Shown: one piece after another, positions 1 through 64,000 of the stretch
Layout of the letters: every line of letters begins with the position of its first letter
Position numbering within the stretch: the stretch's first letter is position 1
Source: Selaginella moellendorffii
Taxonomy: Eukaryota > Plantae > Lycopodiophyta
Assembly: GCF_000143415.4 (NCBI RefSeq)
Contig: NW_003314398.1
Span: forward strand, 216,005 to 280,004
Direction of reading: 5' to 3'
Length of the DNA stretch: 64,000 nt
The notes under the pieces: model-generated
What the model was told of the DNA's origin: nothing
What the model saw: only the letters and a program-made list of their open reading frames with translations
The model's database searches: none
Translations under genes and position numbers: made by a program

Positions 1-265
1 TCTTGACACAACAATCACTTTGGCATCACGGTTTGAGCAGGCCAAATTGCCAAGTCATTTTGAACATATTCAAGCATTATCAATCTTTGGAGGAATGGCT
101 ACACAGTTAGTAGGCTTGCTAAATCATACAAATTTAGGAGTCTATCCAGGCAGAGTATCTGGAATTTTGAATCTAGCAAGTGTGATAGCTCCAACTTTGA
201 TCTCAACAGTGGCTCCAATGGCTCTTATGGAATTTCAGGTTCCAGTTCCATCACTAGAGGTGTAG

Positions 266-1992
266 ATGAACAAAGTTAAAGAAGATTTAGTCGAGGCTCT
301 TACAAAGAAGATGGGGGACTTACAAGTTAATTGGATCAAGGGTGTTCAGAATCCTCCCCAGCCAGGGCGTGATCGCTCAAATGTTTGGTGCATGAAATCA
401 CTCAAATATCTAGTGGCTCCAAGTTATCATGTTCAAATGCAAAGTCTATCACCATATTGGCCACAAGTTCCATACCAAGAGAATACAACACAACAGTATG
501 CATCCACAAGTGTTCCAGTGTATGCTGTAGGAGTTGGAGTGCAAGAGTAGAAAGGGATGGGATGTCGAAGAGGCTGTGGCAGAGGTCCTCAATGCTATAG
601 ATGCTAGGAGTTTAGTTATATTCAAGCAGATTGTCCAAATGTAAAGAAGCCAAAGTTTACCAGCCAATGCGAGTGTGCGAGACTCAAGGCCTCCATCCTC
701 AAGATCAGTGTCCTTACAAGTTGAAGCAGGATTGTGGCAAGCAAGTAGTCGATTCGCGATCTGTGTTTGTTCAAGAAGCAGACCTAGACCAGACTCATTA
801 TAAGCTAGACACAAGTTGTGGTTGTGGAAAAAAAGATGTGCTTACCTAGATGGTGCAAACTCGCAGCCAGTGGCATGATCAAAATGAGGAGGTTTTTGGA
901 GATCCTGAAGAAGAGAGTGATCTTGAGCGCATTGCAAGAAGGTAGAGGTGTGAGGCCAGGGAAAAAGAGCCAAGAAATTTTAGGTCCAGCCCTATTTTAC
1001 TTCAGGTCAAGAATGGAAAGGAAGATGAAGTGTGTGCCCCAAATTCAATGGCAATACTTAAAAAAATGGTGTTCCTTCTCCAACATAGGTGAATGAGCTC
1101 TTTGATCAGTTTAGAGGGAGTAAGAAGCCACTCAGAGCAGTCAAGAGGCAGAGGTATAGACGAATGTTGAATCTGGAAGTTGTTTCTTATAATATTTTAA
1201 CTCCGAAGCGAGGAGAGAGAGGAACCCTCCTAAAAGANNNNNNNNNNNNNNNNNNNNNNNNNNNNNNNNNNNNNNNNNNNNNNNNNNNNNNNNNNNNNNN
1301 NNNNNNNNNNNNNNNNNNNNNNNNNNNNNNNNNNNNNNNNNNNNNNNNNNNNNNNNNNNNNNNNNNNNNNNNNNNNNNNNNNNNNNNNNNNNNNNNNNNN
1401 NNNNNNNNNNNNNNNNNNNNNNNNNNNNNNNNNNNNNNNNNNNNNNNNNNNNNNNNNNNNNNNNNNNNNNNNNNNNNNNNNNNNNNNNNATTTGGGCTTA
1501 TAGGGTGGCTTTCAAGTGACGACACAAGGTTCACCATTTCAGCTGGTGTATGGACAAGAAGCAGTATTGCCGATTGAGTTAGAAATTCCATCTTTGCGTA
1601 TAGATGTGGAACATGATCTTGATTGGGACAGGGCTATCAAAAACAGGTTGCAGCAGCTGGATAAATTAGATGAGAAGTGGCTCTTGGCATTTCAAGCTTG
1701 TGCAGTGATTCAACAATGTCACAAAGTTTAGCATGATCGGCACTTGCACAAGAAAGAGTTTCTAGTTGGTGATAAAGTTTTGCTCTATGATTCGAAGTAT
1801 TGGAAATGCCCTGGAAAGTTGAAGTGTCACTGGACAGAGTATTTAGTGGCAGTCGGAAATGGATCAGTCCAACTTCAGGATTTTACGAGGAACTTATTGC
1901 CAATGCAAGTGAATAGTTATCATGTGAAGAAATACTTTGAACAACCTTTTTTGTGCCTCAAGGACGATGCACCAAGTATAGTGGTGGGGTGA
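266..1992 (+). mobile_element. Degenerate Ty3/Gypsy (Athila/Tat-like) retrotransposon remnant: gag-like pieces and integrase C-terminus, interrupted by stops and an N gap
   Basis: ORFs 1516-1731 (SPFQLVYGQEAVLPIELEIPSLRI) and 1744-1992 (FLVGDKVLLYDS..PGKLK.HW..NGSVQL..QVN..HVKKY) match the non-chromoviral Gypsy integrase tail. 631-849 has a Cys/His knuckle-like CETQGLHPQDQCP. G-rich PPT-like GGTGGGGTGA precedes TGTC at ~1993. Confidence 0.75.
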
Positions 1993-2900
1993 TGTCGGTG
2001 ATAAAACATTGTCAAGGTATGGCATTTTCTTTTGTTTTTCTAATATTTGAAGAGTTGGCAAGTCGTGGAGTGGAAGAGTTCATTACAAGAAGAAAGGAAA
2101 TTAAAAGAAGTTAAGGAAGAGAGGAAAATGATAAGTGGAACTTGGTGTGAGTTGGAGAGGCAAAACAATGGAGCACAATGTAGAGCCAATGTGGTGATAC
2201 AGCATATTTAAGTGTGGCAAGGTGAGTAGCAACTGAGTACAGTGTGCTTGCACTATGGGCAAGAGTGGATTAAGCTGCTAGTTGAAGTTTTAGTTGAATT
2301 GTTAGAGGAATAGAAGCTTTTGTTCTTACGCAGCTCTTGGAGTATGAGTTCAAGGTTTTAGTTGGACTTCTAGTTGTCAGGTTTTCATTTTTGTTCTTGT
2401 TAAAACTAGAGAAATTAGCTTTCTTTCAAGCTATTTGATGTTTGGAAATAACAATAATTGAGTATATGAATTTGCCTGCTTTTCTACTTTTTGGTTTGCT
2501 TAAGCAAACCTCTAGAGGTATACGTAGGATATGTTTAAATTGTCTAGGATATTTTACCATCTAATGGTTGTTATTTACTTAGATTAGTTTTGTATTTATA
2601 ATTTATAAACATGTTTATAATATAAACACTTTGTAGTATATTCTGGTTATTCTACCATTGAATAGCTAAATTCTAAACATAATTATAAAATTTTAGTTAT
2701 TTAATTGGATTAATAAATAATACTGGCAGCCATGGATCACACAGTTCCTTGTAACATCACTTGCAACACACAACAAATTATTTGACTTTGCACTACTGAT
2801 TTTGATCAATCAGGTGCATGGTTGTTCAAACACCTAGCTTTGCAAATGAGGGGCAATTTCTAGTATAGTTACATGTGGCATGGTGATGCTGCAGGTATCA

Positions 2901-4658
2901 TTATATTTTCTCCATGACGAGAGGAAGACCGTGGCGAGGTCTGAGCGTAACTTTGAACACCGGGCAGTGGCGATACGATGGCGACAACCGAAACCGGAAG
3001 CGCTGGAGAATGGTGGCCAAGGCGATCTTGGCTTCCATGAGTGCAAAGGACTGGCCGACGCACACGCGGGGCCCGAGCGAGAAGGCCAGGAACGCGTTCG
3101 GATGCTTGGACGCCTTGGCAACGCCATCCTTGAAGCGCTCCGGATTGAACTCGTGGGCGTCCTCCCCCCAGAGCTCCTTGTCGTGGTGGATGGCAAGGAC
3201 TGGAAACGTGATCCCAACTCCCTTTGGAACAAGGATATCTCCCAGCGTTGTGTCCTCGAAACATGCTCGCATGAAATACACCACCGGTGGATACAGGCGG
3301 AGACTTTCGTGGAGGATCATGTTGATCTAGAAAAACTAATCTTGAGCTCATGAAACTTGAAAGCATTGACTCAAAACCTTACCAGCTTAAGCTTGCTGAT
3401 TGAATCGGCTTCCGGAGTGACACCGCCGAATGCTTCCTGAGCCTCCACGCGAGCGCGCTCTTGCCATTCCGGATGCAAAGCCAGCAGCATCATGGACCAG
3501 GTGAGGAGAGATGCCGTCGTCTCGTGGCCAGCAAGGTAGAAAGTCTTGCACTCCTCCATCACGGCCCGATCGTCGAAAGAAGAGTTTCCAGCCTCGGCAA
3601 GCATCAGCCCCAGCAAGTCATGACTCTGGCCACTCTGATCTCGCCGCTCCTTGATCAAGGCCAGCAGCAGCGAGTCGAGGTCGCCGTAGAGCTTTCTCAA
3701 TCGAAAGTTTGCTGGAAACGGAAGGAATCTACGGTCGATGATGAGATCGTGTTATGGTACGTGATAGAATAAAACGATGATCACCTTTTGCCTGGCAGAT
3801 AGTTGTATCGATCGATCTTGGAATGCTGCTCTGGGATTGCTCTCAAGAATTGGAAGACCTTCTGGCCTTTGAGATAGCTGCTTCCGAATGCCGTGTGGGA
3901 GATAATGTCTGCTGCTAGCTTTGAGAATTCACCACTCATTTCAATCTCGGGCTGCTCGCGGAGCGTTTCTTCACACCTGTCTAGCATCTCGAGCGCGCAT
4001 AGTCCGATACGAGGCACCATTTTCTGATTGTTATGAAGTGATCAAAGTTGATATGAAGAAGGAAAGAAAAAGAAATGCAACCTTGAGCTTCTCTAGGTAG
4101 AAAGCTGGAGCCACAACACGTCGATGGTGGCTCCACTCGCCACCATTCAAGGCAACGAGCCCTCTGCCGATTATCGATACAATTGCGGAAACCACCATGT
4201 CCGATTTCTCAAACTGAGTAACTTTCTTGGCAAGAACTTCTCTGATGAGCTCGGGCTCCGTGACCATGATCCTGGGCTCCCTCGCCCACCAGTAGAAATA
4301 CATCTTTCCTGGGAAGAAATCCTCCAGAGTCTAACTCAACTTACGATAGAAACGAGAAGAGAGACTAACCGTATTCCTTGGACCACTGGTGGTAATCCAG
4401 CAACACATGTTCCACAATGTCGTGATTCAAGCCTGCCATGTCCCGCTCCTTGGCAGTGTCTCTCATCTTCATCACCTGGAGCATATTCCCGGCCAAGAAA
4501 GTCCTTGGCGGCCCCTCGATACCCTGGCTTCGAATCCTTGTGTCGAGCGATCTTGGCTCCAGCCAATACCTGGTGACGATCGATCGCCATAGCTTCGCAA
4601 CCAGTGCTAGCAACACGAGCAGCGCGCCCGTCCACACTGCCTTGCCAATGCCCTCCAT
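2901..4658 (-). CDS. Cytochrome P450, CYP72 clan; 5 exons (4658-4370, 4308-4082, 4023-3785, 3728-3383, 3326-2901), ~508 aa
   Basis: N-terminal TM anchor, GIEGPP hinge, I-helix AGHETT, ESLR, PERF and heme motif FSLGPRVCVG. All four introns are GT..AG (56-61 nt) and splice in frame. The 5-exon layout is typical of the CYP72 clan. Confidence 0.95.
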
Positions 4659-7600
4659 TTCTCACAACAAACAAGTGACATTACATTCTACTTGCGTAAA
4701 AAACCCACGCGTGGCATAGTCCAAGTGGCATTTTCCAATTGGACGGAGTCCAGATGCCAATGACATGGGCATATATGCATTCTGAATGGTACACGACAAT
4801 CATTGACTGACATCCCATTCATTGTCATTGTCATTACCACTGGAACATTAGAATCTCCATCTTTATTTTCACTCTCACTAAAGCTTAATAGCAATTCCAC
4901 ACTTTGTCCATTTATCACTAAGGTCCAATTTCATCAATTTGAGTTATAAGTGTCTCTAATTGCTGCTAAAAAGCCAAGCCAATTTTACTACCATAACAAC
5001 CACACTATTGAAATTGAACAACATAGCTCCAAAAATCTTTTCCTCCTCAAGAACCCTAAGTCACAATTGAATTGAGGGGTTTTCATTATGGTATTTTTTG
5101 TAGTGCTTCACTAATTTTTTGAGGTCGAGGGGATTTGATATTGCAATGTCATTTCGTATATAGATGCACTTAAAAATTCTTGAGACAAAGACCATGGCTT
5201 ATCTTACAAATTAATTTAAGAATTACGCAGCCAACACTGTACAAATATACCTGGGTGGTGGATATAAATTGGACAGGGATGTACTATAGGATAATGACCA
5301 AAAAAGTTCTTAACCACGTTCAGAACAAAATATTCCTATGAATCATGTAAGGACAAATTAGAGAATTATTAACTCCTACTCTTATTGTCGAACAACTGAT
5401 TACTACTTTAGTAAGCATTAAATTTACAAGGCATTAGCTTTACATGATCCAAGAAGGCTGCAAAGTAGGCATATGTCACAAATTCATTGACAAATATACA
5501 CCATTGAGACATCTTATACACTATCCCATATAAATTGTAACTAATTTTCTTCCTTGTTTTTTCTAATCATTATTTTTGTGTTTGCGTAGTATATTATAAA
5601 TTTGTAAATTATTGGTTTTACATTTATGCCATGATTTATGAGGCAACACATTTTATTATGGCTTGTGAGCTATCTACAGCCAAAGAGGCCCATGCTATTT
5701 TCAACTTATATACACAAGCTGTACGTCACTTTGGGAGGCCAAAATAAATAAAAAGCAATAATGCTCTAGAACACAATGGCATGAAGGTTAATATGATCCA
5801 GTGTTGGGATGTAGAAGCAAGAAATTTTATATATGAAACATCAATATAAAATCAGGTAGATAGTTTATGTTTGCTTGAAATTTACCTTTATGAAAATATT
5901 TTTTTAAAGCACATCAAACATTTGTAGCAAAAATTGTATGAGCAAGTGGTATGGTTTTACAAGCATCTCTTTTGAGTCTCTAGAGGACATTAGTATTTTT
6001 GATGTATGCAATATATGGTATAAGCAAAGCTTACAAAGTGTATTTTTGCTTTATATCTTAAAAGATATTATTGATTAGATTGCAACATAAAACTTACATA
6101 AGGTTTATCTCTTTAAATGTGGTGAATAATTAAAAGCATCTCACCGCTCTATTAATTTATTCCAACTGAACTTGAGTAAGATCAAGACTTTGTTTTATTA
6201 AGCATTTTGGCATTGCTTAAATTATTTTCTTTTCTTCCAGAATAGTCCAAATCCTTCATAAAAGGATATTGAAGATTTTCTAGGAGAACTCATTTCTAAT
6301 GTTGATGGAACAACTTTAGGATAGGTTAGTTTGCTTCAATTTGCATTTGTTTGTCAAAGCCATTTTTTTTTGTAAAATGTCAATTTTGTAAGAGATTAAG
6401 CATTTATAATGCATTAGGAAGGCTTAAATTTAGATGAATAATATGTTCTTTATTTGGATCTATCTGTAGAGTGTGTAATGGCTGAGCAAGGTTTAGATCT
6501 TGCAATGTATATCAACACTGTGTTGCCAAAGCTTTACAAATAGTATAGTTAACTATTGTTTAGGGTTTAATAAGCACCAGTTTTATTCTCCTTATACTCA
6601 ATACATTGTCTATAAAGTTTATAATATTATAATTAAACTTTATATCAAACACAAAACAAAATTCATATTAGTGACTTTTTATAGATATTAGAAGTTGAAA
6701 ATTTAATAAGAATTTAATATACCCTAAGGCTATATTAAATTTAGGTTTAAATTTAGTGATTTATTATATTATTTAAGAAGTAGAATAACTAGGGTTTTTC
6801 ATTATGTTATATTTAAATATTGGTATATATTTTCCTACTCTATAAATGCCAAGATTAATATATAATTAATTTAAATTTCAGATTATATCATAGTCAGTTA
6901 CAAATTTTAGTGTGAAGAAAAATCATGTCAGATTTTGATTTTACAAATTTAGATTCTCTTTTTTATTCTAAAATGGATTGCTAATCTTATTTTTTTGAGT
7001 TGATCCTCTTGAGCACACTTGGATCTTCTATGCTTGGATCATCTATGCTTAGATTTAAAACTTCTACAACATCACTCAATACATACAAAGTTGGCATCGT
7101 GATTGCATTGAAAAGGAGCCTCCTTGGACTCCACATGCCCACATAAACATGTCAACCATGTAGTATGATAGAGCAAGGTTGCTTTTACATTTGTGCCCAA
7201 ATGGAGGAGATGAACAAGATCAAGGCGTAGGAGTGGAGCTTGGTCCTATTTGCTCCGTGGCTTTGGTTTTGGAGTGATAAGCAGGATGAGGAGGAGCTGT
7301 GGGATCACAAGTGTGATGTACAATGGGCTGGGCTATGAGGTGTAGGAGTTTGACATTGCAAGAGCTACTATTTGGAAAGCCTAAGCCCATAAGGATTGTT
7401 TTCAAGGATTTTGAGAATGCTTATGTGCTTTTTTACTACACTATAAGTCACTTGCTGATCACCCATTGATCACTTACTGAATCTCACTAATCACTTGTTG
7501 GAATGATCTTGGAAGTGATCACTTCTAGGAACGATGCTTCTTATTGCTATACCAACCTAGAACACAATGGTTTAATCTTGTCCTCCTCATGGTTTATAGT

Positions 7601-7819
7601 TTGTTCTTGGAATGTGTTGCTAGATGTGTTGTAGGTTAATGGTTTAAGGTGGCCAAAGTTGTTAAATTTAGGTTTAAGTTTTCTTGGGGGTAGGGATTTA
7701 GGGCAAAGTGACAATTGTGCCTTTGGATTTCAAACGGTTTTCCTTCTTAATTGTATTTAACAACTCCAAGATTGATGTAGTGTGACTCTTCATTTCCAAG
7801 CCAAGAGAGCTATAGTGAT

Positions 7820-8372
7820 TTAGCAAGAGTGTAAATCGAGTGTTTGATTGTTGTTTATAGTGAGTATCATGCCTCCATTTCGGTAATGATCAATTGTTCC
7901 ACTGATTGTGCCATTACAGACTAGAACACCAAGTTCTGCAATGTGAAGGGGTGGACCCCCAACTCTGGCAGCTCCTCTGGCTGCAACAGCATCCATATAG
8001 GGGCAAGTTCTTGGTGTTCTACCAATTGCCTTTGAACAGGAAGAGTGATGTGTTGCATTGCATATATTGCAGCATATAAGCAATATTCAACATGTTTTCA
8101 TCTTCTCAAGATTGCAACTCTGCTAATAACATTTCCTCCTCACCACAATTAGAGCCAACACTATATCAGCAAGTTACTGGGCAAAGCACAAGTCCTTCTA
8201 CTCTAGCCCCAAATCTTGCAATAGTTTCCACATAGGCTTTTAGTGCCATGCGAAACAGTAGTAGTTGCAACCCACATAGAAGCACAACAAAGACAAGGTC
8301 TGTGAGTGCTTTTGCAACCCCATCCACCTCCCAAGGAAGGAAGTAACCAATTAGTGTAAGTGTTTTTTCCAT
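7820..8372 (-). pseudogene. Possible decayed LINE ORF1-like fragment
   Basis: Fragmented ORFs with FLPW..VLLCGL and Cys/His-rich CNICNATHH.SSC, reminiscent of plant L1 ORF1 knuckles; weak. Confidence 0.25.
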
Positions 8373-8971
8373 CTTATTATTTCAAATGGCTCAATTGTAC
8401 CTTTGTTACTAAGATGATTTGACCACTCCATTGGCACACCATCTATTTAGTCATTGAGCCACCTCCCTTTCCAGTTCATCCTTCTCATTCCTTGGCACTT
8501 TTGGTCATGCCATTACACATTGTGTTGCTTAGCCACCTTCTCGTCAAACCACAGGTAATCTCACTATGTTGTAGCTTCCATGTTCATAGTATGCTCGCAT
8601 GGTATTGGCAATGCAAAGCCTTTCTCTACTTGTTGCAATAGTGCAAACCTTTGCTGACAATAATTGGCAAAGTTTTTCCTCTCGATGTGGACATCCTAGA
8701 AGATGCTCTCGAGTTCTAGTTGGTGTTGCTAGCTAAATATTAAATGTTCTACACATTCTAACAACAATGCTGATCATTAAGTTCATTATTGTTTTTATGT
8801 CTTGGCACCTACATTACTCAGCTGACATAGAGAGCTATAGTCAAAGGACAAGCCTTAAGAGATACACTATTAATTGATATAAGGGTTTTTGTGCACAGAT
8901 CAAGGCAGTCTAAAAGTGCCTAATTGTTTATAGGAAGCTCAGAAATTGGGAGAGAGCTCCTATTGCTTATG

Positions 8972-10710
8972 TGTCATGAATGTGACTTCAAGTATTGAAA
9001 GTTATCTATTGGCAAGTCCTTATAAACACTCTTTCCTTACTGCCACAATGGCAAAAAGTTGGTATTGCTGGACCTTTTATCAGTCCCTCTTGTGTTAGTG
9101 GAGTTAACTGGGCATTTCGAGTGTACTTAAACTGGACGAGCATAAGGACGGAATTCCTACGTGCTATTAGCTAAGCATACTTAGCTCGGTAAAGAGTTCC
9201 CATCTTATTGTCTCTTGCACTGGCTAGTGACAAAAACCCTCGCGTATTGAGACTAATCCCTGAATATCGTTGGATGATAGCTTACTGTGTATGCCAAACA
9301 CCCTCACTATTATGCCTTTTATGTTAGTCTCATTCTAGTCCCAAATTCACAATCTAGGAATATTCCATATTTAGCAAGTTTTGGCTTGTCCTAGAGATTA
9401 ACTCTTGGTACTAAAGGTGGCTTGGGGTGAAAGCCCAAAGCATGTGTTCCTCAAAGGGGAGGGGGCTGCAGGGAGTTCCAAATGTATAATAGGGATAGTG
9501 TGTAAGTCGAGCATAGCTGACTAACCTGAGGCATAGTCTAGTTTTTGTTTGCATGCCTGTCCTTGTTCTGCGTCTGGCTTGGGTTTAAGCCCAAGTTCCA
9601 TTCTATGCTAGCTGGTGGAGTACCCATGTCCTTGCGTTAGGCCACCGGTATGCCGAAATAGCGCTAGACTCCATTTGGCTCTGTTTTGCGTGCTGGTCTT
9701 GGCATTGGGATGCTGGTTACTCTAGGACTGTTCCAAGTCGCTCCGTGCTCCTGTCCTTTCACTCTTTGGGCTATATGCCTGGGAGTTGCTCCATAGTCTG
9801 GTTTTGCCACTCATTGGCTCTATGCTTAAGAGTTTGGCTCCGTACCTTCATTCGATGGCCTAAGGCCTTGAAACTTGGGTTCCACACTACTATCCTTGGA
9901 CATGTGGCATGTGTTACATGGCATAAAGAGGGTTTAAGTTCTGCTTCGTGGTGTTATCCTATGGTAAATCACCATAGGATAAAAGGTCAAAACCACGTGC
10001 GCTACATTTGGTATCAGAAGATGAGTCTTAGGGAGTACTATCCAATGAGATTGGGCAATTAGTCTCGTTACATACGCAGAGATGAAAATGAAGATTCGAG
10101 TGGGTACATATTTGGGTGTAAAAACTTCGCATTAGTTCCTTAGGTATGGATTTTGTTTACTTTTTGTACCTATTATGTGAGCTTGTTCTTGGGCTCATAA
10201 GATGGAATGAGATGTTCCGTTTGAATGAGTTTACCCTTGGGCTCATGAGTGAGGCACATTAGCAACTCAAGGTTACACTTTGAATTGGCAGGATTAATGT
10301 TAACCTATCAGTGGTTCCATGAATTGTTCCATGTACTGTGGGTGAAAGTAAACCTTCCCTGTGTTTGCTATGAGTGGCAAATAGGATGGTCTGTAACTGT
10401 TTAGCATGGCACTAGTGGATCCTTCCTAAGCATGATTACAAGTGAATCAATCAAGACTGTAGGGATTAGTCCATTGATTCAAAAATCATTATCGCCCTCT
10501 TTCATAAACTTTTCTTGAATTGGATTGAAGGCAATGCGAATGCAAGCTTGAGGTTTGGTTAAAGATAAGACCGAAAAGAGAGTCATCAGGGATAAAGGAT
10601 CAAACACGTAAATCATTTTCTTTTGAAGAGATGATTTGTAACGAGGTGTTAACTCATTGCTCATGTTCACGAGAAGAAAATTTAGAGAAAAGAAAAGTTG
10701 TTTAATCAAT
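8972..10710 (+). mobile_element. LARD-family LTR (8972-10006) with PBS and start of non-coding internal region
   Basis: TGTCA...CTACA ends and PBS TGGTATCAGA at 10009. Homologous to 26437-27558, 54260-55686, 63010-64000 and (rc) 47420-48110. Confidence 0.8.
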
Positions 10711-10851
10711 GTCACACCATTTTCAATTCATTGCTAAATTCAATAACTCAAACAAAAAAAAACGAGGACGATGATTTTTGGAATGACAATAACTTTGAAA
10801 AAAATATTGTAATGAGTTCCAATATTGTAATTTCAATTAACTTAGACTTAT

Positions 10852-11061
10852 TGTAGTGCACCTTATCTCTCTTCCCTTAAGCCAACTAAAAAAGGGGCAA
10901 AAAGAGCCCTTAATGACTATTTTATTTCCATTTATCCAAAATTCCCATTTATCCAAAATTCCAAGGATCCACGGGTAACAGTATATTCAAATTTCATCTC
11001 ATGATCATATATGCTACACTCAGAGAAAGACCCAAGATGTACAATTTTAAATTTTAGGGGT
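10852..11061 (-). mobile_element. 3' half of a TRIM (3' LTR plus part of internal region) split by transposon copy 1
   Basis: Reverse complement matches the TRIM LTR at 55887-56048 and its internal region at ~56139-56160. Flanked by CTTAT (10847-10851), the rc of the ATAAG TSD at 32791-32795. Confidence 0.85.
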
Positions 11062-11085
11062 AAGCTCTATTTCGTTAAAGTGGGA
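11062..11085 (+). repeat. Terminal inverted repeat, copy 1 left
   Basis: AAGCTCTATTTCGTTAAAGTGGGA; exact rc at 23551-23574. Confidence 0.95.
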
Positions 11086-11492
11086 ATTGTCATTATCCCA
11101 CTTGTAAAATAAGGTTTCCAAACCTTTATATAGTATATAAATATAACAAAATTCAACTGCATTGAGGCACATGCCATTTTATTTTAAACAAGGAAATGTC
11201 TACTCAATCACTTCTCACTGCTTCACCTCTCTCTTCTCCTTGTCATCGTCGTCCAATTTCTTTCCATCCTTTTAATATTGGCTCAGTTGCTCCGAGTCTA
11301 GGTGGAGCCCAAGTCCCCATTCAATCTTTACTTTCCCCTTATTAATAAAACAACTTCGTAAACTTCCAATAACATGCTGTAACACTTCTAGTATAATGCA
11401 AATCCTCTCAAAGAATTGTCTTTTAATATTAATACAATGGCATGGAACCCCATGCCATAATAAGTTACATTTTTAAATAAATACATGCCATC

Positions 11493-14400
11493 TCAGACTG
11501 TTATTTTTTGCCTCCAACGCCTATACAATAATCTTGGAATTTCATCACTCTCCACACTATCAGGATTTAAACCCAATAGTAATGCCATCTCTTCTCTAAT
11601 ACGTCCACGCTCATGTTCAGTGGTCGAAGAACCCATCCGGTTGAGCAGATTATGGAGATGCGGATAGTGCTTGGCTAGACAATATACATGCCATAAATGA
11701 TGACTGGTGTCTGTCCGATCAAATGGCTTCTGATATACCGTTCCATCTGCCATTTGGTTGATTTCTGCAGCCACCTCCTGGACTAGCCGGTTCTCTATCA
11801 CCATCGCTTCAAGCCGTTTTGCAAGGTCCCCCAGAACATACGGTTTCTTCTCCCTAGTTTCCATACTGCAAGAGATGGGGTGCACTGCATATGTGTGCGT
11901 GTTCGCTGCAGTTTTAATCGGCGAGTCATCGATGATGAGGATTTCACTTGACCTAGCAGTCCGGTTCATCACTACAGCCTCTGCCTTGACGAAGATGGGC
12001 TTGCTACCCCTCACATGGACCATAGTCAAGCAATCCTCCTGCGTTAGGAGAAAGTCAAATGGTAATATTACTCGCGTTTGATCGTGCATCATCTGTAGCA
12101 ACGTTAATGCATTGTGGCGCATCATGGATGTCCAAACTCCCAATTGCAAATTGAACCCGGCCCTCTGTTTTAAGTGTCGCATGGTCATTATTAGATCCCG
12201 CAGTTTCTCCCGTGTGATTAATGTGAATCTGTCTCTTTTGACCAACTTGCGACCGCAGGCTTTGGAGGGTGCAGTGACATTCGAGGACGAGCCACGCTCA
12301 TGGGAGAAAAGGACACCGTTCAGATCAAAAACGATACAGTACTTTCGCCGTGACTCTGAAATGAAATGCGTTAGCATAAAAAATGGTATAAGTCAATTTT
12401 ACCATCTACAATATTAGCGAATGGTGCTCCCGATGGTCGTTCAGAGGGTTTTGGTCGAGGAAACGTGAAGGGCGGAAATACTCTCCTCTGCAATGTGGGG
12501 TCAATCGCATCCGATGGCGTGTGGGCACATGCCATTTCAGCTGTAGACTCTGGTACAACTGGCTCAACAGTGGCATGGGGTGGTTCCGATGGCGTGTGAT
12601 CACACGCCATTTCAGCTGGTGCCTCCGTTGGCAAAGTGGACATGACCGAACAGGCAGCAGGGGCGGTGTAGGGAGGTTCCAACGGCGCGTAGTCAGACGA
12701 TTGGGCACACGTTGGAAATGAGGATACGACCGGCTCGGCGGCTGGGGCGGCCTCATGCGGGTCCAATGGCGCCTGGTCACCGTCAGTTGGATACGTGGAC
12801 AAGATTGACTCAGTGGTATGGGCAGCATCAAGTGGAGCGTGGTCAGCTTGCTTGGCGTTGATATGGATAGTAGCCTCCACCAGCTCTGATGACTCTTGCA
12901 GGCAAGTAGAGTCCACTGGCGGATCCATATGCATGTCCAAATATCTCCCTTTGATTGAGATGGTATCCTCCCTACTGGCTACTAAAAACAAACTCATTAG
13001 CACATTGAATCGACTATACTGTATTTACCATCAACTACTATTGAGGAACTAGGACCGATATCACTTGGGCGCACTGCTGATTCTGAAGGATTGGACATAC
13101 GTTTCGACCCTTGCTTGGCACTATCCTTCCTCGACACTAAAGGCTAGAGTTTGTATCTTAATTCAACTGAATAATCTCTACTTACCATTTCTTCTGCGAC
13201 CTACATGGACAATGTTAGAAATGGTAAAAGGTTAGGAATGGATGTACTATTATTTACCTGATGGTTTGTCTTGTATGACCTTCCTCCGCTGCTCTTTGGC
13301 CACCTCAGGCTGGCCATCATCGTCATCATTGTCATCGTCGTTATTGTGATCGTCACCATTGTGAGGACCATCCAAGTCCTCTTCGTCCTCCTCTTCTTCG
13401 TCCTCCTCTTCTTTGTCCTCCTCTTCGTCCTTCTGCTCTTCCTGCTCATTATCTTTCTCTGGCTCCTCATCCCCCTCTTGCATTTCTTCCATAGGCTGCT
13501 CAGGCTGGATGGCTTGTTCTTCCAGGACCATCTTGGGAAAATCATCTGGCCGAGTCTCCATCTCAAAATACAAGACATCCATAGCCTGTTTTAGTGCGTG
13601 ACCTAGGACCGTATCCTCACCCGACTGTCTTAACATGGTTTCTGCACGTTCTTGCACCCTTCGAAGACGACGAGATGAGAAAAACGTGGCCCTTACTTGA
13701 AAAGCATCCCTCATCCATTGTACCTCTCCATTGAGATTGGGGAAGGGGAGTCCGCCATAGGAATCTGAGTCAGGAGGTGGTGACTGGCTACTTTCACTCA
13801 GCCCTTGATCTGCAATGAATGGCATGAGCACACACGCCATAACCGCGAGGCATTACCTATCATCTTTTCGTTGCCCTTCTTCCTTTTCGAATCAAACGCC
13901 TCTGATCCCGACAACTGTCCAACGTGCTTTCGCTTTTTATGACCACTGTCAGTTTGAGCTTGGCTGGTGCTTGCCTGTTTTGCCTTTGAAGAAGTGTCTC
14001 CTGCAAGGAATGGCATGAGACCACACGCCATTGCAAATATAATTTGTACCTCCTTTTTTCCTATTGCTTGTCTGTTTGTCCTTCTTCGACGCACCACCAG
14101 TGCGCTTTTCAGTCCTCGTGTCTGAATATTCACAACGATCTATAATCAAAATGGCGTGAGGCCTCACGTGACCTTACCTTGTGCAGGTTGTGACCTCGGC
14201 CTAACATCAGTAGCTGTTAACGCCGTTTCAGCATCTGGGGGTGGCCACGCTCCTGCATACAGAGCTTGTGAGATAACATTTAAACTTAAAGTGCGTACTC
14301 ACCAGGTTCGTAGAGAAGATACTGTTTTTCTTTGGCAACTGTAATTATATGCTCCATTGAAGTCACCTCTTCAATGGAGTTTGTCACCGCAACACACGGG

Positions 14401-16864
14401 ACACCCTTGAGTAGTGCGGCTCGAAAGAATAGTCCGCCGCAGTTGTACTCGACAACGCATTTGCCCTTGGAGTCACCCGCTATTGCGTTGAAGACCCAGC
14501 TGAGCATTTCCCATGCTGCACCTGGAGCTTTCTTTGGATTCGAAAGCTCCATAGCCGTCTTCAGTTCCTCAGGCACGGGTAAATTGACCTCCCTCAGATC
14601 AATTCGATCGGCTTTGTTGAACGAAGCTGGGAAGTCACTCCAGTCCCACTCTGCTGCAGGACCAATAACAAGGGCGACTGTGAAGATGCGGACATTCGTC
14701 GGTATCTTCTTCTTAGCCATTATCCCATGGATCTCCCGCATCTCCTTGCCTTTCAACCGAGCCTTCACCTCGTTCAAGGCCTTCCAGAACTTGTGATAGG
14801 ATTCGGAGTCGTAGATCATATAGTGGACTGAAAATTCCACCTCCGCAAGTCCCACCATTAAGTCAATGATGGAGCTGACTTCGTCTGCATGAGTGATCTC
14901 CTCGTTTGTGAAGTCCATCACACAAAAGATGTTCTTGACCTGCTCATCTCCGCGGGAAACGATGCTCCTCCACCTTTGATCCTCATCCGAATTCACGTAT
15001 ACCCGGTAAGGTTCTCGATAGGCCTCTGCTGCGGGGTCGAGCTGTTTCTGAAGCCGGCGGTCGACATCCCTCTTAATGAAATTTGGATACTGATCCAACT
15101 TCTCAGCTTTACTTTTCGTGGCATCCTGCAGCAGATCGATGAACTTGGGGGCCCCCTTCACGTACTCGTCGATGTCTTCATTTGACAAGTCCAGCTCTTC
15201 CATCATCTCTTGCGTGGTGTCGATGCTCACCCTCGCCACGGCCACTTGCTCGAAGATCCAATCCTTCAATAGCGCACGAGCTCTCAGAGTCGTGCACAAG
15301 TCCTCGTATGTCACAATATGGCCGGGAGTCATTTTGGTCTTGTTGAAGACTACCTCACCAAGTAGAAGAGCATTAGCCACTGTTAGAAGGTCGTCGTCGT
15401 CTAGAGACCGCGAGAAACGCAAGGCGTTGAGCTTCAAATCATTGGGCTTCCGGCCGTCCTCCACACCCATTGAGTTTAGCAACTCCCCGTCATGGTACCT
15501 CCTTAGCACATCTACCCATTTGTCAAAAACAACTTTTGTCGCGAGTAGAATGTTATGGATGCTGAGTGTGTCATTGACCCCCAGTGTTTTCGAGAGAAGA
15601 CTCGAGAATTCCTGCAATGGAAATGGCGTGAGGCCACATGCTATGCCACATGCAACGAGGCTTACCTGCCAGGCACTAGTTGCTAGTGCACGTCCTTGTC
15701 CTGGTTTTTGTGGCTTCTTCAGTTGAACCCAGAGCTTCCGTGTTCGTGCCAATGTCTCGTGCAGACCCGATTTGTAGCACGTTTCTTGCTTGACATTCTG
15801 CGCGTGGGAGATGTATATGATAGATCGGAGGGGCGAGTTGCCTTTTATCAGGCGGACAACTCTTGTCTTGAAGACTTTCTTCACCTCCTTGCCCACCATA
15901 ATATCCACAACTATCTGTTGCATCGCCAAGCTAGAATGCTGCTCGGAGACGGCATAGAACCGGATGTTCTGATCGTCCAACACCTTCCTATTGATCAAGT
16001 CTGGAAACCTCGTCTCGCCCTTCATTGTTCGGTAGTAGGGGATCATGTCTGCGATGTCGGGTGTTACTGGACTTGCCAGCATCTTCTGCTTCAGTTTCTC
16101 CACCCACTCATCAGATACTAGCCTGTGGTTGTATTTGCTTTGGATGTCGATACGGCTCATGTCGATTGTATATACTTTGTTGGAATAGTAACAAGTACTA
16201 TTATCTGTGACGATTTTTGCTGCCTCTTCTTGCTCTTTCTGCTCTTTGCGGCTCTTCTTTTTGGTGGGTGTAGTGTTCGAACCCGAGGCAATGGCATCAC
16301 CGAGTAGCTTCTTTTTTGGAGCAGCAGAGTCGGACGTCGGCTTGAGCTTGACCACCCTTTTCTGCTTCGGGGTAGTTTCCAGATCGACCCCCTTCCCCTT
16401 CGCTTCGTGAACTGGAGGCACTCTCAACAGCTCAATGTTGGAATATAGTTTTTGAACATCGCCGTAGGTGAGGTCCGTGGATTCCATGTGATCTTCATAG
16501 ACCCGCACGTCTTTGAAATTGTGGGCCTCCTGGACAACCTCTCCCTAGCTCCCTCTAGGAATTCCTCATAGCCGCTGCCCCCCTCCGGGAAGCCGCTAGG
16601 ATGTGCAAGGTGGATCTTAAAGGCGGATGCTGTCTCTACCACAAGTGCCAGTCCATATTCTTGCATGGAACTGCATGGATCGTCTGTCACTTGGATGAGG
16701 ATCCCCATGCATTCTTTTCTCCCACCATCTGTGTTGTACAGCATCAGATCCTCGCCTTCCATCCCGAAAGTCCAACTGGTGAGCTCCTCCCCCTTCTCTG
16801 CATCCACATTGACAGTGGCTGGAAGAAGAACGCAATTCCTTGCCTGTTCAAAAATGCACAACAA
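11493..16864 (-). CDS. Transposon cargo gene, copy 1: spliced multidomain protein (ParB/Srx-like, MTase-like, acidic and Pro-rich linker, FCP1-like HAD phosphatase); 1-nt frameshift near 16508; true start uncertain
   Basis: Exons ~16843-15666, 15611-14303, 14252-14178, 14121-14050, 14000-13857, 13809-13258, 13200-13186, 13136-13029, 12981-12403 and 12355-11493 join in frame via GT-AG introns of 47-57 nt. The last exon has FCP1/NIF-type motifs IVFDLNGVL, GVWTS, KPIFVK and IIDDSPIK. Confidence 0.8.
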
Positions 16865-18309
16865 TTAGAGCTGACAGATGAAAAGCTAGCAGCTGGAAAT
16901 AACGTGAGGCCACACGCCATTCACCACTGCATCAGATGTCTTGAGGCTGCATCCTAAGATGGCATGAGGCTACACGCCATCTGTAACCGGACTGCACTCG
17001 AGAGCCCAATCGGTGCATGCCAATGTTGCTACTGAATGGCATGTGGCCTCATGCCATTTTCTACTTGGCCTAAAAGACTTACCATTTAAAGCCGAATGGA
17101 GGCGTGATAATCGAGGCCAGACTTGCTGGCGAATGTGCACTATGTGTGCAGCGGATCGTAGCAGCAAGGCTACTCTGCCACTTACAGTTGGAGAGTGGCG
17201 CTGAAATCTCCCGGGATGCCAAGTGGGCTGCGTGTGGGTGGCAGAGTGGGCGGCGGAGTTGGCGGCGAAGTTAGAAACTGGGTGTGTCTTGAAGTGGACG
17301 CCGATGCACACGAGCGCGATGCGAGCGCGAGTGTGATGCAAGCGCGAGTGGACGCCGATGCACACGAGAAACCTGTAGAGAAGGTAGATGAGCGCGAATG
17401 TGAGCGTGATCGTGAGTGGGAGCGCGATGCGAGCGCGAGTACGAAGCAAAATGCAAAACCTAACCTCACACGCGCGAAATGTCACGACGGTTGGTAATCC
17501 CGCCATGTCATCATTCCTCGGACTTGGGCGCCACCATTAATTTCTGGATCGTCGCGCGCATGCATGCACGTGAAATCCAAAAGAAATCCACAACGTCATC
17601 ATTCCTCAGATTGCATGCACGTGAAATCCAAAAGAAAGATCATGATTGGGATATCATTTAATACCCTTGCTATATTTATACCATGCATGATTGGATATTC
17701 CAAAGCATCTTGTATTTCCAAAAATGCCAGATGTTCAGCTAAATAAAGAATGGTATACAAAAAATCCCAAAAAATGCACCAAAAAATGCTCGGTGCCATC
17801 TGGCGTTATCTCTTGAATGGCGTGGGGCCGCATGCCATTTTCAGGGGCACATAGGAGTATATTCCTAGAATATTCTGACGCGCGAGATTTTTTTGAGTTT
17901 TTTGGAGATCCAACCGTTAGATCGCAACTAGATTTTACAGAATGGTATAGAATGTCTTTCTTGATGACCCTGCAAAGAAGCATCTCGATCGGACACCACA
18001 TGAGACCACACAAGCCTTACAATGTTTCAGGGCCATTTGCTATAGATCCGACCGTTATTTTGCTCCAAGATTTTACAGTTTGGTGTGCATTGACCTTTCC
18101 ATCGACACTGCAAAGGGACATCACAATCAGATGTTTGATCACAAGAAACTAACTTCACTAACTCTAGTTTCACCAAGATCTACGTAAGGAGTTATGAAAT
18201 GAAAGGACCCTCTCTATTGAAATGTGTTTATGGTCCTAGGGGCATTGTGACATATCAAAGGATTTTGCATCAAGTTCTGTATTTGCATGTTTATCAAGCT
18301 ACTGAATTG

Positions 18310-18336
18310 CTAAACCCTAAACCCTAAACCCTAAAC
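18310..18336 (+). repeat. Short interstitial plant telomere repeat (CCCTAAA)n / telo-box array
   Basis: CTAAACCCTAAACCCTAAACCCTAAAC; one unit longer in copy 2 at 38746-38779. Confidence 0.85.
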
Positions 18337-19311
18337 ATGTGGCAAATGCTGCATGAAGAAAGATGCCCTTTCTGGGCAAATGCTGTAAGAGGCAGATGCC
18401 GAGCAGATGTATCTCAGGCTAGCGAAGGGGACAAACGAAAGCTAGCTATAAACATGATGGGATGCAAATAGATTACTAGGCTAGTCCTGCAAAAATCAAA
18501 AACCATAATTGAAAACATTGAAAATGCAAAAAGAAAGGTTTATAATATTTTTGAATTTTAAGCAACCAAAGGAATGTTAGGGCATGTGTTTGTAAGTTTA
18601 AAAATGCCTCAACCACTTAAATTCCCAAGTAAATAAAGCTGTTTCTATTTTTGGTACAGGTAAACTTTATAGCGTGTGGGCTCATGCAATTTTGAACCCA
18701 AAAATGCACCTAAAAATGCTCGAGTAGCATTATTCTTTGAATGGCGTGTGGCCTTATATTGCCATAAATGGACGTACACACACAGCATAATTATTCCTTT
18801 ACACGGCGAATAATCTTGGCGTGGATCGCTGATATGGCATGGCAAAGTTCGAATCACTGACATGGCACAACTGGATCAAGGCAAGGACATGATGTGACAT
18901 GGTGTTGCGAGCGGCGCTACGAGTAGTTGCGGTGTTGCGAGCGGCACTGTCTTTGGTGTGGCTACCGCTTCCTCTTGATATTCGGCACTTGTGCTTCCTG
19001 GTATGTTCACCATGGAATGGCTTAGGACCACATTTAGAAATGGCATGAGGCCACATGCCATCTTGGGCCCTTGCAATTTCATGGCTAGCGTATTGTCATG
19101 TATGTTTTTACTTGCCTACAGCTGTGTGTATATCAAGATGGCATGAGGCCTCATGCCAATTTTGTGAATGCGAAATTTCACGTGGGTGTCAATAGCATGT
19201 TTGAATAATGGCATGTGGCCTCATGCTATTGAGGTTGTTTGGTATGTTATGATTTAGGCCATTCTCCAATCATTTTTTGTATGGTCTTAACTTCTTTTTT
19301 GCACTTTCAGA

Positions 19312-22300
19312 ATGGCCTTCACGGTTGGGGAAAAGGTTTACATTTTGAATGGTGGGAAAAGAGTTGCAAAAGGGACCCTTGTGTCTATGGATCGGAACTT
19401 TGTTATACACTGTCAAAGGCTTGGGGAAGGCAATGCTGCTGTATCAATAGAGACTGTCTTCGATGGGAATGTGGTTGCTATTGAACGAGGAGAGATGGTC
19501 GTCGGGGTAAATGTTGTTGTTGCCTTGAAAAATCTTCAGAAGAAAGCAGATGTTGGGGACAGCGCAAGTGCGACGCATGTTCCCTCCGTGGATCTTAAGA
19601 ACCGTGCTACATGGATTCAGGCAAAAGTGTTTCTAAACAACCCCGAGGGGGAGGTGGTAGCTGAGGGCTTAGCCACAGTTGTCGATCCAAGAGATGCGGT
19701 TGCTAATCAAGAATTGGGCTGGGATGATATTGGAGTTGCGATTTTAGAGGTTGTTGACACAGAAGAAAACAGTCTGACTATTGGAAGCATTGTGCGGTGG
19801 AAATTGAGGCACTTAGTGTTTGAGAATGTGAAGGATTCACAATCAAACACCACTACAACTGATGACAGAACATCTCTTCATGGGAAAAGAAAGTACACCT
19901 TCCTAAAGCGCAGCCAAAGGGATCTGAGCAACGAACCGAAAAGGCAGAAAATGGCGATGGAGGTTCAAATGGTCTCGACAGTTGCTTGTTGCAAGAGGAG
20001 GTGCTGTCAACATGCTGATTGGGATGCTATTGAAGAGGAGAAAGCAAGATACAAGACATTGTCCTGGAAGGCAGCTCGCAATTTTGTGTATGAGGCATTA
20101 CGGTCATCTGTTGATGCTTCAGAACATCAGGTGGGGGGCATGGTCTTCCAGAGGGGTTTGGTCTGCAAGAAGGCATGGAGAATCATTTATGGAGTCCCTC
20201 GAACCACATTCTACACAATCAAAACTGAGTTCGAGGAACAAAGGGTTCAACAGGCAGTCCATGGGAACGACGGTACGCACAAAACCAGGGGTCATGTTGT
20301 ATATGGAGAGGCAATCTTCAAGAGGTTTGTCGAGACATGTAGCGAGCAGCAACCACATAAAACCCGCCTCTTGGAAGATGGAACACGAGACACCCAACGA
20401 GTTCTCCCTTCCATGTATACCAAGGGGGCCATATTGGAAGATGTGAATCGGGAACTCCAGAGTAATGGCTACAGGAAGCTGAGCCAATCTAGATTTAGTA
20501 GATTGTGGAGCAACAGGTTCAAGGATGTGAGTATAGGAAAGTACTCCAGCTTTTCAAAGTGTGACGAGTGCACTGCTATCAAAATGGCTTTGTCGAAGAA
20601 TTCTTGCAGCGCTCAAGAGCGAGAGACGTTGGTTAGAAGGCGGCTCGACCACAACATCGAGCAGAGAAGCTGCAGGACTGCATATTATCATAACAGGATT
20701 CTCTCCATGGAGAGACCTGACTCTTACCTCTGCATCATCCACGACAAAATGGACCAGAAAAAGACGTGCTTACCTCGACTCAATCCTGCCCCCAAGGCAA
20801 TCTCTTCATCCATGCAGCTGCCTGTGTCTCTGTTTGGCATAATCGCTCATGGGCATGGTGCCCAGAACTATGGGAACTTCTTTGTACCTCTATGTGCAAA
20901 CATGATGATTGCGTCCCTAGCAAAACACTTAAGGTCTCTGCAAAGTGCGCAGACTGAGCTGAACGGCCAACCCTTGCATAAGGCCCTTGTCAATCGAACC
21001 CCATACAGGGTTCAGCTGGAGGAGGAGCAAAGGCTTGCAGTATCGCGTGGGGCCCCATGCCATCCCAGTGAATATGTTGGCCGTCAGATTGTAGGGTTAT
21101 CACGTGAGGCCTCATGCCATTCCGACGAGGCTGGTCGCCCGGTGAATGCACAGCCTCATCCAAACGAAGCAGAATCTCAAGGAAGTTCTTGCGGCCGATG
21201 TGGCCTTCCACCCCATCTTCTGCTCCAAACAGACAATGCTGGCAGTGAGAACAAAAACATGTACGTCTTCGCGTACTTGGCGATGCTTGTTGCCAAAGGC
21301 ATATTTGAAACGGTTACACTTGGCTTTCTCATGGTTGGGCACACTCATGAAGACGTCGATGCCATGTTCAGTCACCTGGCAGAGTCCCTCCGGCGATCCA
21401 ATGTCCTCACCCTCCCACAACTCTACGATGAATTCCAAAATTGCATCAAAGGCACTGTTGAAGCTGCACTTCTGACAGAGGTTCCAGACTTTAAGGGGTT
21501 TGTAAGAGGCTACATCAGGGATGGATCCGAAACGCTGATTGGCCACTCCAAGCCTCTTCAGTTTCATTTCAGCATGCGTGACAGTGCTCCAATGATGAGG
21601 TACAAGATGAGAGAATGGGACACAGTGTGGCTGCCAGTGGACGGCATTGAACTCTTCAAGAGAGATCCCATAACTGGGGAACCTATGATTCCTCAGGGTT
21701 CCCCACGGCCGATGCACCCGGATGGACTCAAAGACCAGGAAAGTATAGTGGCCGGGATTAGACAGCATATTGCCTTCTGGAAGAGGGGGTTGGTGTTTGG
21801 TGGAGAATCCTATTTTCAGAGGTGCAAGCCTTTGCTCGAATACTGGGAGAAGATTATATCTGCTATCCAAAATGGGCCGGTTGTATATGAAGAATTGGAA
21901 GAGTCCTTTTGGCCAGAACCCAGAGCACCAGATAGTAGCGGAACAATGTCCTCTGGAAATGCAGTGACAGATAACGATGTTGAGGATCACTATTGTGGGC
22001 CGAGGAACAAGAAGCCGGATTCAGCATTCAATCCAGTACAGGTCTGCAAAGGAATGGTCGTGCTTGTCAGACCCAGTAATAAAAAACAAATGATATGGGT
22101 GGGGCGCTGCATCACTGATGCAGAGGAGGACGCGGAAACTAACTCCTTCAATGTAACTGTGGAGTGGTTCAAGCCAAGTTCCGGATATACGAAGGATTGC
22201 CTAGAAAAGAGATAGGTGCTGAATCCAAGGGATCCCAGCATGAGCATATCGGTGGATAATGTTGTGCATGGTTGGATGCGGAAGCAGAGTGCCACCATCA

Positions 22301-22441
22301 CCTTGCCAGACCATGCAAGAGATGCAGCAAGAGCATTCATAACTCGGGTTCAAGGTGAGATTCATTAATATTCCTTTACAAAGTTTCTAATGTATTTTAT
22401 TTCAAGGTGAACAATCCGAATCTGAATCAGAGGAGGCTTGA
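19312..22441 (+). CDS. Sola-like DDD transposase, copy 1 (967-aa ORF to TAG at 22213-22215; frame continues to 22354, intron 22355-22406, stop at 22441)
   Basis: CDEC..H zinc motif and the triad motifs IIHDKMDQKKT.LP (20734+), LQTDNAGSENKN (D at 21232) and FLMVGHTHEDVD (21337-21360), resembling Sola-type DN..NKN / GH....D cores. Located inside TIRs. Confidence 0.85.
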
Positions 22442-22656
22442 TATAGTGTGTGAGGTAAAACAAAGATGATGTGACATATGCATTTACCAATCACACGTGC
22501 ATAAATCTAATAATATGGCGTGTGGCCCATATTAATGGCACATAAACCCATATTGTGGGCTTACGTGCTTTATGTACCATCATTCCCTTGCAGCGTGTGT
22601 GTTGGTTTCCTTTTATAACACAACGAACTCCATATTTTAGGGTGAAGAGCGTTCTC

Positions 22657-22914
22657 ATGGCAAGCACAAAATTTGTAAGTGAGGCAGAAAAGGAGACGGA
22701 GAAGGAGATAGGTGAAGATGTAGAATATATAAGTCTTCCAAACTTCCCGTACTATACTCCAGGTGATCATTTTTCTGAACAAACGGCAACATTAACAACT
22801 ATCGAGAACGCCCCAGTAACGTCAGAGACAACAATCCAAAGCAAAACAACTGACCCGGAGAAGGATGATAGTACCGCTGAGAGTACCAAAAAGGAGGTGT
22901 CCACTAGCGCTTAG
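22657..22914 (+). CDS. Small Ser/Thr/Glu-rich ORF of unknown status inside the transposon
   Basis: ATG 22657 to TAG 22914; open in both copies (33712-33969 minus); nearby splice-like sites; no recognisable domain. Confidence 0.25.
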   Translation: MASTKFVSEAEKETEKEIGEDVEYISLPNFPYYTPGDHFSEQTATLTTIENAPVTSETTIQSKTTDPEKDDSTAESTKKEVSTSA

Positions 22915-23550
22915 GCTTATAATGGCGTGTGCCCTCATGCCATTTACTTGATCACCAAATACCTTTTTCCCTTTGCACTAGTATATCTTAATACCGGTCT
23001 GAGAAATAGAATGGCATGTGCCCTCAGGCCTTTTACTAAATCACCTTTGAAAGAAATGCAAGCCTCTATGTTGTAAAAAAAAGGTACTAGAGAAATTCCT
23101 TAATAATATGAATGTTATTTAGTTTCATGAAAATACACTAAGGGTCAAATGAGTTAAATGACTTCTCCAGACTAGCAATGCCTCTTGCTACACCTTCACA
23201 ATTAGATTCATTAGAAAAAGATAACATTGAATAATATCTAAATGTTCTCACCATTAAGTTATATGTCTGGCTAATAGGAATGACGTTCATCTTGGAAAGC
23301 TCACCACACGCTCAATGAACAAACAAATAGTGTGTGCGCGCATGCCATCGCTCTTCTTTAGCTTCAGATTCGGCTTGTTCACCTTGACAATGAGATTTAT
23401 TATACAACTAGATGGACTCAGTCTGGACACAAAGCCACCGCGCTAGTCACCATGCCCCAGATATGTCTAGCCCCTGGACAAAAAACATATAATTTCACGT
23501 CATTTTCAAATACTTGAAAATTTGTACCTAGTCCCATTTTACTGAATAAA

Positions 23551-23574
23551 TCCCACTTTAACGAAATAGAGCTT
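23551..23574 (-). repeat. Terminal inverted repeat, copy 1 right
   Basis: TCCCACTTTAACGAAATAGAGCTT. Confidence 0.95.
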
Positions 23575-26500
23575 TCTTGGATTAAGAGTCATTCTTTCTT
23601 TAGAATGGAAAATTTTCCACAAATTTTCTTAGGCTTTTCTGATGGCTGATCTGTTGATCATTTTGCCCAAAAACCATTCCGTTTTCGTAAGCCACTACAA
23701 ACTAGTGAAGGGGTTGGAGTTGACTTTGGTTAGCTTAAACCTTAGTAGGTAGTTTATATAATGTAGCCCGAAAGGGATGCTACCTTTTGGAGCTAAGGCA
23801 ATTGAGTTGAATAAAGTCTAGAGTTAGTGTAGAAAAGTGGCCATTGCACTTTTCTAAGAAAGGTGACCCTTGTGCCTTTCTTCTGTAGTGTTATGCTTGG
23901 TGGCAGGTTGCACCTTGCAATTTGTTAGACTCTATGAGAGTAGTGAGCTCTCACTGATCTTGACTTGGACTTGGTGGCCCTGCGCCTTGGCTGAGGATAG
24001 TGATGTCCAACTTGGTTGTTTGAAGTTGAGATGTTGGTACCTGTACTATAGCTTTGTCTAAGTGGAGGTTGTATACCGATATGAGTCCATCTCATGGTCT
24101 TCACTTTAGCTTCGACTAAGTGTTAGTTATGTATAGCTAGCCTCTTCAAAGGCATGCTTAGAGCTATTGACTAGACGTGTTGGTGAGCTTATTACAGTTG
24201 AGTTGGATTCGAGTGGTCATTTAGTTTATGCTTGTCAATGAACCTTTATCTTGTATCTGGGGTATTACGTTCATGTTGGACAAGTATATAACTTGATGGC
24301 GCAAGTTTAGTGTTTAGGTCTTGTGAAGGCAAGTTGAAAGGTGATTGTTAGTTGCTTTGCGACTGGTGATTACTTGTAGACTTTGTCAAGGACTTTTGAC
24401 ACTTGCTTCACTCGGTAATAATTTAGCAGTGATGGGTTTGCTTTACTGAATGGTGTTGCGGAGGATCATGTCATTAGGCTTACATAGGCTTTCCATGTTG
24501 GCATATCAATTCTACCTTTGTTGATATCATTTGGTTACATTTAGTTTGTGGTGTTGGATTTCATTGAGTCTTGGCAAGTGTGAGTTAGTTGTAGTCTCGA
24601 CAAGATTGTTTAATAAGGGTTGAGCTCTAGCTTTTCCTTGAAAAGTGATTCAGTTGTGGACTATGCTAACTCTACAAGTGGAAGAGTTAGTGATCGATAT
24701 TGGAAAGTTTGAATCATTATTGGGTTTGAGTTGGAATATATCGATCATTGATGATTCTTCTTGTGCTTGTTATGAAGTGAGTTACGTCTTACTATAGATG
24801 GATTCATGGAGGATCGTTTGGTGATCACTTGTCGAACATAACTTCGTTATGCTTGGCTTTTGGATTGATGCAAACGTGCTCTTCATTAGCTTTGCATTAT
24901 GAAGTTCGGCTTATGGATGTGTTAAGGAAGATATTGTGGGTTGCACTATGATTTCTTCTTTAACATTGAAGTTAGTTCATACAAAGCTTGTGATCATTAT
25001 TAGGCAAGACTTGGCTATAAGCTTCTTCAAGCTTTTGGTTCCTTGAGTTTTCATGCTTATGGTGCATTTGTTATAAGTTGTTGGGGAAGACATTTTAGCT
25101 CATTAGCTTCAATGTTGAAGTTAGTATTTGCATGTGGCAATCATCTAGGATAATTGATTATTCTTGTTTGAAGTTTTGCTTAATTATTGTTGATAAAGAA
25201 TGATTTGCCATTCTTTGCAATGGTGGATTCCTTCTTTAATGATGATTTTGCATATTTTCTTTTGATGGGATGATTGATGATCTTTCATGATGGTTAGTTG
25301 TTCTTTTTGATGGTTTATGGCTTTTCGCAATATCACATGTTCTTTGTGGTTTGCCTTGAATTGGTCTCTTGGGTTTGAGACATCAGTAGGATATTGTTGA
25401 CACTTGCTTAAGCGACTCTAGTTCCTTGGTATTATTGACTGGGATCTATATAGATTAGCTAGTGCAATAATTGGCATGAACGAGTGTTTGTTAGCCATGC
25501 AACATTCATTCTATTCTGTTGATTATTGCTTGAGTTAACTCTGATAGATTGAGGTGTTATTACTTTTGGGTGATACATTCGCGAGCATTTTGTTTGCCAG
25601 TCAATGATACTTTGTGTTCTTTGAGTTATTTTTCGTAAGTTGTTTAGCATACTATCTACCATCTTTAGTAATTAAGTTTTATCATTGAGTTTTTTGCTGA
25701 TACACTTGCTATTGAGTTTTGTTGGATGGTGATTCCTATGTTTACCAATTATGATGATCTTGGTGGTTGCTATACTATAATACTAGTTTATCAGATGATA
25801 ACTTACTTGGAATACTTTTGTGTTCTAATCTAAGCTTTACTCATTGATACTTCAGTCTCTTAAATATCATTGTCTCTGACTTTGATATTGTCCATCTATT
25901 GATCTTGGAACTTGGGCCAGTATAGGCAGACTGGCTTCGGCACTTCGTGTGTATGGTGAAATCTCTAGTCATAGAGTAGCTACTGTCGACTAGTCACATT
26001 ACCCGCCTCTCTGTCGATGTTCCTTATTCCGTTAAAAGGGTGTGACCGTGTAAACAACTCTAACTGCCTGTTTACAGTAGTATATCTAAACCTTACCGAC
26101 GGGTTTGGTTTCTTTGTTTAGGAGGGTTGGGGCCTCTGGCTTCTCTCTCTATGTCCCTGTGGGCAGGGGCGTATCACACTTTTGTAAGCTAGGTGACTCC
26201 CAGAGCAGCAAGGGTGGCTGACTCCGTTGGTCATTTCCTTGTCAGCGACGGCCGGAAGGTGTCTGAGCTGATAGTGCATCCGCGTTAGACAAAGAGGTTG
26301 CCTCCTAACTCATTTAAGTTGGTGCATTTCTCACATAATGTGAATACCGTGAACTTTTTGGGAGTTGTTTCCTTGGCGGTATTCTAGACTCGAGTATGCA
26401 TCGACGAGGACGTCGATCTTCCCTAGGGGGGGAGAGTGTCACGAATGTGACTTCGGGTATTGAAAATTACCTGTCGGCCAGTCCTTACGGATACTCTTAC

Positions 26501-27558
26501 CTTACTACCACGATGGCAGGAGGTCGGTATTGCTGAACCCTTTATCAGTCCCTCTTGTTCAAGTGTTAGTAAATTGGACTTTGCATCTGTACTTGGCCAG
26601 ATGAGCATAAGGACGGAATTCCTAAGTGTCTATTCAGCCAAGCATACTTGGCCTGGCTTTTTAGTTCTCTTTTTCTTTGTCTTGCACTGGCTTGATAAGA
26701 ACCCTCGTGTATTAAGATTGGTCCCTCAATATCACTACATGATAGCTTACTGTGTCTGTACCTTTATGTTAGTCTCATTTCGGTCTCAAATGCTATTTAT
26801 GCAAAGTGTTCAGATTTACTCATTTGGCATATCTACGGAATGTAGAGATTGTCCTGAACACAACAGTGTTCGTCCCTTGCCCAAATTCACAATTTAGGGA
26901 CATTCCATATTTAGTAAGTTTTGAGCTTGTCCCAGAGACTAACTCCTGATACTAAGGGAGGCTTGGGGTGAAAGCCCAAAGAGTGTGTTCCTCAAGGGGG
27001 GGGGGGGGGGGGGGGCTATGGGGGGTTCCAAATGTATAGTAGGGATAGTGGGTAGGTTGGGCATGGCCAACCAACCTGAGGCATAGTCTAGCTCCCGCTT
27101 GCGTGTTTGTCCTTGTTTTGCATCTGGCTTGGGTCTAAGCCCAAGTTCCATTCCATGCTAGCTGGTGGAGTACCCATGTCCTCGCATTAGGCCACCGGTA
27201 TGCCGAAATAGCGCCAGACTTTGTTTGGCTCCGTTTTGCGTGCTGGTCCTGGCATTGGGATGCTGGTTACTCTAGGACTGTTCCAAGTCGCTCCAGATTC
27301 CTATCCCTTCACTCTTTGGGCTTCATGCTCAAGAGTTGCTCCGTGGTTCGGTTCCACCACTCTTTGGCTTCATGCTTGGGAGTTTGGCACTGTTCCTTCA
27401 TTCAGTGGCCCAAGGCCTTAAACCTCGGGTTCCTATGGACACGTGGCATGGACACGTGGCATCTGTCTCGTGGCACAAAGAGGGTTCAGGTTTCGCTTCG
27501 TAGTGTTATCCTATGGTAAATCACCATAGAATAAAGGGTCAAAACCACGTGCACTACA
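23575..27558 (+). mobile_element. 3' part of a non-coding LARD: internal region, PPT (26425-26436) and 3' LTR (26437-27558)
   Basis: AGGGGGGGAGAG PPT then TGTCA...CTACA. Internal region colinear with 52630-54260; no long ORFs. Confidence 0.85.
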
Positions 27559-27694
27559 ACATCATTGCACTTGCAAAGGAGTAAATAGTTAAATAGAAGG
27601 TAGAGAGTATACAATTATCATTCAAGACCTTTTTATGTCTAGACTTTACGAAGTGTAAGGAACATAGGAATGCATATGCTTCTTACAAGCATAT

Positions 27695-29301
27695 TGTGAG
27701 ACACAAAATCCTAGGCCCCAAAGTGGAGCCGGAGGGGCGCCACGTGGTAGTGGCCGAAGCGAAAGCCAAACGAGCGTAACACATTTGGACTAAAAGCTCC
27801 GCCTTGAAAGGTCGAGAGCGGGAGTGGAACTCCCAACAAAGGGCTCGAGGAACAAGCATAAAGAGAGCAATAAGCGAGGCTCCAAAAAGGGACCCGAGAT
27901 GGAGTCCGAGATGGACCCGAGATGAAGCCCGAGATGGAGTCCGAGATGGACCCGAGATGGAGTCCGAGATGGAGTCTGAGATGGAGTCCAAGATGGACCC
28001 GAGATGGAGTCCAAGATGGAGTCCGAGATGGAGTTTGAGATGGATCCGAGATAGAGTCCGAGATGGACCCGAGATGGAGTCCGAGATGGACCCGAGATAG
28101 AGTCCAAGATGGAGTCCGAGATGGAGTCCAAGATGGACCCGAGATGGACCCGAGATGGGACCCGAGATGGACCCGAGATGGACCCGAGATGGAGTCCAAA
28201 GTCGAGACCGGGACTGAGACCGAGACCGGGACCGAGACCAAGACCGAGATCGGGACCGAGACCGGGACCGAGGCCGAGGCCGAGTCCGAGTCCGAGTCCG
28301 AGGCCGAGTCCGAGTTCGAGTCTGAGAGGGTGAAAGCCCAAAGCGTTCGTCTCCCAGACCCTGGGGGGTTTGGTGAGCTCCAAAAGTATAGTAGGGGGAG
28401 GACTGCAGTGGAGCCAGTTTGGCCAGGAAAGGCTAGTTTGGCCCAGGAAGGCCGGACCCAATGTTGGGTGATGAGCTGCCCACTGGGAAGTCCAAGACTA
28501 GAGTGAACACGGACCGACAAGCGGGGTAGCTTGGTGAAGTGTTCAAGAGCCGGCTCTAGTTCCCCCGGGAGATCGACTGGCTGGGTGGCACTACCTACTT
28601 GGATACCTGTCGTGGCTCAACGGAACCTCACTCTAAGCCCATGGCTAGAACACCTAAAAGCGAAAGGCGGGGAAAGTACCCATGAGGCTTGCGTAAGGCC
28701 ACGGTGTTCCGAAATGTTGTCCCAAAGTCCCAGACTATGGAAAGGAAGAGGAGTAGCCCTCTGGTGTGGTGACAAAGGACACGGTCACCCAGTGAGGAAG
28801 TCCCAGAGGACAGTTGGACTTAGAGGTCGGGCCTGCGGGCCTTGATCCAGTGGCAGTGTTGGTGAACACGGCCATCGACAAAGAGGGACTTGGTGGGGAC
28901 CGGAAAAGAGATATTGGGGAAGGTTATTCCCTAAGTCTACGAGCATCCTAAGGATGCTAAAGAGTGGATCTGGGATGATCACTCATCGATGGATGGCCTA
29001 GTCTATGAAAGACAGGATTGTAATGTAGGTGGTGTTGGACCACCGGTGTGACCAAGGTGAATAGGTATGGCCTCAGCGTAACGGGCCGATATGTCGGTGG
29101 TACCTTGGGGTGTCGATCATGGGATCGGACACGTGGAGCACTTAGACCAAGTGCAAAGGTTGAGTGGCAGGGATGCCATTCTCGGGGCTAGCAAGCCCCA
29201 AGTCCTAACTGGGACTTGTGGAGGTTGTGAATGAGACTCCTCCAAGTGGTCGGAGGTGTGGTTAAGTGACTAAAGTAAAATGGAAAAATTAGTCGCTTAC
29301 A
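27695..29301 (+). mobile_element. Solo LTR (1.6 kb) with 5-bp TSD CATAT
   Basis: TG..CA ends with CATAT at 27690-27694 and 29302-29306. The empty site is visible in the paralogous AT-rich repeat near 31310. Orientation not established. Confidence 0.88.
27890..28325 (+). repeat. Minisatellite of 10-12 bp units (CCGAGATGGAGT / CCGAGATGGA) grading into 6-bp GAGACC/GAGTCC units
   Basis: Directly visible tandem repeats; related arrays at 29803-30195, 61200-61300 (rc) and 62265-62422. Confidence 0.9.
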
Positions 29302-29790
29302 CATATATATTACATCTTCATCAACACCTTACACTAGGAATCTAAAATAGACAATCACATACACTATACAAGCCTTAGTATTGTTGAATCATATAAGACT
29401 TTTGGAGCCAACTAGAATTTCCAAGATTATTGATGTTTATTCTCTATCAATAATATAAACTTATTATAATTTATATAATTAATAAAAATAACATATTTTT
29501 TATTTGATATACTTAAGAGTGTTTTTTTTCACAATATTGCTCATAATACTTTGTATCTCTATTTTTGTTTTTACCATCTCAAAAAATATTTCATGGTAGT
29601 TTTTCAGGTGCATGGTGTTGTAGTGTATCACAAGAGCATATGTACTATTATACTGATCGTCAACTTGTTTTCACTAAAGCCAATAAACATAAAAAGCATT
29701 TCTTGAATGTCATAAAATTACAATTTTCTAAAATAAGTAGGAGAGCATTCTTTTTCGTTATACCCTCTATCATTGTTTTTATCTCCAACT

Positions 29791-31173
29791 TGTGATATCC
29801 AAAATGGAGTCCGAGATGGAGTCTGAGATGGAATCCGATATGGATTCGAAATGGACCCAATATGAACCTGAGATGGAGTCCAAGATGGACCCGAGATGGA
29901 GTCCAATAAGGACCTAAGATAGAGTCTGAGATAGAATTAGAGATGGACCTGAGATGGAATCTGAGATGGACCTAAAATGGAGTTTGAGATGGACCTGAGA
30001 TGGAATCTGAGATGGAGTTTGAGATGAACCCGAGATGGAGTTTGAGGTGGACCAAGATGGAATCCGAGGTTGAGTTTGAGGTCGAGGCCGAGACTGAGAC
30101 TGAGACTGAGACCAAGTTCGAGACTAAGACTGAGTCTAAGACTGAGACTGAGATCAAGACCAAGTCCAAGTCTGAGTCCAAGTTTAAGTCTGAGGGTGAA
30201 AGCCCAAAGCGATCATCTCTCAGACCCTAGGGGGTTTGGTGAGCTCCAAAAATATAGTCAGTGGAGCCAGTTTGGCCAGGAAAGGTTAGTGTGACGAAAG
30301 AAGGCTATACCCACGTGGTGGGTAATGATATAATCACTAAGGAGTCCAAGGCTAGAGTGAACATGGACAGACAAGTGGAGTAACTTAGTGAAGTGTTCAA
30401 GAGTTGACTTTAACTCCCCTAGAGATTAAATGGTTAATGCTCTCAATTCAAGTGTGGATGGCACTACCTACTTGAATATCTAGTGTGGCTCATCGAAACC
30501 TCTCTCTAGCCACATGACTAGGGCACCCAAAGGCGGAAGGTGGGGAGAGTACCCATGAGGCTTGCATAGAGCCACAGTGTTTCGAAAGTTCCAATGCCAT
30601 CCCAAAGTCTCGGACTGTGGAAAGGAAGAAGAATAATCTTTTTATGTAGTGATTAAAGATACGGTCACATGGTGAGGAAGTCCTAGAGGTCAGTGGGACT
30701 TAGTGGTTAGGCCTTCAAGCTTTGACCCAATAGCAGTGTTAGCGAGCATGGTCGTGGATAAGGACTTGGTGGGAACTGAAGAAAGGACATTGAGGAAGAG
30801 TGTTCCCTTTGTCTTCAAGCATTTTAAAGATGTTAATGTGTGGTCATGGGATGACTTTATGGACAAATAGCCCAATCTTTGAGAGATGGGACTGTGATGT
30901 AGGTGGTGTTGGACCACTGATGTGACAAAGTGAATGGGCATGGCTTTAGCATAACAAATTGATATGTTCATAATACCTTTGGGTTAGTCATGGGATTAGA
31001 CATATGGAGCACTTGAACCAAATGCAAAGGTTGAATGGCATAAATGCCATTTTCGGGGTTAATATATCCCCAAGTTGGGAATAATACTTATGAAGGTGAT
31101 AAGTGAGATTCTTCCATGTGGTCAAAAGTGGGGTTAAATGACTAAAGTAAAATAAAAAATATAGTCACTTACA
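29791..31173 (+). mobile_element. Older, 5'-deleted copy of the same LTR family as 27695-29301
   Basis: Colinear homology with many C>T/G>A changes; ends in AGTCACTTACA; no matching TSD. Confidence 0.8.
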
Positions 31174-31179
31174 GTATAT

Positions 31180-32720
31180 TACTACATTTACAAATAAGTA
31201 TATAGTCAAAATAAAAGGTGGAAAGTACATAATTGTTATTCAAGAGTTTCCTTCTTTTATATATTTAAACTACCAAGCATAAGGAATATAGGAAGGCATA
31301 TTCTGATTACAAACATATATATTAGATCTTTATCAACACCTTATACTAGAATTTTAAAGTGGATATTTATATACATCATGCAATCCTTACTATTGCTAAA
31401 TTATAAAAGACTTTTAGAGCTAATTAGATTTTTCAAGAGTATTGATGTTTATTTTCAACTAATAATATAAAATTTTTATACTTTATATAATTTATTAAAA
31501 AGCATACTTTCCAATTCATATACTTGTGAGAGTTTTCCTTTTGGAATACTGCCTATAACACTCATATGTCTCTATTTCTATCTTTACCATCTCAAAAAAA
31601 AATTCATAATAGTCTTTGGGGGTGAAATATTATAATATGTTATGAAAGCATATATATTGTTATACTAATTGTTCCCATTATTTCCACTAGAAGATAAAAA
31701 AAATAGAGCATTTTTTAAAAGTCATGGAATTGCAATTCTCTAAAATAAGTAAAAGGACATTTTTCCTATACCTAGGTTGTTGTACCTTTTGTTATTGCAT
31801 CTATCTTAAACTTATATTTATTATCCTTTTTTCCTTTTTTTTGTATGATTTAATTGTATTATGCAATGGAATAGCTATTGCAACTTCTGACCCTTAAATT
31901 ACTACACTGGGAAGAAAAATTGCAATGTAAACTCCTATCCAATGTTGGATCTAAGAACTCTTTGATATTAAATGTAAACTCCTAAATTTGTACTTTCTAG
32001 GAGGTCACTTAATTTAGTACTATTCAAACTTAAAGACTCTTAACCCCAACTATCTCAAGACTCTTAACCAATTGGAAAAATAGGTACACTCTTAGTTATG
32101 GGCTCTTTCTCTTTATATTTAAACCTTTATAAATTATACTTCGAATCATTCCTTTTGGTTATTTACATGCAAAAGTTAATATTACCAACACCAGAACTCA
32201 TGAATATTTGTGTATATTTCTCTTTTAATGAGATTATAAATAAAAATCTATAAATTTTAGACATTATATTATGACAAACCCCTCAAAAATATATTTTAGG
32301 AAAGAACCAAGTCTCTCTTTTATATGTAACAAGTTTACATTAATAATTTGTTTTCTTTCAAACAGTTATAAAAGAATCTTATTTCAAATTTATTAATATT
32401 TAAATCATGATAAATATAATATTTAAAAGTTAGAAAACAAATAGTATAGATTTAAGAAAGTAATAAAGTTATTTTTTGTGCAAAAAAAATCTTATTTTAT
32501 ATTATATTCTAACAAACCTCCATATTATGGCATATAATAAATATTTAAATTCTTGGATAAGAAGTGTCATCCAGAAAAATTTTATCTATATAAAGTGTAG
32601 AGAGTTGTAAAAATATTAGGTTCACTATAAACCTTAATTTTATGAATTTATAATGTTTGTATAATACTATAATTGAAAATTGAGCTCAACTCGTAAGCTT
32701 AAATCTTCATCTTGTGAACT
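31180..32720. repeat. AT-rich dispersed repeat of unknown class
   Basis: Homologous to 27570-27694 + 29302-29790 and to ~50990-51970. Confidence 0.6.
31926..32167 (-). mobile_element. Internally deleted, decayed Cassandra-type TRIM with TGCAA TSD
   Basis: 31973-32167 is the rc of the 5S-bearing LTR at 54315-54509, followed by a degenerate PBS and a last LTR tip (31926-31935). TGCAA at 31921-31925 and 32168-32172; empty site near 51458. Confidence 0.75.
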
Positions 32721-32795
32721 CAAGAATGGCTTGCACTCTTTGTGATGAAATGGTGAATAGTTGATAAATCTTATTTTGGCTCATTCATATATAAG

Positions 32796-33051
32796 TGTAA
32801 CGCATATGATCATGGAATAAGATTTGGATATATTGTTACTGTGAATCTTTGGAACTTTAGAGGATAAATGGGGATAAAATAGCCACTAAAGGCTTTTTTA
32901 TCAAGCAATTGCCCCTTTTCTAGTTGGCTTAAGGGGAGAGAGATAAAGTGTGTTATATGTGGTATCGGAACAAATGGTACAGGTTCGATTCCTATTGATT
33001 AGTGGCTAATTAAAAATATAATATACCCTTGAGCAAAGTATATTTCTACCC
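32796..33051 (+). mobile_element. 5' half of the split TRIM (5' LTR, PBS, internal region)
   Basis: Matches 55887-56142; PBS TGGTATCGGA; preceded by TSD ATAAG; ends in ACCC at the TIR. Confidence 0.85.
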
Positions 33052-34184
33052 AAGCTCTATTTCGTTAAAGTGGGATTTATTCAGTAAAATGGGACTAGGT
33101 ACAAATTTTCAAGTATTTGAAAATGACGTGAAATTATATGTTTTTTGTCCAGGGGCTAGACATATCTGGGGCATGGTGACTAGCGCGGTGACCTTATGTC
33201 CAGACTGAGTCCATCTAGTTGTATAATAAATCTCATTGTCAAGGTGAACAAGCCGAATCTGAAGCTAAAGAAGAGCGATGGCATGCGCGCACACACTATT
33301 TGTTTGTTCATTGAGCGTGTGGTGAGCTTTCCAAGATGAACATCATTCCTATTAGCCAGACATATAACTTAATGGTGAGAACATTTAGATATTATTCAAT
33401 GTTATCTTTTTCTAACGAATCTAATTGTGAAGGTGTAGCAAGAGGCATTGCTAGTCTGGAGAAGTCATTTAACTCATTTGACCCTTAGTGTATTTTCATG
33501 AAACTAAATAACATTCATATTATTAAGGAATTTCTCTAGTACCTTTTTTTTACGACATAGAGGCTTGCATTTCTTTCAAAGGTGATTTAGTAAAAGGCCT
33601 GAGGGCACATGCCATTCTATTTCTCAGACCGGTATTAAGATATACTAGTGCAAAGGGAAAAAGGTATTTGGTGATCAAGTAAATGGCATGAGGGCACACG
33701 CCATTATAAGCCTAAGCGCTAGTGGACACCTCCTTTTTGGTACTCTCAGCGGTACTATCATCCTTCTCCGGGTCAGTTGTTTTGCTTTGGATTGTTGTCT
33801 CTGACGTTACTGGGGCGTTCTCGATAGTTGTTAATGTTGCCGTTTGTTCAGAAAAATGATCACCTGGAGTATAGTACGGGGAGTTTGGAAGACTTATATA
33901 TTCTACATCTTCACCTATCTCCTTCTCCGTCTCCTTTTCTGCCTCACTTACAGATTTTGTGCTTGCCATGAGAACGCTCTTCACCCTAAAATATGGAGTT
34001 CGTTGTGTTATAAAAGGAAACCAACACACACGCTGCAAGGGAATGATGGTACATAAAGCACGTAAGCCCACAATATGGGTTTATGTGCCATTAATATGGG
34101 CCACACGCCATATTATTAGATTTATGCACGTGTGATTGGTAAATGCATATGTCACATCATCTTTGTTTTACCTCACACACTATA

Positions 34185-37100
34185 TCAAGCCTCCTCTGAT
34201 TCAGATTCGGATTGTTCACCTTGAAATAAAATACATTAGAAACTTTGTAAAGGAATATTAATGAATCTCACCTTGAACCCGAGTTATGAATGCTCTTGCT
34301 GCATCTCTTGCATGGTCTGGCAAGGTGATGGTGGCACTCTGCTTCCGCATCCAACCATGCACAACATTATCCACCGATATGCTCATGCTGGGATCCCTTG
34401 GATTCAGCACCTATCTCTTTTCTAGGCAATCCTTCGTATATCCGGAACTTGGCTTGAACCACTCCACAGTTACATTGAAGGAGTTAGTTTCCGCGTCCTC
34501 CTCTGCATCAGTGATGCANNNNNNNNNNNNNNNNNNNNNNNNNNNNNNNNNNNNNNNNNNNNNNNNNNNNNNNNNNNNNNNNNNNNNNNNNNNNNNNNNN
34601 NNNNNNNNNNNNNNNNNNNNNNNNNNNNNNNNNNNNNNNNNNNNNNNNNNNNNNNNNNNNNNNNNNNNNNNNNNNNNNNNNNNNNNNNNNNNNNNNNNNN
34701 NNNNNNNNNCTGGCCAAAAGGACTCTTCCAATTCTTCATATACAACCGGCCCATTTTGGATAGCAGATATAATCTTCTCCCAGTATTCGAGCAAAGGCTT
34801 GCACCTCTGAAAATAGGATTCTCCACCAAACACCAACCCCCTCTTCCAGAAGGCAATATGCTGTCTAATCCCGGCCACTATACTTTCCTGGTCTTTGAGT
34901 CCATCCGGGTGCATCGGCCGTGGGGAACCCTGAGGAATCATAGGTTCCCCAGTTATGGGATCTCTCTTGAAGAGTTCAATGCCGTCCACTGGTAGCCACA
35001 CTGTGTCCCATTCTCTCATCTTGTACCTCATCACTGGAGCACCGTCACACATGCTGAAATGAAACTGAAGAGGCTTGGAGTGGCCAATCAGCGTTTCGGA
35101 TCCATCCCTGATGTAGCCTCTTACAAACCCCTTAAAGTCTGGAACCTCTGTCAGAAGTGCAGCTTCAACAGTGCCTTTGATGCAATTTTGGAATTCATCG
35201 TAGAGTTGTGGGAGGGTGAGGACATTGGATCGCTGGAGGGACTCTGCCAGGTGACTGAACATGGCATCGACGTCTTCATGAGTGTGCCCAACCATGAGAA
35301 AGCCAAGTGTAACCGTTTCAAATATGCCTTTGGCAACAAGCATCGCCAAGTACGCGAAGACGTACATGTTTTTGTTCTCACTGCCAGCATTGTCTGTTTG
35401 GAGCAGAAGATGGGGTGGAAGGCCACATCGGCCGCAAGAACTTCCTTGAGATTCTGCTTCGTTTGGATGAGGCTGTGCATTCACCGGGCGACCAGCCTCG
35501 TCGGAATGGCATGAGGCCTCACGTGATAACCCTACAATCTGACGGCCAACATATTCACTGGGATGGCATGGGGCCCCACGCGATACTGCAAGCCTTTGCT
35601 CCTCCTCCAGCTGAACCCTGTATGGGGTTCGATCGACAAGGGCCTTATGCAAGGGTTGGCCGTTCAGCTCAGTCTGCGCACTTTGCAGAGACCTTAAGTG
35701 TTTTGCTAGGGACGCAATCATCATGTTTGCACCCCCGCCACCCCATAGAGGTACAAAGAAGTTCCCATAGTTCTGGGCACCATGCCCATGAGCGATTATG
35801 CCAAACAGAGACACAGGCAGCTGCATGGATGAAGAGATTGCCTTGGGGGCAGGATTGAGTCGAGGTAAGCACGTCTTTTTCTGGTCCATTTTGTCGTGGA
35901 TGATGCAGAGGTAAGAGTCAGGTCTCTCCATGGAGAGAATCCTGTTATGATAATATGCAGTTCTGCAGCTTCTCTCCTCGATGTTGTGGTCGAGCCGCCT
36001 TCTAACCAACGTCTCTTGCTCTTGAGCGCTGCAAGAATTCTTCGACAAAGCCATTTTGATAGCAGTGCACTCGTCACACTTTGAAAAGCTGGAGTACTTT
36101 CCTATACTCACATCCCTGAACCTGTTGCTCCACAATCTACTAAATCTAGATTGGCTCAGCTTCCTGTAGCCATTACTCTGGAGTTCCCGATTCACATCTT
36201 CCAATATGGCCCCCTTGGTATACATGGAAGGGAGAACTCGTTGGGTGTCTCGTGTTCCATCTTCCAAGAGGCGGGTTTTATGTGGTTGCTGCTCGCTACA
36301 TGTCTCGACAAACCTCTTGAAGATTGCCTCTCCATATACAACATGACCCCTGGTTTTGTGCGTACCGTCGTTCCCATGGACTGCCTGTTGAACCCTTTGT
36401 TCCTCGAACTCAGTTTTGATTCTGTAGAATGTGCTTCGAGGGACTCCATAAATGATTCTCCATGCCTTCATGCAGACCAAACCCCTTTGGAAGACCATGC
36501 CCCCCACCTGATGTTCTGAAGCATCAACAGATGACCGTAATGCCTCATACACAAAATTGCGAGCTGCCTTCCAGGACAATGTCTTGTATCTTGCTCTCTC
36601 CTCTTCAATAGCATCCCAATCAGCATGTTGACAGCACCTCCTCTTGCAACAAGCAACTGTCGAGACCATTTGAACCTCCATCGCCATTTTCTGCCTTTTC
36701 GGTTCGTTGCTCAGATCCCTTTGGCTGCGCTTTAGGAAGGTGTACTTTCTTTTCCCATGAAGAGATGTTCTGTCATCAGTTGTAGTGGTGTTTGATTGTG
36801 AATCCTTCACATTCTCAAACACTAAGTGCCTCAATTTCCACCGCACAATGCTTCCAATAGTCAGACTGTTTTCTTCTGTGTCAACAACCTCTAAAATCGC
36901 AACTCCAATATCATCCCAGCCCAATTCTTGATTAGCAACCGCATCTCTTGGATCGACAACTGTGGCTAAGCCCTCAGCTACCACCTCCCCCTCGGGGTTG
37001 TTTAGAAACACTTTTGCCTGAATCCATGTAGCACGGTTCTTAAGATCCACGGAGGGAACATGCGTCGCACTTGCGCTGTCCCCAACATCTGCTTTCTTCT

Positions 37101-37323
37101 GAAGATTTTTCAAGGCAACAACAACATTTACCCCAACGACCATCTCTCGTTCAATAGCAACCACATTCCCATCGAAGACAGTCTCTACTGATACAGCAGC
37201 ATTGCCTTCCCCAAGCCTTTCACAGTGTATAACAAAGTTCCGATCCATAGACACAAGGGTCCCTTTTGCAACTCTCTTCCCACCATTCAAAATGTAAACC
37301 TTTTCCCCAACCCTGAAGGCCAT
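34185..37323 (-). CDS. Sola-like DDD transposase, copy 2 (970-aa ORF 37323-34411, partly in N gap)
   Basis: Same motifs as copy 1; retains VPLWGGGGANM where copy 1 has a 12-nt deletion; same TAG at 34411-34413. Confidence 0.85.
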
Positions 37324-38745
37324 TCTGAAAGTGCAGAAAAGAAGTTAAGACCATACAAAAAATGATTGGAGAATGGCCTAAATCATAACATACCAAACAA
37401 CCTCAATAGCATGAGGCCACATGCCATTATTCAAACATGCTATTGACACCCACGTGAAATTTCGCATTCACAAAATTGGCATGAGGCCTCATGCCATCTT
37501 GATATACACACAGCTGCAGGCAAGTAAAAACATACATGACAATACGCTAGCCATGAAATTGCAAGGGCCCAAGATGGCATGTGGCCTCATGCCATTTCTA
37601 AATGTGGTCCTAAGCCATTCCATGGTGAACATACCAGGAAGCACAAGTGCCGAATATCAAGAGGAAGCGGTAGCCACACCAAAGACAGTGCCGCTCGCAA
37701 CACCGCAACTACTCGTAGCGCCGCTCGCAACACCGCAACTGCTCGTAGCGCCGCTCGCACAAACTGCCACTCGCATAAACTGCCGCTCGCAATGGCGCTC
37801 GCAATGCCGCAACCGCTCGTAGACGCATAAACCACAGCCCACAACGCCGCTTACACAAGCAGCGCTCACTGCGCTCAGCGGAACCAAGAACACGGCGCAC
37901 AAAAATGATAGACCTAGGAATGAGTTCGAGAATTCAAAAATAACACACGCTTGAACGTCACATCAAATCCTCTGACAAACCAGATCTTATGATTCCTCTG
38001 ACAAATTTCAAACTGAGTAGCTTCTAGACTTTGCTGTCGGAGGTTGAACTTTGTCACATCATGTCCTTGCCTCGATCCAGCTGTGCCATGTCAGTGATTC
38101 GAACTTTGCCATGCCATGTCAGCGATCCGCGCCAAGATTATTCGCCGTGTAAAGGAATAATTACGCTGTGTGTGTACGTCCATTTATGGCAATATAAGGC
38201 CACACGCCATTCAAAGAATAATGCTCGACATAAGGCCACACGCCATTCAAAGAATAATGCTAGTCGAGCATTTTTTGGTGCATTTTTGGGTTCAAAATGC
38301 ATTGAGNNNNNNNNNNNNNNNNNNNNNNNNNNNNNNNNNNNNNNNNNNNNNNNNNNNNNNNNNNNNNNNNNNNNNNNNNNNNNNNNNNNNNNNNNNNNNN
38401 NNNNNNCTATAAAGTTTACCTGTACCAAAAATAGAAACAACTTTATTTACTTGGGAATTTAAGTGGTTGAGGCATTTTTAAACTTACAAACACATGCCCT
38501 ACTTACATTCCTTTGGTTGCCTAAAATTCAAAAATACTATAAACCTTTCTTTTTGCATTTTCAATGTTTTCAATTATGGTTTTTGATTTTCGTAGGACCA
38601 GCCTAGTAATCTATTTGCATCCCGTCATGTTTATAGCTAGCTTTCGTTTGTCCCCTTCGCTAGCTTGAGATACATCTGCTCGGCATCTGCCTCTTACAGC
38701 ATTTGCCCAGAAAGGGCATCTTTCTTCACGCAGCATTTGCCACAT

Positions 38746-38779
38746 GTTTAGGGTTTAGGGTTTAGGGTTTAGGGTTTAG
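38746..38779 (-). repeat. (TTTAGGG)n interstitial telomere-like repeat
   Basis: GTTTAGGGTTTAGGGTTTAGGGTTTAGGGTTTAG. Confidence 0.85.
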
Positions 38780-40574
38780 CAATTCAGTAGCTTGATAAAC
38801 ATGCAAATACAGAACTTGATGCAAAATCCTTTGATATGTCACAATGCCCCTAGGACCATAAACACATTTCAATAGAGAGGGTCTTTTCATTTCATAACTC
38901 CTTACGTAGATCTTGGTGAAACCAGAGTTAGTGAAGTTAGTTTCTTGTGATCCCGCATCTGATTGTGATGTCCCTTTGCAGTTTCGATGGAAAGGTCAAT
39001 GCACACCAAACTGTAAAATCTTGGAGCAAAATAACGGTCGGATCTATGGCAAATGCCCCTGAAACATTGTAAGGCTCGTGTGGTCTCATGTGGTGTCCGA
39101 TCGAGATGCTTCTTTGCAGGGTCATCAAGAAAGACATTGTATACCATTCTGTAAAATCTAGTTGCGATCTAACGGTTGGATCTCCAGAAAACTCAAAAAA
39201 ATCTCGCGCGTGTCAGAATATCCTAGGAATATACTCCTATGTGCCCCTGAAAATGGCATGCGGCCCCACACCATTCAAGAGATAATGCCAGATGACGCCG
39301 AGAATTTTTTGGTGCATTTTTTGGGTTCAAAATTGCATGAGCCCACACGCTATAAAGTTTATCTTTGCCAAATAGAGAAAAGTTTATCTGTGTCATGTGA
39401 GGTAGTTACAGTCCTTTGTGCTCGGCATCTGCCTCTTGCAGCATTTGCACTGAAAGGGAATTTTTCTCCATTCAGCATTTGGCCCTGAAAATGGCATGCG
39501 CCCACACGCCATTCAAGGAATAACGCCACAGGACGCCTGGATTTTTGGGTTTAAAATGTTTAGGGTTTTTTGGGTTTTTTCAAAATATTTTGGGTCCAAC
39601 GTTTTTTGGGTTTCTTTGGTTCAAAATTGCATGAGCCCACACGCTATAATATTGATTTAAGAGAAAAATAGAAACAGATAGAATTTCTTTATTTAGCTGA
39701 ACATCTGCCATTTTTGGAAATACAAGATGCTTTGGAATATCCAATCATGCATGGTATAAATATAGCGAGGGTATTAAATGATATCCCAATCATGATCTTT
39801 CTTTTGGATTTCGCGTGCATGCAGTCCGAGGAATGATGACGTTGCGGATTTCTTTTGGATTTTGCGTGCTTGCATGCGCGCGGCAATCCAGAAATTAATG
39901 GTGGCGCCCAAGTCCGAGGAATGATGACGTGGCGGGATTACCAACCGTTGTGACATTTCGCGCGTGTGAGGTTAGGTTTTGCATTTTGCTTTGTACTCGC
40001 GCTCGCACACTCGCGCTCCCGCTCGCATCGCGCTCCCACTCGCGATCACGCTCACTTCTCTACAGGTTTCTCGTGTGCATCGGCGTCCACTCGCGCTTGC
40101 ATCACACTCGCGCTCGCATCGCGCTCGTGTGCATCGGCATCCACTTCAAGACACACCCAGTTTGTAACTTCGCCGCCAACTCCGCCGCCCACTCCACCAC
40201 CCACACGCAGCCCACTTGGCATCCCGGGAGATTTCAGCACCACTCTCCAACTGTAAGTGGCAGAGTAGCCTTGCTGCTACGATCCGCTGCACACACAGTG
40301 CACATTCGCCAGCGAGTCCGGCCTCGATTGTCACGGCCTCCATTCGGCTTCAAATGGTAAGTCTTTTAGACGAAGTAGAAAATGGCATGAGGCCACATGC
40401 CATTCAGTAGCAACATTGGCATGCACCGATTGGGCTCTCGAGTGCAGTCCGGTTACAGATGGCGTGTAGCCTCACGCCATCTTAGGATGCAGCCTCAAGA
40501 CATCTGATGCAGTGGTGAATGGCGTGTGGCCTCACGTTATTTCCAGCTGCTAGCTTTTCATCTGTCAGCTCTAA

Positions 40575-43500
40575 TTGTTGTGCATTTTTGAACAGGCGAG
40601 GAATTGCGTTCTTCTTCCAGCCACTGTCAATGTGGATGCAGAGAAGGGGGAGGAGCTCACCAGTTGGACTTTCGGGATGGAAGGCGAGGATCTGATGCTG
40701 TACAACACAGATGGTGGGAGAAAAGAATGCATGGGGATCCTCATCCAAGTGACAGACACTCCATGCAGTTCCATGCAAGAATATGGACTGGCACTTGTGG
40801 TAGAGACAGCGTCCGCCTTCAAGATCCACCTTGCACATCCTAGCGGCTTCCCGGAGGGGGGCAGCGGCTATGAGGAATTCCTAGAGGGAGCTAGGGAGAG
40901 GTTGTCCAGGAGGCCCACAATTTCAAAGACGCTGCGGGTCTATGAAGATCACATGGAATCCACGGACCTCACCTACGGCGATGTTCAAAAACTATATTCC
41001 AACATTGAGCCGTTGAGAGTGCCTCCAGTTTGCGAAGCGAAGGGGAAGGGGGTCGATCTGGAAACTACCCCGAAGCAGAAAAGGGTGGTCAAGCTCAAGC
41101 CGACGTCCGACTCTGCTGCTCCAAAAAAGAAGCTACTCGGTGATGCCATTGCCTCGGGTTCGAACACTACACCCACCAAAAAGAAGAGCCGCAAAGAGCA
41201 GAAAGAGCAAGAAGAGGCAGCAAAAATCGTCGCAGATAATAGTACTTGTTACTATTCCAACAAAGTATATACAATCGACGTGAGCCGTATCGAGATCCAA
41301 AGCAAATACAACCACAGGCTAGTATCTGATGAGTGGGTGGAGAAACTGAAGCAGAAGATGCTGGCAAGTCCAGTAACACCCGACATCGCAGACGTGATCC
41401 CCTACTACCGAACAATGAAGGGCGAGATGAGGTTTCCAGACTTGATCAATAGGAAGGTGTTGGACGATCAGAACATCCGGTTCTATGCCGTCTCCGGGCA
41501 GCATTCTAGCTTGGTGATGCAACAGATAGTTGTGGATATTATGGTGGGCGAGGAGGTGAAGAAAGTCTTCAAGACAAGAGTTGTCCGCCTGATAAAAGGC
41601 AACTCGCCCCTCCGATCTATCATATACATCTCCCACGCGCAGAATGTCAAGCAAGAAACGTGCTACAAATCGGGTCTGCACGAGACATTGGCACGAACAC
41701 GGAAGCTCTGGGTTCAACTGAAGAAGCCACAAAAACCAGGACAAGGACGTGCACTAGCAACTAGCGCCTGGCAGGTAAGCCTCGTTGCATGTGGCATAGC
41801 ATGTGGCCTCACGCCATTTCCATTGCAGGAATTCTCGAGTCTTCTCTCGAAAACACTGGGGGTCAATGACACACTCAGCATCCATAACATTCTACTCGCG
41901 ACAAAAGTTGTTTTTGACAAATGGGTAGATGTGCTAAGGAGGTACCATGACGGGGAGTTGCTAAACTCAATGGGTGTGGAGGACGGCCGGAAGCCCAATG
42001 ATTTGAAGCTCAACGCCTTGCGTTTCTCGCGGTCTCTAGACGACGACGACCTTCTGACAGTGGCTAATGCTCTTCTACTTGGTGAGGTAGTCTTCAACAA
42101 GACCAAAATGACTCCCGGCCATATTGTGACATACGAGGACTTGTGCACGACTCTGAGAGCTCGTGCGCTATTGAAGGATTGGATCTTCGAGCAAGTGGCC
42201 GTGGCGAGGGTGAGCATCGACACCACGCAAGAGATGATGGAAGAGCTGGACTTGTCAAATGAAGACATCGACGAGTACGTGAAGGGGGCCCCCAAGTTCA
42301 TCGATCTGCTGCAGGATGCCACGAAAAGTAAAGCTGAGAAGTTGGATCAGTATCCAAATTTCATTAAGAGGGATGTCGACCGCCGGCTTCAGAAACAGCT
42401 CGACCCCGCAGCAGAGGCCTATCGAGAACCTTACCGGGTATACGTGAATTCGGATGAGGATCAAAGGTGGAGGAGCATCGTTTCCCGCGGAGATGAGCAG
42501 GTCAAGAACATCTTTTGTGTGATGGACTTCACAAACGAGGAGATCACTCATGCAGACGAAGTCAGCTCCATCATTGACTTAATGGTGGGACTTGCGGAGG
42601 TGGAATTTTCAGTCCACTATATGATCTACGACTCCGAATCCTATCACAAGTTCTGGAAGGCCTTGAACGAGGTGAAGGCTCGGTTGAAAGGCAAGGAGAT
42701 GCGGGAGATCCATGGGATAATGGCTAAGAAGAAGATACCGACGAATGTCCGCATCTTCACAGTCGCCCTTGTTATTGGTCCTGCAGCAGAGTGGGACTGG
42801 AGTGACTTCCCAGCTTCGTTCAACAAAGCCGATCGAATGATCTGAGGGAGGTCAATTTACCCGTGCCTGAGGAACGAAGACNNNNNNNNNNNNNNNNNNN
42901 NNNNNNNNNNNNNNNNNNNNNNNNNNNNNNNNNNNNNNNNNNNNNNNNNNNNNNNNNNNNNNNNNNNNNNNNNNNNNNNNNNNNNNNNNNNNNNNNNNNN
43001 NNNNNNNNNNNNNNNNNNNNNNNNNNNNNNNNNNNNNNNNNNNNNNNNNNNNNNNNNNNNNNNNNNNNNNNNNNNNNNNNNNNNNNNNNNNNNNNNNNNN
43101 NNNNNNNNNNNNNNNNNNNNNNNNNNNNNNNNNNNNNNNNNNNNNNNNNNNNNNNNNNNNNNNNNNNNNNNNNNNNNNNNNNNNNNNNNNNNNNNNNNNN
43201 NNNNNNNNNNNNNNNNNNNNNNNNNNNNNNNNNNNNNNNNNNNNNNNNNNNNNNNNNNNNNNNNNNNNNNNNNNNNNNNNNNNNNNNNNNNNNNNNNNNN
43301 NNNNNNNNNNNNNNNNNNNNNNNNNNNNNNNNNNNNNNNNGTGGCGCTTCGAAGAAGGACAAACAGACAAGCAATAGGAAAAAAGGAGGTACAAATGATA
43401 TTGGCAATGGCGTGTGGTCTCAGCGCATTCCTGGCAGGAGACACTTCTTCAAAGGCAATACAGGCAAGCACCAGCCAAGCTCAAACTGACAGTGGTCATA

Positions 43501-45927
43501 AAAAGCGAAAGCACGTTGGACAGTCGTCGGGATCAGAGGCGTTTGATTCGAAAAGGAAGAAGGGCAACGAAAAGATGATAGGTAATGCCTCGCGGTTATG
43601 GCGTGTGTGCTCATGCCATTCATTGCAGATCAAGGGCTGAGTGAAAGGAGCCAGTCACCACCTTCTGACTCAGATTCCTATGGCGGACTCCCCTTCCCCA
43701 ATCTCAATGGAGAGGTACAATGGATGAGGGATGCTTTTCAAGTCAGAGCCACGTTTTTCTCATCTCGTCGTCTTCGAAGGGTGCAAGAACGTGCAGAAAC
43801 CATGTTAAGACAGTCGGGTGAGGATACGGTCCTAGGTCACGCACTAAAACAGGCTATGGATGTCTTGTATTTTGAGATGGAGACTCGGCCAGATGATTTT
43901 TCCAAGATGGTCCTGGAAAAACAAGCAATCCAGCCTGAGCAGCCTATGGAAGAAATGCAAGAGGGGGATGAGGAGCCAGAGAAAGATAATGAGCAGGAAG
44001 AGCAGAAGGACGAAGAGGAGGATGAAGAAGAGGAGGACGAAGAGGACTTGGATGGTCCTCACAATGGTGACGATCACAATAACGACGATGACGATGATGA
44101 CGATGATGGCCAGCCTGAGGTGGCCAAAGAGCAGCGGAGGAAGGTCATACAAGACAAACCATCAGGTAAATAATAGTACATCCATTCCTAACCTTTTACC
44201 ATTTCTAACATTGTCCATGTAGGTCGCAGAAGAAATGGTAAGTAGAGATTATTCAGTTGAATTAAGATACAAACTCTAGCCTTTAGTGTCGAGGAAGGAT
44301 AGTGCCAAGCAAGGGTCGAAACGTATGTCCAATCCTTCAGAATCAGCAGTGCGCCCAAGTGATATCGGTCCTAGTTCCTCAATAGCAGTTGATGGTAAAT
44401 ACAGTATAGTCGATTCAATGTGCTAATGAGTTTGTTTTTAGTAGCACGGGAGGATACCATCTCAATCGAAGGGAGATATTTGGACATGCATATGGATCCG
44501 CCAGTGGACTCTACTTGCCTGCAAGAGTCATCAGAGCTGGTGGAGGCTACTATCCATATCAACGCCAAGCAAGCTGACCACGCTCCACTTGATGCTGCCC
44601 ATACCACTGAGTCAATCTTGTCCACGTATCCAACTGACGGTGACCAGGCGCCATTGGACCCGCATGAGGCCGCCCCAGCCGCCGAGCCGGTCGTATCCTC
44701 ATTTCCAACGTGTGCCCAATCGTCTGACTATGCGCCGTTGGAACCTCCCTACACCGCCCCTGCTGCCTGTTCGGTCATGTCCACTTTGCCAACGGAGGCA
44801 CCAGCTGAAATGGCGTGTGATCACACGCCATCGGAACCACCCCATGCCACTGTTGAGCCAGTTGTACCAGAGTCTACAGCTGAAATGGCATGTGCCCACA
44901 CGCCATCGGATGCGATTGACCCCACATTGCAGAGGAGAGTATTTCCGCCCTTCACGTTTCCTCGACCAAAACCCTCTGAACGACCATCGGGAGCACCATT
45001 CGCTAATATTGTAGATGGTAAAATTGACTTGTACCATTTTTTATGCTAACGCATTTCATTTCAGAGTCACGGCGAAAGTACTGTATCGTTTTTGATCTGA
45101 ACGGTGTCCTTTTCTCCCATGAGCGTGGCTCGTCCTCGAATGTCACTGCACCCTCCAAAGCCTGCGGTCGCAAGTTGGTCAAAAGAGACAGATTCACATT
45201 AATCACACGGGAGAAACTGCGGGATCTAATAATGACCATGCGACACTTAAAACAGAGGGCCGGGTTCAATTTGCAATTGGGAGTTTGGACATCCATGATG
45301 CGCCACAATGCATTAACGTTGCTACAGATGATGCACGATCAGACGCGAGTAATATTACCATTTGACTTTCTCCTAACGCAGGAGGATTGCTTGACTATGG
45401 TCCATGTGAGGGGTAGCAAGCCCATCTTCGTCAAGGCAGAGGCTGTAGTGATGAACCGGACTGCTAGGTCAAGTGAAATCCTCATCATCGATGACTCGCC
45501 GATTAAAACTGCAGCGAACACGCACACATATGCAGTGCACCCCATCTCTTGCAGTATGGAAACTAGGGAGAAGAAACCGTATGTTCTGGGGGACCTTGCA
45601 AAACGGCTTGAAGCGATGGTGATAGAGAACCGGCCAGTCCAGGAGGTGGCTGCAGAAATCAACCAAATGGCAGATGGAACGGTATATCAGAAGCCATTTG
45701 ATCGGACAGACACCAGTCATCATTTATGGCATGTATATTGTCTAGCCAAGCACTATCCGCATCTCCATAATCTGCTCAACCGGATGGGTTCTTCGACCAC
45801 TGAACATGAGCGTGGACGTATTAGAGAAGAGATGGCATTACTATTGGGTTTAAATCCTGATAGTGTGGAGAGTGATGAAATTCCAAGATTATTGTATAGG
45901 CGTTGGAGGCAAAAAATAACAGTCTGA
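40575..45927 (+). CDS. Transposon cargo gene, copy 2 (ParB-like / MTase-like / FCP1-like), partly hidden by gap 42882-43340
   Basis: 756-aa ORF lacks the copy-1 frameshift and keeps FYAVSGQHS (41481). Intron at 41775-41828. FCP1-like last exon 45065-45927. The 1-nt loss near 42838 lies at a contig edge and may be a sequencing error. Confidence 0.8.
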
Positions 45928-46358
45928 GATGGCATGTATTTATTTAAAAATGTAACTTATTATGGCATGGGGTTCCATGCCATTGTATTAATATTAAAAG
46001 ACGATTCTTTGAGAGGATTTGCATTATACTAGAAGTGTTACAGCATGTTATTGGAAGTCTACGAAGTTGTTTTATTAATAAGGGGAAAGTAAAGATTGAA
46101 TGGGGACTTGGGCTCCACCTAGACTCGGAGCAACTGAGCCAATATTAAAAGGATGGAAAGAAATTGGACGACGATGACAAGGAGAAGAGAGAGGTGAAGC
46201 AGTGAGAAGTGATTGAGTAGACATTTCCTTATTTAAAATAAAATGGCATGTGCCTCAATGCAGTTGAATTTTGTTATATTTATATACTATATAAAGGTTT
46301 GGAAACCTTATTTTACAAGTGGGATAATGACAATTCCCACTTTAACGAAATAGAGCTT

Positions 46359-48110
46359 AAGAATACAAACTTTCAAGACTTAGCCAACTTCTTTCTACTA
46401 ACAACTTCACATAGGTTCACCTCAACACAAATTCTCGAGACCCATAGCATGCTTAAGCATTGAACATCTTTTTGCCCATACTTCCGACATCCAACACCGA
46501 CATCCGCCAAAATACAAAGTGATCATCCAAAGCTTGATCACGGAGACCATATCTTCGGATATTCACATTGCACTAACACTCTTCTTCACCACCTTCAAGA
46601 TCCAATGTGAAGCCAAAACACTAACAAGAAAAATGACATGGAAAATCAAGCTCTAAGGAAAATTCCTCATCACTCGAAATAATAATGCCACTTCCACTAA
46701 CACAAGTGTTAGTGATGTCAATGCCTCAACTACACACCTTCTCCATCCAATAATCTACTTTAAGTGCTAACGGATCAATCGATGAGCTATAGCAAATGAA
46801 TGCTACAACGCTTTTCAACACCTCAATGGGTAAACCCTCAAAGAACAAGGAACCAACTTAAGCTTAGCATAATGAATCACTATTGAGAATCTAGTCGAAG
46901 CTACTACATGCTACTACGTGCAAGTAGACTAGCGTCACCATCAACCACTTTGGGGTTGATCATCGTTTAACCAAGCAACTTCGTAAACACATTGTTCATT
47001 ATCACATGGATATGATACAACATCACAATGACTTGATCATCAATTAAGCAACACTATGAGCAATGCCCATGTCATTACGTCAAAGGTTTATGTGAATATC
47101 AAGTGCCAACTCAATTTGACAAAATGTAACATAAATGCCACACTCCACCGATAAAGACTTACAACACCCAACACCACTAACTTTTGTTCACAACACGGAC
47201 AAGCTCATGCCACTCTTTTTCCGATCAAACTCAAAACTAGTCTAACACCAAGCTATTCAAAGAACAATAGCAAAGTTCCCTGGAAAAGCATTGAGCATTG
47301 TAACCTCAGTCTTCCATAGCAAGCCTAGATAAAATGGTATAACGTTTCACCGCTATCCATCCCATGACTCACCACATGTAAAACGATCATTTCCAACATG
47401 CATCAAGGTAGGGACTCTTGATTGCATAATGTGAACATGAGCAATGAATTAACACCTCATTGCAAATCATCTCCCCAAGAGAAAATGATTACGTGTTGNN
47501 NNNNNNNNNNNNNNNNNNNNNNNNNNNNNNNNNNNNNNNNNNNNNNNNNNNNNNNNNNNNNNNNNNNNNNNNNNNNNNNNNNNNNNNNNNNNNNNNNNCA
47601 CGAAGCGGACCTGAACCTCTTTGTGCCATGTGACAGATGCCACGTGTCTATGCCACGTGTCCATAGGAACCCGAGGTTTAAGGCCTTGGGCCACTGAACG
47701 AAGAAACGGTGCCAAACTCCCAAGCATGAAGCCAAAGAGTGGTGGAACCAAACTATGGAGCAACTCCTGAGCATAAAGCCTAAAGAGCGAAGGGATAGGA
47801 ATCCGGAGCGACTTGGAACAGTCCTAGAGTAACTAGTATCCCAATGCTAGGACCAGCATGCAAAACAGAGCCAAACGAAGTCTAGCGCTATTTCGGCATA
47901 CCGGTGGCCTAATGCGAGGACATGGGTACTCCACCAGCTAGCATGGAATGGAACTTGGGCTTAGACCCAAGCTAGATGCAAAACAAGGACAGGCACGCAA
48001 GCGGGAGCTAGACTATGCCTCAGGTTGGTTGGCCATGCCCAACCTACCCACTATCCCTACATCCCTACTATACATTTGGAACCCCCCATAGCCCCCCCCC
48101 CCCCCCCTAC
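46359..48110 (-). mobile_element. 5' part of the LARD split by transposon copy 2 (5' LTR fragment ~48110-47600, internal region to 46359)
   Basis: rc of 47600-48110 is nearly identical to the LTR at ~26995-27500; rc of 47140-47420 matches 52190-52480. Confidence 0.85.
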
Positions 48111-51100
48111 ATTCCTTGATTCCCCTACTAGAATGTACCCTCCCGCTCGCTAGTAAAATCCGATGCCAATGCGTTACGCATAACCCGCTTTGTCTTTTGA
48201 GCGCAACTCACCTCTGNNNNNNNNNNNNNNNNNNNNNNNNNNNNNNNNNNNNNNNNNNNNNNNNNNNNNNNNNNNNNNNNNNNNNNNNNNNNNNNNNNNN
48301 NNNNNNNNNNNNNNNNNNNNNNNNNNNNNNNNNNNNNNNNNNNNNNNNNNNNNNNNNNNNNNNNNNNNNNNNNNNNNNNNNNNNNNNNNNNNNNNNNNNN
48401 NNNNNNNNNNNNNNNNNNNNNNNNNNNNNNNNNNNNNNNNNNNNNNNNNNNNNNNNNNNNNNNNNNNNNNNNNNNNNNNNNNNNNNNNNNNNNNNNNNNN
48501 NNNNNNNNNNNNNNNNNNNNNNNNNNNNNNNNNNNNNNNNNNNNNNNNNNNNNNNNNNNNNNNNNNNNNNNNNNNNNNNNNNNNNNNNNNNNNNNNNNNN
48601 NNNNNNNNNNNNNNNNNNNNNNNNNNNNNNNNNNNNNNNNNNNNNNNNNNNNNNNNNNNNNNNNNNNNNNNNNNNNNNNNNNNNNNNNNNNNNNNNNNNN
48701 NNNNNNNNNNNNNNNNNNNNNNNNNNNNNNNNNNNNNNNNNNNNNNNNNNNNNNNNNNNNNNNNNNNNNNNNNNNNNNNNNNNNNNNNNNNNNNNNNNNN
48801 NNNNNNNNNNNNNNNNNNNNNNNNNNNNNNNNNNNNNNNNNNNNNNNNNNNNNNNNNNNNNNNNNNNNNNNNNNNNNNNNNNNNNNNNNNNNNNNNNNNN
48901 NNNNNNNNNNNNNNNNNNNNNNNNNNNNNNNNNNNNNNNNNNNNNNNNNNNNNNNNNNNNNNNNNNNNNNNNNNNNNNNNNNNNNNNNNNNNNNNNNNNN
49001 NNNNNNNNNNNNNNNNNNNNNNNNNNNNNNNNNNNNNNNNNNNNNNNNNNNNNNNNNNNNNNNNNNNNNNNNNNNNNNNNNNNNNNNNNNNNNNNNNNNN
49101 NNNNNNNNNNNNNNNNNNNNNNNNNNNNNNNNNTATTCTTTAGGTATTGCATCAGATTTGTCACTATAAAGTCTTTAAACCATTTTGTATGGTTGGCATT
49201 GGTGTTGCAATAATACAACCAGTATCATTTTGAAAATCCTACTTGCTTTCATTCCTATGGAAATATGAGGCTGGAATAAAAACAAATTTATCACTATGGA
49301 TCTAAGCCCAACATTTGCCCTTTAGAAGCATCCCCACACACCTTATATTAGATTTTATTAGCATACAACAGATTGCCTATTACTTCAAGTTTATGTTATG
49401 GTAAGTGATTTTAATATATTATGATGCACTCTCTTCATCAACCACTTGAGGTGGCTCAGTCCAGGGCCATTATTTAGTACTCAACATTAAATCTGTGAGA
49501 ACTTTTTGCTCCAAAGTCTATACTAACATCTTCACTAGCAAAGGAAAAATGATGCTTTGAGTGGATAAGCCTTTCTATCACAATTAGAAGCCTAGGGAGT
49601 GTACTCTATAGATATGCTAGAAACCACTTCTTCCATTACAGCTGCTACTGTTCATGTAATGGAATACTTTCTTCTTCATCCGATCTTGTAAAATCTCAAT
49701 AGAAGGCTTTGTTCTTATGTATCTTCCCTCCTGAAATGCTAAAGCTTTTGAAGACTACTCTGTAGCACATATCAAATCCAATAGATATGCTTTGTATAAA
49801 TTTAGCTTCCCTTTCCTTGTCTTAGAGGAACATTAACTCTAATATTTGCTATCAGAGAGATTCATAGTTAGGATGTATATGAGATCCTTAAGTGCTTAGT
49901 CATAATGAAAAAGATGATATTAAAAGGTAATGAAAAGAAAAGAAAAAAGTGAAACCAACATAAAAAGAATGATATCCCCACTGGAACATCTTAACTTCCC
50001 ACCACCCTAACCATAACTTAAGTTGTGGTAGACAACTTGCATCCGTATATCCATTTTCATGCCACCACAATTGGATTTCATTTGCTTTTGCCTCGTGTTC
50101 TTCTTTAAATGGTGCAACCTACCATTATTTGCATAACTCTTTAAACAGTAACTAGAAATTTAGTTAGATAAGGTGGTAGTGCTAGTTTAGGATTTAAGCA
50201 CAATAAAACTCACAAATTCTTTCACAACCTTCTAGGGGTTGACCATTCCTAAACCTTGCCTGAACACTATTCTAGTTAGCCCCAACCCCATCTAATATGA
50301 AACCATAAAAGCTACTAAGCTTACTAGTCCACTTTAGCATAATATTGGAAGATTTCCAAAATATTTCCTAAGCCATCTAGTCTTGTATTTTGCAATTGTC
50401 AAGTTGGAATATAGCCTGTGAAAAGGGTAATATTTACAACCATTTTAAAATAATGAGAAAAATAACTACCTCAAATCATACACATAAGCTCCCATGGTTG
50501 TTCAACTCGATATTAGCTCTATGTGTTCAAAATATACATATGTATTAACAATGTCACTTAACCCAAACATATCCATTTGAGAGACAAGATTTACACTAAA
50601 GGCAGAGCCCATGGTAGACATTTTGAGGACAAAAGGGTGGTCCTATGTATTAATGATTTGATCTTGAAATAAACTCTTGTGAATAAACTCATAGGGATAG
50701 ATCCATTTTATTTCAAGGATAGAATCAATTTTTTACTGCAACTTCCCCTCTCGAGATTCACGCATCTAAGATTTTATCCTAAATAACACAAAATATAAAA
50801 GAGATATTATTGTAAAGTACATAGTATTATTTTCCTACCTCCTGAGGCTAATCTCAAGTTGCACACATCATAGTAAGTCCCACAAACTAGCCTTGTTTAG
50901 TTGAGTCTTCTTGCAGCCTAGATAGAATAAGGTGCTTGCAATAAAATTCTTGAGCACCATCTTTTGAACATGCTTTGGAGTTGCAAAGGAATTTCTCACT
51001 ATTTGTATTCACATAACATTAGTATACTTTTTATAATTAATAAAAAAGCATACTTTTTATTTGATATACTTGCAAATTCTTTTTTTGTAATATTATCTAT

Positions 51101-52189
51101 AATACTAGTGTGTCTCCATTTCTATCTTTACCATTTCGATAAATATTTCATGGTAGTCTTTTGGAGGCATGATGTTGCAATATGTTGCAATAGTATATAT
51201 ACCATCATATTGTCCACTAGAAGCTAAAAACAAATTGAGCATTTTTTAAAAGTCACAGAATTACAGTTTTTTTAAAATAAGTAGGGGCATTTTTTTACAC
51301 CCAATTTATTACACCCTTTTTCATTGCATTTTTTCCAACTTATGATTAATATGCTCACTATCTTTTCTTTCTTTCTCTTGTGTGGTTTCGTTATGTTATG
51401 CAATAAGACCACTATTACAACTTTTAACCCTTGAATTATTACCTTAGAAAAAAAGATTGCAAGAGTTAAAATTACTAACACTAAAACTAATAAACATTTG
51501 TGTATATTTTCCTCTTTTCAAATGAGAATGTAAATGAAGATATATAAATTGTAGACATTATACTATGACAAACCTCTTAAGAATGTATTTTAGAAAATGA
51601 ATCAAATCTCTTTTTTATATGCAACAAGCTTATATCAATGGTTGTTTTTTTTTCCTTTCAAATGGTTATATAGCCTTACAAAGAATCTTATTTCAAATTT
51701 AATAATTTAAAATTTTGACAAATCTGACATTTAGTAGCTAGAAAGCACAGAGTATGGAGTTAAAGAAATGACAAGATTAATTTTTCTTCAAATAAATATT
51801 TTGTTCAACAATTTAAATACTTACTATATGCCATAGTAGGGATGTTCATTGTCCTTTAGAACATATTTTACCTATATAATATAGTTAAGTTTTCAATAAA
51901 CCTTAATTTTTTAAAAATTTATAATATTTGTATTATACTACATTTGAAAATTAAACTCAACTCACAACTCATGAGCAATGGAGCAACTGTACCTATACGT
52001 GGATCATTTCTTGGTTTACTCCGGCATGAGCGACTTGATGCTTCACTCGGCCGCAGCAGGAGTTCCTGCTCTTGTTTCTGACTGGTAATGAAGCTTCCAT
52101 GCGTGACAATTGGCCAGGATGATCAAGGAAGCCATGGACAAAGGCAAGGTCTACACAGCACACTCTCTTGCGCCTTTCTTATGAATTAT

Positions 52190-55100
52190 GCAATCAAGAG
52201 TTTCTACTTTGATGCATGTTAGAAATGATAGTCTTACAAAGGTGAGTTGTGGGATGGATAGCATTGAAACACTTTACCATTTTGTCTAGGCTTGCTATTA
52301 AAAGACTTGGGTTTCAATGCTCAATTCTTTTTCGAGGAACCTTGCTTTGCTCCTGGAGTAGCTTGGTGTTGGATTAGTGTTGAGTTTTATCAAAAAGAGA
52401 GTGGCATAAGCTTATTTATGTTATGAACAAAAGTTAATAGTGTTGGATGTTATAAATCTTTATTGGTAGAGTGTGGTATTTATATTAGTCTCGATGAAGA
52501 TAGTGTTAATGATTTGGCTATGGCTTTGTGTTATTGGCATTCGTGCATTTGTTAATTAGCAACTATATTAGTGTTCAAACAAGCTAAGTGGCAGGTTTAA
52601 GTTAATTGCTAACTAGATGAGATTATTTAGTAGGGGGTTGAGCTTTGAAAAGTGATTCAGTCATGGACTATACTAGCTTTACGAGACGAAGAGTTAATAA
52701 TCAATATTGAAATGTTTGAATCCTTGTTGGATTTGAGTTGAAATATATTGATCATTGATGATTCTTTTTGTGCTTGTTATAAAGTGAGTTGCATTAGGAT
52801 GGAAGATTATTTAGTAATCACTTTGTTGAGCATAGCTCCATTATGCTTGGCTTTTGGATTGATGCAGATATGTTTGTTATTAGCTTTGCATTATAAAGTT
52901 TAATTTATGGATGTGTTGAGGAGGATATTATAGGTTGTGCCATGATTTCTTCTTTAACATTGAAGTTAGTTCATGCAAGACTTGTGATCATTTTTACGCA
53001 AGACTTGGCTATAGGCTTCTTCAAGCTTTTGGTTCCTTGAGTTTTTATGCTCATTATTCCATTTGTTATGAGTTATTAGGGAATGCATTTTTGGCTCATT
53101 AGCTTCGATATTGAAGTTGGCTTTTGCATCTGGCAATCATTAGTGATAATTGACTATCATCTAGGATAGTTAATTATCCTTATCAAAAGTTTTGCTTGAT
53201 TATTGTTGATCTCGAATGATTTGCCATTCTTCGGAGTGGTAGATTCTTTCTTCGACGATGATTATGCATCTTTTTTTTGATGGGAAGATTAATGATCTTT
53301 TATGATAGTTGTTTTTTGATGGCTTATGGCTTTTCACAATACTACATGTTCTTTGTGGTTTGCTCTGGATTGGTCTGTTGGGTTTGAGACATCAGTAGGA
53401 TGTTGCTGACATTTGCTTAATCAACTTTGATTCCTTCATATTATTGACCGAGATCTAGTTAGATTGACTAATGCAATACTTGGCATGAACGAGTATTTAT
53501 TGGTCTTACCACATTCATTCTATTCTGTTGATTATTGCTCGAGTTAGCTTTGATAGATTCGGATGTTATTTCCTTTGGGTGATACAGTTGTGAGCATTTT
53601 GTTGCTAGTCAATGATATTTTGTGTTCTTTGAGTTATCTTTGGCAAGCTGTTTAAGCTTTATTCACTAATAATTAAGTCTCTAAGATATCATTGTCTATG
53701 ACTTTGATATTGTTCAATTATTAATCTTTGAGTTTGGGCTAGTATAGGCAGATTGGCTTTGGCACTTCGTGTGCACAGTGAAATCTCTAGTCATGGGGTA
53801 ATTACTGTTGATTGGTCATATCATCTACCTCTCTGTCAATGTTCCTTATTCCGTTAAAAGGATGTGACTGTGTAAACAACTCTAACTACCTATTTACAGT
53901 AGTCTATCTAAACCTTATTGACAGGTTTGGTTTCTTTGCTCAAGAGGGTTGGGGCCTCTGGCTTCTCTCTTTATGTCTTTTCGGGCAGGGGTGTATTACA
54001 CTTTTGTAAGCTACGTGACTCCCAAAGTAGCAAGGGTGGCTAACTTTGTTAGTCATTTCCTTGTCAGCGACGGCCGGAAAGTGTCTGAGCTAGTAGCACA
54101 TCCACGTTAGACAAAAAGGTTGCCTCCTAACTCATTTAAGTTGGTGCATTTCTCACATAGTGTGAATATCGTGAACTTTTTCTAGAGTTGTTTCCTTGGT
54201 AGTATTCTAGACTCAAATATGCATTGATAAGGACGTTGGTCTTCTCTAGGGGGGGAGAGTGTTGCGAATGTGACTTCGGGTATCGAGAGTTACTTGTCGG
54301 CCAGTCTTTACGAATGTAAACAACCAAAGGGAACGACTCGAGAGACGATCCATAGAGGTTCAAATATAAAGGGAAAGGGCCCATAAACAAGAGTGCACCC
54401 CTTTTTCCAATCGGTTAAGAGTTTTAGGATACTTAGAGTTAAGCATCTTTGGGTTTAAATAGTACTGGGCTGGGTGACCTCCCGGGAAGTCTAAATTCAA
54501 GAGCTTACAACGGACACTCTTTCCTTAGTGCCACGATAGTAAGAGGTCAATATTGTTGGACTCATTATCAATTCCCACTTGGGTTAGTTGAGAAATTGGT
54601 CAATGACTATGCACTTAGATTGCATTTGTGTCATTGGCTTGCACTTGCTAGTATCAAGAACCCCCGCAATATTGAGATTGGTCCCTCAATATTCACTAGA
54701 TGATAGCTTACCGTGTTTGCTAAACACCTCTCTATTAGTCTAGCTTCTGCTTGCATGTTTGTCCTTGTTTTGCATCCAGCTTAGGTTTAAGTCTAAGTTC
54801 CATTCCATGCTAGCTAGTGGAGTACCCATGTCCTTGCGTTAGGCCACCAGTATGCCAAAATAGCGCCAGATTCTGTTTAGCTCCATTTTGCGTGTTGGTT
54901 CTGGCATTGGGATGTTAGTTACTCTAGGACTATTCTAAGTGCCTCCATAGTTTTGTCCCTTCGCTCCTTGGACTGTATGCTCAGGAGTTGCTCCATGGTC
55001 CAGTTTTGCCACTCCTTGGCTCCATGCTTAGGAGTTTGGCTCCGTACCTTTGTTCAATGGCCCAAGGCCTTGAAACTTGGGTTCCGCACCACTATTCTTG

Positions 55101-55803
55101 GACATGTGGCATGTGGCACGTGGCATAAAGAAGGTTTTGGTTCCACTTTGTAGTGTTATCTTATGGTAAATCACCATAGAATAAAGGGTCAAAACCACAT
55201 ACATTACAGGTATAGTCTAGCTCCCACTTGTGTGCCTGTCCTTGTTCTACATTTGGCTTTGGTTTAAGCCCAAGTTCCATTCCATGCTAGCTAGTGGAGT
55301 ACCCATATCCTTACATTAGTCTATCGGTATACTAAAATAGCGCCAAACTTTGTTTGGCTCCATTTTGCGTGTTGGTTTTAGCATTGGGATGCTGGATGTT
55401 CTACAGTGTTCCAAATCGCTCTGTATTCCTATCCCTTTGCTCATTGGGCTGTATGCTTAGAAATTGCTTTATGGTCCAGTTCTTTCACTCCTCGGCTCCA
55501 TGCTTTGGAGTTTAGCACCGTTCCTTTATTTAGTGGCCCAAGCCCTAAAACTTGGGTTCCACTCCATTGTCCTTTGGACATATGGCATGTGGCATGTAGC
55601 ATGTGACATGTGGCAAGGTTTCGCTTCCGTGGTTATCCTATGGTAAATCACTATAGATAAAGGGTAAAAAACCATATACGCTACATTTGGTATCAAAGGA
55701 TACATCTCAGCAAGTACTATCCAATGAGATTGGGCAACTAGTCTTATTGCATACGTAGAGATAAAAATGATGATCCAAGTGGGTACACATTTGGGTGCAA
55801 AGG
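52190..55803 (+). mobile_element. Further LARD copy: internal region, PPT, LTR from 54260, partial tandem LTR duplication (55209-55685), PBS and new internal start
   Basis: GGGGGGGAGAG|TGTTGCGAATGTGACTTC at 54260; CTACA|TTTGGTATCA near 55685. Confidence 0.8.
54315..54509 (+). mobile_element. Cassandra-type solo LTR (195 bp) containing a 5S rRNA internal-promoter segment
   Basis: TG..CA ends; TSD ACGAA/ACGGA (54310-54314, 54510-54514). 54437-54491 AGTTAAGCATCTTTGGGTTTAAATAGTACTGGGCTGGGTGACCTCCCGGGAAGTC aligns by eye to the plant 5S A-box/IE/C-box region (AGTTAAGCGTGCTTGGGCGAGAGTAGTACTAGGATGGGTGACCTCCTGGGAAGTC). Confidence 0.88.
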
Positions 55804-57007
55804 TGTAAGCCACAAATTTTTCCTTTCCAATTTGTTAGCTTACCTTGTCTATTCGACCAACACTGCCTTGGCTTTAGCTAAGTTTTTGTAGCGCATGTGA
55901 TTATGAGATGAGATTTGGATATACTGTCACCGTGGATCCTTGGAACTTTGGCGGATAAATGGGGATAAAATAGCCACTAAGGGCTCTTTCATCAAGCAAT
56001 TGCCCCTTTTCCAGTTGGCTTAAGGGGAGAGAGATAAGGTGCGCTACAATTGGTATCAGAGCAAATGGCACGGGTTCGATTCCCATTGATTAGTGGCTAC
56101 TTAAAAGTATAATATACCCTTGAGCAAGGTATATTCTTACCCCTAAATTTGAAATCGTACGTATCGGGCATCCATGTGTACATCCTTCCTCTTATGTGGA
56201 GTATCCACGGACGAAGGTATCCACTGTGGGACTGCGGTACGCGAAGGTATCCACTGTGGGACTGCGGTACGGGTGGATGACTAGTTGCCTCATATGGAAT
56301 AACTGGTCTACACAATGGAAGGATTGGTAGATTGAGTGCGGAAATGGAGGTACTGGTTCCCCTTGGCTCAGTAGGGGTTGTTAGTCAATAGTCAATGAGG
56401 ACATTGACATCTTTGAAGGGGGGGTGAGTGTAGCGCATGTGATTATGGGATGAGATTTGGATATACTGTCACCGTGGATCCTTGGAACCTTGGGGGATAA
56501 ATGGGGATAAAATAGCCACTAAGGGCTCTCTCATCAAGCAATTGCCCCTTTTTCAGTTGGCTTAAGGGGAGAGAGATAAGGTGCGCCAAGATAACTGAGG
56601 TACAGTTCCCTCGCCAAGGTTCCCGCCTATTGTACCAGCTCCTACTTGGTTTTAGCTACTCACTGCACAAACAACAGAGCATTAGCCATCCATCCACGGA
56701 TTCCCAAATCTCTCCCAATCCCTCCTTGGGTTAGAATGGACTTAAGTTTCGCCTACACTCCCCACAGGCACAAGCAGCCAAGCACACGAAGCCTCTAAGT
56801 TCCTAACATCCCTTGGTACCACAAGACTTGATCATAGGACCCTCTAAATCCCAAGCCTTGGGTGCAACACATGCTTCGAGACGTCGGGGCGAAACACCGT
56901 GGCCTAACGGCCTAGTATGGGTACCTCTACCCCTCTACTTCCATCCCAAAGGGAAGGCCCAAGCCCCTAGAAAAGGCAAGGACCAATGAGCCACAAGGTA
57001 CTCAAGT
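55804..57007 (-). mobile_element. Chromovirus-family LTR fragment carrying a nested TRIM
   Basis: Homologous to 60485-60967 once the TRIM at 55887-56604 is removed. Confidence 0.8.
55887..56604 (+). mobile_element. Near-intact TRIM: ~160-bp LTRs (55887-56048, 56429-56604), tRNA-iMet PBS, PPT
   Basis: Direct LTRs TGTAGCGC..; PBS TGGTATCAGAGC at 56051-56062; PPT GAAGGGGGGGTGAG; degenerate TSD GTTTT/GTTCC; internal ~30-bp tandem duplication at ~56210-56271. Confidence 0.9.
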
Positions 57008-57129
57008 GGAATGAGTCCTTGGGGTTCCAGAAAGGCAGATTCAATGGTTAGGGAGCGAGTACATGGGAGAGTCAAGCAAAAAGAGACAAACCCACGGATA
57101 AAAAGGGCAAGTTGGCTAGTAGCGTGGAA

Positions 57130-59169
57130 AACAATGTATGTTACAACTGTGGTGAATTGGGACACTTCTCAAGGGAATGTCCCTACCCGAAGAAAGCCAG
57201 AGCTAATATGGCCATTAAGTCGGGTGAAATCCAAATTGAGGTATGTGACCCAGTCCCTAACTCAAAGTTACTCATTACACAAACAACTTTGGTAGAGAGT
57301 CGTTCGCAACATCTACTAGCCCTCTGAGGAAAGTTCGGAGGTAGCTTTGTTAAGATCCTTATTGACATGGGTGTTTTGGATAATTTTGTGGCTGCAGACA
57401 TAGTCTGGCAAGCCGGACTAACGGTGCAGCGGCGGGGTGAACTAAGGACTATAGAGTTTGTTCAAGGTAGCTAAAGCACCGATGAGGTACTTCGACAAGT
57501 GAGAGTCGAAGTGGGGACATGGAAAGTAGATATGGATTTCATCGTGTTGGACATGGTGGGATTTAATGTAATCTTCGGGATGAATTGGTTCAATTGGTTC
57601 GTGGTAACCCTGCATGGACAAGGTAGGAATCTTGTGGTACTAGCGAATGCCCAAGGAGAAAGATCCAGGGTGGAGGCCCAAGATCTAAAGGTAGGGCAAT
57701 GCAAGGCCAAAGATTCCTGCCTAAACCTGGTGTCCACAAGAGGACAACTCATTAAAGGAACCAAGGCAGCATTTTTGTGCTTACTCTCAGTGAAGAGTGA
57801 CAAAAAGATGGGAACAGAAGAAATACCTTTAATGATCCAGTAGGTGTTGGACCAATTTCAGGATACCATGCCAGAAGAGCTATTGGTGAGGTTGCCCCCC
57901 GCATAACCAATAGAACACAAGATTGAGCTGGTCAAGGGTGTTAAGGCGGTGGTTCATCCCCTTTATGGTTTGAACGAAAAGGAACTCGAAAAGCTCAAGC
58001 GTTAATTAGAGGAGTTGGTGGACAAAGGGTATGTTAGGTTGAGCAAGTCGTTATATAGGGCACCGGTGTTATTTGTGAAAAAGAAAGATAGATCTATGCG
58101 CATGTGCATAAACTACCGGTTGCTCAACAAGTATATAAAGAAGAACAAGTACCCTTTGCTAAGGATTGAGGACCTGTTCAATAGGTTAGGAAAGGCAAAA
58201 TACTTCTCAAGGATTGACCTAAGGTCAAGATACTACCAGATCAAGGTAACAGAGGAAGATGTCGAGAAAACAACCTGTTGAACAAGGTATGGGAGCTTTG
58301 AGTTTCTGGTGATGCCCTTCGGGCTATGCAATGCGCTGGCAACGTTTTTGGCATTGATGAACCACATCTTTGTACCCTATTTGGATCACTTCGTGGTCGT
58401 CTATATTGACGACATCCTGATTTATAGTGAGATGCTAGAGGAGCATGCCGAACACTTGACGAAGCTGTTTGAGAAACTAAGGGAACATCAGCTGTATGCT
58501 AAAGAGAGTAAATGTGACTTTGCTCAACAAGAGGTAAAAGTTTTTCGGGCATGTGGCAAGGACGGGCTCAAGGTGGACCCTGAGAAGGTCCAAGCGATCC
58601 AGGAATGGGAACGACTATCAAATGTACACGAGTTAAGGGCATTCTTGGGGCTATGCAACTATTACCGAAAGTTTATCAAACACTATTCGAGAGTAGCCCT
58701 GCTTTTAATAGACCAAATGGGTAAAGGGAAAATGGTATGGACAATGGAATGCGAGGTGGCATTTGTCCACCACAAAGGGAAGTTGAGGAAGGCTCCCGTG
58801 TTGGCGTTACCAGATTTTGGTAAGGACTTTGAGGTAGAAACGGATGCTTCGAACTTTGCGTTAGATGTAGTGTTAAAGCAAAATAACCATCCAGTAGCGT
58901 TCATCTTGAAAAAGTTGGACAAGGCTCAGCGGGAGTGGCCTACCTATGAGAAGGAATTATTTGCAGTGGTCAAAGCGCTCAAGGAGTGGAGACACTACTT
59001 TGGGAGACACTTCAAGGTTTATACGGACAATGTGGCAATGAAACACTTCTTATCACAACCCAACCTGAGGGGGAAACAGAGCAAGTGGGCCAATGCTTTG
59101 GCCAAGTTTGATTGCAAGATTCTATACAAGTCTGGGAAGAGCAATATTGTGGCGGATGCTCTAAGTTAA
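57130..59169 (+). pseudogene. Ty3/Gypsy gag-pol remnant: CCHC knuckle, aspartic protease, RT, RNase H with stops
   Basis: CYNCGELGHFSRECP; ILIDMG; [17 protein letters not shown]; MPFGLCNA; VYIDDILIYS; ETDAS; EKELFAVV; NIVADALS. Confidence 0.92.
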
Positions 59170-59415
59170 TATGTTTGTAAAATAAGTTAATGCGATATTC
59201 GTGGTGGTGGACAACACTATCTTGCTTCAATATTGTCTTTGGCATTTGTCCACCATGAATATCGCAAACAATTCCTTCTTGTGAGCAAGCCACTTCCACT
59301 GAGCCTTGTCCAACTTTTTCTAGAAGAGCGCTATTGAATGGTTGTCTTGCTTCAACACTGCACCCAACGCAAAATCCGAAGCATCTGTTTCTACCTCAAA
59401 GTCCTTACCAAAATC

Positions 59416-59680
59416 TGGTATTGGAGAGGGTCTCGAGTCTAACTCTATTGGTTGGCTAGGGGAATCACACCACATGTTAATTGACATTTGGCAGGTCCAG
59501 TATGCTCCAGTTGGGCTCGACCCAAGGGGTAGGGTGTCAAGAGAGTGGGGCTCTCGGGAGAGCTACGGCTCTCAGCTTCCGTTCACAAGGGCGTGAACTT
59601 GCAGGAAGCATGGTGAATTGTAAGCAACCAAAGAGAATGACTCGAGAGATGGTCCATAAGGTTCAAATATAGAGAAAAAA
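59416..59680 (+). mobile_element. Cassandra-type internal domain plus 5' end of 3' LTR
   Basis: PBS-like TGGTATTGGAG at 59416; LTR start TGTAAGCAACCAAAGAGAATGACTCGAGAG at 59619 matches 54315. Confidence 0.65.
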
Positions 59681-59689
59681 GAACGCATC

Positions 59690-60425
59690 CATATCACCCA
59701 TATCCATAACTAGTATCCTCTTTGCCATAAACCCATTCACATACTCTTGAATGGTTCTGGTCTGCTTTAGCCTACTCAGCTCATCCCTTACGTGAAGAGT
59801 AGCATTCGGGGGAACATAAATCACGCGGATCCTTACCTTCATCATTTCCCAAGTGGCCACTGGTCCTTCATTAGCTTTTGTCGTTCTCCACCAAGACTTG
59901 GCATTATCTGCCATGTATGGTTTTGCACATAGGACCTTCTCCAAGCTCGGTAACTGCAACGCTCGGAAGTAGTCCTCCATATCATAAAACCAATTCTCCA
60001 CCACCTTATAGTCATTCACTCCCTGGTGGGGGCTTTGGTTTGTACTTGGGAACTGCTTGAGGGACTGATTCCACTTGGGTCTATTTGACCTTGTTTGGTT
60101 CTGCCTCAGTCCTTGCCAAAGGGTTCGCACCTTCTGTGCTGCTAACATCTGCAGTCTTTCGCCTTTTCTTCCGCTTCTCGTCATGCTTTATCTTTCGTAC
60201 GAGAGTCTCCATCAGGGTATTGGTTTGTGCCAATTGTCCTTCTAGAACGTTCAATTGAGCCTTGAACGACAGAGCCTCGCCACCGAACTCCTGTTTGGAA
60301 GTTTCCTCACTGGAGTCCTCCTCATGCAAGGATTCCTCATCCATAGCCTCTTGTTCAACCAAAGGCTCCAGCTCTAGCAGAGGTTCTGTCTCTGCCTTAG
60401 TTCGTTTATGCCCTGCCTTTGCCAT
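59690..60425 (-). pseudogene. Retrotransposon gag (frameshifted)
   Basis: VENWFYDMEDYF..AKSWWR..TWEMMK..RDELSRLKQTRTIQEYVNGF; follows PBS (rc at 60470-60481). Confidence 0.85.
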
Positions 60426-60484
60426 CTCTTAGCAATCCGCCTCTATCCTTCGTTAGAACTGAGGAAAATGCTCCGATACCAAAT

Positions 60485-61384
60485 TGTAAGCCACAAAGTT
60501 TTCCTTTCCAATTTGCCAACTTACCTTGTCTATCTGATCAACACTGCTTTGGCTTTATGTAAGTTCCCTCACCAAGGTTCCCGCCTATTGTACTAGCTCC
60601 AACTTGGTTTTAGCTACTCACTACATGAGCAATGGAGCATTAACCATTCATTCACGGATTCCTAAATCTCTCCCAATCCCCCTCCTCGAGTTAGACTAGA
60701 CTTAAGGTTCGCTTACACTCCCCACAGGCACAAGCAGCTAAGCACACCAAACCTCCAAGTTCTTAACATCCCTTGGTACCACAAGACTTGATTATGGGAC
60801 CCTTTAAATCCCAAGCCTTGGGTGCAACACATGCTTCGGGATGCCAGGGCAAAACACCGTGGCCTAACGGCCTAGTATGGGTACCTCACCCCCCCACTTC
60901 CATCCCAAAGGGAAGGCCCAAGCCCCTAGGAAGGGCGAGGACCAATGAGCCACAAGGTACTTAAGTGGGGTACCACTCCACATGAGCTGGGAGTATTGCA
61001 GTTGGTTTCCCTTTCGGGAGTGGGAGCTGCTTTTAAGCACTTCCTTGGGTGGCCCCTCCGACACCACCTGAGTCCATGCTCACTCCCACCCAATGCCCTT
61101 CGTCCCCAGCCTCAACCTCGAGTCAGTTTGGAAGCACCATTAGAGAGTTCCTTCAAGATTGATTCCTGGACCTCACTATCCCTACTATACTTTTGGAACC
61201 CGGTCTCAAACTTGGTCTTGAAGTTGGTCTCAAACTCGATCCCGAACTCTATCTCGAACTCGGTCTCAGAGTCGGTCTTGGACTCGATCTCAGACTCGGT
61301 CCCATCCGATGAACTCTTTGTCATTTCAGTCGTGCTTTCAGGGATCCTTTAGCCTACGACACCTTAGGGAGTTGGTTCTTTACA
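60485..61384 (-). mobile_element. Complete chromovirus LTR (~900 bp) with PPT upstream and PBS downstream
   Basis: Minus strand: GGGTGGTGGAGT|TGTAAAG...GGCTTACA|ATTTGGTATCGGAGC. Confidence 0.8.
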
Positions 61385-61789
61385 ACTCCACCACCCATAA
61401 AGAAGTTCGATGCCCACAGTGAACATCTCTTTTTAATCCTACAACTTGTTGACCATGTCTCCGGGGGCATCCCCCCACTTAGCGGTGTGCCTAAGTTAGC
61501 CTCCCTGGCCAAGAGCCCATGACAACGGAATATAAGTGTCCTTATACCCCTCACCTCACCATGCCCTAGTATGGGGTTGGGACCTGAACCCAGCCTTGCT
61601 TTACTAGGGGGTTAGGACTCGAACCCAACCTCCATAGAATACGTCTACGGATTTGACATCCCCGTGGGGAGTCAAGCGTAGTTCTCTACACCTGGTCAAC
61701 TTAGCTATCCCATGCTAATTAGCTTACCTTAAGCGCGCCTTGGGTCCCAACATATGCCATTACTCAACTTCACAAATGGATGCTTTTAA

Positions 61790-62212
61790 TTAAACTTTGC
61801 ATAAGTACATAGAGTTTTGCCTTGTAGAAATTCCTCCACTAGATCTCACGTGTTCGCTAGGTTCTCCTTTTGTTCCCATGTTGCTTCGCAGTGTGGAAAT
61901 CCTTCCCACGTCACATGGAACTCTTTTCCACTTCACATGGAACTCTCTCACCTCATGTCCTTGTCGCTTGCTCTTGCGTGCATTGAAAATGGCTTCCACT
62001 TCGTATTCTTCTTCCCCTTGGATAACCTCAGGTAAAGGTCTCACTTGGTCCTTGCGAAGCAGATCCTCAAAGTACAGCTTGAGTAGATTCACATGGAACA
62101 CTGGGTGCATCTTCCCCATCTCTCGAGGAAGTAGGAGACAGTAAACCACTTTACCGATTTGTATCTCAATCTCGTAAGGCCCCATGAACCTGCTTAAGGA
62201 ACTCAAGATCAA
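61790..62212 (-). pseudogene. Integrase C-terminus (GPY/F) plus chromodomain of a chromovirus
   Basis: RFMGPYEI..YCLLLP..HPVFHVNLLK..EEEYEVEAIF..FHVKWKR. Confidence 0.9.
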
Positions 62213-62259
62213 TTCATTATCAGGAATACATGCATTTTACCTTTGGGTCAACTTAGAGG

Positions 62260-62872
62260 CAGACTTGGAGACCAAGTTTGAGACTGAGTTCGAAACCAAG
62301 TTCAAGATAGAGTCTGAGATCCGAGATCGGGTCTGAGACCAAGTCCGAGGTTGAGTCTAAAGTCGAGTCTGAGATTGGGTTTAAGATCAAGTCTGAGACC
62401 AAGTCCAAGACCGAGTCCGAGTACTAATGCAGGTCAAGGGGTGAAAGCCCAAAGCATGTGTCTCCCAGTGGGGGGGGGGGATAGTGAGGTCTAGAAACTA
62501 GTCTTGAAGGAGCTCTCCAATGGTGCTTCTAAATTGACTTGAGGTGAGACTGGGGCCGAGGGGCCTTGGGTGGGAGTGAGCATAGACTTGGGTGGTGCCA
62601 AAGGGGACACTCAAGGAAGTGCTCAAGAGAAACTCCCACTCTCGAAAGGGAAACTGACTGTGGTGCTCCTGGCTCATGTGGAGTGGTGCCCCACTTAAGT
62701 ACCTTGTAGCTCATTGGTCCTCGCCCTTCCTAAAGGCTTGGGCCTTCCCTTCGGGATGGAAGTGGGGGGGTAAAGGTACCCATACTAAGCCATTAGGCCA
62801 TGGTGTTTCGCCCTGGCATCCTGAATGTGTTGCACCCAAGGCTTGGGATTTAAAGGGTCCCATGATCAAGTC
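62260..62872 (+). mobile_element. Partial chromovirus LTR in opposite orientation
   Basis: rc homology to 60785-61300. Confidence 0.75.
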
Positions 62873-62988
62873 TGCACCTCCTTTTCCAATTGGTTAAGGG
62901 TCTTGGGATATTTGGGGTAAAACATCCTTGGGTTTGAATAGTACTGAGCTAGGTGACCTCCCAGGAAGTCTAAATTCAAGAGCTTACA
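62873..62988 (+). mobile_element. 3' part of a Cassandra-type LTR with 5S-like segment
   Basis: ..AATAGTACTGAGCTAGGTGACCTCCCAGGAAGTCTAAATTCAAGAGCTTACA matches 54395-54509. Confidence 0.8.
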
Positions 62989-63009
62989 AAAGGGTTTGCA
63001 TTCTAAAAG

Positions 63010-64000
63010 CATTCCATATTTAGTAAATTTCAAGCTTGTCCCAGAGACTAACTCTTGCTACTAAGGGTGGCTTAAGGTGAAAGCCCAAAGCGTGTGTTCC
63101 TCAAGGGGGGGAGGGGGGGCAGGGGTGGGGGCAGGGGCCCAAGGCCTTGAAACTCGGGTTTCATACCACTATTCTATGGACACATGCCACATGAAGGGTT
63201 TAGGTTTTGCTTCGTAGTGTTATCCTATGGTAAATCACCATAGGATAAATGGTAAAAACCACATGTGCTACATTTGGTATCAAAGGATGAGTTTCAGCGA
63301 GTACTATGCAATGAGATTGGGCAACTAGTCTTGTTGCATATGCAGAGATGAAAACGATGGTCCGAGTGGGTACATGTCTGGTGCAAAGGCTTCACATTCG
63401 TTCCTTGGGTATGGATTTGGTTACCTTTTTGTACCGTAATAATATGAGCTTGCTCTTAGGCTTATAAGAGGGATTGAGTTGTACCATTTTTCCACGAGTT
63501 TTCGCTTGGGCTCGTGAGTGAGGCACATTAGCAACTCAAGGTTACACTTTGAGTTGGCAGGATTAATGTTAGCCTATCAGTTGTTCCATAAGTTGTTCCA
63601 ATGGTTCCATGAGTTGTTCCATGTACCATGGGTGAAAGTAAACCTTCCTTGGGTTTGCTATGAGCGGCAAATAGGCTAGTCAGTAGTTGTTTAGCACAAC
63701 ATTAGTGGATCCTTCATATCCATATTTACAAGTGGATCAATCAAGACTATAGTGATTTGTCTATTAGTTCAAGTAGTCATTGCCGTGTTCTCTTATAAAT
63801 TTTTCTTGGATTGGACTGAAGGTAGTGCGAATGCAAGCTTGAGGTTTAGTCAAAGATGAGACTGAAAAGAGAGTCATTAGGGATGAAAAATCAAACACGT
63901 AAATCATTTTCTCTTCTTGGAGAGATGATTTGCAACGAGGTGTTGACTCATTGCTTGTGTTCACGTTATATAATCAAGAGTCCTTACCTTGATGCATGTT
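63010..64000 (+). mobile_element. LARD LTR fragment, PBS (~63275) and internal region running off the window
   Basis: Colinear with 9360-10710 and continues into sequence matching 52190 onward. Confidence 0.8.

What the first reader, a model, noticed from the sequence alone, without database searches (positions are those of the whole stretch)
11058..46362. Reciprocally swapped TSDs reveal inversion of the 9.5 kb between the two transposon copies
Copy 1 is flanked by GGGT (11058-11061) and TCTT (23575-23578); copy 2 by ACCC (33048-33051) and AAGA (46359-46362). Neither has its own TSD, but flipping 23575-33051 gives GGGT..GGGT and AAGA..AAGA. Independent support: (1) a TRIM is split between 32796-33051 and 10852-11061 in opposite orientations yet shares TSD ATAAG; (2) the LARD LTR pair 26437-27558 and ~47600-48110 is inverted instead of direct; (3) the LARD at 52190-54260 joins rc(47420..) to 24620.. 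as predicted. The present copies are therefore chimeras, produced by ectopic recombination or by mis-assembly across near-identical repeats.
Basis: seen in the sequence. Interest (0 to 1): 0.7.

Follow-up and report, generated by a model that had tools for sequence, protein, structure and literature searches.

The report
Transposon-bounded 9.5-kb inversion in a spikemoss
Two nearly identical 12.5-kb jumping genes face each other in spikemoss (Selaginella-like) DNA with their insertion footprints swapped, so the 9.5 kb of repeat DNA between them is flipped in this sequence, likely by recombination between the copies (a well-known process), although a one-step transposition accident or an assembly error would look the same.

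Summary
Observation confirmed. Two inverted copies (11062-23574, 33052-46358; 24-bp TIRs, 1.3% apart) of a DDE transposon carry exchanged 4-bp TSDs (chance about 2e-5). Flipping 23575-33051 rebuilds a TRIM with its own TSD, and that TRIM reads through the junction like an intact paralogue. The segment is therefore inverted relative to its ancestral state. The host is Selaginella (a neighbouring P450 is 80-94% identical to an S. moellendorffii protein); the element is Sola1-like.

A one-step hybrid-element (sister-chromatid) insertion gives the same TSD pattern with non-chimeric copies. The copies share rare alleles and differ near-neutrally in coding regions, except for a 3.4%-divergent central block, so they look like sisters.

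My odds: ectopic recombination 0.5, mis-oriented assembly 0.27, one-step hybrid insertion 0.2, other 0.03. No spanning reads were available. Only transposon debris is flipped. The pattern is textbook (Galileo inversions; rice Ds pairs), and this scan has already reported the same class at least six times in other genomes. Low interest.

The parts
11058..11061 (+). TSD X (GGGT), outer copy
11062..23574 (+). Copy 1 of a Sola1-like DDE transposon, 12,513 bp, no N, 24-bp TIRs
11493..12392 (-). ORF with NIF (HAD-like phosphatase) domain, cargo of copy 1 (copy 2: 45028-45927 +)
   Evidence: Pfam PF03031 E 5e-6
14286..16544 (-). 752-aa ORF of unknown function (copy 2: 40575-42845 +)
   Evidence: no Pfam or NCBIfam hit; no homologue among 7998 candidates scored
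17000..19499 (.). Central non-coding block where the copies differ 3.4% (0.8% elsewhere) with large indels; copy 1 carries the rare alleles
19291..22215 (+). Transposase ORF of copy 1 (DUF7869; predicted DDE/RNase H core; 4-aa deletion relative to copy 2 and P0004)
23575..23578 (+). TCTT, reverse complement of TSD Y
23575..33051 (.). Inverted segment, 9,477 bp: LARD internal part and 3' LTR, two tandem-repeat-rich elements, 5' half of a TRIM; no host gene recognised
26437..27558 (+). LARD-type 3' LTR (TG..CA, purine tract upstream)
32796..33051 (+). TRIM 5' half (LTR, PBS-like site, start of internal part); TSD ATAAG at 32791-32795
10852..11061 (-). TRIM 3' half; TSD (CTTAT on + strand) at 10847-10851
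33048..33051 (+). ACCC, reverse complement of TSD X
33052..46358 (-). Copy 2, 13,307 bp including 750 N in three runs; inverted relative to copy 1
34411..37344 (-). Transposase ORF of copy 2
46359..46362 (+). TSD Y (AAGA), outer copy
46363..48107 (-). LARD 5' internal part and visible piece of its 5' LTR (47599-48107), inverted relative to the 3' LTR
55887..56586 (+). Paralogous TRIM used as the uninterrupted reference for junction X
52185..54315 (+). Internally deleted LARD paralogue; confirms block order and orientation, not the junction

Best explanation
The 9.5 kb between two inverted Sola1-like transposon copies is flipped relative to its ancestral orientation, likely because the two closely related copies inserted separately (one into a TRIM at GGGT, one into a LARD at AAGA) and then likely recombined with each other. 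SHOWN: inverted copies, exchanged TSDs, the ancestral read-through at site X, and the order of the LARD blocks at site Y. INFERRED: the copies are sisters (a local hop or the same recent master), the flip happened in the plant rather than in the assembler, and homologous recombination rather than the transposase did it. If the exchange happened while the copies were still nearly identical, or near an end, no mosaic signal would remain, which fits the failure to find one.
For: Exchanged TSDs with no deletion, duplication or footprint at the four junctions; TRIM read-through. 12.5 kb of about 99% identical inverted sequence 9.5 kb apart is a ready substrate. In rice, 11% of rearrangements from an inverted Ds pair were inversions by homologous recombination (PMC3239180, abstract passage). 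The copies are unequally decayed (copy 1 has A/T at 77 of 114 transitions, p=2e-4) and differ by a 3.4% central block (p=9e-20 against the rest); this is easier with two insertions of separate history than with one duplication. Identical tracts are not longer than chance (longest 782 bp, P=0.15; top three P=0.11), so there is no sign that an assembler collapsed the copies.
Against: The diagnostic feature, reciprocal chimerism, was not found. The best polarity switch gains only 1.55 lnL and switches between 15.9 and 18.9 kb lose 3-7 lnL (the test assumes uniform polarity, which one search shows is not true). Outside the central block the asymmetry is 33:21 (p=0.13) and coding differences are near neutral (10 synonymous, 26 non-synonymous, pN/pS 0.76), as expected for same-age twins from a one-step event. 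All three N runs of the element lie in copy 2, and two of them abut the two longest identical tracts. No read or contig spans either copy.
Confidence: 0.5

Rival explanations
1. Assembly artefact: the plant has two ordinary copies (GGGT..GGGT and AAGA..AAGA) and the assembler oriented the unique 9.5 kb wrongly between near-identical inverted repeats, possibly helped by haplotype mixing.
For: Gapped scaffold with N runs in copy 2. Clusters of A>C changes and 1-bp deletions at the edges of one N run look like low-quality read ends (inference). Identical tracts of 782, 565 and 538 bp; 3 of the 5 alleles shared by both copies lie in these three tracts. The family is laid very deeply in runs X1-X3, so it is probably highly repeated (the tool warns that this is no copy number). 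All four junctions exist in either orientation, so short reads cannot decide.
Against: Copy 1 plus the inverted segment lie in one gap-free stretch, 1490-34518. The copies differ at 158 of 11,831 columns, enough to phase most of their length. Tract lengths are within chance. The two sized N runs equal the homologous copy-1 length to the base (191 and 459), which suggests that they were bridged, not guessed. A switch at the two N-adjacent tracts is mildly disfavoured (lnL -1.4 to -3.2).
Confidence: 0.27
2. One-step hybrid element insertion (sister-chromatid transposition): after replication the transposase paired one end of the element on each sister chromatid and inserted this hybrid 9.5 kb away. 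That would duplicate the element in inverted orientation and invert the DNA between old and new site in a single reaction, so the copies would be twins, not chimeras.
For: It predicts exactly X-[copy]-rc(Y)...rc(X)-[inverted copy]-Y (my derivation; Delprat 2009 says that exchanged TSDs do not rule it out). One event explains proximity, opposite orientation and inversion. No crossover was found. At 5 of 28 testable sites where copy 1 departs from the family majority, copy 2 has the same rare allele (0.46 expected by recurrent CpG decay, P=1e-4). Coding divergence is near neutral.
Against: Twins should decay evenly. The central block (44:16, 3.4%, with indels of 289, 55 and 316 bp, where copy 2 follows the family) needs an extra conversion or template-switch event. 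Shared alleles are equally expected from a local hop, from gene conversion, from read collapse, or from sample S1 being a different lineage. The reaction is documented for P and Ac/Ds ends (PMC2775673, PMC3239180), not for Sola in the searches made.
Confidence: 0.2
3. Only the inner segment was flipped, by transposase cuts or break repair at the two inward-facing ends or by exchange inside the terminal identical stretch, leaving both bodies intact.
For: The best-fitting polarity switch is in the last 360 bp of the inward end (3 of the last 4 transitions favour copy 2 as derived); the last 139 bp are identical.
Against: The gain is not significant (1.55 lnL). The junctions are base-perfect, with no footprint. 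An exchange within the terminal homology is simply ectopic recombination near the end.
Confidence: 0.03

Closest known systems
Galileo-generated inversion 2z3 (and 2j, 2q7) of Drosophila buzzatii (Delprat 2009, PMC2775673; passages and section 10 part 1 read)
   Same: Two copies of one cut-and-paste transposon in opposite orientation at the breakpoints, exchanged TSDs, no deletion or duplication.
   Different: There, chimerism was proven with 53 diagnostic sites and non-inverted chromosomes were sequenced; here neither. This inversion is only 9.5 kb and holds transposon debris.
Inversions between inverted Ds elements at rice OsRLG5 (PMC3239180; abstract and passages read)
   Same: A plant; a closely linked inverted pair made by a local hop; inversion by homologous recombination and by alternative transposition both seen.
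   Different: An experimental hAT system with a 1.1-kb spacer in tissue culture; here a natural, decayed pair of another superfamily.
Hybrid element insertion / sister-chromatid transposition of P and Ac/Ds elements (as described in PMC2775673 and PMC3239180; primary papers not read)
   Same: Predicts the same TSD exchange from a single progenitor.
   Different: Predicts copies identical at birth; these differ 0.8% (3.4% centrally) and the age of the event is unknown.
Sola1 DNA transposons (Bao 2009 not held; features from PMC3845634, PMC9033089, PMC5751038 passages, and recall)
   Same: 4-bp TSD; RNase H-like DDE transposase; the TIR has AAAGTGG at positions 16-22, the same register as the insect Sola1 TIR printed in PMC3845634; Sola1 is listed for Physcomitrella.
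   Different: Targets GGGT and AAGA do not fit the AWWT preference called a Sola1 hallmark; 12.5-13.3 kb with two or more cargo ORFs against 1.5-2.8 kb for the insect elements; no reference Sola transposase was available for a direct comparison.

Membership tests
TE-mediated inversion by ectopic recombination (Delprat criteria) | Two homologous copies in opposite orientation at the breakpoints | tested here: met
TE-mediated inversion by ectopic recombination (Delprat criteria) | Exchanged TSDs, no deletion or duplication at the junctions | tested here: met
   single-copy target inferred at site X from the paralogous TRIM
TE-mediated inversion by ectopic recombination (Delprat criteria) | Both copies chimeric, with a reciprocal switch | tested here: inconclusive
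   no significant polarity switch; only copy 1 could be compared with family contigs
TE-mediated inversion by ectopic recombination (Delprat criteria) | Inverted arrangement exists in the organism (spanning molecules; non-inverted allele known) | not testable with these tools
   no genome held; only fragmented contigs of one sample, none spanning
Hybrid element insertion / sister-chromatid transposition | Same TSD geometry from one progenitor | tested here: met
   geometry matches
Hybrid element insertion / sister-chromatid transposition | Copies identical at origin, not chimeric | tested here: inconclusive
   5 of 28 rare alleles shared and near-neutral coding divergence, but an asymmetric 3.4% central block
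Sola (Sola1) superfamily | 4-bp TSD | tested here: met
   (after un-flipping); the fifth base does not match at either site
Sola (Sola1) superfamily | TIRs | tested here: met
   24 bp, identical at four ends; shares AAAGTGG in register with the insect Sola1 TIR printed in PMC3845634 (compared by eye)
Sola (Sola1) superfamily | RNase H-like DDD/E transposase | tested here: met
   predicted core aligns to Metnase Z 9.0 (rmsd 3.3, 169 aa), Mos1 Z 8.9 (3.1, 166) and integrases; D485 and D488 invariant in 17 homologues
Sola (Sola1) superfamily | Transposase groups with reference Sola1 proteins | not testable with these tools
   no named Sola sequence or profile available; only DUF7869 hits; the link of DUF7869 and its motifs to Sola1 is recalled
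Sola (Sola1) superfamily | AWWT target preference (Sola1) | tested here: not met
   0 of 2 targets fit (against PMC3845634); hence 'Sola1-like', not filed as Sola1

The most novel reading that the evidence does not exclude
A natural one-step hybrid-element (sister-chromatid) insertion by a large, cargo-carrying Sola-like transposon in a lycophyte: one reaction duplicated the 12.5-kb element and inverted 9.5 kb of its flank. It would extend alternative transposition from P and Ac/Ds to this superfamily and warn that 'swapped TSDs' are over-read as recombination.
Probability: 0.2. Interest if true: 0.5.

Novelty: new member of a known kind. Interest (0 to 1): 0.25.

Why it matters
As it stands it is a clean example of a known rearrangement that moves no recognised host gene. 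It matters a little in two ways. It is a test site for either assembly quality or structural polymorphism in Selaginella. And if family-wide data favoured the one-step model, it would show that a poorly studied plant transposon superfamily restructures its flanks directly. The element itself (12.5-13.3 kb, an orphan 752-aa ORF, a NIF-like phosphatase, Tudor-like domains on the transposase) may deserve more attention than the inversion.

Tried and rejected
Whole genome: none held, so no other full copies and no second haplotype.

Sequencing runs: 6 listed, 3 hold 29-34% of the words of the inverted segment (one sample, one study, contigs only). Laid on copy 1 they show family alleles but no locus-specific or spanning contig and no empty-site joint among the rows shown (40 of 281 difference rows, 15 of 453 joints). 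Absence there proves nothing. No equivalent comparison was obtained for copy 2, so copy-2-private alleles could not be polarised against the family.

Crossover mapping by C>T polarity: no significant switch. Collapse test by tract length: negative (central block and the stretch 13990-14601 at the N edge left out). The idea that the central divergence reflects relaxed selection between two active lineages was rejected because coding differences are near neutral. CpG density does not explain it either (43 per kb against 25-49 elsewhere). P0004 as outgroup: of the copy 1/copy 2 differences it covers, 5 substitutions and the 4-aa deletion are copy-1-specific and 3 are copy-2-specific, with no switch visible. 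A 5-bp TSD was rejected.

Foldseek on the whole transposase gave no hit at E<=0.001. The protein atlas was unavailable. No tRNA gene was found. A fern or conifer host was considered and dropped.

Literature: no Sola-mediated inversion by title or abstract among the 15 listed of 18 papers, none; the primary Sola, DDE-domain and S. moellendorffii genome papers are not held.
Full report
1. Observation. Self-BLAST shows 11061-23574 and 46359-33052 as one inverted repeat in collinear blocks of 96-99.5% identity. The element runs 11062-23574 (12,513 bp) and 33052-46358 (13,307 bp, 750 N), with a 24-bp TIR identical at all four ends. Neither copy has its own TSD, but the inner 4-mers are the reverse complements of the opposite outer ones; the chance of both is 1.5-1.8e-5.

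2. Independent evidence for the flip. Site X lies in a TRIM. Its halves (32796-33051 on +, 10852-11061 on -) are bounded by ATAAG on both outer sides. Rejoined in silico they match the paralogous TRIM at 55887 over 283 nt at 86%, running 27 columns (21 matches) past the junction. This fixes the ancestral adjacency. Site Y lies in a LARD-type element. The 3' LTR 26437-27558 and the inverted piece 47599-48107 are mutual best matches (25 mismatches in 500 sites), and a paralogue at 52185-54315 has the blocks in the predicted order and orientation.

3. Host and element. A five-exon P450 at 2904-4658 (-) is 80-94% identical per exon to S. moellendorffii SELMODRAFT_448822; for the exon searched, the next hits are at most 65%. 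The host is therefore a Selaginella, S. moellendorffii or near it. The S. moellendorffii reference was Sanger-sequenced (PMC5750206, passage) and holds both haplotypes (PMC3680112, passages); that the window comes from that assembly is not shown. The element encodes a 974/977-aa protein with DUF7869 and 16 homologues, 15 at 29-44% and one (P0004) at 95%. Its predicted core aligns with Metnase, Mos1 and retroviral integrases (Z 8-9), so it is a DDE transposase. A 4-bp TSD and a TIR motif in register with an insect Sola1 TIR (PMC3845634) make it Sola1-like. The AWWT target rule is not met and no reference protein could be compared, so I do not file it as Sola1. It also carries a NIF-domain ORF and an orphan 752-aa ORF. 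The ORFs of 90 aa or more listed in the inverted segment look like repeat-derived frames (judged by eye, one scanned against Pfam without a hit).

4. How related are the copies? They differ at 158 of 11,831 aligned columns. The divergence is uneven: 85 of 2,488 (3.4%) in 17.0-19.5 kb against 73 of 9,343 (0.8%) elsewhere. Copy 1 carries A/T at 77 of 114 transitions (p=2e-4), 44:16 in the central block and 33:21 (p=0.13) outside it. Coding changes are near neutral, 10 synonymous and 26 non-synonymous (pN/pS 0.76, p=0.43), which reads as decay after insertion. Contigs of three runs of one sample were laid on copy 1; 40 of 281 difference rows were shown, 29 of them inside the element. Copy 2 has the family allele at 23, copy 1's rare allele at 5, and N at 1. 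Five shared alleles exceed recurrent CpG decay (0.46 expected, P=1e-4). The copies are therefore probably sisters, unless the sharing comes from conversion, read collapse or a different lineage in that sample; three of the five lie in the three longest identical tracts.

5. Are they chimeras? Not shown. A single switch in polarity gains at best 1.55 lnL (between 23210 and 23284) and loses 3-7 lnL between 15.9 and 18.9 kb. The test is weak because the asymmetry is concentrated in one block. Exchanged TSDs alone do not imply chimerism. If the transposase pairs the left end on one sister chromatid with the right end on the other and inserts them 9.5 kb along the same chromatid, the product is X-[copy]-rc(Y)...rc(X)-[inverted copy]-Y, exactly this structure. 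Delprat 2009 makes the same point and needed 53 diagnostic sites to prefer recombination (PMC2775673, section 10 part 1).

6. Real or assembly? All four junctions exist in both arrangements, so only molecules spanning a copy decide, and none was available. For an artefact: N runs in copy 2, two of them next to the longest identical tracts, with error-like edges at one, and a deeply laid family. Against: 1490-34518 is gap-free, tract lengths are within chance (P=0.15 and 0.11), and the two sized N runs match copy 1 to the base.

7. Weighing. I give a real inversion about 0.73. Within that, a local insertion followed by ectopic recombination gets 0.5: it is observed for inverted Ds pairs in rice (11% of rearrangements; PMC3239180 abstract) and allows separate histories for the copies. 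One-step hybrid insertion gets 0.2 and an end-only flip 0.03. Mis-assembly gets 0.27. These odds rest partly on my recollection that local hops are commoner than single-element sister-chromatid events in plants.

8. Novelty. The class is textbook, and the scan's own index lists 6 earlier findings with all the search words in at least 4 other genomes (AI notes, not checked here); none matches this protein or this genome. I found no report of a Sola-bounded inversion in the listings, which is weak evidence because the primary papers are not held. Verdict: new member of a known kind, interest 0.25.

Papers seen: PMC2775673 (passages, section 10 part 1 of 2); PMC3239180, PMC3845634, PMC9033089, PMC5751038, PMC5750206, PMC3680112, PMC6890710 and bioRxiv 2021.09.26.461848 (passages only). 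No supplements were read; Figure S1 of PMC2775673, which draws the hybrid-insertion outcomes, was not seen.

Noticed in passing
window 19291-19840 (+), transposase residues about 5-182: The predicted N-terminus is a pair of SH3/Tudor-like barrels; the best Foldseek rows are Spt5 KOW domains and the H3K9me-binding Agenet domains of ADCP1 (E about 6e-3, below the usual cut-off). A possible chromatin-reading module on a transposase.
   Followed up: partly
window 14286-16544 (-) and 40575-42845 (+): 752-aa open frame kept in both copies, with no Pfam, NCBIfam or sequence homologue found. By eye it recalls a ParB-like start and a degenerate methyltransferase motif near the end (recall, untested).
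   Followed up: partly
window 11493-13852 (-): NIF/HAD-like phosphatase ORF plus two low-complexity acidic or proline-rich frames; cargo at the outward end of the element.
   Followed up: partly
window 17000-19499: Copy 1 has a block about 4.5 times more divergent than the rest and lacks three stretches (289, 55, 316 bp) present in copy 2; loose ends of family contigs match the starts of two of them. Possibly a converted or older-lineage segment; unexplained.
   Followed up: partly
window 2904-4658 (-): Five-exon cytochrome P450 of the CYP72 clan type with short introns, 80-94% to S. moellendorffii SELMODRAFT_448822; the only host gene recognised, about 6 kb from the left breakpoint.
   Followed up: partly
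window 27680-31930: Two related elements in tandem (27905-29752 and 29798-31764, 73-75% alike) that begin with degenerate short repeats; a third relative lies at about 51013-51963.
   Followed up: no
window 58282-60187: RT/RNase H frame on + and a gag frame on -, with a 157-bp inverted repeat (58808-58964 and 59264-59420): a second, smaller rearrangement in a decayed LTR retrotransposon.
   Followed up: no
window 54315-57009 and 60485-64000: Nested and tandem LARD LTR pieces (54736-55208 and 55208-55685) and a TRIM at 55887-56586 with no clear TSD.
   Followed up: no
N runs within copy 2: The two sized N runs (191 and 459) equal the homologous copy-1 length exactly, unusual for gaps estimated from mate pairs.
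   Followed up: partly

Follow-up and report, generated by a model that had tools for sequence, protein, structure and literature searches.

A 22-bp palindrome confined, within a 64-kb Selaginella window, to two copies of a DNA transposon is a putative family-specific protein site

The palindrome ATGGCRTG-N6-CAYGCCAT is confined, within a 64-kb window, to two inverted transposon copies, and it is probably a family-specific site for a dimeric protein that the element itself encodes. The window is the whole stretch of 64,000 nt that was analyzed, from Selaginella moellendorffii contig NW_003314398.1 (216,005–280,004, forward strand). A preliminary description of this DNA had reported the palindrome without the class of the element, its accessory gene, or the family-specific palindromes of its relatives.

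Sequence of the palindrome and variation in its arms

The exact pattern occurs 19 times in the window versus 0 in 100 shuffles, and 39 times at up to 2 mismatches versus a shuffle mean of 0.11. Ten exact palindromes lie in copy 1 (11437–22943) and 9 in copy 2 (33683–45983). These counts bear out a real 22-bp palindrome with a fixed 6-bp spacing, as described earlier for the range 11437..23348; sites are present there, and the end point 23348 belongs to a copy with 2 mismatches, not an exact one. Outside both copies (36,911 non-N bases) no true palindrome was found; leaving the CpG free in the scan yielded no more than 2 matches there, both unrelated and with 2 mismatches. The 9-bp half-site is found 64 times inside both element copies versus 5 outside, so the comparison of match density that had been suggested earlier comes out for confinement. 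Half-site pairs at the 6-bp spacing number 15 per copy, against at most 2 for any other spacing from −7 to 25. All six spacers quoted in support of a variable spacer were found. However, 18 of 21 sites have G at spacer position 2 and C at position 5, around a centre that is mostly GC; because of these constraints the site is refined to about ATGGCRTG-W-G-SS-C-W-CAYGCCAT. The palindromes vary in orientation within the element, and their flanks, for the most part unrelated, match on average at 10.7 of 40 positions and at 24 in the best pair. Tandem slippage is rejected as the source of the window copies, since most flanks are unrelated and the spacing is fixed.

The arms vary in a directional manner. 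Of the 42 arms of 21 copy-1 sites, 41 have C and 1 has T at position 5; at position 6, 24 have A, 17 have G and 1 has C, a CA:TG asymmetry of 24:1. CpGs outside the motif differ symmetrically between copies 1 and 2 (C 30/459, G 25/460; by context, GCG 16/233 and ACG 13/226). The difference between motif and non-motif CpGs has a Fisher p of 6e-6, with the arms being non-independent events. Equally asymmetric decay at other CpGs would have spoken against the earlier reading; since decay there is symmetric, the asymmetry is motif-specific. The selection on the C proposed in the preliminary description is thus a fair inference, but the A and G states look like a fixed feature of the family rather than current decay. 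Since the two window copies split, arms have decayed once to CA and once to TG. In the one stretch of run X1 examined, G at 16964 makes up 99% of depth and six arms hold no other variant at 1% or above, in contigs that drop rare variants. Variants at 1% or above were too few to assess CA versus TG polymorphism among family copies in three runs from one sample, possibly the source. Between the two window copies, CG differences amount to 3/63 at up to 25 bp from a site, then 12/153, 12/232 and 23/314 with distance, and 5/157 beyond 500 bp; they show no local drop in deamination, and protection of nearby CpGs by the sites is unsupported in these copies.

The transposon, its two genes and the placement of the sites

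Copy 1 (11062..23574, + strand) is a 12,513-bp DNA transposon with terminal inverted repeats (TIRs) and a DUF7869 transposase, identified by self-BLAST, TIRs and Pfam. Copy 2 (33052..46358, − strand; self-BLAST, TIRs) is inverted, matches copy 1 at 98–99% identity along most of its length, and contains a local duplication near 38–39.6 kb and three N gaps. The 24-bp TIR is identical at all four ends, which read AAGC...GCTT; in copy 1 it lies at 11062..11085 (+), where it lacks a palindrome half-site, and at 23551..23574 (−). The 4-bp target duplication GGGT (11058..11061, +) has its partner at the right end of copy 2 (33048–33051, ACCC on +), and TCTT (23575..23578, +) has its partner at the left end of copy 2 (46359–46362, AAGA on +). 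Because the duplications are swapped between copies, the segment 23575..33051 appears to have been inverted, by recombination or mis-scaffolding. A short plant telomere-repeat tract lies between the two genes (18310..18336, +; 38746–38779 in copy 2).

The element is probably a Sola1 transposon, a tentative assignment based on its motifs and on the link of DUF7869 to Sola1. In the available portion of PMC10741241, Sola is a superfamily with a DDD-type transposase, a 4-bp duplication and variable TIRs that occurs in moss and is seldom seen in flowering plants. The window element shares the 4-bp target duplications, each crosswise at one end per copy, the TIRs (24 bp here) and the putative DDD-type residues of its transposase, for which the choice of catalytic residues is ours. 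It differs in its dispersed palindromes and accessory gene, which go unmentioned for Sola in that portion.

The transposase gene (19312..22368, +; Pfam DUF7869, homolog alignment) lies in divergent orientation to the accessory gene. Its product appears to contain tandem TNP1/DUF8039-like N-terminal domains, two HTH-like segments picked by eye and a CxxC. The TNP1 match is weak (PF03017, E 0.026, 14.8 bits, under the 21-bit cut-off), and PF26133 is precomputed on 4 of 11 homologs. In the motif series HDKMD...DN...GHTHED, HDKMD is invariant in 12 sequences, while DN and GHTHED are kept in 11 of the 12. Both copies have an in-frame TAG at 22213–22215, beyond which the frame runs 50 codons further. 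The putative HTH helices of the transposases are near-identical within clades and different between clades.

The predicted accessory gene (11493..17085, −) has 11 exons and 1637 codons in the gene model, with a 1-nt frameshift near 16507 in copy 1. Its introns were predicted from GT-AG sites, one open frame and homologs, which back the position of intron 15665–15612; run X20, which we guess to be RNA, gave no splice joints, and its reads cover predicted intron sequence. The protein would consist of a ParB/Srx-fold domain, a helical domain, a degenerate N4/N6-methyltransferase-like region, an acidic disordered linker and a NIF (HAD) domain, NIF being the sole Pfam family on the exons. The mean pLDDT of the model is 54. 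When residues 16–149 were compared with 48,161 chains, all 8 matches at Z of at least 5 had the ParB/Srx fold, among them PadC (Z 7.2, rmsd 2.9, 97 aligned) and KorB (6.5), where Z under 8 calls for caution. Noc, ParB and PadC were the top Foldseek rows (E 0.03–0.2), and the atlas lead for the N-terminal part was DUF3723 (0.97). The helical domain follows the ParB fold, and no HTH was matched in the model or in fold searches. The arginine patch by which ParB handles CTP is GxxRxxA; it is not kept here, being SGQHS in copy 2 and 4 homologs and SEQHS in copy 1. Beta-class N4C/N6A methyltransferases have a catalytic PPY motif, (D/N/S)PP(Y/F), which by eye is replaced by MDFT at the matching place. 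A TSPPY methyltransferase motif is named in the accessible part of bioRxiv 10.1101/2021.02.12.428880. The methyltransferase-like region has pLDDT below 50, atlas leads to PF01555 of only 0.80 and 0.79, and a VEY.CGG, common with protein P0057, as a candidate for the C-terminal SAM-binding motif. Word-based searches for homologs of the accessory protein found 0 and 1, and HMMER found 9, two of which (P0058 and P0061) matched through low complexity and were set aside. No match came from PDB sequence searches, PHROGs, NCBIfam or Rfam, and the viral contigs searched held no relatives.

The palindromes avoid coding DNA. In copy 1, 19 of 23 sites (a set including degenerate sites chosen by eye) lie outside it; coding DNA makes up 7,970 of the 12,513 bp but holds only 4 sites (binomial p 7e-6). 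Seven sites fall within predicted introns totaling 680 bp, occupying 5 of 10 introns. Sites 11156 (degenerate) and 11437 lie 3′ of the accessory gene (11156..11458), and 12514 and 12589 form a locally duplicated pair in the exon of the Pro/Ala-rich linker (12514..12610). Three predicted introns of 38–49 nt hold one site each (13819, 14010 and 14151; 13819..14172). Another (15623..15644) sits in the 54-nt intron after the ParB exon, whose position is common to distant homologs; creation of the introns by palindromes is rejected for this intron (15665–15612) on that ground. Predicted intron 1 holds 16899, 16959 and 17036 (16899..17057). Between the divergent genes (17817..19229) are 17817, 18669, 18741 (one arm), 19040, 19138 and 19208, densest directly upstream of the transposase ATG. 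Sites 21042 and 21099 (21042..21120) fall in a length-variable insertion in the transposase catalytic domain, and 22515 (one arm), 22922, 23011 and 23327 lie 3′ of the gene (22515..23348). Copy 2 has 20 sites that depart from the refined pattern by no more than 2 mismatches (33278..46264).

Palindromes of related elements and candidate binding proteins

Many related transposase loci bear a palindrome of their own that tracks the transposase tree. We fetched 80 loci via the transposase, 73 of which were placed in a quick IQ-TREE result whose search was unfinished. At least 5 copies of one palindrome occur in 15 of the 73, versus a maximum of 3 when each of 16 selected sequences was resampled 3 times under a Markov model. 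The other 58 have fewer than 5 by the same scan, and many are short, decayed or redundant. The relatives' palindromes, about 12–28 bp long, are related in sister transposases (L033/L037/L038/L045; L044/L055/L069; L026/L063; L002/L004). At 2 or more copies, 12 of 13 patterns were found only in their own clade, and that of L025 matched nothing. Two loci fetched afterwards both had their own palindrome (13 and 5 copies). The transposase genes of L044 and L055 each contain a palindrome, placed in what looks like an intron. A search for TIRs in 35 loci, covering those with flanks above 50 bp, turned up no pair of ends flanked by a clear target duplication. The array of L036, 9 kb downstream, and the AT-rich array of L035 may not belong to the element.

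Because relatives often carry a different palindrome, a self-recognition tag is a likely reading. We tentatively propose, at a little under an even chance, that the element's own transposase binds the site as a dimer and would thereby recognize and activate copies of its own family. The transposase is favored over the ParB-like protein because L038, an apparently complete 7.1-kb element with 7 palindromes, shows no ParB gene: no ORF above 128 codons lies between its left end and its transposase. Its right end is common to L037 and L033 and has an inverted copy at 1782; the left end is unproven for want of a matching target duplication, and a ParB gene could act in trans. The transposase lies beside the palindromes by construction, since the loci were fetched with it, and any element-borne gene would follow the same tree. 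It would also need a second specificity, because the TIR lacks a half-site.

One subunit would read each half-site, ATGGCRTG plus the G two bases further in. C5 would be required, while position 6 would tolerate the A that arises from methyl-C deamination on the opposite strand; this may be why CA-arm lineages survive and TG-arm lineages do not. New sites would be retained wherever they are costless, in introns, UTRs and disordered loops. Binding might then counter silencing or activate the divergent promoters, as with VANC, TnpA and the AtMu1 transposase, which is the least certain step; it might alternatively serve transpososome assembly only.

A less probable reading, possible but unlikely, is that the ParB-fold accessory protein loads as a dimer on the palindrome, which would be a parS-like site; the protein would then possibly spread along the element and mark or shield it via its methyltransferase-like and phosphatase-like domains. 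The predicted ParB/Srx fold of residues 16–149 and the run of palindromes through the gene's own introns are consistent with it. So are L030 and L077, which carry decayed accessory homologs by the transposase; L030 has 18 palindromes across both genes, and L077 keeps the divergent order with NIF last. Giant DNA transposons in which a ParB-like gene is an accessory, namely Ectocarpus Sola1-1_Ec32 and Bostrychia Plavaka PAG3, are also described in the available parts of PMC12477816 and bioRxiv 10.1101/2025.02.11.637652, which propose that the algal proteins bind and modify their own DNA. The Ectocarpus gene lies on the opposite strand, in fusion with an N4/N6 methyltransferase (PMC12477816), and inverted-repeat arrays adjoin the ParB gene PAG3 (bioRxiv 10.1101/2025.02.11.637652); the string "palindrom" is absent from both main texts as available. 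The window element differs in its land-plant host, its extra predicted NIF domain, its degenerate methyltransferase motifs and its defined, intron-dispersed dyad, and its relatives show palindromes where no ParB gene was found. The accessory gene was seen in only 2 of 82 loci, and no ParB homolog was detected 5–10 kb upstream of L038, L044 and L011 or in L081 with weak profiles that each missed one of two known cases. In addition, no HTH was identified in the model, and other residues stand in place of the arginine patch and the PPY motif. The fuller model is more doubtful still: a bacterial-type ParB clamp would load at parS-like palindromes in introns and spacers, spread and mark the element against silencing, and within a land-plant Sola1-like clade each family's protein and site would have diverged together.

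It is improbable that the palindrome acts as a structure, an RNA hairpin in short introns or a DNA cruciform affecting splicing, small RNA or transposition. A perfect palindrome folds stably as DNA (−9.5 kcal/mol, z −4.7), two introns of 47–49 nt fold around their site (z −1.7), and symmetric two-arm changes distinguish sister families. Against this, the arms vary independently at position 6 (3 GG, 11 mixed and 6 AA versus 3.6, 9.8 and 6.6 expected; p 0.58), leaving an A-C mismatch on one strand in 11 of 20 sites (−2.8 to −3.2 kcal/mol). Spacer positions 1 and 6 pair in 7 of 21 sites, the chance value being 7.4. Sequence is conserved and not just pairing. None of 5 intron stretches folded beyond z −1.8, and Rfam gave no match. 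The earlier alternative of a dimeric site or a hairpin rather than slippage is thereby narrowed: unrelated flanks, fixed spacing and coding avoidance favor the dimer over slippage, and the independent arms disfavor the hairpin.

Collection of host transcription factor sites by the element to gain expression is quite improbable. Site density is highest between the divergent promoters, and telomere-type boxes also occur upstream of the transposase in 13 of 80 loci, but the 36.9-kb flank holds 0 palindromes, and palindromes that are unrelated across families and related in sisters fit co-evolution with an element protein better than a fixed host factor. Least probable of all, local duplication, template switching or gene conversion would have produced the copies as neutral by-products, which persisted where they did no harm, as tandem arrays in L033, L037, L026 and L081 and the duplicated 12514/12589 pair might suggest. 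Against this, most window flanks are unrelated with varying orientation and invariant spacing, 41 of 42 arms retain C5 while decay at other CpGs is symmetric, and the same pattern recurs across many clades.

Relation to known systems

CACTA/Spm elements have CACTA termini and a 3-bp duplication; membership is rejected, given the AAGC...GCTT termini and 4-bp duplication. Bacterial ParB/parS, Noc/NBS and KorB operator sites are similar in length to the 22-bp palindrome, and these systems share the (here predicted) ParB/Srx fold and multi-copy dyad sites. They differ in that the window element has no ParA, no matched HTH and no conserved arginine patch, and its gene is eukaryotic and intron-containing.

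The VANDAL elements of Arabidopsis, recognized by VANC, have short family-specific motifs in introns and in intergenic and terminal non-coding parts (PMC5735166, as available). Shared with VANDAL are a large DNA transposon with accessory genes and family-specific motifs in non-coding parts that differ between related families. VANDALs are Mutator-like, with non-palindromic 8–9-bp motifs in tandem repeats (same source), whereas the window element has a DUF7869 transposase, TIRs, a 4-bp duplication and a mostly dispersed 22-bp dyad. A further hallmark of the VANDAL/VANC system is that binding of the protein to its motif leads to hypomethylation; in the window copies deamination does not fall locally near the sites. 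No VANC-type Pfam domain was found on the accessory exons, and VANDAL membership is rejected, as only DUF7869 and no Mutator-type transposase was found. In the available part of bioRxiv 10.64898/2026.08.24.746577, the AtMu1 transposase binds and activates cognate copies and TnpA motifs are family-specific; an element-encoded protein binds clustered family-specific motifs, and the transposase alone suffices. The same is tentatively proposed for the window element, whose transposase has a weak TNP1 match and two HTH-like segments. TnpA and AtMu1 bind at termini (same preprint), while the window sites span the whole element and not the TIR.

By analogy, the palindrome may work like the VANC and TnpA anti-silencing systems and the proposed algal ParB accessory systems, in an element that is neither VANDAL nor CACTA. 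Sequence-specific self-recognition of transposons is already known for VANC, TnpA and AtMu1 in flowering plants. We found no dispersed family-specific palindromes reported for plant Sola elements in the largely open-access literature covered. If the proposed reading is true, transposon self-recognition also occurs in one more superfamily, probably outside the flowering plants as well, and a set of protein–site pairs of differing specificity becomes available. The element offers a precisely defined candidate site of 22 bp and two proteins that might bind it, and about a dozen of its relatives carry other sites. The single C5T arm is a natural point variant that should abolish binding if the palindrome is a dimer site.

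Distribution and sequence of the palindrome

Inspection of the window for the 22-bp palindrome ATGGCRTG-N6-CAYGCCAT gave 19 exact matches (0 in shuffles) and 39 with up to two mismatches (0.11 in shuffles). The matches form two blocks, which correspond to two inverted copies of one element, copy 1 at 11062-23574 (+) and copy 2 at 33052-46358 (-). The 36,911 non-N bases scanned outside both contain no true copy. Half-site pairs have the 6-bp spacer in 15 cases per copy, and each other spacing accounts for at most two. The palindrome is thus real and element-specific, and its recurrence, fixed spacing and absence from the flanks stand as given in the preliminary description. The spacer sequence, which had been described as varying, is constrained at positions 2 and 5, where 18 of the 21 sites have G and C respectively. 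The site therefore extends beyond the length first given, and its flanks are mostly unrelated from site to site.

We counted 23 sites in copy 1, including degenerate ones picked by eye. Introns hold seven of them and the remaining non-coding DNA 12, whereas the coding DNA, 64% of the element, holds four. These four fall in a Pro/Ala-rich linker and in the transposase's length-variable insertion.

At the CpG in the arms, C occupies position 5 in 41 of the 42; at position 6, 24 arms have A and 17 have G. Differences between the copies at non-motif CpGs are symmetric, and GCG and ACG decay equally often, so neutral context fails to account for the arm asymmetry, which is specific to the motif. 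Two arm decays have occurred since the copies split (one CA, one TG), and the A/G states look fixed within the family, judging from the one stretch examined. The simplest reading is that the site needs C5 and tolerates R6, with selection acting as a filter in lineages that transpose; donors bearing A may also have contributed by being copied.

The element and its surroundings

The two copies are 98-99% identical across most of their length and share the same 24-bp TIR at all four ends. No target duplication brackets either copy by itself. Instead, copy 1 at its left end and copy 2 at its right end share GGGT, and the two remaining ends share TCTT, which implies that 4-bp target duplications were swapped when the intervening 9.5-kb segment (23575-33051) was inverted, either by recombination between the copies or by a scaffolding or assembly error. 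The element is probably a Sola1 transposon. The DUF7869 protein encoded on the + strand has HDKMD, DN and GHTHED motifs that are kept among its homologs. PMC10741241 describes Sola elements with TIRs, a 4-bp duplication and a DDD-type enzyme, and the features seen here match that description.

As 58,715 contigs of sequencing run X1 map onto the element (a depth, not a copy number), it belongs to a repeat family. Transition rates between the copies follow CG > CHG > CHH, and both were evidently methylated. Together with the plant telomere repeats and the retrotransposon flanks, these rates point to a land-plant host. Both copies hold inactivating changes. A premature TAG in the transposase (22213-22215) is common to the two; compared with other members of the family, copy 1 is missing 12 bp at 20893 and 1 bp near 16507.

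Retrotransposon-like sequence flanks the element, with RT/RNase H at 58309-59169, gag at 59663-60184 and an SH3/chromodomain at 61790-62212. Within these flanks, 27890-30194 and 61196-62421 consist of arrayed CCGAGATGGAGT-type repeats with unit lengths of 6, 12 and 23 bp. The window also has plant telomere repeats, including short tracts between the element's genes (18310-18336 and 38746-38779). As a raw count, 13 of the 80 related loci (L035, L036, L037, L038, L039, L041, L044, L046, L068, L073, L074, L076 and L077) have at least two such units, in 12 of them upstream of the transposase.

Palindromes at related loci

We fetched 80 loci with related transposases and kept 73 in the tree, dropping seven for short cores. 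At least five copies of a single palindrome are present in 15 of the 73 and fewer than five in 58; additional loci carry three or four copies, or the 12-bp core. This core is common to 32 loci, 30 in one clade and two outside the tree; resamples at four loci gave means of 0-0.3 and a maximum of 3. Sister loci have related sites and distant clades unrelated ones, the patterns being clade-specific in 12 of 13. The arrays mostly begin or end within the 1-2.6 kb upstream of the transposase core; additional copies occur downstream and in what appear to be introns of the transposase gene. Many of the loci are redundant, old or short, and a number of the arrays may simply be neighbours with no relation to the element. 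In L036 (20659-21497) and L039 (5697-6308), spaced palindromes of 28-30 bp form arrays at a distance of 4-9 kb from the transposase and may belong to other elements.

Two loci added later from the genome collection (L081 and L082) each have their own palindrome on both gene sides. Their contigs sit in bacterial genome bins, with the transposase family present and eukaryote-like surroundings, and are probably mis-binned plant DNA rather than bacterial elements. The palindromes are a clade-wide habit of these elements, of which our literature searches found no description; repeats of this sort may be covered in the supplements to the two algal reports (PMC12477816; bioRxiv 10.1101/2025.02.11.637652).

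Candidate binding proteins and the accessory gene

A multi-copy dyad that is element-confined, sparse in coding sequence and different from family to family is the kind of site expected for an element-encoded dimeric protein, which would recognise the sites of its own family. The transposase is favoured as the candidate binder over the ParB-fold accessory protein, since L038, apparently a complete element of 7.1 kb that holds seven sites, seems to have no space for the accessory gene, and since transposases can function as sequence-specific activators (bioRxiv 10.64898/2026.08.24.746577). The ParB-fold protein is a near rival, as ParB-family proteins bind inverted repeats and self-binding of this type has already been proposed for algal transposon elements (PMC12477816; bioRxiv 10.1101/2025.02.11.637652). 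Two observations speak against both candidates: the site is missing from the element's TIR, and in the two window copies, which hold inactivating changes and were evidently methylated, CpGs near sites have decayed no less than those elsewhere. A hairpin under selection, the alternative raised at the outset, is disfavoured because the two arms vary independently and spacer positions 1 and 6 pair at chance level. The palindrome is best read as part of a putative transposon self-recognition system distinct from those of VANDAL (PMC5735166) and CACTA elements.

The predicted accessory gene (- strand) has eleven exons in one open frame of 1637 codons, its ten GT-AG introns having been picked by eye and the 1-nt loss of copy 1 marked as N. 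Intron 15665-15612 is backed by a gap in the homolog P0057 and by homolog ORFs starting or stopping at that point. Nine of the ten predicted introns (at 12356-15665, - strand) are just 38-57 nt, short for a land plant. Among the 82 related loci, two, L030 and L077, have a decayed homolog of this gene next to the transposase.

In a structure model built from nine sequences (mean pLDDT 54), the N-terminal domain adopts a ParB/Srx fold. The following region is a lead as an N4/N6 methyltransferase candidate, and the PPY motif (TSPPY in bioRxiv 10.1101/2021.02.12.428880) is absent from it. The final exon encodes a NIF domain; this NIF/HAD phosphatase-like domain closes the gene at 11493-12377 (-) and is found in L077 at 69-329 (-). 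Its DxDxT motif reads FDLNG, and as the second Asp is missing, the domain may be inactive. Near the predicted accessory promoter, at 17530-17630, a self-complementary stretch of the TGCATGCACGTG type, G-box/RY-like in sequence, occurs twice.

What the first reader, a model, noticed from the sequence alone, without database searches (positions are those of the whole stretch)
13810..17082. Mini-introns that each consist largely of one palindrome
Introns 13810-13856 (47 nt), 14001-14049 (49 nt), 14122-14177 (56 nt) and 15612-15665 (54 nt, in-frame) each contain exactly one motif copy. Further GT..AG intervals around the copies at 16899, 16959 and 17036 look similar (GTAAGT donor at 17082). Either introns serve as coding-neutral parking places for binding sites, or the hairpin helps define or create these introns (introner-like).
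Basis: partly seen in the sequence, partly recalled or inferred. Interest (0 to 1): 0.75.

Follow-up and report, generated by a model that had tools for sequence, protein, structure and literature searches.

The report
Transposon binding sites parked in introns
Four predicted 47-56-base introns in a plant jumping gene each hold one copy of a 22-base palindrome that recurs 21 times along the element; the palindrome is likely a DNA docking site for the element's own ParB-like protein, and in three of the introns one arm likely doubles as the splicing branch point.

Summary
The four GT..AG intervals and their single palindromes are there (minus strand); the palindrome fills 39-47% of each. Introns 1-3 must be removed to keep the frame, and a Selaginella homolog lacks exactly intron 4's 18 residues. 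No junction read was found. The introns lie in the accessory gene (predicted ParB/Srx fold, degenerate methyltransferase-like part) of a 12.5-kb Sola1-like transposon with 21 motif copies: 10 intronic, 7 other non-coding, 4 coding. The two arms do not co-vary, four motif-free mini-introns are the same size, and intron 4's position looks old. The motif is therefore likely a double-stranded DNA site parked in existing introns, not an introner or a selected hairpin. In 3 of 4 introns its CTCAY arm sits where motif-free introns carry their branch-like CTAAC or CTCAC, so it likely has a second use in splicing. The copies at 16899-17036 fit one 239-nt intron better than three. The gene pairing is published (Ectocarpus Sola1-1), intronic motifs are known from VANDAL/VANC, and this scan noted similar palindrome-bearing elements in three other genomes. 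The branch-point overlap did not appear in my searches.

The parts
11062..23574 (.). Sola1-like DNA transposon, copy 1 (12.5 kb), two divergent genes, 21 palindrome copies
   Evidence: TIRs and flanks; self-BLAST; motif scan
33052..46358 (.). Copy 2 of the element, inverted, 96-99% identical, with N gaps; 23 motif hits
11062..11085 (+). Left terminal inverted repeat, 24 bp
23551..23574 (-). Right terminal inverted repeat, 24 bp
11493..17085 (-). Gene B (predicted, about 1,590 aa by my exon sum): ParB/Srx-fold domain, helical region, degenerate methyltransferase-like part, acidic tract, NIF/FCP1-like domain; copy 1 has a 1-nt frameshift at 16507
15795..16184 (-). Predicted ParB/Srx-fold domain (about P0002 residues 121-250)
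   Evidence: VIA Z 8.5 to 6ky4 (rmsd 2.8, 85 aligned), 8.3 to PadC 6ryk (3.1, 99), 7.4 to KorB 8qa8 (2.9, 92); Foldseek Noc/ParB rows, E 0.011 or worse
13810..13856 (-). Mini-intron 1 (47 nt), motif 13819-13840, CTCAT with A at -16
14001..14049 (-). Mini-intron 2 (49 nt), motif 14010-14031, CTCAT with A at -16
14122..14177 (-). Mini-intron 3 (56 nt), motif 14151-14172 next to the donor; no CTNAY at -15..-18
15612..15665 (-). Mini-intron 4 (54 nt, in frame), motif 15623-15644, CTCAC with A at -18; position shared with homologs
14253..14302 (-). Motif-free mini-intron (50 nt), CTCAC at -17; needed for the frame
13201..13257 (-). Motif-free mini-intron (57 nt), CTAAC at -15 (predicted)
12982..13185 (-). 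Motif-free intron (about 204 nt; acceptor uncertain)
12356..12402 (-). Motif-free mini-intron (47 nt), CTAAC at -16 (predicted)
16844..17082 (-). Predicted first intron of gene B (239 nt), directly after the ATG, with motifs 16899, 16959 and 17036
   Evidence: unspliced in one contig and 3 reads of a diverged copy
19001..19311 (+). Predicted 5' intron of the transposase gene (311 nt) with motifs 19040, 19138 and 19208
   Evidence: splice-site inspection only
19313..22215 (+). Gene A: DDE transposase-like ORF (Pfam DUF7869, E 1e-41); stop at 22213-22215 where homologs continue
12514..12610 (-). Two motif copies in a coding, low-complexity stretch of gene B
21042..21120 (+). Two motif copies in a coding, variable linker of the transposase
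17817..18690 (.). Two motif copies between the divergent genes (17817, 18669); more in copy 2 through local duplication
11156..11458 (.). Motif copies near the left end (11156, 11437)
22922..23348 (.). Motif copies near the right end (22922, 23011, 23327)

Best explanation
The 22-bp palindrome is likely a double-stranded DNA site for the transposon's own predicted ParB-like accessory protein, placed in likely ordinary, pre-existing mini-introns where it costs no coding change, and in three of four its 3' arm likely also serves as the branch point. Shown: the element, its TIRs, 21 copies of ATGGCRTG-W-G-SS-C-W-CAYGCCAT, their positions, independent variation of the arms, and the frame dependence on introns 1-3. 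Inferred: (1) the introns are spliced; (2) about 50 nt is the host's normal intron size, since motif-free introns in the same gene are 47-57 nt; (3) a dimer of gene B's product reads two 11-bp half-sites, as ParB, Noc and KorB do (recalled); (4) sites accumulated wherever they were tolerated (introns, UTRs, promoter, two variable coding linkers) and so cover the whole element; (5) in a 50-nt intron a 22-bp insert must overlap a splice signal, and the placement that survives puts its CTCAY 16-18 nt before the acceptor. The bound protein would mark or shield the element against silencing, probably not by methylation, because the catalytic motif is absent.
For: 44 of 45 window hits lie inside the two element copies. 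In copy 1: 10 copies in 1,303 nt of predicted intron, 7 in 3,338 nt of other non-coding DNA, 4 in 7,872 nt of coding DNA; binomial p 1.8e-5 against the element and 0.008 against other non-coding DNA. Positions 6/17 do not co-vary (Fisher p 1.0), and positions 9/14 form Watson-Crick pairs in 7 of 21 copies, with 11 being A/A or T/T. Half-sites tolerate CG (16) and CA (24) but hardly TG (1) of 42. CT[AC]A[CT] with its A at -15..-18 occurs in 6 of 7 gene-B mini-introns, against 0 of 20,000 shuffles; random placement of the motif gives 3 or more of 4 with p 0.007. BLASTP to XP_024528744 opens an 18-residue gap exactly over intron 4. Four of four N-terminal homolog clusters lose similarity at a V 21-27 residues past the same anchor and end soon after, and two of two C-terminal ones begin just behind it. 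Eight of the top nine VIA rows map to model residues 119-256, led by sulfiredoxin, PadC and KorB. The same gene layout is described for Ectocarpus Sola1-1 (PMC12477816), and intronic target motifs for VANC21 (PMC5735166).
Against: The model is weak overall (mean pLDDT 49), Foldseek E-values are 0.011 or worse, Z near 8 is borderline by the tool's own note, and no DNA-reading HTH was identified. One contig of a run guessed to be RNA (X12, 16685-17077) and 3 X10 reads, all from a diverged copy, run unspliced through the predicted first intron. Contigs of X1 (kind guessed) cross or start inside three predicted introns. The -15..-18 window was chosen after seeing the data, intron 3 does not fit it, and I drew the intron set knowing the motif positions. 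On the sense strand, non-Watson-Crick 6/17 pairs are G-U in 7 copies and A-C in 2, a hint of RNA pairing, and introns 1 and 2 do fold (z -1.8 and -2.7). Motif cores are less diverged between the two copies than other non-coding DNA, but not significantly (2/292 vs 87/4200, p 0.13). In copy 2, intron 2's CTCAT is changed, next to an N gap. The age of intron 4 rests on protein ends; homolog DNA was not seen.
Confidence: 0.58

Rival explanations
1. The introns are parking places as above, but the palindrome is read by the transposase, which would activate or pair its own copies.
For: Copies lie near both ends and around the transposase 5' end. A 2026 preprint reports sequence-specific activation by the AtMu1 transposase and clustered TnpA motifs (10.64898/2026.08.24.746577; abstract and passages).
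Against: The motif is not in the 24-bp TIRs, and 16 of 21 copies lie more than 1 kb from either end. A long two-fold site fits the predicted ParB-type protein.
Confidence: 0.13
2. The palindrome acts as an RNA hairpin that tunes splicing of gene B by hiding or exposing the branch point.
For: In introns 1 and 2 the predicted stem pairs the candidate branch A (z -1.8 and -2.7); sense-strand G-U outnumbers A-C 7 to 2.
Against: No covariation (Fisher p 1.0), frequent T/T or A/A at 9/14, and introns 3 and 4 do not fold better than shuffles (z -0.2 and +0.5). Eleven of 21 copies lie outside predicted introns.
Confidence: 0.1
3. The palindrome is a compound site for host transcription factors that the element has collected to drive its genes.
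For: Three copies sit in each predicted first intron and more between the two genes. Parts resemble plant G-box, RY and TCP words (recalled, not tested).
Against: A 22-bp site with several near-invariant columns is long for a host factor, and only 1 weak hit (score 10.1) lies outside the two element copies.
Confidence: 0.08
4. The mini-introns are introners: a small mobile palindromic unit inserted itself and created them.
For: Introns 1, 2 and 4 share the motif plus a 9-11-nt tail to the acceptor, and introns 1 and 4 share a short 5' word (p 0.06).
Against: None of 6 flank pairs is significant before correction (best p 0.05-0.06). Motif-free introns have the same size and branch spacing, intron 4's position looks old, and most copies are not in mini-introns.
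Confidence: 0.06
5. The intervals are not spliced: gene B ends near 14286 and the downstream frames are unrelated or decayed.
For: Unspliced contigs of uncertain kind cross some predicted introns. The S. moellendorffii homolog ends at about the same place as the unspliced ORF.
Against: Removing four consensus introns joins the frames into an open reading that continues into the acidic tract; the 18-residue gap in the homolog fits intron 4 exactly; branch-like words are tightly spaced.
Confidence: 0.05

Closest known systems
Sola1-1_Ec32 of Ectocarpus and its ParB-like/methyltransferase accessory gene (PMC12477816; passages and supplement rows seen)
   Same: Large TIR element with a 4-bp TSD; a second gene on the strand opposite to the transposase with a ParB-like domain followed by a methyltransferase(-like) part; the paper proposes that such proteins bind and modify their own element.
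   Different: Here: 12.5 kb, 24-bp TIRs (against 21.5 kb and 282 bp), a land plant, no [DNS]PP[YFW] motif, an added NIF/FCP1-like domain, and a candidate target motif. The passages and rows I saw name no motif or intronic site for Sola1-1_Ec32.
VANDAL21/VANC21 anti-silencing system of Arabidopsis (PMC5735166; passages seen)
   Same: A transposon-encoded accessory protein targets a motif enriched in the element's introns, intergenic and terminal non-coding regions.
   Different: VANC motifs are 9-bp, non-palindromic and arrayed in tandem in one orientation in a MuDR element; binding and demethylation are shown. Here the sites are single 22-bp palindromes, some in coding DNA, binding is untested, and the protein is unrelated in fold.
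Bacterial ParB-parS, Noc-NBS and KorB-operator systems (structures matched; binding mode recalled)
   Same: Predicted ParB/Srx fold; several dispersed palindromic sites.
   Different: The GxxRxxA CTP motif (recalled) reads EQHS here and GQHS in 4 of 4 homologs; no HTH was shown; the setting is a eukaryotic transposon.
Introner elements (search listing and abstracts only; definition recalled)
   Same: Short introns that share a sequence block near the branch point.
   Different: The shared block is also abundant outside introns, the flanks are not significantly alike, and at least one intron position appears old.

Membership tests
U2 spliceosomal introns | GT..AG ends with exon consensus | tested here: met
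   4 of 4 have AG|GT donors (5-7 of 8 consensus letters) and CAG acceptors
U2 spliceosomal introns | Branch-point word near the 3' end | tested here: met
   CTCAY with A at -16, -16 and -18 in introns 1, 2 and 4; intron 3 has candidates at -36 and -25 only
U2 spliceosomal introns | Removal restores the frame or the homolog alignment | tested here: met
   Frame for introns 1-3; 18-residue gap for intron 4
U2 spliceosomal introns | Junction reads | tested here: inconclusive
   8 of 23 listed runs laid; no joint; the three raw RNA runs have no depth over the four introns
Introners | Introns alike over their whole length | tested here: not met
   0 of 6 pairs of 5' flanks below p 0.05 (best 0.052 and 0.059)
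Introners | Recent gain, absent from homologs | tested here: not met
   Intron 4 only: homolog ORFs break at the same place; inferred from proteins. Introns 1-3 lie in a region without homologs
Introners | Many copies in unrelated host genes | not testable with these tools
   No genome held
Sola1 DNA transposons | TIRs and 4-bp TSD | tested here: met
   24-bp TIRs; 4-bp duplications GGGT and TCTT, swapped between the copies; one empty site matches an uninterrupted repeat. AAAGTGG at TIR positions 16-22 also stands in the insect Sola1 TIR (compared by eye)
Sola1 DNA transposons | AWWT/AWDT target preference (PMC3845634) | tested here: not met
   0 of 2 sites fit; Ectocarpus Sola1-1 is also listed with another bias. 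Filed as Sola1-like only
Sola1 DNA transposons | Transposase groups with Repbase Sola1 proteins | not testable with these tools
   No Repbase here. Pfam DUF7869 and conserved acidic motifs in 10 aligned proteins; the homologs looked up are unnamed or hypothetical
ParB-like/methyltransferase transposon accessory proteins | Gene opposite to the transposase inside the TIRs | tested here: met
ParB-like/methyltransferase transposon accessory proteins | ParB/Srx fold | tested here: met
   VIA Z 8.5 (rmsd 2.8, 85 aligned), 8.3 (3.1, 99), 7.4 (2.9, 92) on a region of moderate pLDDT; Foldseek agrees, above E 0.001
ParB-like/methyltransferase transposon accessory proteins | Methyltransferase fold | tested here: inconclusive
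   Residues 672-752 match five methyltransferases at Z 4.2-4.9 only; no methyltransferase family hit in Pfam, PHROGs or NCBIfam
ParB-like/methyltransferase transposon accessory proteins | Catalytic [DNS]PP[YFW] motif (recalled) | tested here: not met
   Absent from P0002 and from 6 of 6 homologs scanned
VANC/TnpA-type self-targeting systems | Motif specific to the element and enriched in its non-coding DNA | tested here: met
   (window only)
VANC/TnpA-type self-targeting systems | Protein binds the motif and changes silencing | not testable with these tools
   Needs EMSA, ChIP or methylome data

The most novel reading that the evidence does not exclude
A eukaryotic parS/ParB-like system with a double code: the transposon's ParB-like protein loads at palindromes spaced along the whole 12.5 kb, and the same palindromes, once transcribed, are the branch points of its own gene's introns and can fold over them.
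Probability: 0.15. Interest if true: 0.8.

Novelty: new variant of a known kind. Interest (0 to 1): 0.45.

Why it matters
Sola1-type elements with a ParB-like accessory gene have been proposed to bind and mark their own DNA, but the passages I saw name no target. This element offers a precise candidate, a 22-bp two-half-site motif, that can be tested by EMSA or DAP-seq. It also shows how a compact genome can fit a long protein-binding site into 50-nt introns by letting it take over the branch point, a case of one sequence serving as both DNA site and splice signal. The missing catalytic motif suggests a lineage in which binding, not methylation, is the retained function.

Tried and rejected
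RNA: no RNA holder listed. I laid 8 of 23 listed runs. X8, X9 and X10 (raw RNA, about 12 in 100 read) have no depth over the four introns; X2 and X4 cover the element flat and unspliced and look like DNA; X21 holds only two short shared pieces. This says nothing for or against splicing. No genome was held, so no genome-wide motif or intron survey was possible. Word-based homolog searches for gene B found nothing. Of 9 HMMER hits I dropped 2 as chance: P0031 (RTX repeats) and P0034 (low-complexity repeat). The single metagenome scan returned a bacterial glycosyltransferase locus, L001, a chance match, so no homolog DNA was seen. Single-sequence AlphaFold failed (pLDDT 31). Sequence searches of the PDB gave nothing significant. 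The Atlas did not answer. Rfam on 17000-17400 gave only chance-level rows. The exon behind the first intron shows no significant likeness to P0033 (E 0.13). Even spacing of the sites: the largest gap is 1,834 nt, p 0.002-0.06 depending on a clustering threshold chosen afterwards; suggestive only. Three separate mini-introns at 16899-17036 were rejected on donor strength. Papers not held and not seen: Bao 2009, Petroll 2025, PMC3166216. Supplements of bioRxiv preprints are closed and may bear on the novelty claim.
Full report
1. Observation. The four intervals are GT..AG on the minus strand, with AG|GT donors and CAG acceptors, and each holds one copy of a 22-bp imperfect palindrome, ATGGCRTG-W-G-SS-C-W-CAYGCCAT. 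The motif makes up 39-47% of each, so 'largely' is too strong. Reading from 16490, the frame reaches 13258 in 2 of 32 subsets of five candidate introns; both remove introns 1, 2, 3 and a motif-free 50-nt intron at 14253-14302. Intron 4 is in frame, but BLASTP against the RefSeq protein XP_024528744 of Selaginella moellendorffii opens an 18-residue gap exactly over it. The three copies at 16899-17036 fit one 239-nt intron (16844-17082) directly behind an ATG. It ranks first by donor match among 140 frame-keeping models, and the other donors match 2-5 of 8 consensus letters. If translation starts further down, the frame does not constrain this region.

2. Context. The introns lie in a 12.5-kb element (11062-23574) with 24-bp TIRs and a second, inverted copy at 33052-46358 that is 96-99% identical. 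The 4-bp target duplications are swapped between the copies, and one empty site matches an uninterrupted repeat elsewhere in the window. Gene A (+) is a DDE transposase-like ORF (DUF7869; 12 homologs; 10 sequences aligned). Gene B (-) carries the introns. An AlphaFold model of its long ORF with 14 aligned rows is poor overall (pLDDT 49) but moderate over residues 121-250. There, 8 of the top 9 VIA rows align, led by sulfiredoxin (Z 8.5, rmsd 2.8, 85 aligned), PadC (8.3, 3.1, 99) and KorB (7.4, 2.9, 92); Foldseek ranks Noc and ParB first, at E 0.011 or worse. The end of that ORF resembles a SAM-binding motif only weakly (Z 4.2-4.9), and [DNS]PP[YFW] is absent from it and from 6 of 6 homologs. 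A NIF/FCP1-like domain closes the predicted protein. The host is likely a spikemoss-type plant.

3. The motif belongs to the element, not to the introns. Of 45 hits in the window, 21 are in copy 1, 23 in copy 2 and 1 weak one outside (matrix built from 20 of the copies). In copy 1, 10 lie in predicted introns (7.7 per kb), 7 in other non-coding DNA (2.1 per kb) and 4 in coding DNA (0.5 per kb). The coding copies sit in a low-complexity stretch of gene B and in a linker of the transposase that varies in length among homologs. Both genes have a predicted first intron with three copies. Four predicted mini-introns without the motif are 47-57 nt, so small size is not due to the palindrome. S. moellendorffii intron lengths are reported to cluster with those of fungi rather than with other land plants (PMC6157073, one passage); PMC5310277 gives a mean of 285 bp for all its introns and no mode in the passages seen.

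4. DNA site or RNA hairpin. Across 21 copies, positions 6 and 17 vary independently (A-T 6, A-C 3, G-T 8, G-C 3, other 1; Fisher p 1.0), and positions 9 and 14 pair in 7, with 11 being A/A or T/T. The 42 half-sites read ATGGCRTGWGG with several near-invariant columns, and they accept CG and CA but almost never TG. This is the pattern expected of two half-sites read on double-stranded DNA. Against it: sense-strand G-U outnumbers A-C 7 to 2, and introns 1 and 2 fold better than shuffles (z -1.8 and -2.7), while introns 3 and 4 do not. Conservation of the cores between the two copies is higher than in other non-coding DNA but not significant (p 0.13, with two stretches left out, 14000-14100 beside an N gap of copy 2 and 18680-18730).

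5. Overlap with the branch point. Six of seven gene-B mini-introns have CT[AC]A[CT] with its A 15-18 nt from the 3' end (0 of 20,000 shuffles; window chosen after seeing the data). In the three motif-free ones the word is CTAAC or CTCAC. In introns 1, 2 and 4 it is the CTCAY of the motif's 3' arm, and random placement and orientation of the motif would give 3 or more of 4 with p 0.007. In intron 3 the motif abuts the donor instead. The predicted stems in introns 1 and 2 would pair the branch A, so a hairpin would hinder rather than define splicing (inference).

6. Not introners. The 5' flanks are not significantly alike (best p 0.052 and 0.059 of 6 pairs). Of 9 HMMER hits for gene B, 7 were kept. 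Four of four N-terminal clusters lose similarity at a valine 21-27 residues past a shared anchor, as an unspliced GT donor would read, and end soon after; two of two C-terminal clusters begin just behind; and two Selaginella gene models differ by two residues at this junction. Intron 4's position therefore likely predates this family's motif. This rests on protein ends, because no homolog DNA was obtained, and introns 1-3 lie in a region without homologs.

7. RNA. I laid 8 of 23 listed runs and found no joint at any predicted intron. The three raw RNA runs have no depth over the four introns, which leaves them untested. One contig and 3 reads from a diverged copy cross the predicted first intron unspliced, and contigs of a run of uncertain kind cross or start in three introns.

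8. Mechanism. Shown: anatomy, motif distribution, independence of the arms, frame dependence. Inferred: splicing; binding of the 22-mer by a dimer of gene B's product, by analogy with ParB, Noc and KorB (recalled); accumulation of sites wherever they were tolerated; and selection, within 50-nt introns, for the placement that keeps a branch point. The outcome of binding is most likely protection or activation of the element, as for VANC21, and probably not methylation. I give this reading 0.58.

9. Known systems. Ectocarpus Sola1-1_Ec32 has the same two-gene layout, with a ParB-like plus methyltransferase protein proposed to bind and modify its own element (PMC12477816; passages and supplement rows). 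VANC21 binds a 9-bp motif in introns and other non-coding parts of VANDAL21 (PMC5735166; passages). TnpA and the AtMu1 transposase act through clustered motifs (bioRxiv 10.64898/2026.08.24.746577; abstract and passages). ParB-linked methyltransferases in eukaryotes are reviewed in PMC4738411 (passages). Sola1 is listed for Physcomitrella (PMC9033089; table passage), and its AWWT/AWDT target preference (PMC3845634; passages) is not met here, so I file the element as Sola1-like only. PMC6839031 (passages) added nothing. Three earlier notes of this scan describe such elements with palindrome arrays in other genomes (unchecked, not independent support). Two others describe protist introners with a palindrome beside the branch point, a useful contrast. 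Ten literature searches (listings read) showed no report of a target motif for a ParB-type transposon protein, nor of such a site serving as a branch point. The library lacks most subscription papers, including Bao 2009 and Petroll 2025.

10. Verdict. This is a new variant of a known kind, whose fresh element is the likely double use of the site as a branch point. Interest 0.45.

Noticed in passing
window 10812-11061, 23575-33051, 55893-56170: The 4-bp target duplications are swapped between the two inverted element copies. The flank at 32802-33051 and the reverse of the flank before 11062 continue each other as in an uninterrupted repeat near 55893-56170, so the 9.5 kb between the copies has been inverted by recombination between them (or by the assembly).
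   Followed up: yes
window 17149-17188: A 40-nt piece matches a very abundant RNA with other flanks (over 100 reads in each raw RNA run). The loose ends look like the 3' end of 25S rRNA (recalled; Rfam gave no hit). It may be a captured rRNA fragment in gene B's 5' region.
   Followed up: partly
window 16507, 20893, 22213-22215: Copy 1 is damaged: a 1-nt frameshift in gene B and a 12-nt loss in the transposase relative to copy 2 and three runs; both copies stop at 22213 where homologs continue.
   Followed up: partly
window 11493-12392 (-): Gene B is predicted to end in a NIF/FCP1-like phosphatase domain (Pfam PF03031, E 5e-6), an unusual partner for a ParB-like protein; it might act on RNA polymerase II (speculation).
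   Followed up: no
proteins P0030, P0039-P0041: Selaginella moellendorffii has annotated genes (EFJ30523, XP_024528744 and others) matching the part of gene B behind the ParB-like domain, possibly a domesticated copy; two gene models differ by two residues exactly at the intron 4 junction.
   Followed up: partly
window 11103 to 23531: One X4 contig joins the two ends of the element, possibly a short non-autonomous derivative or a jump between the TIRs.
   Followed up: no
window 18741 and 22515: Two half-sites of the motif without a good partner arm, one inside a predicted 3' intron of the transposase gene.
   Followed up: no
window 18310-18336, 38746-38779: Plant telomere-type 7-mer arrays between the two genes in both copies.
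   Followed up: no
window 58282-60187: Fragments of an LTR retrotransposon (RT, RNase H, gag).
   Followed up: no
window 27890-30194, 61196-62421: Arrays of 6-, 12- and 23-nt units (GAGATGGAGTCC type) in another repeat family.
   Followed up: no

Follow-up and report, generated by a model that had tools for sequence, protein, structure and literature searches.

The window, as we call the whole 64,000-nt stretch of Selaginella moellendorffii contig NW_003314398.1 that was analysed, holds two copies of one TIR DNA transposon, with a transposase ORF and an accessory gene lying head to head. Its features are as follows, with the domains of the accessory protein given as predictions.

11062..23574, copy 1 of the transposon, Sola1-like, 12.5 kb (TIRs and inverted second copy)
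33052..46358, copy 2 of the same transposon, inverted, with N gaps (self-BLAST, termini and flanks)
11058-11061, 23575-23578, 33048-33051 and 46359-46362, the 4-bp flank sites
19312..22215, plus strand, transposase ORF with a match to DUF7869 (PF25273)
11493..17085, minus strand, accessory gene, predicted 11 exons, ~1,630 aa
14286-16544, minus strand, the ORF that holds the peptide of the sequence-only reading made earlier of this DNA
15790..16175, minus strand, ParB/Srx-like domain, copy 1 (profile alignments; ESM Atlas on a fern homologue)
41265..41650, plus strand, ParB/Srx-like domain, copy 2
15015..15767, minus strand, all-helical middle region, including a predicted 54-nt intron (15612-15665), candidate DNA-binding part
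14301..15014, minus strand, beta-class N4/N6 DNA methyltransferase fold
11895..12341, minus strand, NIF/FCP1-like HAD phosphatase domain (PF03031; DLNGV ... IIDDSP), in the last predicted exon
11156..23348, 22-bp palindromes, 21 sites in copy 1 at up to five mismatches

The TIR arms of copy 1 (11062-11088 and 23548-23574) are 27 nt long and 96% complementary, and the two copies, inverted relative to each other, are 95-99% identical in a self-BLAST of the window. Read in element orientation, the 4-bp flanks are GGGT (left) and TCTT (right) for copy 1, and TCTT and GGGT for copy 2; across these two insertions both tetranucleotides thus occur as pairs, as in a Sola1-type 4-bp TSD, with the partners swapped between copies. 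Such an exchange would result from recombination between the copies that inverted the intervening 9.5 kb, or from a mis-assembly. The element is termed Sola1-like on the strength of the 4-bp TSD, a parallel in Ectocarpus and the motifs of its transposase. In run X1, 57,051 contigs with many variants fell on the element, which fits a high-copy family, although this depth is no copy number. Differences between the two copies were skewed towards CG (43 of 924 CG, 17 of 931 CHG and 25 of 3,972 CHH cytosines), with transitions concentrated at CG, a pattern suggesting that the host methylated both copies, which look methylated and decaying. A short plant telomere-like run of CTAAACC units lies in the spacer between the two genes (18309-18335), in a region that also aligns in copy 2.

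Elsewhere in the window, chromovirus-type Ty3/Gypsy fragments with RT, RNase H, gag, SH3 and chromo domains (Pfam) lie at 58282-62236, and another repeat family is present in at least five copies of 77-93% identity (8971-10671, 26436-27558, 47599-48107, 54736-55801 and 63010-63965). Short tandem-like repeats appear in self-alignment at 27881-30141, and a very AT-rich low-complexity stretch (48001-49000, GC 0.118) adjoins an N gap.

The transposase ORF matches PF25273 in Pfam at E 1.1e-41, and it contains the acidic motifs HDKMD (20740), TDNAG (21229) and GHTHEDVD (21337), a trio that, going by the residues, is typical of DDE/D transposases and is linked to Sola1. Its N-terminal part is long and uncharacterised, and in copy 1 it carries an in-frame 12-bp deletion at 20894 relative to copy 2 and the run contigs. 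A literature search on DUF7869/PF25273 found no paper.

In the accessory gene, ten predicted GT-AG introns, the longest of 239 nt and the other nine of 47-57 nt, would leave a single frame that is open between 16487 and the stop. Contigs of run X20, which we guess to be RNA, read through intron 1 unspliced; the annotated fern proteins P0018 and P0020 have the same domain order as the accessory protein, which supports the predicted fusion to the NIF-like domain. The sequence-only reading had described just the N-terminal and helical parts; the ORF runs on into a predicted methylase fold and is likely spliced to the NIF-like domain, and the element holds about 20 private palindromes. Judged from its sequence, copy 1 is incapable of encoding the whole accessory protein: a 1-bp deletion near 16507 shifts the frame and ends translation at residue 140, and the missing base is present in copy 2 and in all four runs (X1, X4, X5 and X20). 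The accessory gene of copy 2 has an apparent frameshift adjoining an N gap. Between 16487 and 14604 the copies differ by 10 replacement and 2 silent changes.

A phmmer search of 1.84 billion representatives returned seven matches, of which five were real: P0001 (Selaginella, E 1.4e-11), P0003, P0004, P0006 and P0007 (Adiantum). The other two, P0002 and P0005, were dropped as repeat-driven. A three-sequence profile gave 14 matches in all and added 12 more proteins, fern proteins among those named, and by sequence the relatives of the accessory protein in land plants are found in Selaginella and Adiantum. Neither the window ORF nor alignment A3 brought up a homologue in word-indexed searches, and the viral contigs and GenBank phages searched contained no relatives. 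A metagenome match (L001, 30 residues, E 8e-5) was rejected, there being no matching open frame and the contig looking bacterial. One further Adiantum protein, P0021 (L7F22_038295), has an extra N-terminal part (residues about 1-345) resembling a hAT-type transposase fragment, which may stem from a fusion in the gene model or mean that another element carries the gene.

The 22-bp palindrome, with consensus ATGGCRTGNGGCCNCAYGCCAT, is dispersed through the element. At up to three mismatches each copy has 19 sites; at up to five, copy 1 has 21 and copy 2 has 23. Outside both copies there are none in 36,905 bases (20 simulated sequences gave 0-1), and since the consensus was drawn from the element's own sites, it is this outside count that is informative. 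The sites span the whole 12.5 kb and are not clustered at the ends. In copy 1, seven lie in predicted accessory-gene introns, 10 are intergenic or in UTRs and four are coding, in an element that is 62% coding. The four coding sites (12514-12611 and 21042-21121) are translated through as peptides, and the two within the transposase sit between its first and second acidic motifs.

These palindromes are likely the binding sites of the accessory protein. We give about even odds (a probability near 0.5) to the reading that this protein binds the palindromes of its own element as a dimer and helps to maintain the activity of that element while carrying out neither nucleotide hydrolysis nor methyl transfer. 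Dimerisation would occur through the ParB-like domain and the palindromes would be gripped by the helical region, coating the element; host silencing could then be countered by shielding the DNA or by recruiting host factors through inactive enzyme folds. Any such protection is incomplete, because both copies show CG-biased decay.

The helical region itself is confidently predicted (pLDDT 73-90 over about residues 211-380, AlphaFold with an alignment), and the helices that the sequence-only reading had proposed after the N-terminal domain are to this extent real. The HTH-like character it had suggested for them found no support: against 74 ParB central regions the local score was 15.8 with a shuffled maximum of 15.9 and the global score 2.5, with no significant HTH match. 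This last result leaves some room for the palindromes being bound by the transposase or by a host factor, with the accessory protein acting otherwise, for instance by aiding transposition through non-specific binding of DNA. Cut-and-paste elements commonly have internal repeats bound by transposition proteins, and the long N-terminal part of the transposase could house such an activity. Against this stands the distribution of the sites over the full element, seven of them in introns of the accessory gene and none of those listed overlapping the TIR arms, and we regard binding by another protein as rather unlikely.

Binding of the palindromes by the accessory protein, our preferred reading, assigns no methyl transfer to its C-terminal half. 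The predicted structure there is the permuted Rossmann fold of PF01555 and resembles CcrM, M.MboIIA, M.RsrI, M.PvuII and rotifer N4CMT (the last as described in the accessible part of PMC8885841) in fold and in permuted order, with motif IV before motif I, at an identity of just 7-13%. These enzymes keep the catalytic (D/S)PP(Y/F), whereas the plant protein lacks it: in all five domains aligned, motif IV reads DFTN (14915-14904 in the window), DAAH, DSAN, DLRR or DATT, the Asp being kept 5/5 and the residues after it varying. Motif I, judged against the D-x-F-x-G-x-G of the phage set, is partly kept, as EYNCGG (14450-14433 in the window), DVFACG, DINTGG and EYGCGG, with an acidic residue and a Gly in 4/4 of the domains that reach it. 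Following its second SAM-binding strand, the window protein lacks the acidic residue, and on these residues catalysis is likely lost. An active, unusual amino-methyltransferase, guided to the palindromes and placing 4mC or 6mA on the element that encodes it, in line with the proposal for Sola1-1_Ec32, would explain why the whole beta-class fold, the motif IV Asp and the motif I residues persist, and it has precedent in the ParB/methylase accessory genes of algae (Ectocarpus and Bostrychia); the loss of PPY/F in every domain, the unconserved residues behind the Asp and the missing acidic residue speak against it, and we consider it improbable.

The NIF-like domain matches PF03031 with E 5.1e-6 (26.7 bits, cut-off 21.8), and the same fusion is found in the fern homologues P0007 and P0020. 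DxDxT, the catalytic motif of FCP/SCP-type HAD phosphatases, is absent from it, the corresponding residues being DLNGV here and DLNGL in the fern homologues.

The N-terminal domain, through which the accessory protein would dimerise, was proposed in the sequence-only reading to be of ParB/Srx type. The stretch of motifs behind that proposal is real: on the minus strand of copy 1 we located VYTID (from 16175), NHR (16130-16122), the Box II-like SEQHS (15947-15933) and SHAQN (15809-15795), with a Box III-like Asn. All three sequences of alignment A2 share R(21), G(81), H(83) and N(130), the independent homologue P0004 (E 1.5e-5, query 7-174) has DGQHT at the Box II place and fern homologues have SGLHS there, which argues that the motif is more than chance. 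As had also been noticed, copy 1 reads SEQHS and copy 2 SGQHS (at 41493). The difference is a single base at 15943, and the Gly codon is the family state: it accounts for 678,973 of 679,178 in depth in run X1 and is also found on single contigs of X4 and X5 (X20 had no coverage there), so the Glu is peculiar to copy 1. The Ser remarked on in place of the canonical G.HR arginine proved to be a family trait: the Box II Arg (GxxR) is absent in 6/6 rows from three distinct groups, which read GQHS, GQHT or GLHS and thus have Ser or Thr, and no other base was among those listed at this codon in four runs. By these sequences its absence is family-wide and no defect of the copy. In tested ParB folds, loss of the Box II Arg abolishes nucleotide binding, according to the available part of PMC12704722.

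Library searches of the ParB region against Pfam, PHROGs and PDB sequences gave no significant match, and Pfam gave no ParB_N or related match up to E 10 for the window ORFs or the domain alone; nor did homologues of the accessory protein match Pfam ParB_N. Matches of the region to a DnaB intein (E 0.19) and to G-alpha (E 0.03-0.07) were treated as chance. AlphaFold without an alignment had a mean pLDDT of 32, with 23-38 for residues 1-140; a 9-row alignment gave these residues 25-39, leaving the region unusable for superposition. The fold searches covered residues 390-625 only, and among the structures they listed there was none of ParB/Srx type.

Profile alignments were made against three sets drawn from viral contigs by motif, a choice that favours a match: set A, phage ParB_N (106 of 120 loci usable; Pfam ParB_N matched in 4/4 tested, 3 above cut-off), set B (24 of 120 usable; 2 of 5 tested matched GmrSD_N, below cut-off) and set C, of GERRWRA type (74 of 80 usable). 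Global alignment scored 25.0 against set B (best of 25 block shuffles, 12.3) and 12.0 against set C (best of 15 shuffles, 5.1). In both alignments the N.R helix and the strand-G.H-helix are in register, as is a later Asn that faces the Box III EN, and a ~20-residue insertion precedes Box II. Against set A the score was 2.7, under the best shuffle (9.9). The HH probabilities of the global alignments were 30% and 1%, and local hhalign against set B gave 71% over 23 columns, falling to 0.7% once the motif was masked. In the ESM Atlas, residues 245-430 of the fern homologue P0018 had 30 matches (20 eukaryotic clusters, nine DUF3723, one ParB_N), the ParB_N match scoring 0.92 at rank 26 with 127/256 features. 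Among the named Atlas neighbours of the fern domain, fungal DUF3723 proteins come closest (0.95), which points to a ParB-like N-terminus in DUF3723; a literature search joining DUF3723 and ParB found no paper.

From the profile alignments, the Atlas matches and the place before a beta-class methylase, the N-terminal domain is very probably a divergent member of the ParB/Srx type; this is the best reading of sets B and C and the Atlas, while Pfam and set A fail to return it. That the domain is unrelated to ParB, its G.H a chance resemblance in some divergent alpha/beta domain, would suit the missing library match, the noise-level score of the masked motif, the failure against set A and the want of a usable model, but we think it quite improbable given three correctly ordered and spaced motifs in the alignments to two of the sets, the Atlas neighbours and a position that ParB takes both in the fusions of phages and in the protein of Ectocarpus.

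For Ectocarpus, a Sola1 transposon with a ParB plus methylase accessory gene has already been published. The accessible part of PMC12477816 describes Sola1-1_Ec32 as 21.5 kb long with a 4-bp TSD, a 282-bp imperfect TIR and an opposite-strand gene for a 1,104-aa ParB-like plus N4/N6 methylase protein, for which self-binding and self-modification are proposed. Compared by description, not by sequence, the two share a giant Sola1-type element, the 4-bp TSD and an accessory gene opposite the transposase with ParB-like and N4/N6 methyltransferase domains; the present one differs in its length (12.5 kb), 27-nt TIR, land-plant host and ~1,630-aa protein, and in having no DPPY in the predicted methylase, an extra NIF-like domain and dispersed 22-bp palindromes. 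The available text of the same paper cites Iyer 2011 for green algal cases, where land-plant cases may be mentioned; that of PMC4738411 reports ParB-linked methylases in algae and fungi, and the portion of its supplement text at hand contains neither SELMODRAFT_409495 nor _416075. Within a partial coverage of the literature, the Ectocarpus paper was the only one found for ParB plus methylase accessory genes of Sola transposons, with none on land-plant cases, and a search joining ParB, Selaginella and transposase found no paper.

Other parallels are looser. As far as the accessible text of bioRxiv 10.1101/2025.02.11.637652 goes, the ParB-fused accessory genes PAG2/PAG3 of Bostrychia Plavaka lie beside inverted repeats and likewise combine a transposon-borne ParB-like domain and a transposon-borne N6 methylase, but the elements are EnSpm/Plavaka, the fusion partner of ParB is a 2OG oxygenase and that of the methylase is SET, in separate genes, and the repeats form tandem arrays. 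Phage ParB_N (PF02195) and N6_N4_Mtase (PF01555) fusions, described in the available parts of PMC12704722 and PMC4738411, have the same order of ParB then beta-class methylase; they keep GHGR and DPPY/SPPY in ~400 aa and have no sequence-level match to the plant family, whose protein has ~250 extra helical residues between the two domains. Ultimate prokaryotic or phage ancestry, as the sequence-only reading had considered, is plausible from this architecture; recent direct transfer into land plants is unsupported, because the protein, viral-contig and phage searches found no prokaryotic sequence homologue. Like VANC of the Arabidopsis VANDAL elements (PMC5735166, in part), the accessory protein would, as a transposon product, recognise a short motif concentrated in the non-coding parts of its own element and counter silencing. 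For VANC this function was shown by experiment, on MuDR elements with 8-9-base non-palindromic motifs in tandem repeats, and the available text mentions neither a ParB nor a methylase domain.

What is new here is a land-plant form of the design that is likely catalytically inactive and fused to a phosphatase-like domain, with a precise candidate binding site. More broadly, it is possible, if still tentative, that seed-free land plants harbour transposons with a ParB/parS-like self-recognition, in which a prokaryote-derived ParB-methylase would have shed both its nucleotide switch and its catalytic motif, acquired a phosphatase-like domain and come to coat ~20 palindromes, many in its own introns, keeping the element transcribed. 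The algal papers propose self-binding for ParB-fused accessory proteins without testing it; the 22-bp palindrome, with at least 19 sites per copy and none outside, is an exact candidate site that makes the question of binding directly testable. The design is now seen in land plants, in a form with catalysis likely lost. If our reading is true, plants would have, besides VANC, a second, independently evolved sequence-specific anti-silencing system, and a protein specific for a long palindrome that alters plant chromatin would be a possible epigenome tool.
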